A DNA stretch of 25,693 nucleotides, from positions 1 through 25,693 of the forward strand of contig NIVC01005119.1 in the NCBI GenBank assembly GCA_002269645.1, read 5' to 3'. Shown here piece after piece: positions 1 through 25,693 of this stretch (position 1 is the stretch's first letter; each line of letters opens with the position of its first letter). The translations under genes were made by a program, and so were the position numbers. This DNA comes from Macrostomum lignano (Eukaryota). The notes under the pieces were generated by a model. It made no database searches, was not told where the DNA came from, and saw only the letters and a list, made by a program, of their open reading frames with translations.

Positions 1-1030
1 TAATCCCCATTGAGTCTGATCTCCAGGATCTAATCCCCATTGAGTCTGATCCCCACCATTGAGTCTAATCCCCATTGAGTCTGATCCCCACCATTGAGTC
101 TGATCCCCATTGAGTCTGATCCCCACCATTGAGTCTGATCCCCACCATTGGGTCTAATCCTTTGAGCCTGATCCCCACCATTGAGTCTAATCCCATTGAG
201 TCTGATCCCCAGGATCTAATCCCCATTGAGTCTGATCCCCACCATTGAGTCTAATCCCATTGAGTCTGATCCCCACCATTGAGTCTGATCCCCATTGAGT
301 CTGATCCCCACCTCCCCACCATTTAGTCGAATCCCATTGAGTCTAATCCTCATTGAGTCTGATCCCCATTGAGTCTAATCCCCATTGAGTCTGATTCCCA
401 CCATTGAGTCTGATCCCTACCATTGAGTCTGATCCCCACCATTGAGTCTAATCCTTATGAGTCTAATCCTTATTGAGCCTGATCCCCACCATTGAGTCTA
501 ATCCCCATTGAGTCTGATCCCCATTGAGTCTGATCCCACCATTGAGTCTGATCCCCATTGAGTCTGATCCCCACCATTGAGTCTGATCCCCATTGAGTCT
601 AATCCTCATTGAGTCTGATCCCCATTGAGTCTAATCCCCATTGAGTCTGATCCCCACCATTGAGTCTGATCCCTACCATTGAGTCTGATCCCATTGAGTC
701 TGATCCCACCATTGAGTCTGATCCCCATTGAGTCTGATCCCCACCTCCCCACCATTTAGTCGAATCCCATTGAGTCTAATCCTCATTGAGTCTGATCCCC
801 ATTGAGTCTAATCCCCATTGAGTCTGATCCCTACCATTGAGTCTGATCCCCACCATTGAGTCTAATCCTTATTGAGCCTGATCCCCACCATTGAGTCTAA
901 TCCCCATTGAGTCTGATCCCATTGAGTCTGATCCCACCATTGAGTCTAATCCCTACCATTGAGTCTGATCCCCATTGAGTCTAATCCCATTGAGTCTAAT
1001 CCCCATTGAGTCTGATCCCCATTGAATCTA
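1..1030. repeat. Minisatellite, 16-21 bp unit CATTGAGTCT(G/A)ATCCC(+CAC/CCAC), roughly 50-60 copies, truncated by the window start
   Basis: Directly visible head-to-tail repeats. Confidence 0.97.
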
Positions 1031-1521
1031 ATCCCTATCCTAAGTCTGTTTCCCTAGCTCATTACAATCTGGCTTTTACTAATTGTTTAAGTCGCTTTTT
1101 GCTTCTTAGCTTTGCAATAATTTGTAGGATTAAGAAATAATTAATAACTTATTTAATTAGCATAACTTTTATTAATATCTCATCATTAGACAACTTTGCT
1201 GGCATAATAGTATTTATTGTATTTGTTATAGTTACCTGTTATTTGGTATTTTTGCCAACAGGTGTCTCTAAATCAATTATGTACTCTGACCGTTACTACT
1301 TAGTACATGCTAGTAGTATATATTTAAATGTGTCATATAGATACTCGTACATGTTTAAAGTCTGCATTACAACAGCTTTCAACTCATATTGCAGCCATTC
1401 GATATATGCTAAATGTTAATTCATTCCCATTGAGTATAACAATTTCAAATTGTTATAACGCACCGCTTTTGTCTCTGCGCTTTACCCACTCGGCATGGAA
1501 TTTTAATATGCATATTTTATC

Positions 1522-1546
1522 ATATATATATATATATATATATATA
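1522..1546. repeat. (AT)n microsatellite
   Basis: Pure AT dinucleotide run. Confidence 0.95.
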
Positions 1547-2037
1547 CCCAAAAGTCTTTCATCTTCATCGAATAAAAATACCCTATTTGCTGGATAATCT
1601 CTGTTGCTTATTTTCAAAAAACGAATTAGCATGAATTCAGGGCATTTTTTGTTAAAGTTTATTTTCATTTTTACTCGTTAACATAGCAAGTAATTCTTTG
1701 TGGGACATTAATTTTCAATTAATAAATTGTTTGTTTTATATATAGTATTCGTGTATGTGTGCATGTATTAATATTGATTTTATCTTTGCTTTTATTGATA
1801 TCTAAGAGGCCTATGCGAATCTTATTGTTATTAATTTCAATTTAAATATTGTTAGTGTTATTTCTAATATTTGCTGTTCCTTGTCTTGTTAACAAACTAA
1901 CTGCTTTTTTGCTGTCGGCTAAATGGCAATTTATCTACAAAAATAAATATAAAGATGCGTGTCTTATGCTTTAAATATTGATTGGTAACTGTCTTATTGT
2001 GTGTTATTTTGTAAATCGCTCTTTTGTCACTCTTTTG

Positions 2038-2540
2038 ATGTCACTGTGACACTGTGGGTGTCACTGTGAGTCACTCCTCTGGTGTCATAGTGAGTCACTC
2101 TTCTGGTGTCACTGTTAGTCACTCTGGTGTCATAATGAGTCACTCTTCTGGTGTCACTGTGAGTCACTCCTCTGGTGTCATAATGAGTCACTCTTCTGGT
2201 GTCACTGTGAGTCACTCCTCTGGTGTCATAATGAGTCACTCTTCTGGTGTCACTGTGAGTCACTCCTCTGGTGTCATAATGAGTCACTCTTCTGGTGTCA
2301 CTGTGAGTCACTCCTCTGGTGTCATAATAAGTCACTCTTCTGGTGTCACTGTGAGTCACTCCTCTGGTGTCATAATGAGTCACTCTTCTGGTGTCACTGT
2401 TAGTCATTCCTCTGGTGTCATAATGAGTCACTCTTCTGGTGTCACTGTGAGTCACTCCTCTGGTGTCATAATGAGTCACTCTTCTGGTGTCACTGTGAGT
2501 CACTCCTCTGGTGTCATAATGAGTCACTCTTCTGGTGTCG
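2038..2540. repeat. Minisatellite of 24-bp monomers alternating as a 48-bp dimer (GTGTCACTGTGAGTCACTCCTCTG / GTGTCATAATGAGTCACTCTTCTG), about 20 monomers
   Basis: Directly visible. Explains track ORFs 2027-2551 and 2054-2638. Confidence 0.97.
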
Positions 2541-3111
2541 CAGTAAATCACTTATTGAGTATCGCGTGCTGTGAGTCACAAGTATTGGGCACAGAATGCA
2601 AGAGTTCGAATACAAGTATTACCGGAAAATTGGAGTAGCGCTTAGCTAAGCCTAAAGCAATTATTCTTACATTATACATGTCAGTGGCACTACATCTATA
2701 GCTTAGTCAAATATATTTATTGTTCACTTACATTTGCATATTTTGCATATGTAAATCTTTTGAACTAAATGATTTCAATTGCATAATATACGTGTACAAG
2801 TTTGCCTGCAAAAACTAGTGGAAGCCTAGCTGCTATGGCAACAATTGCGAATATTTGCAAGTTTTCATGTAGCCTAGTAACGTGCGTCCCTTATCTAAAT
2901 GAATACAACTTGCTGCACATTCTACAGTGTATGTTTAACTATAAAGTTCATTCACTGCATGTGTGCATATCAGCTCTGCATTTTATTAGTTCAATTTTGC
3001 GCTCTATCTGCTGGTTTATAGCCTCAATGTGGGCGGGTTATAAACACGATATAAATATATTAGTTTTGCTTTTCAGATCGTTAAAAATAAAAAAGCTTTC
3101 TGTTTTAAAAC

Positions 3112-3472
3112 CAAGAGACAAGGGCGCCCCACCAAAAGACAGGGGCGCCCTCCAAGAGACAGGGGCACCCTCCAAGAGACAGGGGCGTCCACCAAGAGAC
3201 AGGGGCACCCTCCAAGAGACAGGGGCGCCCACCAAGAGACAGGGACACCCTCCAAGAGACAGGGACACCCTCCAAGAGACTGGGGCGCCCACCAAGAGAC
3301 AGGGGCGTCCACCAAGAGACAGGGGCACCCTCCAAGAGACAGAGGTGCCCACCAAGAGACAGGGACACCCTCCAAGAGACAGGGGCACCCTCCAAGAGAC
3401 AGGGGGCGCCCACCAAGAGACAGGGGACGCCATCCAAGAGACATGGGGCGCCAACCAAGAGACAGGGGCGCC
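3112..3472. repeat. Minisatellite, 20-bp unit CCAAGAGACAGGGGC(A/G)CCC(T/A), about 18 copies
   Basis: Directly visible. Explains the four overlapping ORFs at 2802-3500. Confidence 0.97.
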
Positions 3473-4110
3473 CGCTAACACTGAGCTACGGCTCCCTTAG
3501 AGTTATAAACATTCATGGTTGCGTTACTGTATGTCAAGAATCACTAAGCAGTTGAAAATGCGCAGAAGATTCTAGGCAGTGAATAGACCGTAAAAAGCTT
3601 AATAAAGAAAACAACTTCACCGCACAGCGCCACTAAAGTCGTAACAAGAGAAACCTGGCAAAATGCTAAACAAAATTGAGAGAGAGAGAGAGCTCGATTT
3701 CTTTCGCCGAGCTGAAAAAATAGTGCCCGGGTGTATGCATAAACATATACGGTATATGTGGCAAGAAGTGTTTCTTCTTAAAAAGAAAGAATCCACGTGT
3801 GCCGCTATTGCCAAAGGCGCGACTCGCCTCGCGTACTCATTCTGCTTCCAACTAGGCTAGGCTAGAAAATACAGTGAGAGAGAGAGAGGGTGAGAGAGAT
3901 TTAGGTACAGAGTGAAGGCGTATTGCAAACATTCTAGGCTTGAGTATATATGCACACACTGTGTATGCCAAACAGCCATTTCCCTGCTTGTAGTTTTCCT
4001 GCAGCCTGGTAAATTACTTTTGCAACACTATTAAATAATGAAGAAGCAGCATTTGATTTATCGATAGATTGATTGAATCCCAACATCAGTCAGGACGGCA
4101 ACAATAGATC

Positions 4111-4206
4111 ATGCTGAAGTCTGATACTGACAGCTATAATTATTCCACTATTGATGAGTCGATTGCCAGCACCGAGTCCACTCTGCGCTACTGCCTGTGG
4201 AAGAAG
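4111..4206 (+). CDS. Putative first coding exon (MLKSDTDSYNYSTIDESIASTESTLRYCLWKK)
   Basis: ATG at 4111 with an in-frame TAG at 4105. Strong donor AAG|GTGAGC at 4207, phase 0, compatible with exon 2. The peptide has no recognisable homology and an alternative first exon exists at 8045-8059. Confidence 0.55.
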
Positions 4207-4406
4207 GTGAGCCGCGATTGGGCTGGCTGGAGCTGGGGAGAGGGAGCGGAAGAGGGAATAGAGAGAAAGGGGAAGGGAAGAAATGAGAGAGGGGAGGGTA
4301 GAGAGAGAGGGGAGGGTAGAGAGAGAGGGGGAAGGTAGAGAGAGAGGGGAGGGTAGAGAGAGAGGGGAGGGCACAGAGAGAAAGGTGGGAGGGTAGAGAG
4401 GGGAGG

Positions 4407-4482
<76 letters not shown>

Positions 4483-4707
4483 GCGAGGGTAGAGAGAGAG
4501 ATGGGGAGGGAAGAGAGAGATGGGGAGGGAAGAGAGAGATGGGAAGGGAAGAGAGAGGAGGGTAGAGAGAGACGCGAGGGTAGAGAGAGAGGGGAGGGTA
4601 GAGAGAGAGGGGAGGGTAGAGAGAGAGGGGAGGTTAGAGAGAGAGGGGAGGGTAGAGAGAGAGGGGGGAGGGCACAGAGAGAAAGGTGGGAGGGTAGAGA
4701 GGGGAGG

Positions 4708-4755
<48 letters not shown>

Positions 4756-7700
4756 GCGAGGGTAGAGAGAAAGAGAGGGGAGGGAAGAGAGAGGAGGCTA
4801 GAGAGAGACGCGAGGGTAGAGAGAGAGAGAAAGAGAGGGGAGGGAAGAGAGAGGGGACAGAGAGAGAGGCGAGGGTAGAGAAAAAAGAGGGGAGGGTAGA
4901 GAGAGGGGGAGAGAGGCTGTCATCATTCAGTGGTCCAGCGCGGCGATCTGATGTACCAGCGGCCCAGGCTCGATTCCAAGTGCAGTCTCATTAATTTGGT
5001 GCTCAATTGGAATCTCGGCTTGGCTCTGCTCGTGCAATTAACGACCTTGAAGGCCAACCTCCAATTAGGAACAGTGAAGTTTACATGCCTGACGATAAAT
5101 AAAGTTAGGGTCGCTGTACACTCCTGTGTGAGTGAGTGCCTGCTCAGGGGAGTCGGCAGAATGGGCAGTAATGCCTCTCGCCGGTTGTGTGACAATGTCG
5201 CTTAAAGTGCGCCAGGGTGCTCAGAGCCCCCCCCCCCCTGTCTATAGAGGGAGAGAGTAGCAAAGCTAGAGAAAAAATTCAGAAACGATCGAGGTTGAGC
5301 AAAGAGCCAACAAGTTGCTCAAGGTGAAATTTATGGTTCAATAAGTCACATTCAGAGAATTTTACTGTCAGATGATCAACCAAAAATTAACGTGACCGTT
5401 TCTTTTTCGTTTAAAAAGTGCTACAATCTTCAGTGTAGCAGTTTGAGGTTCAATCACAAAGCAAAGTCAAGCAAAGATAATTCTAACAGCTGTTTCGCTA
5501 AAAAGTCGGAGGGAGCCCTCAACCCCTTCCTGTGCACAAACATAAAACTGTCTTGTATAATAAATTTTAATGGGATGCACAGCATGATTGACTCTGATAG
5601 CGGGGAAAAGTTTTACATGTAGCTGGGATCTCTGCAGATGCATTGGCGAACTCTGATTCGTGTGGTTCACAGATACTAATTTTGCAGTACTGGTAATATT
5701 CTGTCTAACAGTCCTGACACCCTCTGTCTAACAGTCCTGACGCCCTCTGTCTAAAAGTCCTGACACCCTCTGTCTAACAGTCCTGACGCCCTCTGTTTAA
5801 CAGTCCTGACACCCTCTGTCTAACAGTCCTGACACCCCTGTCTAACAGTCCCGACACCCTCTGTCTAACAGTCCTGACACCCCCGTGTCTAACAGTCCCG
5901 ACACCCTCTGTCTAACAGCCCTGACACCCCCGTGTCTAACAGTCCCGACACCCTCTGTCTAACAGTCCTGACACCCCCGTGTCTAACAGTCCTGACACCC
6001 TCTGTCTAACAGTCCTGACGCCCTCTGTCTAAAAGTCCTGACACCCTCTGTCTAACAGTCCTGACGCCCTCTGTCTAACAGTCCTGACACCCTCTGTCTA
6101 ACAGTCCCGACACCCTCTGTCTAACAGTCCTGACACCCCTGTCTAACAGTCCCGACACCCTCTGTCTAACAGTCCTGACACCCCCGTGTCTAACAGTCCC
6201 GACACCCTCTGTCTAACAGTCCTGACACCCCCGTGTCTAACAGACCTGACACCCTCTGTCTAACAGTCCTGACACCCTCTGTCTAACAGTCCTGACGCCC
6301 TCTGTCTAACAGTCCTGACGCCCTCTGTCTAAAAGTCCTGACACCCTCTGTCTAACAGTCCTGACGCCCTCTGTCTAACAGTCCTGACACCCTCTGTCTA
6401 ACAGTCCTGACGCCCTCTGTCTAACAGTCCTGACACCCTCTGTCTAACAGTCCTGACACCCCTGTCTAACAGTCCTGACACCCTCTGTCTAACAGTCCCG
6501 ACACCCTCTGTCTAACAGTCCCGACACCCTCTGTCTAACAGTCCCGACACCCTCTGTCTAACAGTCCTGACACCCCCGTGTCTAACAGTCCCGACACCCT
6601 CTGTCTAACAGTCCTGACACCCCCGTGTCTAACAGTCCCGACACCCTCTGTCTAACAGTCCTGACACCCCCGTGTCTAACAGTCCCGACACCCTCTGTCT
6701 AACAGTCCTGACACCCCCGTGTCTAACAGTCCTGACACCCTCTGTCTAACAGTCCCGAAACCCTCTGTCTAACTGTCCTGACGCCCTCTGTCTAACAGTC
6801 CTGACGCCCTCTGTCTAACAGCCCTGACACCCTCTGTCTAACAGTCCTGACACCCCCGTGTCTAACAGTCCTGACACCCTCTGTCTAACAGTCCTGACAC
6901 CCCCGTGTCTAACAGTCCCGACACCCTCTGTCTAACAGTCCTGACACCCCCGTGTCTAACAGTCCTGACACCCTCTGTCTAACAGTCCCGACACCCTCTG
7001 TCTAACAGTCCTGACGCCCTCTGTCTAAAAGTCCTGACACCCTCTGTCTAACAGTCCTGACACCCTCTGTCTAACAGTCCTGACACCCTCTGTCTAACAG
7101 TCCCGACACCCTCTGTCTAACAGTCCCGACACCCTCTGTCTAACAGTCCCGACACCCTCTGTCTAACAGTCCTGACACCCCTGTCTAACAGTCCCGACAC
7201 CATCTGTCTAACAGTCCTGACACCCTCTGTCTAACAGTCCTGACACCCCCGTGTCTAACAGTCCCGACACCCTCTGTCTAACAGTCCTGACACCCCCGTG
7301 TCTAACAGTCCCGACACCCTCTGTCTAACAGTCCTGACACCCCCGTGTCTAACAGTCCTGACACCCTCTGTCTAACAGTCCCGACACCCTCTGTCTAACA
7401 GTCCTGACGCCCTCTGTCTAACAGCCCTGACACCCTCTGTCTAACAGTCCTGACACCCCCGTGTCTAACAGTCCTGACACCCTCTGTCTAACAGTCCTGA
7501 CACCCCCGTGTCTAACAGTCCCGACACCCTCTGTCTAACAGTCCTGACACCCCCGTGTCTAACAGTCCTGACACCCTCTGTCTAACAGTCCTGACACCCC
7601 CGTGTCTAACAGTCCTGACACCCTCTGTCTAACAGTCCTGACACCCTCTGTCTAACAGTTCTTTTTCAGTTGAACAAAAAGTTTCTTCGTCCAGGTCAAA

Positions 7701-10700
7701 GAGTGCCACAAGCCAGAAATAATGAATCGAGGCACAAAAGAAGAGCTAAGGGCAGATTGCGCAGAGTGAATTACCATCGCAAAAACAGTATTTACATGTA
7801 GTTCGCATAAAAAGTTCGTTTTTCAAGAAAAATAAGAAACTTAAAAGTTAGTATTTTCAGTTTGATACATGTAGTTAGGCTGTCAAACTTCTTCTATTAA
7901 CCAGTGAATGATGGCGCACAAACAATTGAGTATTGAAGCAAACTAATATACGCGTAGATCTGTGTGAGGAATGCCTGACACCCTAGCGCGTGCAACAGTT
8001 TTATACTTAGTTCTTTTCTTTCGCAAATCTTTTCATCAAATTAAATGATGCTTCCTAAGGTGAGAAGGTCTTGTACGTGAAAGTGTCCGTTTTGGATAGA
8101 AAAAGCAGATGAATTGCAAAGTTGACTGTGTTTTTCTTTTGCTCTGCGACGTATCTGAACTTATTTAGAGTTCAGTTTAATGGAAGATTTTGTGAGTTTG
8201 TTATATTGTACAAAACTGTTTAAGGTGATTTTTAACTTTTTAAAAACTTTTCTATGCATCGTTTTTTCCGCTTTCTAAACAGGGCACCCAGTTCACGTAC
8301 GACATACCCGATGGACTGATTGAGGGCGACTGCGTTGAGGTGAAAGGTCGACTCACTGGGAAGCGGTAAGAACGTACTGTTTATTAATGTGAAGTAAGAA
8401 ACGGGTAGGTATGATGTAGTCATGGACAGGTAGTCACAGACAGGTAGTTACGGACGGGTAAACACGGACAGGTAGTCACAGACAGGTAGTTACGGACGGG
8501 TAGTCACGGACATGTAGTTAGGGACAGGTAGTTACGGACAGGTAGTCACGGACATGTAGTTATGGACAGGTAGTCACGGACAGGTAGTCACGGACAGGTA
8601 GTTAGGGACAGGTAGTCACGGACATGTAGTTAGGGACAGGTAGTCACGGACAGGTAGTTACGGACGGGTAGTCACGGACAGGTAGTCACAGACACAGACA
8701 GGTAGTTACGGACAGGGTAGTTGTACTGCTTAAGGGGCCCCAATATATGAGCAGATTTATTACATTTACCTTGCGCACTTTGATGGTGTGACTATCATTC
8801 ATCGTTTGCAATTAAATACTAAGGTAAATATCAATCAGTTCACTTAGGAGGGTTTAACTTTCGTCTCAGCACCCTCGGGCCTCTTGCTTTAGTAATTACA
8901 GTAGTCATGCAGAGGTAGTCAGTACAGTTAGGGATAGGCTGTATAGAACAGGACAGGTAGCATAGGCGATACCTTTATGACTGGACAGGTAGGCAAGACA
9001 GGTAGATGTATGGCACAACAATAGGTAAGTGCATGTTTCGCTAGATTCTATAGAAAAAAAGAAATTTAGTCAGTAAGAGAAAAAGGGTCAAAGAATATTT
9101 GTCGAACACTTCAAACCGACTTCTGTAGGCAAATAGTAAATTGTATTGAGAGTCAAACTTGACTGACATGCATGGCTGAAAGAGTCTTTTCGATGCGTTT
9201 TTTATTATTTGACTTCACGATGCTTTGGTATTGCCTAAGCCTGTTTTAAATCCAACAATATTAACAAAAATAGGGTATGCCTGGAGCTCTCGGGAGCGCT
9301 GACAAAAGTACCGAGTACAGCTGCAGCTGACGGCGATGCCGAGAAGGTCGAGGAGCACCGAGTTGTACCGCTGCGACTCAGATTCAGCCGGGGCGGCAGG
9401 TACAAGCTCCACTCGGACTATTTGGGTCGGGAGGCTTCCAGGCGTGGTCGGTTCCGATACGACTTTCAGGCTGACAGTCAGTTCATTGTGCAAATTCGCA
9501 TTCTTCACTTGTACTATGATGTAAGTTGGAACTGTAGTTTCACAACGTTTGGAGTTATAATTGGGGCCTTTATTTGCAATTAGTAAGATTGTGTCAGTCC
9601 AGGGACAAGCTTGTGTCACATGCAGATCGGAGGTTGTGTCAGTCGAGAGACAAGCTTGTGTCACATGCAAATCGGAGGTTGCGTCAGTCCGGAGACAAGC
9701 TTGTGTCAAATACAGATCGGTGGTTGCGTCAGTCCATAGAAACGCTTGTGTCGAATCTCTTATGTCTAAAAACTTTACTCACTTTGATCCTCTCCCATGA
9801 ACTAAACCAGATCCGCATCAACGACATCGAGCTGATCAAACTCGAGCACGGCCAACTGCACAACGAAATTCAGATGCTGTCGCTAGACGGCGATGCCGAA
9901 TTCACCGCCGTTGACTTTATCGACTTGGAAGACCTGGCGGAAGCCACAGGAGGTGGATTAGCAATCAGCTTGCCAATGGGAGATCCTATAGACAACTCCA
10001 GTCCAGCTAGCGAGCCAGGTAAGACGTCTGTGACCTCCGTAGGGAAATCGCCAGACCTTTGACATTGCAACTTGAAGGCAGGAGTCTGACAATATGCACG
10101 GTCATATACTAGCTAATCTGTGGATAGTTCAAATAAATCAGCCTGCAGATTTTCGTGCTATTCCTGCCCATGAAGGCCAACCCATATAAACCCCCAACCC
10201 CCAACCCCCAACCCTCACCCCTAACCCTCAACCCCAACCCCAACTCCCAACCCCGACTCTCACCCCAAACTCTCACCCTATCCCCCACCCCAACCCCCAG
10301 CAATCTATAAAGTGACTACAACACGACTACTAAAATCGATTTATTCGGAAGTTTCGCTTCGTACCTGGTTTTGCACCGTTAAGCACGCATTTGATTTTTG
10401 TACTAATTAATCGCATGCAATTCAGTATAATACATGATTAGTATTCTCGCACCTAGACGTCAAAGCCCCCGGTTATTGCAGAGCTAATAGTACCGAAGAA
10501 GTTCAGAAAGCAAAATGCTCAGCAACCAGTGCTTGACACCATCGACACTGCCGGCACGATGGATTATGCCGATGGGCGAGCGGCACATCAGCAGCAGCGG
10601 ACGAAACGACGGACAGAAGAACCGACCTCCGAGATGCCAGCCGGCGTCAAGGCCAGGAAAACTAAGCTGCCGTCTAGCAGTTCAAAAGAAAACGATGCGC

Positions 10701-13700
10701 ATCCTGAGTTGACGGTCGATTCAGCAGAGCAACGACTGGAATTGAAAGACAGCTCGACAAGCGAGGCCAGACGGTCTCGCGACAGGAGACCGAAAGGACT
10801 GGCAAACAATGACAAGCTGATGGTAGCAGAGTTGCCTATTCAAAGCGACAAGCAGCCAAAGCAAAGTACTGGAGAGCCAAGACGGTCAAAGCGAACATCT
10901 GACCAGCAGCAAACGCTTCAACAAGGCAACAAAGCTGAGCTAGGATTCGACATTAAAGACTCAGAATCTAAACAAGAAAGATCTCAAAGGAAAAAGACAA
11001 CCAAGTCACCCAGGACATCCTCGAAGGCTTCGAATTATTCTACATCGGAAGTCGCAGATCTAGGAGTTATCGAAACTACAGACTACAGTTCAACTAGGGA
11101 TCCAACTCACAGGACAAAGACAGGAAAGTCCCCAAGAGAATTGTCAAAGGCATCAAATTCATCGAATTCTGAAGCTGCAGACTCTATAAACACCGATTCC
11201 AAGCAGCAGAGGAGACAGAGACGCACAGCTGGTTCAAAAGAGCGACAACACAGAGAGCAGCGCCAGCAATCAGACTCACCAGGACTCATGTCAAACCAGA
11301 CGGAAGAAAGGCAGAAAAACCTGTCAGAGGAGGAGTATTGCAAAGTAGAGGCACAACAACCGCAATCGATGCTTCCAATATACCAGCAAACGGATGAGCA
11401 ACACAAAGACGCGGAAACAACTAAAAGAAGAAAATTGGCTCAAGAAGATGAAACTAAAGAGTTGCATCAATCCAGATCTAACAGCCGTCAAAACGGGAGA
11501 CTAGTTCAAATCAGTACTCAAAATCGAAACCCGATGCACGTCGGCCAAGGCAAGAGCAGGACTTTGCGCAAAATGGAAGTCAACCTCGTGCAGAAAGCGT
11601 CACTACCCAAGCGCCTATCTCAAGTGTTCTAGCAGAGCAGCAAGAACTGCAAAATGCAGAGTCTGTTAAAACGAAGGAAATGCAACCGCGCACTCAACAG
11701 CAACAGCCTGATCTTCAAGACAGAAATTTCAGATAGATCACCTTTGCAGCAACCCGTAGAGACTCATTGACAGATCCATCGAAATCGGTATCAAGACCCA
11801 AAAGTCTTGATGTGGAACAAAACAGCAGCAAAGACGCAGCACAACCGGTGATAAAAAAACCAAATTCGTCGAAATCGCAGCCACAAAAACTCGATTCTCC
11901 AAAGACTGGAACGGATCCTCATCATCAGAAGGAGCATTCAGCACCACCTGGCTCTGATCCTGTTGATACCAAGCCTAACAGACAAAAGTTGGACACTTCA
12001 AAAGCTCAAAAGCAGCAAATTCCAGCTGGGTCTTACAGTGTCCCAACTCCAACGTTGCAGCAGCAGCAACAGCGACGACCACAGGGTCAGAGCTCTCTCG
12101 GCCGACCAAGGAGGGGCAGCGGCGCTGGCGAGGCAGAAGTTTTACCCCCCTCGGCGCCCAGCCAACAGCAACAACAACAAAAGCAACCGCACAATGTTCA
12201 GAGTTCTCCGCCTGTAAAATCCGTTCTTCCTAAAGCACCCAATAAACAAAGACTTGGCGAATCTAGGGCCGATACAGCAATTCAATCTCAAGACGCACCG
12301 GCACCGGGCTCTTATAGTTCTCCAAGGGCTCAGCAGCAAAAGCTGAAAAGAGCCGACGTTGAACCTCAGCACGAGTTGGAAATCTCTGGCTCATACAACA
12401 TCGAGGCGCAGCAGTCTGCAGTCAAGCAGAAGTCTCACCAACAAAGACTTGGTGAGGATTTAAGGCAGCAGGGAGCGAAATCCTCTAGCAGGCGACGCGG
12501 TTCTGCTGGAGAAAAAAAAGCGTCTGCATGTAAGTTGCGGGATGGCCCGAACGAATTTTTTTAATGCCCTTCAATAGTAAGAGATTTAGCGGCATCTAAA
12601 TATACCAAAGACAAAAAGGTATTAATTTCATTGTTTTTCAACGAACTTCACTACAAACGTATAAAAGGCACAATGATTATAATCGTTGCAATACTAATCA
12701 CAATCCCCCAGCACTGCACGAATAGTTACAGCTCCACCAGTTGAGCAATAATCTAAAATTAATTATATTATATAGTTACTAACCAAAAGTGCACTGTAGA
12801 GTCTAATATAGCTCTTACTACACTTGTTATTATACTACGGAAAAACTGAAAACGAAAAGCATAGGAGAGGTCAAATTAAACTCTCATCAATTGAGCTTGC
12901 TCAATGAGCCAGTGGTTAGAGATTTTTTAATGTACTGAACGACAATAAAGGCTTGACTGGGTATGAAGAGTCTAGTCAGGTAAAAATTATTGTAGATAAC
13001 AAGGCTGAAATGACAGGATTTTGTACATACGAGCGTACATGCTTATATTTGTACATAAATCTGCCTTGCTCTTGCTCTTAACCAATCAGAGAGCCCTCTG
13101 AGAGACATCTTGCTTACTGATATTGTCATTGCAGTTAGTTCTGAGCCAGAACGGCTTGTTAAAGACTTGTTAAAAATGTTGTAACGCCATTAAACTCTTA
13201 GATCATTGAACCAAATTTTCAGTGGACGGAGTTTATCGAGTTGTCCCAGTAACTCCAGTTGTCTCAGCGCTTCCAGTAGCCAATCAACAACAGCAACAGC
13301 AAATTCTGTTGAAGCAGAAGCAGCTCAAACAGCAGAGCCAACAGCGTCAGGAGAGCGCAGGCGAAATGTCTGACTCACTGTGGAAAAGCCAACACATAGA
13401 CGAAGACAATCTTGTCAGTCTCACCGATTCGCAACTCGATTCAGCTGACTGCCCGTCAGCCGCGGCAGACCAAGATGTTGCTCCTAAAAGCAACAGAAGC
13501 AGCAGCAGAAAGAGCAGCAGCGGTCTGTCCTCCGTGGCCGAGGCGAACGCCGACGCAGCAGGACCTTGCAGTGCCGCAGACCTCACCCAGCAGTACATGT
13601 ACTACGCTGCGGATGAATCTTCAACATCACCCAGTGCTCCAGCTGCCGCTGCTGCTGCTGCTGCTGCAGTTTCATCGCCAATAGAAGTGGCCAGAGACGC

Positions 13701-16700
13701 CAGCGAATTCTTTGTTGAGCCTCAGCCCCAGCATCAGCTGATGCAGCAGCAGCCATCGTCGCTAGATGCTGTTAAACGACTCGACATAAGCGGCCCGTGG
13801 AGTATTCAAGAGCGTCGAAAGGTTCCGCCCAGTAACGACACCTTTGACGAAGACGGTAGCAGTCAGACTGCAGCCGACCAGGCGTTCCGGCATTCCGCCA
13901 CGCCGTCGGAGCTGCTGTACGCGGAGAGCAAAGTGTACGACACCATCACTGTTGAGGTGAGGAAGTGCTTCTTGAAAGCTTGCTGTAGTTTTTTAATTTA
14001 GCTAATATGCTTAAATGCTTAGCTTATATACTATATTATAGCAAAACTTAAAAACCATTTTTTTAATCTTTTCACTCACGGCTTTGGTATTGTTCAAGTG
14101 AGTTCTTCTCAAATCTAATCAAATCAAATCATACTACTTTACCATCATGTTGGCTAACAAACGGTACAGTGGCTTTTAGTTATAGTGCTGATTCGCTTCC
14201 TTGTAGTCAATCGGATACTTGAAAAACTGGCCATGAAAGTATTTCTCCCAGTCGATGAATAGCTATCTACTGTGAAAAATTTTGGCTGCGGTCGATTTTC
14301 TTTTAAAAAGTCGCGTTTTAGGACCTACAGTATTCGTTGTGATTCTTGGGCTAGAGCCAAATGAGACATAAGCTTGGATAAGGTGGTGGGTGTAACTGTG
14401 TTTACATTCTAATGGCTTGAATTTGTACATGCAGATTAGGTAAATTCTAAAGTTAATCTGAGAATTGTCATAGAATTAATCTTTTTTACAATTAAACGTT
14501 TATTTTTCACGAATTTATTTTAAAAAACTTTAATAACAATTTAAAGTAAAAGTTTAACCAAATTTATAAAATAGCAGAGAGAAAAAATAGCTTTGCTAAA
14601 CAGAGTCTCAAAAATGAACTTGCCTACATGTGAGTCAATTGTTATTCTTGTTCTGATTTTTCCAGTTGTATTCTAAAATTAAAACGTATTAGAGAAACGA
14701 CAGAAAAAGTGCAAAGAGATAAATAGAACTTGCTTAACATTGCATTTTCCATACAGTTCAGTTTATAGCATATTTTACAGCTTAAGCATTGGCACCAGAT
14801 ACTTGAACTCGCCGTGAACCCAAAGCATGAATCAAATCCGGCGACTGCCAAGCGCTGTATCCTCGGCTAGTAAAAAATTCGATAATTGTTGCATTATCCA
14901 ATCCCGACATGTGCTGCGGCATCCACTCCATCTGCACTACGGCGACCTTTGGACCTTATGGGCGAATAAGTCACCAGATGTGCGCAGAAAGTCTGCCTCA
15001 CCGCCTTCAACATCCAGCTTCATAACGATATTCTGCGTGCTGATGATGACTGAGCCCAGTTTCTCCGTTCTAACTGGCATAACGGGTATCGAGTCGCGCA
15101 AATCTTGGCCGAATTTCGTCGCTCCACCGACGTTGCAGTCGCCGGGAAAGTTCAAGTAGGCCAGCTGATTGTCGAACGATATCCAGAATATTTTTGTCAA
15201 ATGGGTGGAACAGCTTGCATAGCGGATAGCCGTCCAACGTTTTCTCGTAAGCTCTGACATTGCTGCATAGCGCGTCTCGATAGCTCGGGTGCAGAAATTT
15301 GATCTCACGCAACACTTCGTAGAGTTTGCATCGCTTCTCTTCAGATTCAAAGCCGAAATAAATGTTGATTAGATATACAGCAAAGATTAAACAGGCGGGG
15401 AAAAAATGCCGCAACTTGAATTCCAATCAATAGACTATTCAGCCAAGACTAGGGTAGAAAAATCAGCAAAACTACACATTTAAATACAGTTTGGACTGTT
15501 TTTAGACTGAAAGCACACTGGTCCCCGTACCAGAGGGATGGATAGCGCGAACAGTATAACAAACGCGCTTTTTCCTAGCCCCAGTCAGTTCAAACTTAGA
15601 AGCTGATCTGTCTCCTCATTCGTCTAGCTTTTTGTTAACAGCTTATCCAGTCTGGTTTGAGCCAATAACTAAACTAGTTCTCCGATAGCTTGAAATTATC
15701 TAAGCGGACGAAGTGTCTGAACTCATGAAATTGGACGACGAAGACTACACCATCAGACTTTTAGAGGTTAATGAAACCTAAAAAAGACTCAATCATGGAG
15801 TGGGTGTGGCGTGCGTGAACTAATTAAAAACGCTTAGGGCATTACTTCATCGGTATTTTTTGCTTTTTAATGTAACTTTAAAAACATCGCCGCGCTAAAT
15901 GTCGTAGCAATTTGGTAACTTCTGCTAAATAACCACCACAACGCGCCTTTAAAACCCAATCTTAAGCCAACACCGGCAAAAGTGAGTCGGCTGCAGGCAA
16001 CCAGTGTAACTACGAGTACAAATCAGCCTCAGACATCTACTCCGACAAACCAAGACGATTACAACCTCGAAGTCGCGACCGCAGCCGCAGTTGCAGCCTC
16101 TGCTTCATCTGCTGTTGAACGCAACGAAAGCCAACGATCAGCTTTATCTGACGAAACAACTTCTTTAGAGCTACCGCGCAAAAAGTCCCAATCGGCAGAG
16201 CAGCAACAGCAGCAACAGCATCATCATCAGCAGCAGCATCTGCATCTGTTCTGCCGGTCGCAGAGTTACAGTCTAGAGCACGCTCAACGCAAAGTACGCG
16301 GTAGCGGCGCCTACCCCGAGGCAATGAGCGACGGAATCTATCGACCATTGACTCAATCGAATGAAAGTCTGTCTCTACCAGCGGCGCTTCCCGTAGAACC
16401 GGGGTCGAAAACTCCGAAGACTCCGTCGCTTAGGTCAGTTGAGACTGGCGGTAGAGCAGAAAGCCGTACTACGGACCAGATGGCGACCGTAGCCCGAGCG
16501 GAGTCTGCAACTTCTGCGACGTCTAAAAAGAGTAAAAGCAAAAGTGTCGAGCATCTAGACGGAGCCAGCGATACTGACAGCGTCTGGATGGCCGATTTCA
16601 GCTTCCACGATCGACTGGCTCGGTCGAGCTCGTCGGTGTCGCAGCGTCAGGCAGCTCCATCATCTGCCGATCGTCGACGTCAACAGGCACGAAGAGATTT

Positions 16701-19700
16701 GAACGACAACGGCGGGTTTATCTTGACTGCTCAACTACCGACGACAGTTCAGCAAGCGAACAGCAGCAGCGAGCTCGTAACCGTCTCTGACCTGCTGGAG
16801 ACCGCCAGCTTGGCCAGCGACGCTCGAATTCGTGACCCGGAGCTCTGCAGCTTTCGCAGATCCATTCAAGAGGATCTTCTGGCACGTCGACAACCGAGCA
16901 ACGCTGGCGCTTATCTCCGATCCTATCGGGCCACAGTCGAGCCGGACAACCATTCGTCATTTTTTCATGTCCGCTCCACGCCAATTGACGACAAAAACGA
17001 CAGTACGCAGACAACTGATGACGACGACGCAAGCTCGGTGTCATCTTCGGAGTCGGGTCTGTCAACGGATTCGTCGTTGGCGGCAGCGCTGCAGGCTATG
17101 GAGATAGTGGGGGAATCAGATAGTCTGTCGGAAGAGCAGAAGCTGAGGCGGTCGAGAAGGCGGCTGCGACGGCTGCGGCGACAGCGTCGAAACTCATTGA
17201 GGCGACGGAAGCAGCTCGCGGCCGCCGCTGCCGTCGCTGCTGCGGTGGTAATTGAAATTTTATCCGAAATCTTTTACACCGAATGTTCTATTTTTTACCG
17301 GATTTTGTTTTATCGCATGCTGAAGTTAATTCGATGTCTTAACAAACGGTTAGATTCGATTCGATTTTACGTAATTGCATGCTTTATATTGTATAGTAAC
17401 AGTTCGGCTTGCAACATAAAGATAATTCAGTTGTCTATATGTTTTTACTTAGAGTAGGCACGTAAGTAACTGAAGCAAATGCACATAAAAATACAATTAT
17501 TTTATTGCACATGACGCTTGTTTTTAAAAAAAAATTATTATGCTTTGTTATAATCTAGTGCTATTGACGTAACACGCTACTGCATGATGAGCAAACGGAT
17601 AAATGTAGATTTTTTCAGTAAAAATTTTATTACTAATTGCTTCATTCCCACAGTCCGAGCCAGAACCATTCGTTGCTCACCTACCGGAGCCCCTGCGCAG
17701 CGGCCGAAGGATAATTGTGAGCGGGCAGTTCAGCGAGAGCACGAAACGGTATGAGGAACCGGAAATGATTCACTACGATTTGGAATCAATCAATGATGAC
17801 ACCATCATTCTAAATACTCTATTTATTCTAGATACCCTAGTCATTCTATTAATAAATACCCCATTCATTATAAATACCCGAGTAATTCTAAATACCCCAG
17901 TCATTCAAAATACCCCAATCATTCTAAATACCCCAGTCATTCTAAATACCCAGTCATTCAAACTACCCCAGTCATTCTAAATACCCCAGTCATTCAAAAT
18001 ACCCCAGTCATTCTAAATACCCCAGTCATTTAAAATACCCCAGTCATTCAAAATACCCCAGTCATTCTAAATACCCCAGTCATTCTAAATTCCCCAGTCA
18101 TTCTAAATACTCCAGTCATTCTAAGTACCCCAGTCATTCTAAATTCCCCAGTCATTCTAAATACCCCAGTCATTCTAAATACCCCAGTCATTCTAAATAC
18201 CCCAGTCATTTAAAATACCCCAGTAATTCAAAATACCCCAGTCATTCTAAATACCCCAGTCATTTAAAATACCCCAGTCATTCAAAATACCCCAGTCATT
18301 CTAAATACCCCAGTCATTCTAAATTCCCCAGTCATTCTAAATACTCCAGTCATTCTAAGTACCCCAGTCATTCTAAATTCCCCAGTCATTCTAAATACCC
18401 CAGTCATTCTAAATACCCCAGTCATTTAAAATACCCCAGTAATTCAAAATACCCCAGTCATTCTAAATACTCCAGTCATTCTAAATTCCCCAGTCATTCT
18501 AAATACCCCAGTCATTCTAAACCCCATTAATTTTAAATATCCTATTCATTCGTAACACTCCAGTTATACTAAACATTTCATTCATTCTAAACACTCCATT
18601 CATTCTAAACAATCCATTCATTCTAAACACTCCAGTCATTCTAAATACATCTGTCATTCTAAATACCCCAATAATTTTAAATTCCCCATTCATTCTAAAT
18701 ACACCTCAGTCATTCTAAATACCCCAGTCATTATAAATAGCTCAGTCATTCTACATACCCATTAATTCTAAATACCTTAGGTTTGTCAATGATTTTGCAA
18801 ATTCAAATGCAGTATCTTCCAGTTACAATCGAATTAGTAATTTCTTCGTTATCTTTTAAATCCCCCAGAGCCACTCTGTCACTTAGAAACAGCAAACGCA
18901 GCGGCATCAGTGCCTCTACAGACAACGCCAAGACTAGGAAAGCAGCAGCAGATGTTGAAGAAGAGTTTCTGGTACAGCTGAAGCAACTGGATGAAGAGGG
19001 CGGCGCCACTGAGCTGACTTGTCGGCAGTACAACGGTCGCGAGTGGACCAGCGAGCAGCGCTCGATGACTCGAGCTTTGAAACCGAATAAAACTGGAAGT
19101 TTTTGCGTCGAGATTCACACATCATCTGTGGCTTTCACCGTGAGTTCACGTTTGCGGTTTCCTTTTTTTCATTGTTTGTTGTGTTTAGCAACGCGTAGAA
19201 ACTCTAGCAAAATGCACTGATTGGTTTTCGTCAGCGATAGTGCTTGGTTTCCGTGTCTAGAAGTAGTTGGTTTCCATGTCTAGAAGTGGTGGTTGGTTTC
19301 CGTGTCTAGAAGTGGTGGTTGGTTTCCGTGTCTAGAAGTGGTTGGTTTTTTGTGTCTAGATGTAGCTGGTTTCCATGTCTAGAAGTGGTGGTTTCCATGT
19401 CTAGAATTGGTGATTGGTTTCCGTAGCTTGAAGTGGTTGGTTTCCATAGATTGAAGTGGTTCGTTTCCGTAGATTGAAGTGGTTGGTTTCCGTAGATTGA
19501 AGTGGTTGGTTTCCGTGTCTAGATTTAGTTAGTTTCCATGTCTATATGTAGTTGGTTTCCATGTCTAGAAGTAGCTGGTTTCCGTGTCTAGAAGTGGTGG
19601 TTTCCATGTCTAGAAGTGGTGATTGGTTTCCGTAGCTTGAAGTGGTTGGTTTCTATAGATTGAAGTGGTTGGTTTCCGTAGATTGAAGTGGTTGGTTTCC

Positions 19701-22700
19701 GTAGCTAGAAGTTGTTGGTTTCCGTAGCTAGAAGTAGTTGGTTTCCGTAGCTAGAAGTGGTTAACTTCCGTGTCTAGAAATGGCTGGTTTCCATAACTAG
19801 AAGAGAAAGCAGATGTTGGTTTCTGTCACGTGAATTGATCGGCTTCTTTTTCCAGAACTGCAGTCCTTTTTTAAAGTATTCGCTTACCGCATATCAAATT
19901 GGCAGCTTCGAAAGCTTTCCAAACTTACCGAAAGAGCAGAAAACCATTGAAATAAGAGAAAAACGGTCTTAACCATAATCTCTGTGTTTGCAAAGCACCT
20001 GACTTACTGATTGCGACCCAATGCATTACCAACCCGCAGGTTCGCTTTGAAGATGCAGTTTGCGTCCAGCCGCACACGATCCCGTTCTCGAATTTCACTC
20101 ACCTGGTATTGGACGGCAGCTCCGAGTACCAGAGCATCGAATTCCCAGATGAACTCGAGCTGCCATACAGCGAGGAATTTCCGCAGTCGCTGGATTTGGT
20201 TAGTCACATCCTCATCAAATTGCAACTGTTGAAATCTGCCGGCGCGACTAGCGGCAAGAGAGCTTCAACGACCGTCCCAGGTAGTCAGTCACCCATAGCG
20301 TTCGGCTTGGACCACGGTGCGGCCATGCTGTGTCTGATGGATCCAGTGAAACAAACGGTGTCTGTAGGACGCACAGTTCCAGAGACCGGTGGCTTTCTGT
20401 GCGAAACGAAGGTTGACCGCGTGCCGGATTTGGCTAAACTAAGCAGTGTACTGCTCAGGATGGAGACAGACTCGGTGCTGGTAAGTGGGGCTGCAATCTT
20501 GAGAGTATGATAGATACTTTAGAATGAGATTCTTGATGGAGTGGATTGAAAAATAAATAAAAGTGGATTGATGTGGTTGGATGGAGTAGATTAAGGTAGT
20601 TTGATGGAGTAGATTGGGATGGTTGGATGGAGTAGATAGGGTTGGTTGGACAGAGTAGATTGAGATGGTTGGATGGAGTAGATTGAGATGGTTGGATAGA
20701 GTAGATTGGGATGGTTGGATGGAGTAGATTGGGATGGTTGGATGGAGTAGATTGGGATGGTTGGATGGAGTAGGTTGGGGTGGTTGGATGGAGTAGATTG
20801 AGATGGTTGGGTGGAGTAGGTTGGGGTGGTTGGATGGACTAGATTGAAGAGTTAAAATAAAATGAAATGAGCGAATGATGCGGCTACGATTGGAATTCAA
20901 GTTGTCAGAAATCGCCTCGCACAAAAATGCTCCCCAAACTTCACCAGATTCTGCTGGACGGCAAACCGGTCTTATCATACAACCTGTTAACGCGAAAGCA
21001 CTACATCACCAGCTTCTTTATCGACGGCAATTTTCTGCTAAAAGACGTCGTCTGGAAAGAGAAACGAGCGCCAAAATGGACGCCACTGCCGCCAAGTTTT
21101 CAAGTTGGTCGGAGCATCCGCGTCTCTGGTCTGCTTCCGGAAGACGGACGAAGCGTCTGCTGCGTGGCCCTCACAGTTGACGCCGCAGGAGCCCCCGAGT
21201 CGTCCAACGCCGCGTTCTGCCTGCGCTGCGAGCCGGGCCGTCAGCCGAGCGTCACCTCTTCGGCTCCGTCGGCCTCGTCAGCAACGATGCAACGCCCGCC
21301 GCTGCTACCGGGCCAGCGCTTCGAAGCGCACATCCTCTGCAAGCTGACTGGGTTCGAGGTGATGCTAGGCGATCTTGAAGCCGGCGTCTGCCAGGTGCCC
21401 CACGGTGTCGATCCGAGACAGTTGCGGTCGGTTCGACTCACTGGCGGAGCCGTATTCTACGAGGTTGACTTCCCTGACCAGCTGGGGCTGCCGTATTTGA
21501 ATCGATTTCCAGTCAGCCTGAAGGAATCTCGATTTGTCACCGTGGACGTGGAATGCGGACTGCACGCCTCCAGGCCCAATACGTGAGTGCCAGTTCTGCA
21601 GCTGTCTCTTTTAACGTTTGGGTCGATCATAATTCTTCAAATTTCAATGAGAACTAAACCATCTGTTCAATTGAGAATCACGACTTTCACTAATCTATTG
21701 CAAAGATTCTACTCTAAGATTAAGATCTTATTGAGAATCGCCCTTCTGCCTCCTACGTAGACCCAGTAGACGTTCTTCGACCTGGTAGAAAATCAGCCAT
21801 AAATTCCACATAGAGAATTACATCTTAAACCACGCTACAAACTACCCTTCAAAGATGCACCCAAATGCGAATTAAGGACACATGAAATTCTATAACTTTT
21901 CAGCTATAGTATTTCTACTATTAGTAGCAAATTCAGAAAACGTACACTTTTTGTCTTCCAAAACAGAATCAGCTTCGCTCTGTGCACCGGGCCAGGCGAT
22001 GCCTGCCTGAAGCCGCTGGTCTGCGAGTTCAACATGGCCCAAGGCTACGCCTCAATGGCCTGGTCCAACCCGGCTGGCGAGCTCTGCGATGAGGATACGA
22101 AAAAGTTCGATCCCAGACTGGCCGGAGAAGTTGAAACTGTGGCCTTGCAAGCGACGGATTCGGACTACATTGTAAGTTTGAAGCAGTGCGGATCTTTGAA
22201 TACCAGCTTAAAGGGCCTTGCAAACATCAGAACCTTGAAAACGTCAGCACCCTCGCTACACAAAAACCTTGACAACTTAGGACATTGAGAACCCAGAAAA
22301 TTGACAAACCCAGAATCTTGACAATTCTAAGATCCTTGGAATCCTTGGAAGGACCTTGACAATCCAGGATCCAGGACCTTGATAATCCAGGAACCAGGAC
22401 AATCCAAGACCTTGACAATCCAGGACCTTAACAATCCAGGACCTTGACAATCCAGGACCTTGACAATCTAGGGCCTTAACAATCCAGGACCTTGACAATC
22501 TAGGGCCTTAACAATCCAGGAACCAGGACAATCCAAGACCTTGACAATCCAGGACCTTAACAATCCAGGACCTTGACAATCCAGGACCTTGACAATCTAG
22601 GGCCTTAACAATCCAGGACCTTGACAATCCACGACCTTGACAATCCAGGACCTTGACAATCCACGACCTTGACAATCCACGACCTTGACAATCCACGACC

Positions 22701-23895
22701 TTGACAATCCACGACCTTGACAATCCAGGACCTTGACAATCCACGACCTTGACAATCCAGGACCTTGACAATCCAGTATCCAGGACCTTGATAATCCAGT
22801 ATCCAGGACCTTGACAATCCACGACCTTGACAATCAAGCACCTTGACAATCCACGACCTTGATAATCCAGGACCTTGACAATCCACGACCTTGACAATCC
22901 ACGACCTTGACAATCCACGACCTTGACAATCCACGAACTTGACAATCCAGGACCTTGACAATCCAGGACCTTGACAATCCAGGACCTTGACAATCCAGGA
23001 CCTTGACAATCCACGACCTTGACAATCCAGGACCTTGACAATCCACGACCTTGACAATCCAGGACCTTGATAATCCACGACCTTGACAATCCACGACCTT
23101 GACAATCCACGACCTTGACAATCCACGACCTTGACAATCCAGGACCTTGATAATCCACGACCTTGACAATCCACGACCTTGACAATCCACGACCTTGACA
23201 ATCCAGGACCTTGACAATCCACGACCTTGACAATCCAGGACTTTGACAATCGAGGATATTGACATCCCAGGACCTTGACAAACCCAGTAGACTTGGGAGA
23301 AGTCAAAGTCTCGACCAAGAATCTATTGCAAATTTTGACTTTCCTATTTAATTTTTTCTAAATCCCATTCCATTTCGTCTATTTAGCTGTCAGTGAATGA
23401 GACGGCGGTGCTTAAATACCCGGTTCGACACAGTCTCGATGAAATTCAGTACGTCTTAATAGACGGCGACGTCTGCATCACCAGCGTGCAATTTGAAGGC
23501 AAGGTGAGAGCATCGTACGCAGGTGTTGTGTAGGCCAATTAAGAAACCTTCACCTCAAATTCTATAATTTCTACAACCCCACAGCCCCCATATTCTACAA
23601 CCCCACTCCTCACAGCCCCCCTCCCATATCCTACAACCCCACTCCCCACAGCCCCTATATTCTACAAACCCACTCCCCACAGCCCCCATATTCTACAACC
23701 CCACTCCCCACAGCCCCCATATTCTACAACCCCACTCCCCCCACCACGCCATATTCTACAACCCGTCTGCCGTCTCTCACATTTAACAACTTATACGAGC
23801 TAAAAATAGCCATGCAGCCCTCTCAGCCAGAAATGATGCTCTAGATAATTTTGCAAACATTTCAGGCTGCCACTCCGAGCTGCTGCATCAACTAA
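4111..23895 (+). CDS. Giant multi-exon galectin-like protein (1+4 galectin-fold domains, long disordered linker, about 2,160 aa)
   Basis: Manual splice reconstruction: 4111-4206, 8283-8365, 9274-9520, 9811-10018, 10482-12529, 13223-13956, ~15967-17247, 17654-17748, 18869-19139, 20040-20480, 20948-21582, 21967-22171, 23387-23503, 23866-23895. All introns are GT-AG and phases match at every junction. Total 6491 nt, 1 nt short of a codon multiple, matching the frame change inside exon 5. Five segments show galectin strand patterns (P-F/Y-x3-hydrophobic-P start, F-x-V/I-x-I strand, L-x-I/L-D-G-D end). Confidence 0.85.
4240..4915. repeat. Polypurine GA-rich tract with pure (GA)n runs and GGGGAGGGTAGAGAGA-type subrepeats (intron 1)
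   Basis: Almost only G and A on the + strand. Pure (GA)n runs at about 4407-4480 and about 4710-4752. Confidence 0.97.
5701..7658. repeat. Minisatellite, 23-25 bp unit CTCTGTCTAACAGTCC(T/C)GACACC, about 80-85 copies (intron 1)
   Basis: Directly visible and highly homogeneous, with a few interspersed variants (CCCCGTGTC, GACGCC, CTAAAAG). Confidence 0.98.
8283..8365 (+). CDS. Exon 2: start of galectin-like domain 1 (GTQFTYDIPDGLIEGDCVEVKGRLTGKR)
   Basis: Acceptor tttctaaacag| and donor CG|GTAAGA, phase 2. Resembles the galectin N-terminal strands (F-x3-IP-x-GL-x2-G-x3-V-x-G). Too short for the ORF track. Confidence 0.85.
8423..8722. repeat. Minisatellite, 14-bp unit GGACAGGTAGT(C/T)AC, about 21 copies (intron 2), with degenerate echoes near 8950-9030
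   Basis: Directly visible. Confidence 0.95.
9274..9520 (+). CDS. Exon 3: middle of galectin-like domain 1 (VCLELSG...FQADSQFIVQIRILHLYYD)
   Basis: Acceptor aacaaaaatag| (phase 2) and donor GAT|GTAAGT (phase 0). Open frame containing the galectin-like FQ-x3-F-x-V-x-I strand. Confidence 0.85.
9589..9753. repeat. 45-bp tandem repeat, about 3.7 copies (intron 3)
   Basis: TTGTGTCAGTCCAGGGACAAGCTTGTGTCACATGCAGATCGGAGG and variants starting at 9589, 9634, 9679 and 9724. Confidence 0.92.
9811..10018 (+). CDS. Exon 4: end of galectin-like domain 1 (IRINDIELIKLEH...EIQMLSLDGDAEFTAVDF) and start of linker
   Basis: Acceptor actaaaccag| and donor CAG|GTAAGA (phase 1). Matches the galectin C-terminal pattern V/I-x-V/I-N...H...I-x2-L-x-I/L-D-G-D. 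Lies within track ORF 9574-10062. Confidence 0.88.
10189..10299. repeat. Degenerate (CCCCAA/CCCTAA/CCCTCA)n telomere-like tract (intron 4)
   Basis: C-run hexamers, only one of them an exact CCCTAA. Confidence 0.85.
10482..12529 (+). CDS. Exon 5: large Q/S/K-rich disordered exon, interrupted by a frame change and an in-frame stop
   Basis: Acceptor ttattgcag| (phase 1) and donor AT|GTAAGT at 12530 (phase 1). Covers track ORFs 10529-11632 and 11767-12564, which are in different frames. The second frame is open from 11482 to a TAG at 11734 and resumes after it. Confidence 0.7.
13223..13956 (+). CDS. Exon 6: polyQ/polyA/Ser-rich linker exon
   Basis: Acceptor aaattttcag| (phase 1) and donor GAG|GTGAGG (phase 0). 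Lies within track ORF 13222-14001. Confidence 0.85.
14782..15427 (-). pseudogene. Nested antisense FkbM-family (Methyltransf_21-like) methyltransferase, disrupted
   Basis: Minus-strand motifs: hydrophobic N-terminus (HFFPACLIFAVYLINIYFG), ISFDNQLAYLNFPGDCNVGG, IVMKLDVEGGEADFL (14997-15020 for KLDVEGGE), then in another frame VAVVQMEW...IIEFFTSRGY. The start reads ATTGGAA rather than ATGGAA. Frame changes at about 15180 and about 14950. No D-x-G-A-N-x-G motif in any frame. Confidence 0.72.
15967..17247 (+). CDS. Exon 7: Ser/Ala/Gln-rich linker exon ending in an Arg-rich block
   Basis: Open frame from 15919 (track ORF 15982-17457). The acceptor is uncertain: aatcttaag| at 15966 is the first phase-0 AG, and ctgcag| slightly downstream is an alternative. 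Donor GTG|GTAATT at 17248 (or 17245), phase 0, after which the sequence becomes AT-rich. Confidence 0.75.
17654..17748 (+). CDS. Exon 8: start of galectin-like domain 2 (SEPEPFVAHLPEPLRSGRRIIVSGQFSESTKR)
   Basis: Acceptor ttcccacag| and donor CG|GTATGA (phase 2). Clear galectin first-strand pattern PF-x3-LP-x2-L-x2-G-x2-I-x-V-x-G. Confidence 0.88.
17800..18780. repeat. Minisatellite, 18-bp unit TCATTCTAAATACCCCAG, about 50 copies, homogeneous core at about 17885-18520 with degenerate edges (intron 8)
   Basis: Directly visible. Confidence 0.97.
18869..19139 (+). CDS. Exon 9: middle of galectin-like domain 2, with WTSEQR motif
   Basis: Acceptor aaatcccccag| (phase 2) and donor ACC|GTGAGT (phase 0). 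YNGREWTSEQR matches the galectin W-x2-E-x-R motif. Confidence 0.88.
19244..19800. repeat. Minisatellite, about 22-26 bp unit (GGT)TGGTTTCCGTGTCTAGAAGT, about 23 copies (intron 9)
   Basis: Directly visible, with two sub-variants (GTGTCTAGAAG and GTAGATTGAAG/GTAGCTAGAAG). Confidence 0.95.
20040..20480 (+). CDS. Exon 10: end of domain 2 (FTHLVLDGSSEYQSIEF) and most of domain 3
   Basis: Acceptor aacccgcag| and donor CTG|GTAAGT. 441 nt, phase 0/0, open frame. Confidence 0.85.
20545..20850. repeat. Minisatellite, 23-bp unit GATGGAGTAGATTGGGATGGTTG, about 12 copies (intron 10)
   Basis: Directly visible. Explains minus-strand ORF 20439-20978. Confidence 0.95.
20948..21582 (+). CDS. Exon 11: end of domain 3, all of domain 4, start of domain 5
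   Basis: Acceptor acttcaccag| and donor AC|GTGAGT (phase 2). Segments ILLDGKPVLSY...TSFFIDGNFLL, PLPPSFQVGRSIRVSG, PLLPGQRFEAHI and LRSVRLTGG are galectin-like. Lies within track ORF 20927-21586. Confidence 0.88.
21967..22171 (+). CDS. Exon 12: middle of galectin-like domain 5 (ISFALCTGPG...TVALQATDSDYI)
   Basis: Acceptor cttccaaaacag| (phase 2) and donor ATT|GTAAGT (phase 0). Open frame. Confidence 0.82.
22240..23290. repeat. Minisatellite, 16-bp unit CCTTGACAATCCA(G/C)GA, more than 60 copies (intron 12)
   Basis: Directly visible. Explains the minus-strand SRSWIVKVLDCQG ORFs. Confidence 0.98.
23387..23503 (+). CDS. Exon 13: end of domain 5 (LSVNETAVLKYPVRHSLDEIQYVLIDGDVCITSVQFEGK)
   Basis: Acceptor gtctatttag| and donor AAG|GTGAGA. 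Very galectin-like end (V-N...I-x2-V-x-I-D-G-D-V-x-I-x-S-V). Without splicing, the frame reads on to a TAG at 23531-23533. Confidence 0.88.
23570..23765. repeat. Minisatellite, about 31-bp unit TCTACAACCCCACTCCCCACAGCCCCCATAT, about 6 copies (intron 13)
   Basis: Directly visible. Confidence 0.93.
23866..23895 (+). CDS. Putative terminal exon 14 (AATPSCCIN*)
   Basis: Consensus-like acceptor catttcag|G at 23865, phase 0, then TAA at 23893-23895 followed by AT-rich UTR-like sequence. The exon is short, so it is less certain. Confidence 0.6.
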   Translation, partial: AATPSCCIN

Positions 23896-24626
23896 AACAA
23901 AAACGTTTCAATTTCGTTATTTTTTTATTCTGAATTCATTCTCGCTTGCCACCCGAAACTGTTAGAAATAATACGAACCCTCACTCCACTTAGCAATCAG
24001 TAATACTTAATACATATCGTTTCCTAAGAGTTCTGTTAAATATGTGCTTCATAAATATAATCTCATAGTTATGTTAGTCTTTAATTCATTATTATATAAA
24101 AATGTGACTCTGCAACTAATTGAATGTTCAATATACTTTTTTCTATTTATTTATTGTATAATATTCTGCACGGTTGAAAGCCCTGTGTTTGCATGCTTGT
24201 TGTAACTTCTCTAACCTAATATTCTTAAGTTTTTTGTTAAAGTTTGTTGTTAAATCATTTATAATAACATTTTTTCTCAAATTCTTATTATAAAATTTCC
24301 GAAAAAGTTTTCTTCAAGAATTCGTTATGTTCTAATCTTTCGCTTAAATTTTGACCATTAGCGTGTAAAATGATTTGGCTAGTTAGTAACTCATGTAGCT
24401 TTAATTATTCCAATCAAGCTGTGCTTAGTTTCATTACAATTATTAACTGCACTAAATCCGGAATTCGCACTATAAATAGAACCAGTAATTCTTTTTCTAC
24501 TTTGACATACTTGTTTGTGTTTTAATTTATAAAGTTTCTAGTTTTAAAGATAGTTTTTTTTCGTCTACTGTCAGTAGGCTAAAAGTGTGCTAGATTTTGC
24601 CGACTCTTTTCTTGTCAGGAAAGCCG

Positions 24627-24642
24627 AATAAAATTTAATAAA
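24627..24642 (+). terminator. Candidate polyadenylation signals (two AATAAA) for the galectin-like gene
   Basis: AATAAA at 24627 and 24637, about 730 nt after the stop, following an AT-rich UTR-like stretch. Such hexamers are common by chance in AT-rich DNA. Confidence 0.25.
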
Positions 24643-25693
24643 AGCGATGCCAAGCCTTAAACTTTATTAGGCTGTTTAGAATTAGTAATGGGGTTGCGGC
24701 GAAATCCCTTTTGTTTAGTTAAAGTCACTGCAACACTCTAAATTCAAAAGCAACAGAAAATCAGCTGTTCTACAAAACCCGCGGTGTCTTACATGTATTT
24801 CGCTTCACCATGGACACGCGTGCTAGCGGTCAATAGCTTTATCAGCGATAGAAATCTATTATGCAATCAGTTATACACACCTTATATACCAGCAGCGTTT
24901 ATTACACAGAAATTTAATTTCATCTGTTAATTATCTGTCATTAACTTTCTGCGAATCTCTAGTCAGCTGACATTACCTAGTTGTAGTTTGTTTATATTTT
25001 CTAGCTCTGACTGAAATCACGTGAGACTGCCTGTTATTCATAAAACTAGCTACATGTATATCAGCACTTTCGTGCAGAATTTACTGCCACACAGAACGAC
25101 AAAACTGTTCGAAATTCAAAGTCCACTGCTGACTTCTAGCCTTATCTGCGTATACGATTTGCATGGATTTATAAGCATTCCTAGTTCACTCACGGAGCCA
25201 ACACGCGTACATTAATGTCTGTTTACAGTCGCATCGAGCACAGCCGCAGTGCAGCATCAGTAAGCCAAGGAGAACTAAAAAATCATGGAAGAACACTCCA
25301 CTTGTGAATCAAGTGCATTTAGTGTACTCAGCAAACGCGCACAGCGTTAAGTTGAACAGGGTTTCACCGCAGACTATTGCTATAGAGATAAAATTTTGAA
25401 ATGCACTAGCGATGCGCAACATATTTGCTACTTAACGCATTTCTAAGGAAATCCATAGAAATCTAGAATACTAACTGGAAGTGAAGGCTTCTTTGTCGGG
25501 GAGTTCAAGTCGTACCTACCCGGGCCGAGCTTGAAAATGTTATAGTGACTAAACCCGCATCCAAAAGACCCTCCCAAAACCCCCAGCCCTTTAAAACTCT
25601 TTCTTGTTGCTCATGCCTTCATCTTTCATTCCCTTCAAGCTCAGACAGCACCCAGATGTACACTGTAAATTCTGTACGAGCGTACAGTGATAG

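What the first reader, a model, noticed from the sequence alone, without database searches (positions are those of the whole stretch)
4111..23895. Giant five-domain galectin-like protein with a 1 + long linker + 4 architecture
Seen: a phase-consistent 14-exon model giving about 2,160 aa, with galectin-like domains at 8283-9918, 17654-20144, 20145-21055, 21056-21472 and 21473-23494. Domains 1 and 2 are separated by roughly 1,350 aa of low-complexity sequence. Established: described galectins have one domain (proto and chimera types), two (tandem-repeat type) or, in some molluscs, four. Inference: five domains plus a huge disordered insert is an architecture I do not recognise and may be an undescribed scaffold family. 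The ORF track hides it because many domain exons are short.
Basis: partly seen in the sequence, partly recalled or inferred. Interest (0 to 1): 0.85.

Follow-up and report, generated by a model that had tools for sequence, protein, structure and literature searches.

The report
Flatworm five-domain galectin-like protein gene
The window holds a real Macrostomum lignano (flatworm) gene for a very large protein with one galectin-fold domain, a disordered tether of about 1,350 residues and four more galectin-fold domains. The gene is already in public databases as an uncharacterised prediction, it has lost the usual sugar-binding residues, and its reading frame is interrupted in this particular contig.

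Summary
All five domains have a galectin fold. D1, D2, D4 and D5 pass Pfam PF00337's curated cut-off. D3 is shown by profile comparison and by an AlphaFold model whose top 50 PDB matches are all galectins.

The window is the whole contig NIVC01005119.1 of M. lignano assembly Mlig_3_7. GenBank annotates only the 3' 1,121 aa (PAA46014.1), so the exons for D1 are unannotated here.

One gene with a 1 + linker + 4 layout is supported in three ways:
- a 1,755-aa uninterrupted ORF in a sister copy;
- GenBank PAA47915.1;
- UniProt A0A1I8GA91, which already carries all five domains.

In this contig the 2-kb linker exon carries a 1-nt deletion (11479) and a scrambled patch with a stop codon (11704-11759). 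As assembled, the ORF therefore splits into two parts. This could be an assembly error or a damaged copy.

Exon 8 (427 aa) is skipped in the annotated isoforms.

No domain keeps the His-Asn-Arg sugar-binding triad. There is no signal peptide. I infer that the protein is a sugar-blind multivalent scaffold.

Five domains is not exceptional: predicted fish and snail proteins carry 13 to 26 galectin domains. I rate this a new variant of a known kind, of moderate interest.

The parts
4111..4206 (+). Exon 1: ATG start, 32 codons (MLKSDTDSYNYSTIDESIASTESTLRYCLWKK), donor GTGAGC
   Evidence: An in-frame TAG lies at 4105-4107, just upstream of the ATG. Paralogue P0004 reads ...KYCLWKK|GTQFTYDIPDGL across the same junction. 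All 3 substitutions against sister copy L003 are at third codon positions and synonymous.
8283..8365 (+). Exon 2: start of galectin-like domain 1 (D1 spans 8283-9918 across exons 2-4)
   Evidence: 100% match to UniProt A0A1I8IFC8 (P0003). AG/GT sites, phase 2. Spliced D1 scores 28.8 bits on PF00337 over profile positions 1-131.
9274..9520 (+). Exon 3: middle of D1
   Evidence: tblastn with P0003; splice sites.
9811..10018 (+). Exon 4: end of D1 (to 9918) and start of the linker
   Evidence: tblastn with P0003 and P0004; phase 1 junction confirmed by the P0003 sequence ...PASEP|ELIVPKK.
10482..12529 (+). Long linker exon. It is one continuous exon in sister copies, but its ORF is interrupted in this window.
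   Evidence: Continuous ORF in L003 and L001 and in PAA47915.1 and A0A1I8GA91. In the window the frame changes at 11479, with stops at 11630 (original frame) and 11734 (shifted frame).
11479..11479 (+). Site of the window-specific 1-nt deletion (TCTAACAG here; TCTAAACAG in L003; TCTGAACAG in L001)
   Evidence: Pairwise alignments; the site lies in a short A run.
11704..11759 (+). Rearranged patch with several small indels relative to both sister copies; contains TAG at 11734-11736
   Evidence: The GenBank CDS bridges 11705-11742 with a 38-nt gap that begins AG and ends CC, so it is not a canonical intron.
13223..13956 (+). Exon 7: linker
   Evidence: Present in PAA46014.1, PAA52624.1 and PAA47915.1. 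Identical in L001 and L003. AG/GT sites.
15967..17247 (+). Exon 8: probable cassette exon, 427 codons of linker, containing the Arg-rich cluster KLRRSRRRLRRLRRQRRN. The acceptor could instead be at 15997.
   Evidence: Open frame with AG/GT sites. It is skipped in every annotated isoform. Two collinear short motifs, LF.RS.SYSLE and HSSFF, recur upstream of D2 in paralogue P0001 (first motif E 0.004, second alone not significant), and a KSYSLE motif recurs in P0007. There are no indels and 22 substitutions against L001.
17654..17748 (+). Exon 9: start of galectin-like domain 2 (D2 spans 17654-20144 across exons 9-11)
   Evidence: tblastn with P0001. Spliced D2 scores 30.1 bits on PF00337.
18869..19139 (+). 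Exon 10: middle of D2, including the only retained Trp..Glu.Arg motif (REWTSEQR)
20040..20480 (+). Exon 11: end of D2 (to 20144) and first two thirds of D3 (D3 spans 20145-21055)
   Evidence: 57% identity to P0001; D3 fold evidence.
20948..21582 (+). Exon 12: end of D3, all of D4 (21056-21472) and start of D5 (from 21473)
   Evidence: D4 scores 25.8 bits on PF00337 from a single exon. Synonymous to non-synonymous changes against L001 are 7:1.
21967..22171 (+). Exon 13: middle of D5
   Evidence: tblastn with P0001 and P0002; splice sites.
23387..23503 (+). Exon 14: end of D5 (...VCITSVQFEGK), donor GTGAGA
   Evidence: PF00337 profile positions 98-132, 19.4 bits; D5 as a whole 24.8 bits.
23866..23895 (+). 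Exon 15: Cys-containing C-terminal tail AATPSCCIN plus the TAA stop
   Evidence: It matches the C-termini of P0002, P0092 and P0093. The annotated gene ends at 23895.

Best explanation
Shown:
- The window is contig NIVC01005119.1 of the Macrostomum lignano Mlig_3_7 assembly.
- It carries gene Mlig013397.g2, one of three copies about 99% identical to one another in this partly duplicated genome.
- The gene has 14 exons spread over about 19.8 kb.
- The protein runs as follows: a 32-aa N-terminus, galectin-fold domain D1, a serine-, glutamine-, alanine- and arginine-rich low-complexity linker, four contiguous galectin-fold domains D2-D5 (597 aa), and a short Cys-containing tail.
- The linker is about 920 aa without exon 8 and about 1,350 aa with it.
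- The protein has no signal peptide and no transmembrane segment.
- None of the five domains keeps the His-Asn-Arg residues of the canonical galactoside site. Only D2 keeps the Trp-Glu-Arg residues.
- In this contig the long linker exon has a 1-nt deletion and a rearranged patch with a stop codon. As assembled, it therefore encodes a 594-aa D1 fragment and, separately, the annotated 1,121-aa 3' protein. A sister copy gives one uninterrupted 1,755-aa ORF.

Inferred:
- The break is more likely an assembly error than biology. Each sister contig has its own single-base indels in homopolymer runs. In addition, an independent assembly of one copy lacks the indels seen in Mlig_3_7.
- The four-domain module probably arose by duplication of a two-domain unit, because D2 resembles D4 and D3 resembles D5. 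It is collinear with the four-CRD galectins of other spiralians.
- Functionally, I think the protein is most likely a leaderless, largely sugar-blind, multivalent adaptor. It would use degenerate galectin folds as protein-binding or atypical-ligand-binding modules. A long flexible tether would separate the two binding ends, and its length and charge would be tuned by inclusion of exon 8.
For: Identity and locus:
- Exons are 100% identical to M. lignano proteins.
- The contig length of PAA46014.1's record equals the window length, and the gene range is 11654-23895.

Fold:
- Pfam scores.
- PDB sequence matches to galectins.
- hhalign for D3.
- AlphaFold model of the four-domain module, pLDDT 74; Foldseek top matches are the tandem-repeat galectins 4hl0, galectin-8 and galectin-9, E about 1e-12.
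- Model of D3 alone and its PDB matches.

One gene:
- L003 gives a 1,755-aa ORF with all GT-AG sites.
- PAA47915.1 runs in one ORF from mid-D1 to the stop codon.
- A0A1I8GA91 carries D1 to D5.
- The 275-codon ORF at 11737-12561 contains no Met, so it cannot start a protein.
- Paralogue fragments P0004 (D1 plus the start of a linker) and P0001 (the end of a linker plus four domains) show the same two ends.

Coding constraint:
- Synonymous to non-synonymous changes are 7:1 in exon 12 and 3:0 in exon 1.

Lesions:
-; homopolymer contexts.
- P0121, predicted from the ML2 assembly, has D1 intact. The Mlig_3_7 contig of the same copy has two 1-nt deletions in D1.
- The assembly is PacBio/Canu polished with Pilon and holds 180 Mb of blocks at least 95% identical (PMC5730564).

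Loss of sugar-binding residues:
- Domain alignment with human galectin-1, human galectin-3 and the Patella four-CRD galectin.

No leader or membrane segment, and linker composition:
-.

Domain-type relationships:
-.
Against: - No transcript reads were examined. Transcript support comes only through GenBank and UniProt gene models.
- The GenBank CDS on this very contig is only the 3' part.
- The rearranged patch at 11704-11759 is more complex than a typical homopolymer error, so this copy may really be damaged.
- Exon 8 is absent from every annotated isoform. Its substitutions against L001 are 7 synonymous to 13 non-synonymous, which shows weak or no constraint.
- The scaffold function is inferred only from missing residues and the lack of a leader. 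Some galectins with altered sites still bind glycans. D2 keeps half of the site.
- The human galectin sequences used as references came from my memory. Only the C-terminal half of galectin-3 was cross-checked.
Confidence: 0.55

Rival explanations
1. In this particular copy the frameshift and stop codon are real. The locus then yields two products: a 594-aa protein with D1 plus a truncated tail, and a protein of 1,121 aa (1,548 aa with exon 8) with the four-domain module, starting at Met 11654. Alternatively, the copy is a decaying redundant duplicate in a recently polyploid genome.
For: - The window as assembled has the 1-nt deletion, TAG at 11630 and TAG at 11734.
- GenBank annotates only 11654-23895 on this contig.
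- The patch at 11704-11759 differs from both sister copies by several indels and substitutions.
- The genome carries redundant copies that are free to decay (PMC5730564).
Against: - Every other exon is intact. Exons 7, 9 and 10-15 are identical to L003, with no decay elsewhere.
- Each contig carries different single-base indels in homopolymer runs, which is typical of long-read assembly errors.
- One such pair of indels is absent from an independent assembly of the same copy.
Confidence: 0.3
2. It is a working multivalent lectin. Like the four-CRD galectins of molluscs, it would be exported without a leader and would cross-link glycans on cells or microbes. The five domains would bind galactosides or other sugars through modified sites.
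For: - The galectin fold is present throughout.
- The module aligns collinearly with the 559-aa Patella four-CRD galectin, E 4e-7.
- D2 keeps Trp, Glu and Arg of strand 6.
- Galectins in general lack signal peptides (PMC8878817).
Against: - The His, Asn and Arg residues of the HFNPR motif and the Asn of strand 5 are replaced in all five domains and in all three paralogue lineages. All four Patella CRDs keep them.
- A 1,350-aa charged disordered insert has no counterpart in the secreted galectins I compared.
Confidence: 0.2
3. The five-domain model is a chimera. On this view D1 belongs to an independent upstream gene that gene predictors fused with the downstream four-domain gene.
For: - The old UniProt models split the locus into separate fragments (P0003 and P0002).
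- About 7% of M. lignano transcriptional units are polycistronic precursors (PMC5730564).
Against: - The linker exon runs directly from the exon 4 junction into 2.1 kb of open frame in two sister copies.
- Two independent annotations on two assemblies join the halves.
- The downstream ORF has no Met for 275 codons.
Confidence: 0.04

Closest known systems
Four-CRD (quadruple-domain) tandem-repeat galectins of Lophotrochozoa, for example the scallop and oyster galectins cited in PMC8878817; compared here with Patella XP_050404820.1 / KAK6181409.1 (559 aa)
   Same: Both have four consecutive galectin domains with short connectors, about 560-600 aa in total, and no signal peptide. They align collinearly over the whole module (E 4e-7).
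   Different: - Identity is only about 19-20%.
- The flatworm domains have lost the HFNPR / N / W-E-R residues that all four Patella CRDs keep.
- The flatworm protein adds a fifth domain and a linker of 920-1,350 aa at the N-terminus.
- Orthology of individual domains was not resolved.
Two-CRD tandem-repeat galectins (Toxascaris leonina galectin 4hl0, human galectin-8 and galectin-9)
   Same: They are the best structural matches to the module (Foldseek E about 1e-12) and the best PDB sequence matches to D2. The D2/D4 and D3/D5 similarity suggests that a two-domain unit was duplicated.
   Different: They have two domains, are about 280-320 aa long and bind sugars. They have no long disordered region.
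Galectin-related proteins without lactose binding (chicken galectin-related protein 5it6, GRIFIN 5nld)
   Same: They have a galectin fold with a degenerate sugar site, and they appear among the structural matches to D3. This is the closest analogy for how the domains may work.
   Different: They are single-domain small proteins of vertebrates. No specific sequence relationship to them was shown.
Predicted poly-galectin giants of teleosts and a snail (Anguilla XP_035239585.1, Conger KAJ8256622.1, Bulinus KAH9489413.1)
   Same: They are very large proteins built from many PF00337 domains. They were recovered as homologues of the module.
   Different: They carry 13 to 26 well-conserved domains packed head to tail. 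Identity to the module is 21-26%. They do not have the 1 + long linker + 4 layout. All are uncharacterised predictions.

Membership tests
Galectin family (PF00337 fold) | Galectin-type beta-sandwich domain detectable by sequence or structure | tested here: met
   D1 28.8, D2 30.1, D4 25.8 and D5 24.8 bits against a cut-off of 22.1. D3: hhalign probability 85%, E 6e-6. Foldseek top 50 matches to D3 are all galectins.
Galectin family (functional definition) | Conserved sugar-contact residues: His-x-Asn-x-Arg (strand 4), Asn (strand 5), Trp-x-x-Glu-x-Arg (strand 6) | tested here: not met
   In the alignment with human galectin-1, human galectin-3 and four Patella CRDs, the strand 4 triad and the strand 5 Asn are absent from all five domains in all paralogues. 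Only D2 keeps W..E.R.
Galectin family (functional definition) | Affinity for beta-galactosides | not testable with these tools
   This needs recombinant protein tested on lactose columns or glycan arrays.
Galectin family | No classical signal peptide or transmembrane segment | tested here: met
   The N-terminus MLKSDTDSYNYSTIDES... is polar. The highest 19-residue Kyte-Doolittle mean is 1.28, in a poly-Ala run. This is a crude test; no dedicated predictor was available.
Lophotrochozoan four-CRD tandem-repeat galectins | Four contiguous CRDs in about 550-600 aa | tested here: met
   The D2-D5 module is 597 aa. It aligns in one stretch, query positions 3-544, with positions 7-550 of the 559-aa Patella protein.
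Lophotrochozoan four-CRD tandem-repeat galectins | Common descent of the four-domain arrangement (domain-by-domain orthology) | tested here: inconclusive
   Profile scores between domain types are low, from 0 to 43 bits. They mainly show D2~D4 and D3~D5 similarity within the flatworm.
Single-gene 1 + linker + 4 architecture (this Macrostomum family) | D1 and D2-D5 encoded in one uninterrupted ORF | tested here: inconclusive
   Met in sister copy L003 (1,755 aa), in PAA47915.1 and in A0A1I8GA91. Not met in the window as assembled, because of the frameshift at 11479 and the stops at 11630 and 11734.

The most novel reading that the evidence does not exclude
Macrostomum flatworms have evolved a lineage-specific family (three paralogue lineages) of leaderless, sugar-blind penta-galectin-fold proteins. 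A galectin domain and a duplicated tandem-repeat module sit at the two ends of an intrinsically disordered tether of about 1,000 aa or more. An Arg-rich cassette exon switches the tether's length and charge. On this reading the galectin fold has been repurposed as an intracellular protein-protein or condensate scaffold.
Probability: 0.3. Interest if true: 0.5.

Novelty: new variant of a known kind. Interest (0 to 1): 0.35.

Why it matters
If the protein really is a sugar-blind intracellular scaffold, it would be a clear example of the galectin fold being reused for binding something other than glycans in a multidomain setting. It would also extend the range of spiralian galectin architectures (2, 3 or 4 CRDs in the literature) to a platyhelminth with a 1+4 layout.

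There are two practical points:
- The GenBank annotation of this contig misses the first five exons and about 600 codons.
- Single-base indels in Mlig_3_7 contigs can split real genes.

The finding does not touch a long-standing open question. Much larger poly-galectin predictions already sit in the databases.

Tried and rejected
- Pfam on raw reading frames of 8001-10102, with stops masked, gave no galectin hit because the D1 exons are too short.
- A homologue search with the exon 5/6/7 linker sequence found nothing, so no predicted protein could be recruited that way to bridge the break.
- Encoding-contig look-ups for the UniRef-only proteins P0001, P0002 and P0003 found nothing on record.
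- I searched for an intron that could skip the frameshift and stop codon. 47 GT-AG pairs preserve the frame, but none has a GTRAG-type donor, unlike most of the other introns of the gene. I rejected this in favour of a single exon after seeing the sister copies.
- My first synonymous/non-synonymous count for exon 8 was misanchored and is void. I redid it.
- Literature and supplement searches for Mlig013397 or Mlig025793, and for galectins with five CRDs, returned nothing. I therefore have no expression or tissue data.
- I considered a concanavalin-like, LamG or neurexin-LNS fold. Those appear only as weaker whole-chain Foldseek matches, below the galectins.


Full report
**What the window is.** The DNA looks eukaryotic, with split reading frames and many minisatellites. 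Candidate exons are 100% identical to Macrostomum lignano proteins. The window length, 25,693 nt, equals the length of contig NIVC01005119.1 of assembly GCA_002269645.1 (Mlig_3_7). The only gene called on that contig is PAA46014.1, locus tag BOX15_Mlig013397g2, 1,121 aa, spanning 11654-23895. UniProt names it 'Galectin domain-containing protein'.

**Checking the observation.** I rebuilt the gene model from splice sites, guided by paralogues and by database models of the same locus.
- The exons are 4111-4206, 8283-8365, 9274-9520, 9811-10018, 10482-12529, 13223-13956, 15967-17247, 17654-17748, 18869-19139, 20040-20480, 20948-21582, 21967-22171, 23387-23503 and 23866-23895.
- All junctions are GT-AG and the phases are compatible.
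- Exon 1 might look speculative, but the evidence supports it. An in-frame stop codon sits directly before the ATG. A paralogue reads KYCLWKK|GTQFTYDIPDGL across the same junction. The three differences from a sister copy are all synonymous.

**Are the domains galectin-like?**
- After splicing, D1, D2, D4 and D5 score 28.8, 30.1, 25.8 and 24.8 bits on Pfam PF00337, whose curated cut-off is 22.1. D5 matches only the C-terminal part of the profile.
- D4 lies in a single exon and already scored 25.8 bits unspliced.
- D3 has no Pfam match. A three-sequence D3 profile aligns with a profile of ten canonical CRDs over 129 columns (hhalign probability 85%, E 6e-6).
- An AlphaFold model of D3 alone (pLDDT 80, pTM 0.75) has only galectins among its top 50 PDB matches (TM about 0.6-0.7).
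- The model of the whole D2-D5 module (pLDDT 74, pTM 0.57, all beta) is closest to the tandem-repeat galectins Toxascaris 4hl0, galectin-8 and galectin-9, at E about 1e-12.
- The linker has no Pfam family. It is 1,350 aa long, 14% Ser, 10% Gln, 10% Ala and 8% Arg, with only 17.6% hydrophobic residues and a net charge of +21.

- An exhaustive profile search with the paralogue module, followed by cluster look-ups, recovered three relevant entries:
  - PAA52624.1, gene g1, on a 139-kb contig;
  - PAA47915.1, Mlig025793.g1, a partial protein of 1,637 aa;
  - UniProt A0A1I8GA91, 1,456 aa.
- PAA47915.1 runs in one ORF from the middle of D1 through the linker to the stop codon. A0A1I8GA91 contains D1 through D5.
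- I fetched both sister loci and aligned them with the window. They are about 99% identical to the window in the exons and non-repetitive introns. In both, 10482-12529 is one continuous open exon.
- Applying my exon model to L003, without exon 8, gives an uninterrupted 1,755-aa ORF from ATG to TAA.
- The window differs in two ways. It lacks one base at 11479. It also has a rearranged patch at 11704-11759. As a result, the original frame stops at TAG 11630 and the shifted frame stops at TAG 11734.
- No consensus donor site exists to splice around this break.
- As assembled, the contig therefore encodes a 594-aa D1 fragment and the annotated 3' protein. The GenBank CDS even uses a 38-nt non-canonical gap (11705-11742) to keep its frame.

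**Is the break real?** I lean towards an assembly error, for these reasons.
- Each contig has its own single-base indels in short homopolymer runs: L001 at 9332 and 9390, and L003 at 16314.
- The two L001 deletions are absent from the ML2-based model of the same copy.
- The assembly is PacBio/Canu polished with Pilon and is highly redundant (PMC5730564).

The rearranged patch is more complex than a typical homopolymer error. I therefore keep a 30% rival in which this copy is truly broken.

**Exon 8.** The annotated isoforms join exon 7 directly to exon 9. Exon 8 nevertheless looks like a real exon.
- It is a 427-codon open frame with AG/GT sites that are conserved in L003.
- It has no indels against L001.
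- It carries two collinear short motifs, LF.RS.SYSLE and HSSFF, which recur just upstream of D2 in paralogue P0001 (first motif E 0.004, second alone not significant). A KSYSLE motif also recurs in P0007.

I therefore treat exon 8 as a probable cassette exon. Its substitutions are not biased towards synonymous changes (7:13), as is common for disordered sequence.

**What it probably does.** The evidence here is indirect.
- I aligned all domains with human galectin-1, human galectin-3 and the four CRDs of a Patella galectin. The His, Asn and Arg residues of HFNPR and the strand 5 Asn are replaced in every domain and in every paralogue lineage. Only D2 retains Trp..Glu.Arg.
- There is no signal peptide and no membrane segment.
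- Profile scores between domain types show that each of D1-D5 is a conserved, distinct type across the three paralogue lineages. The weak cross-similarities are D1~D2, D2~D4 and D3~D5. This pattern fits duplication of a two-domain unit followed by addition of a D2-like domain.
- The module aligns collinearly with the 559-aa four-CRD galectin of Patella (E 4e-7).

My best reading is a leaderless multivalent adaptor with two ends. Its degenerate galectin folds would bind proteins or atypical ligands, and a long flexible tether would hold the ends apart. The rival reading, a genuine cross-linking lectin like the mollusc four-CRD galectins, is less likely because of the lost residues.

**Comparison with what is known, and novelty.**
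- The literature I could search describes lophotrochozoan galectins with two or four CRDs, rarely three (PMC8878817). It contains nothing on this gene or on five-CRD galectins.
- The databases already hold this protein as an uncharacterised prediction.
- They also hold far larger poly-galectin predictions, with 21, 26 and 13 PF00337 domains in Anguilla, Conger and Bulinus.
- At high identity and full coverage, the four-domain module occurs only in Macrostomum, in three paralogue lineages at 100%, 57% and 30-34% identity.
- I rate the finding a new variant of a known kind. It is a real gene, carefully read by the first stage and of moderate interest, but it is not an unrecognised class.

Noticed in passing
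window 3-1035, 2057-2552, 3111-3473, 4259-4911, 5700-7659, 8416-8694, 9589-9752, 17805-18776, 19239-19803, 20574-20846, 22369-23281, 23577-23764: Most introns of the gene, and the upstream flank, hold a different minisatellite with a period of 14-48 nt. The largest is a 1.96-kb array of a 23-nt unit in intron 1 (about 85 copies). A GA-rich tract starts about 50 nt after the exon 1 donor. These arrays create the long spurious ORFs seen on both strands. Their copy number differs between the sister contigs.
   Followed up: partly
L001 19373-27176 and L003 27788-32285: In both sister contigs a gene for a MACPF-domain protein (769 aa, PF01823) lies about 2-5 kb downstream on the same strand. The window ends about 1.8 kb after the stop codon, before that gene would appear.
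   Followed up: no
window 23866-23892 (C-terminal tail): All three paralogue lineages end with a short Cys-containing tail after the last domain: AATPSCCIN, TALLFSTCN and ...FCGICCQMIQNRAKQLD. This could be a lipidation (palmitoylation or prenylation-like) site or a disulfide site. None of the tails is a textbook CaaX box.
   Followed up: no
window 17683-17748, 20035-20133, 21012-21095, 21961-22005: UniProt A0A1I8FR69, named 'Ig-like domain-containing protein' (515 aa), is a frame-scrambled gene model of this same locus. Several of its segments are translations of the wrong frame of real exons, so its name is an artefact.
   Followed up: yes
window 13957-15966 (intron 7), around 15420: This intron holds minus-strand ORFs of 118-137 codons (14937-15350 and 15070-15426). 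The L001 copy has about 190 nt of extra sequence near 15420. This may be a transposon remnant. I did not examine it.
   Followed up: no
L001 (window-equivalent 9332 and 9390); L003 (window-equivalent 16314): The sister contigs each carry single-base deletions in G or C runs inside coding exons. These would frameshift D1 in L001 and exon 8 in L003. The L001 pair is absent from the ML2-based protein of the same copy. This suggests that residual indel errors in Mlig_3_7 split or truncate gene models.
   Followed up: partly
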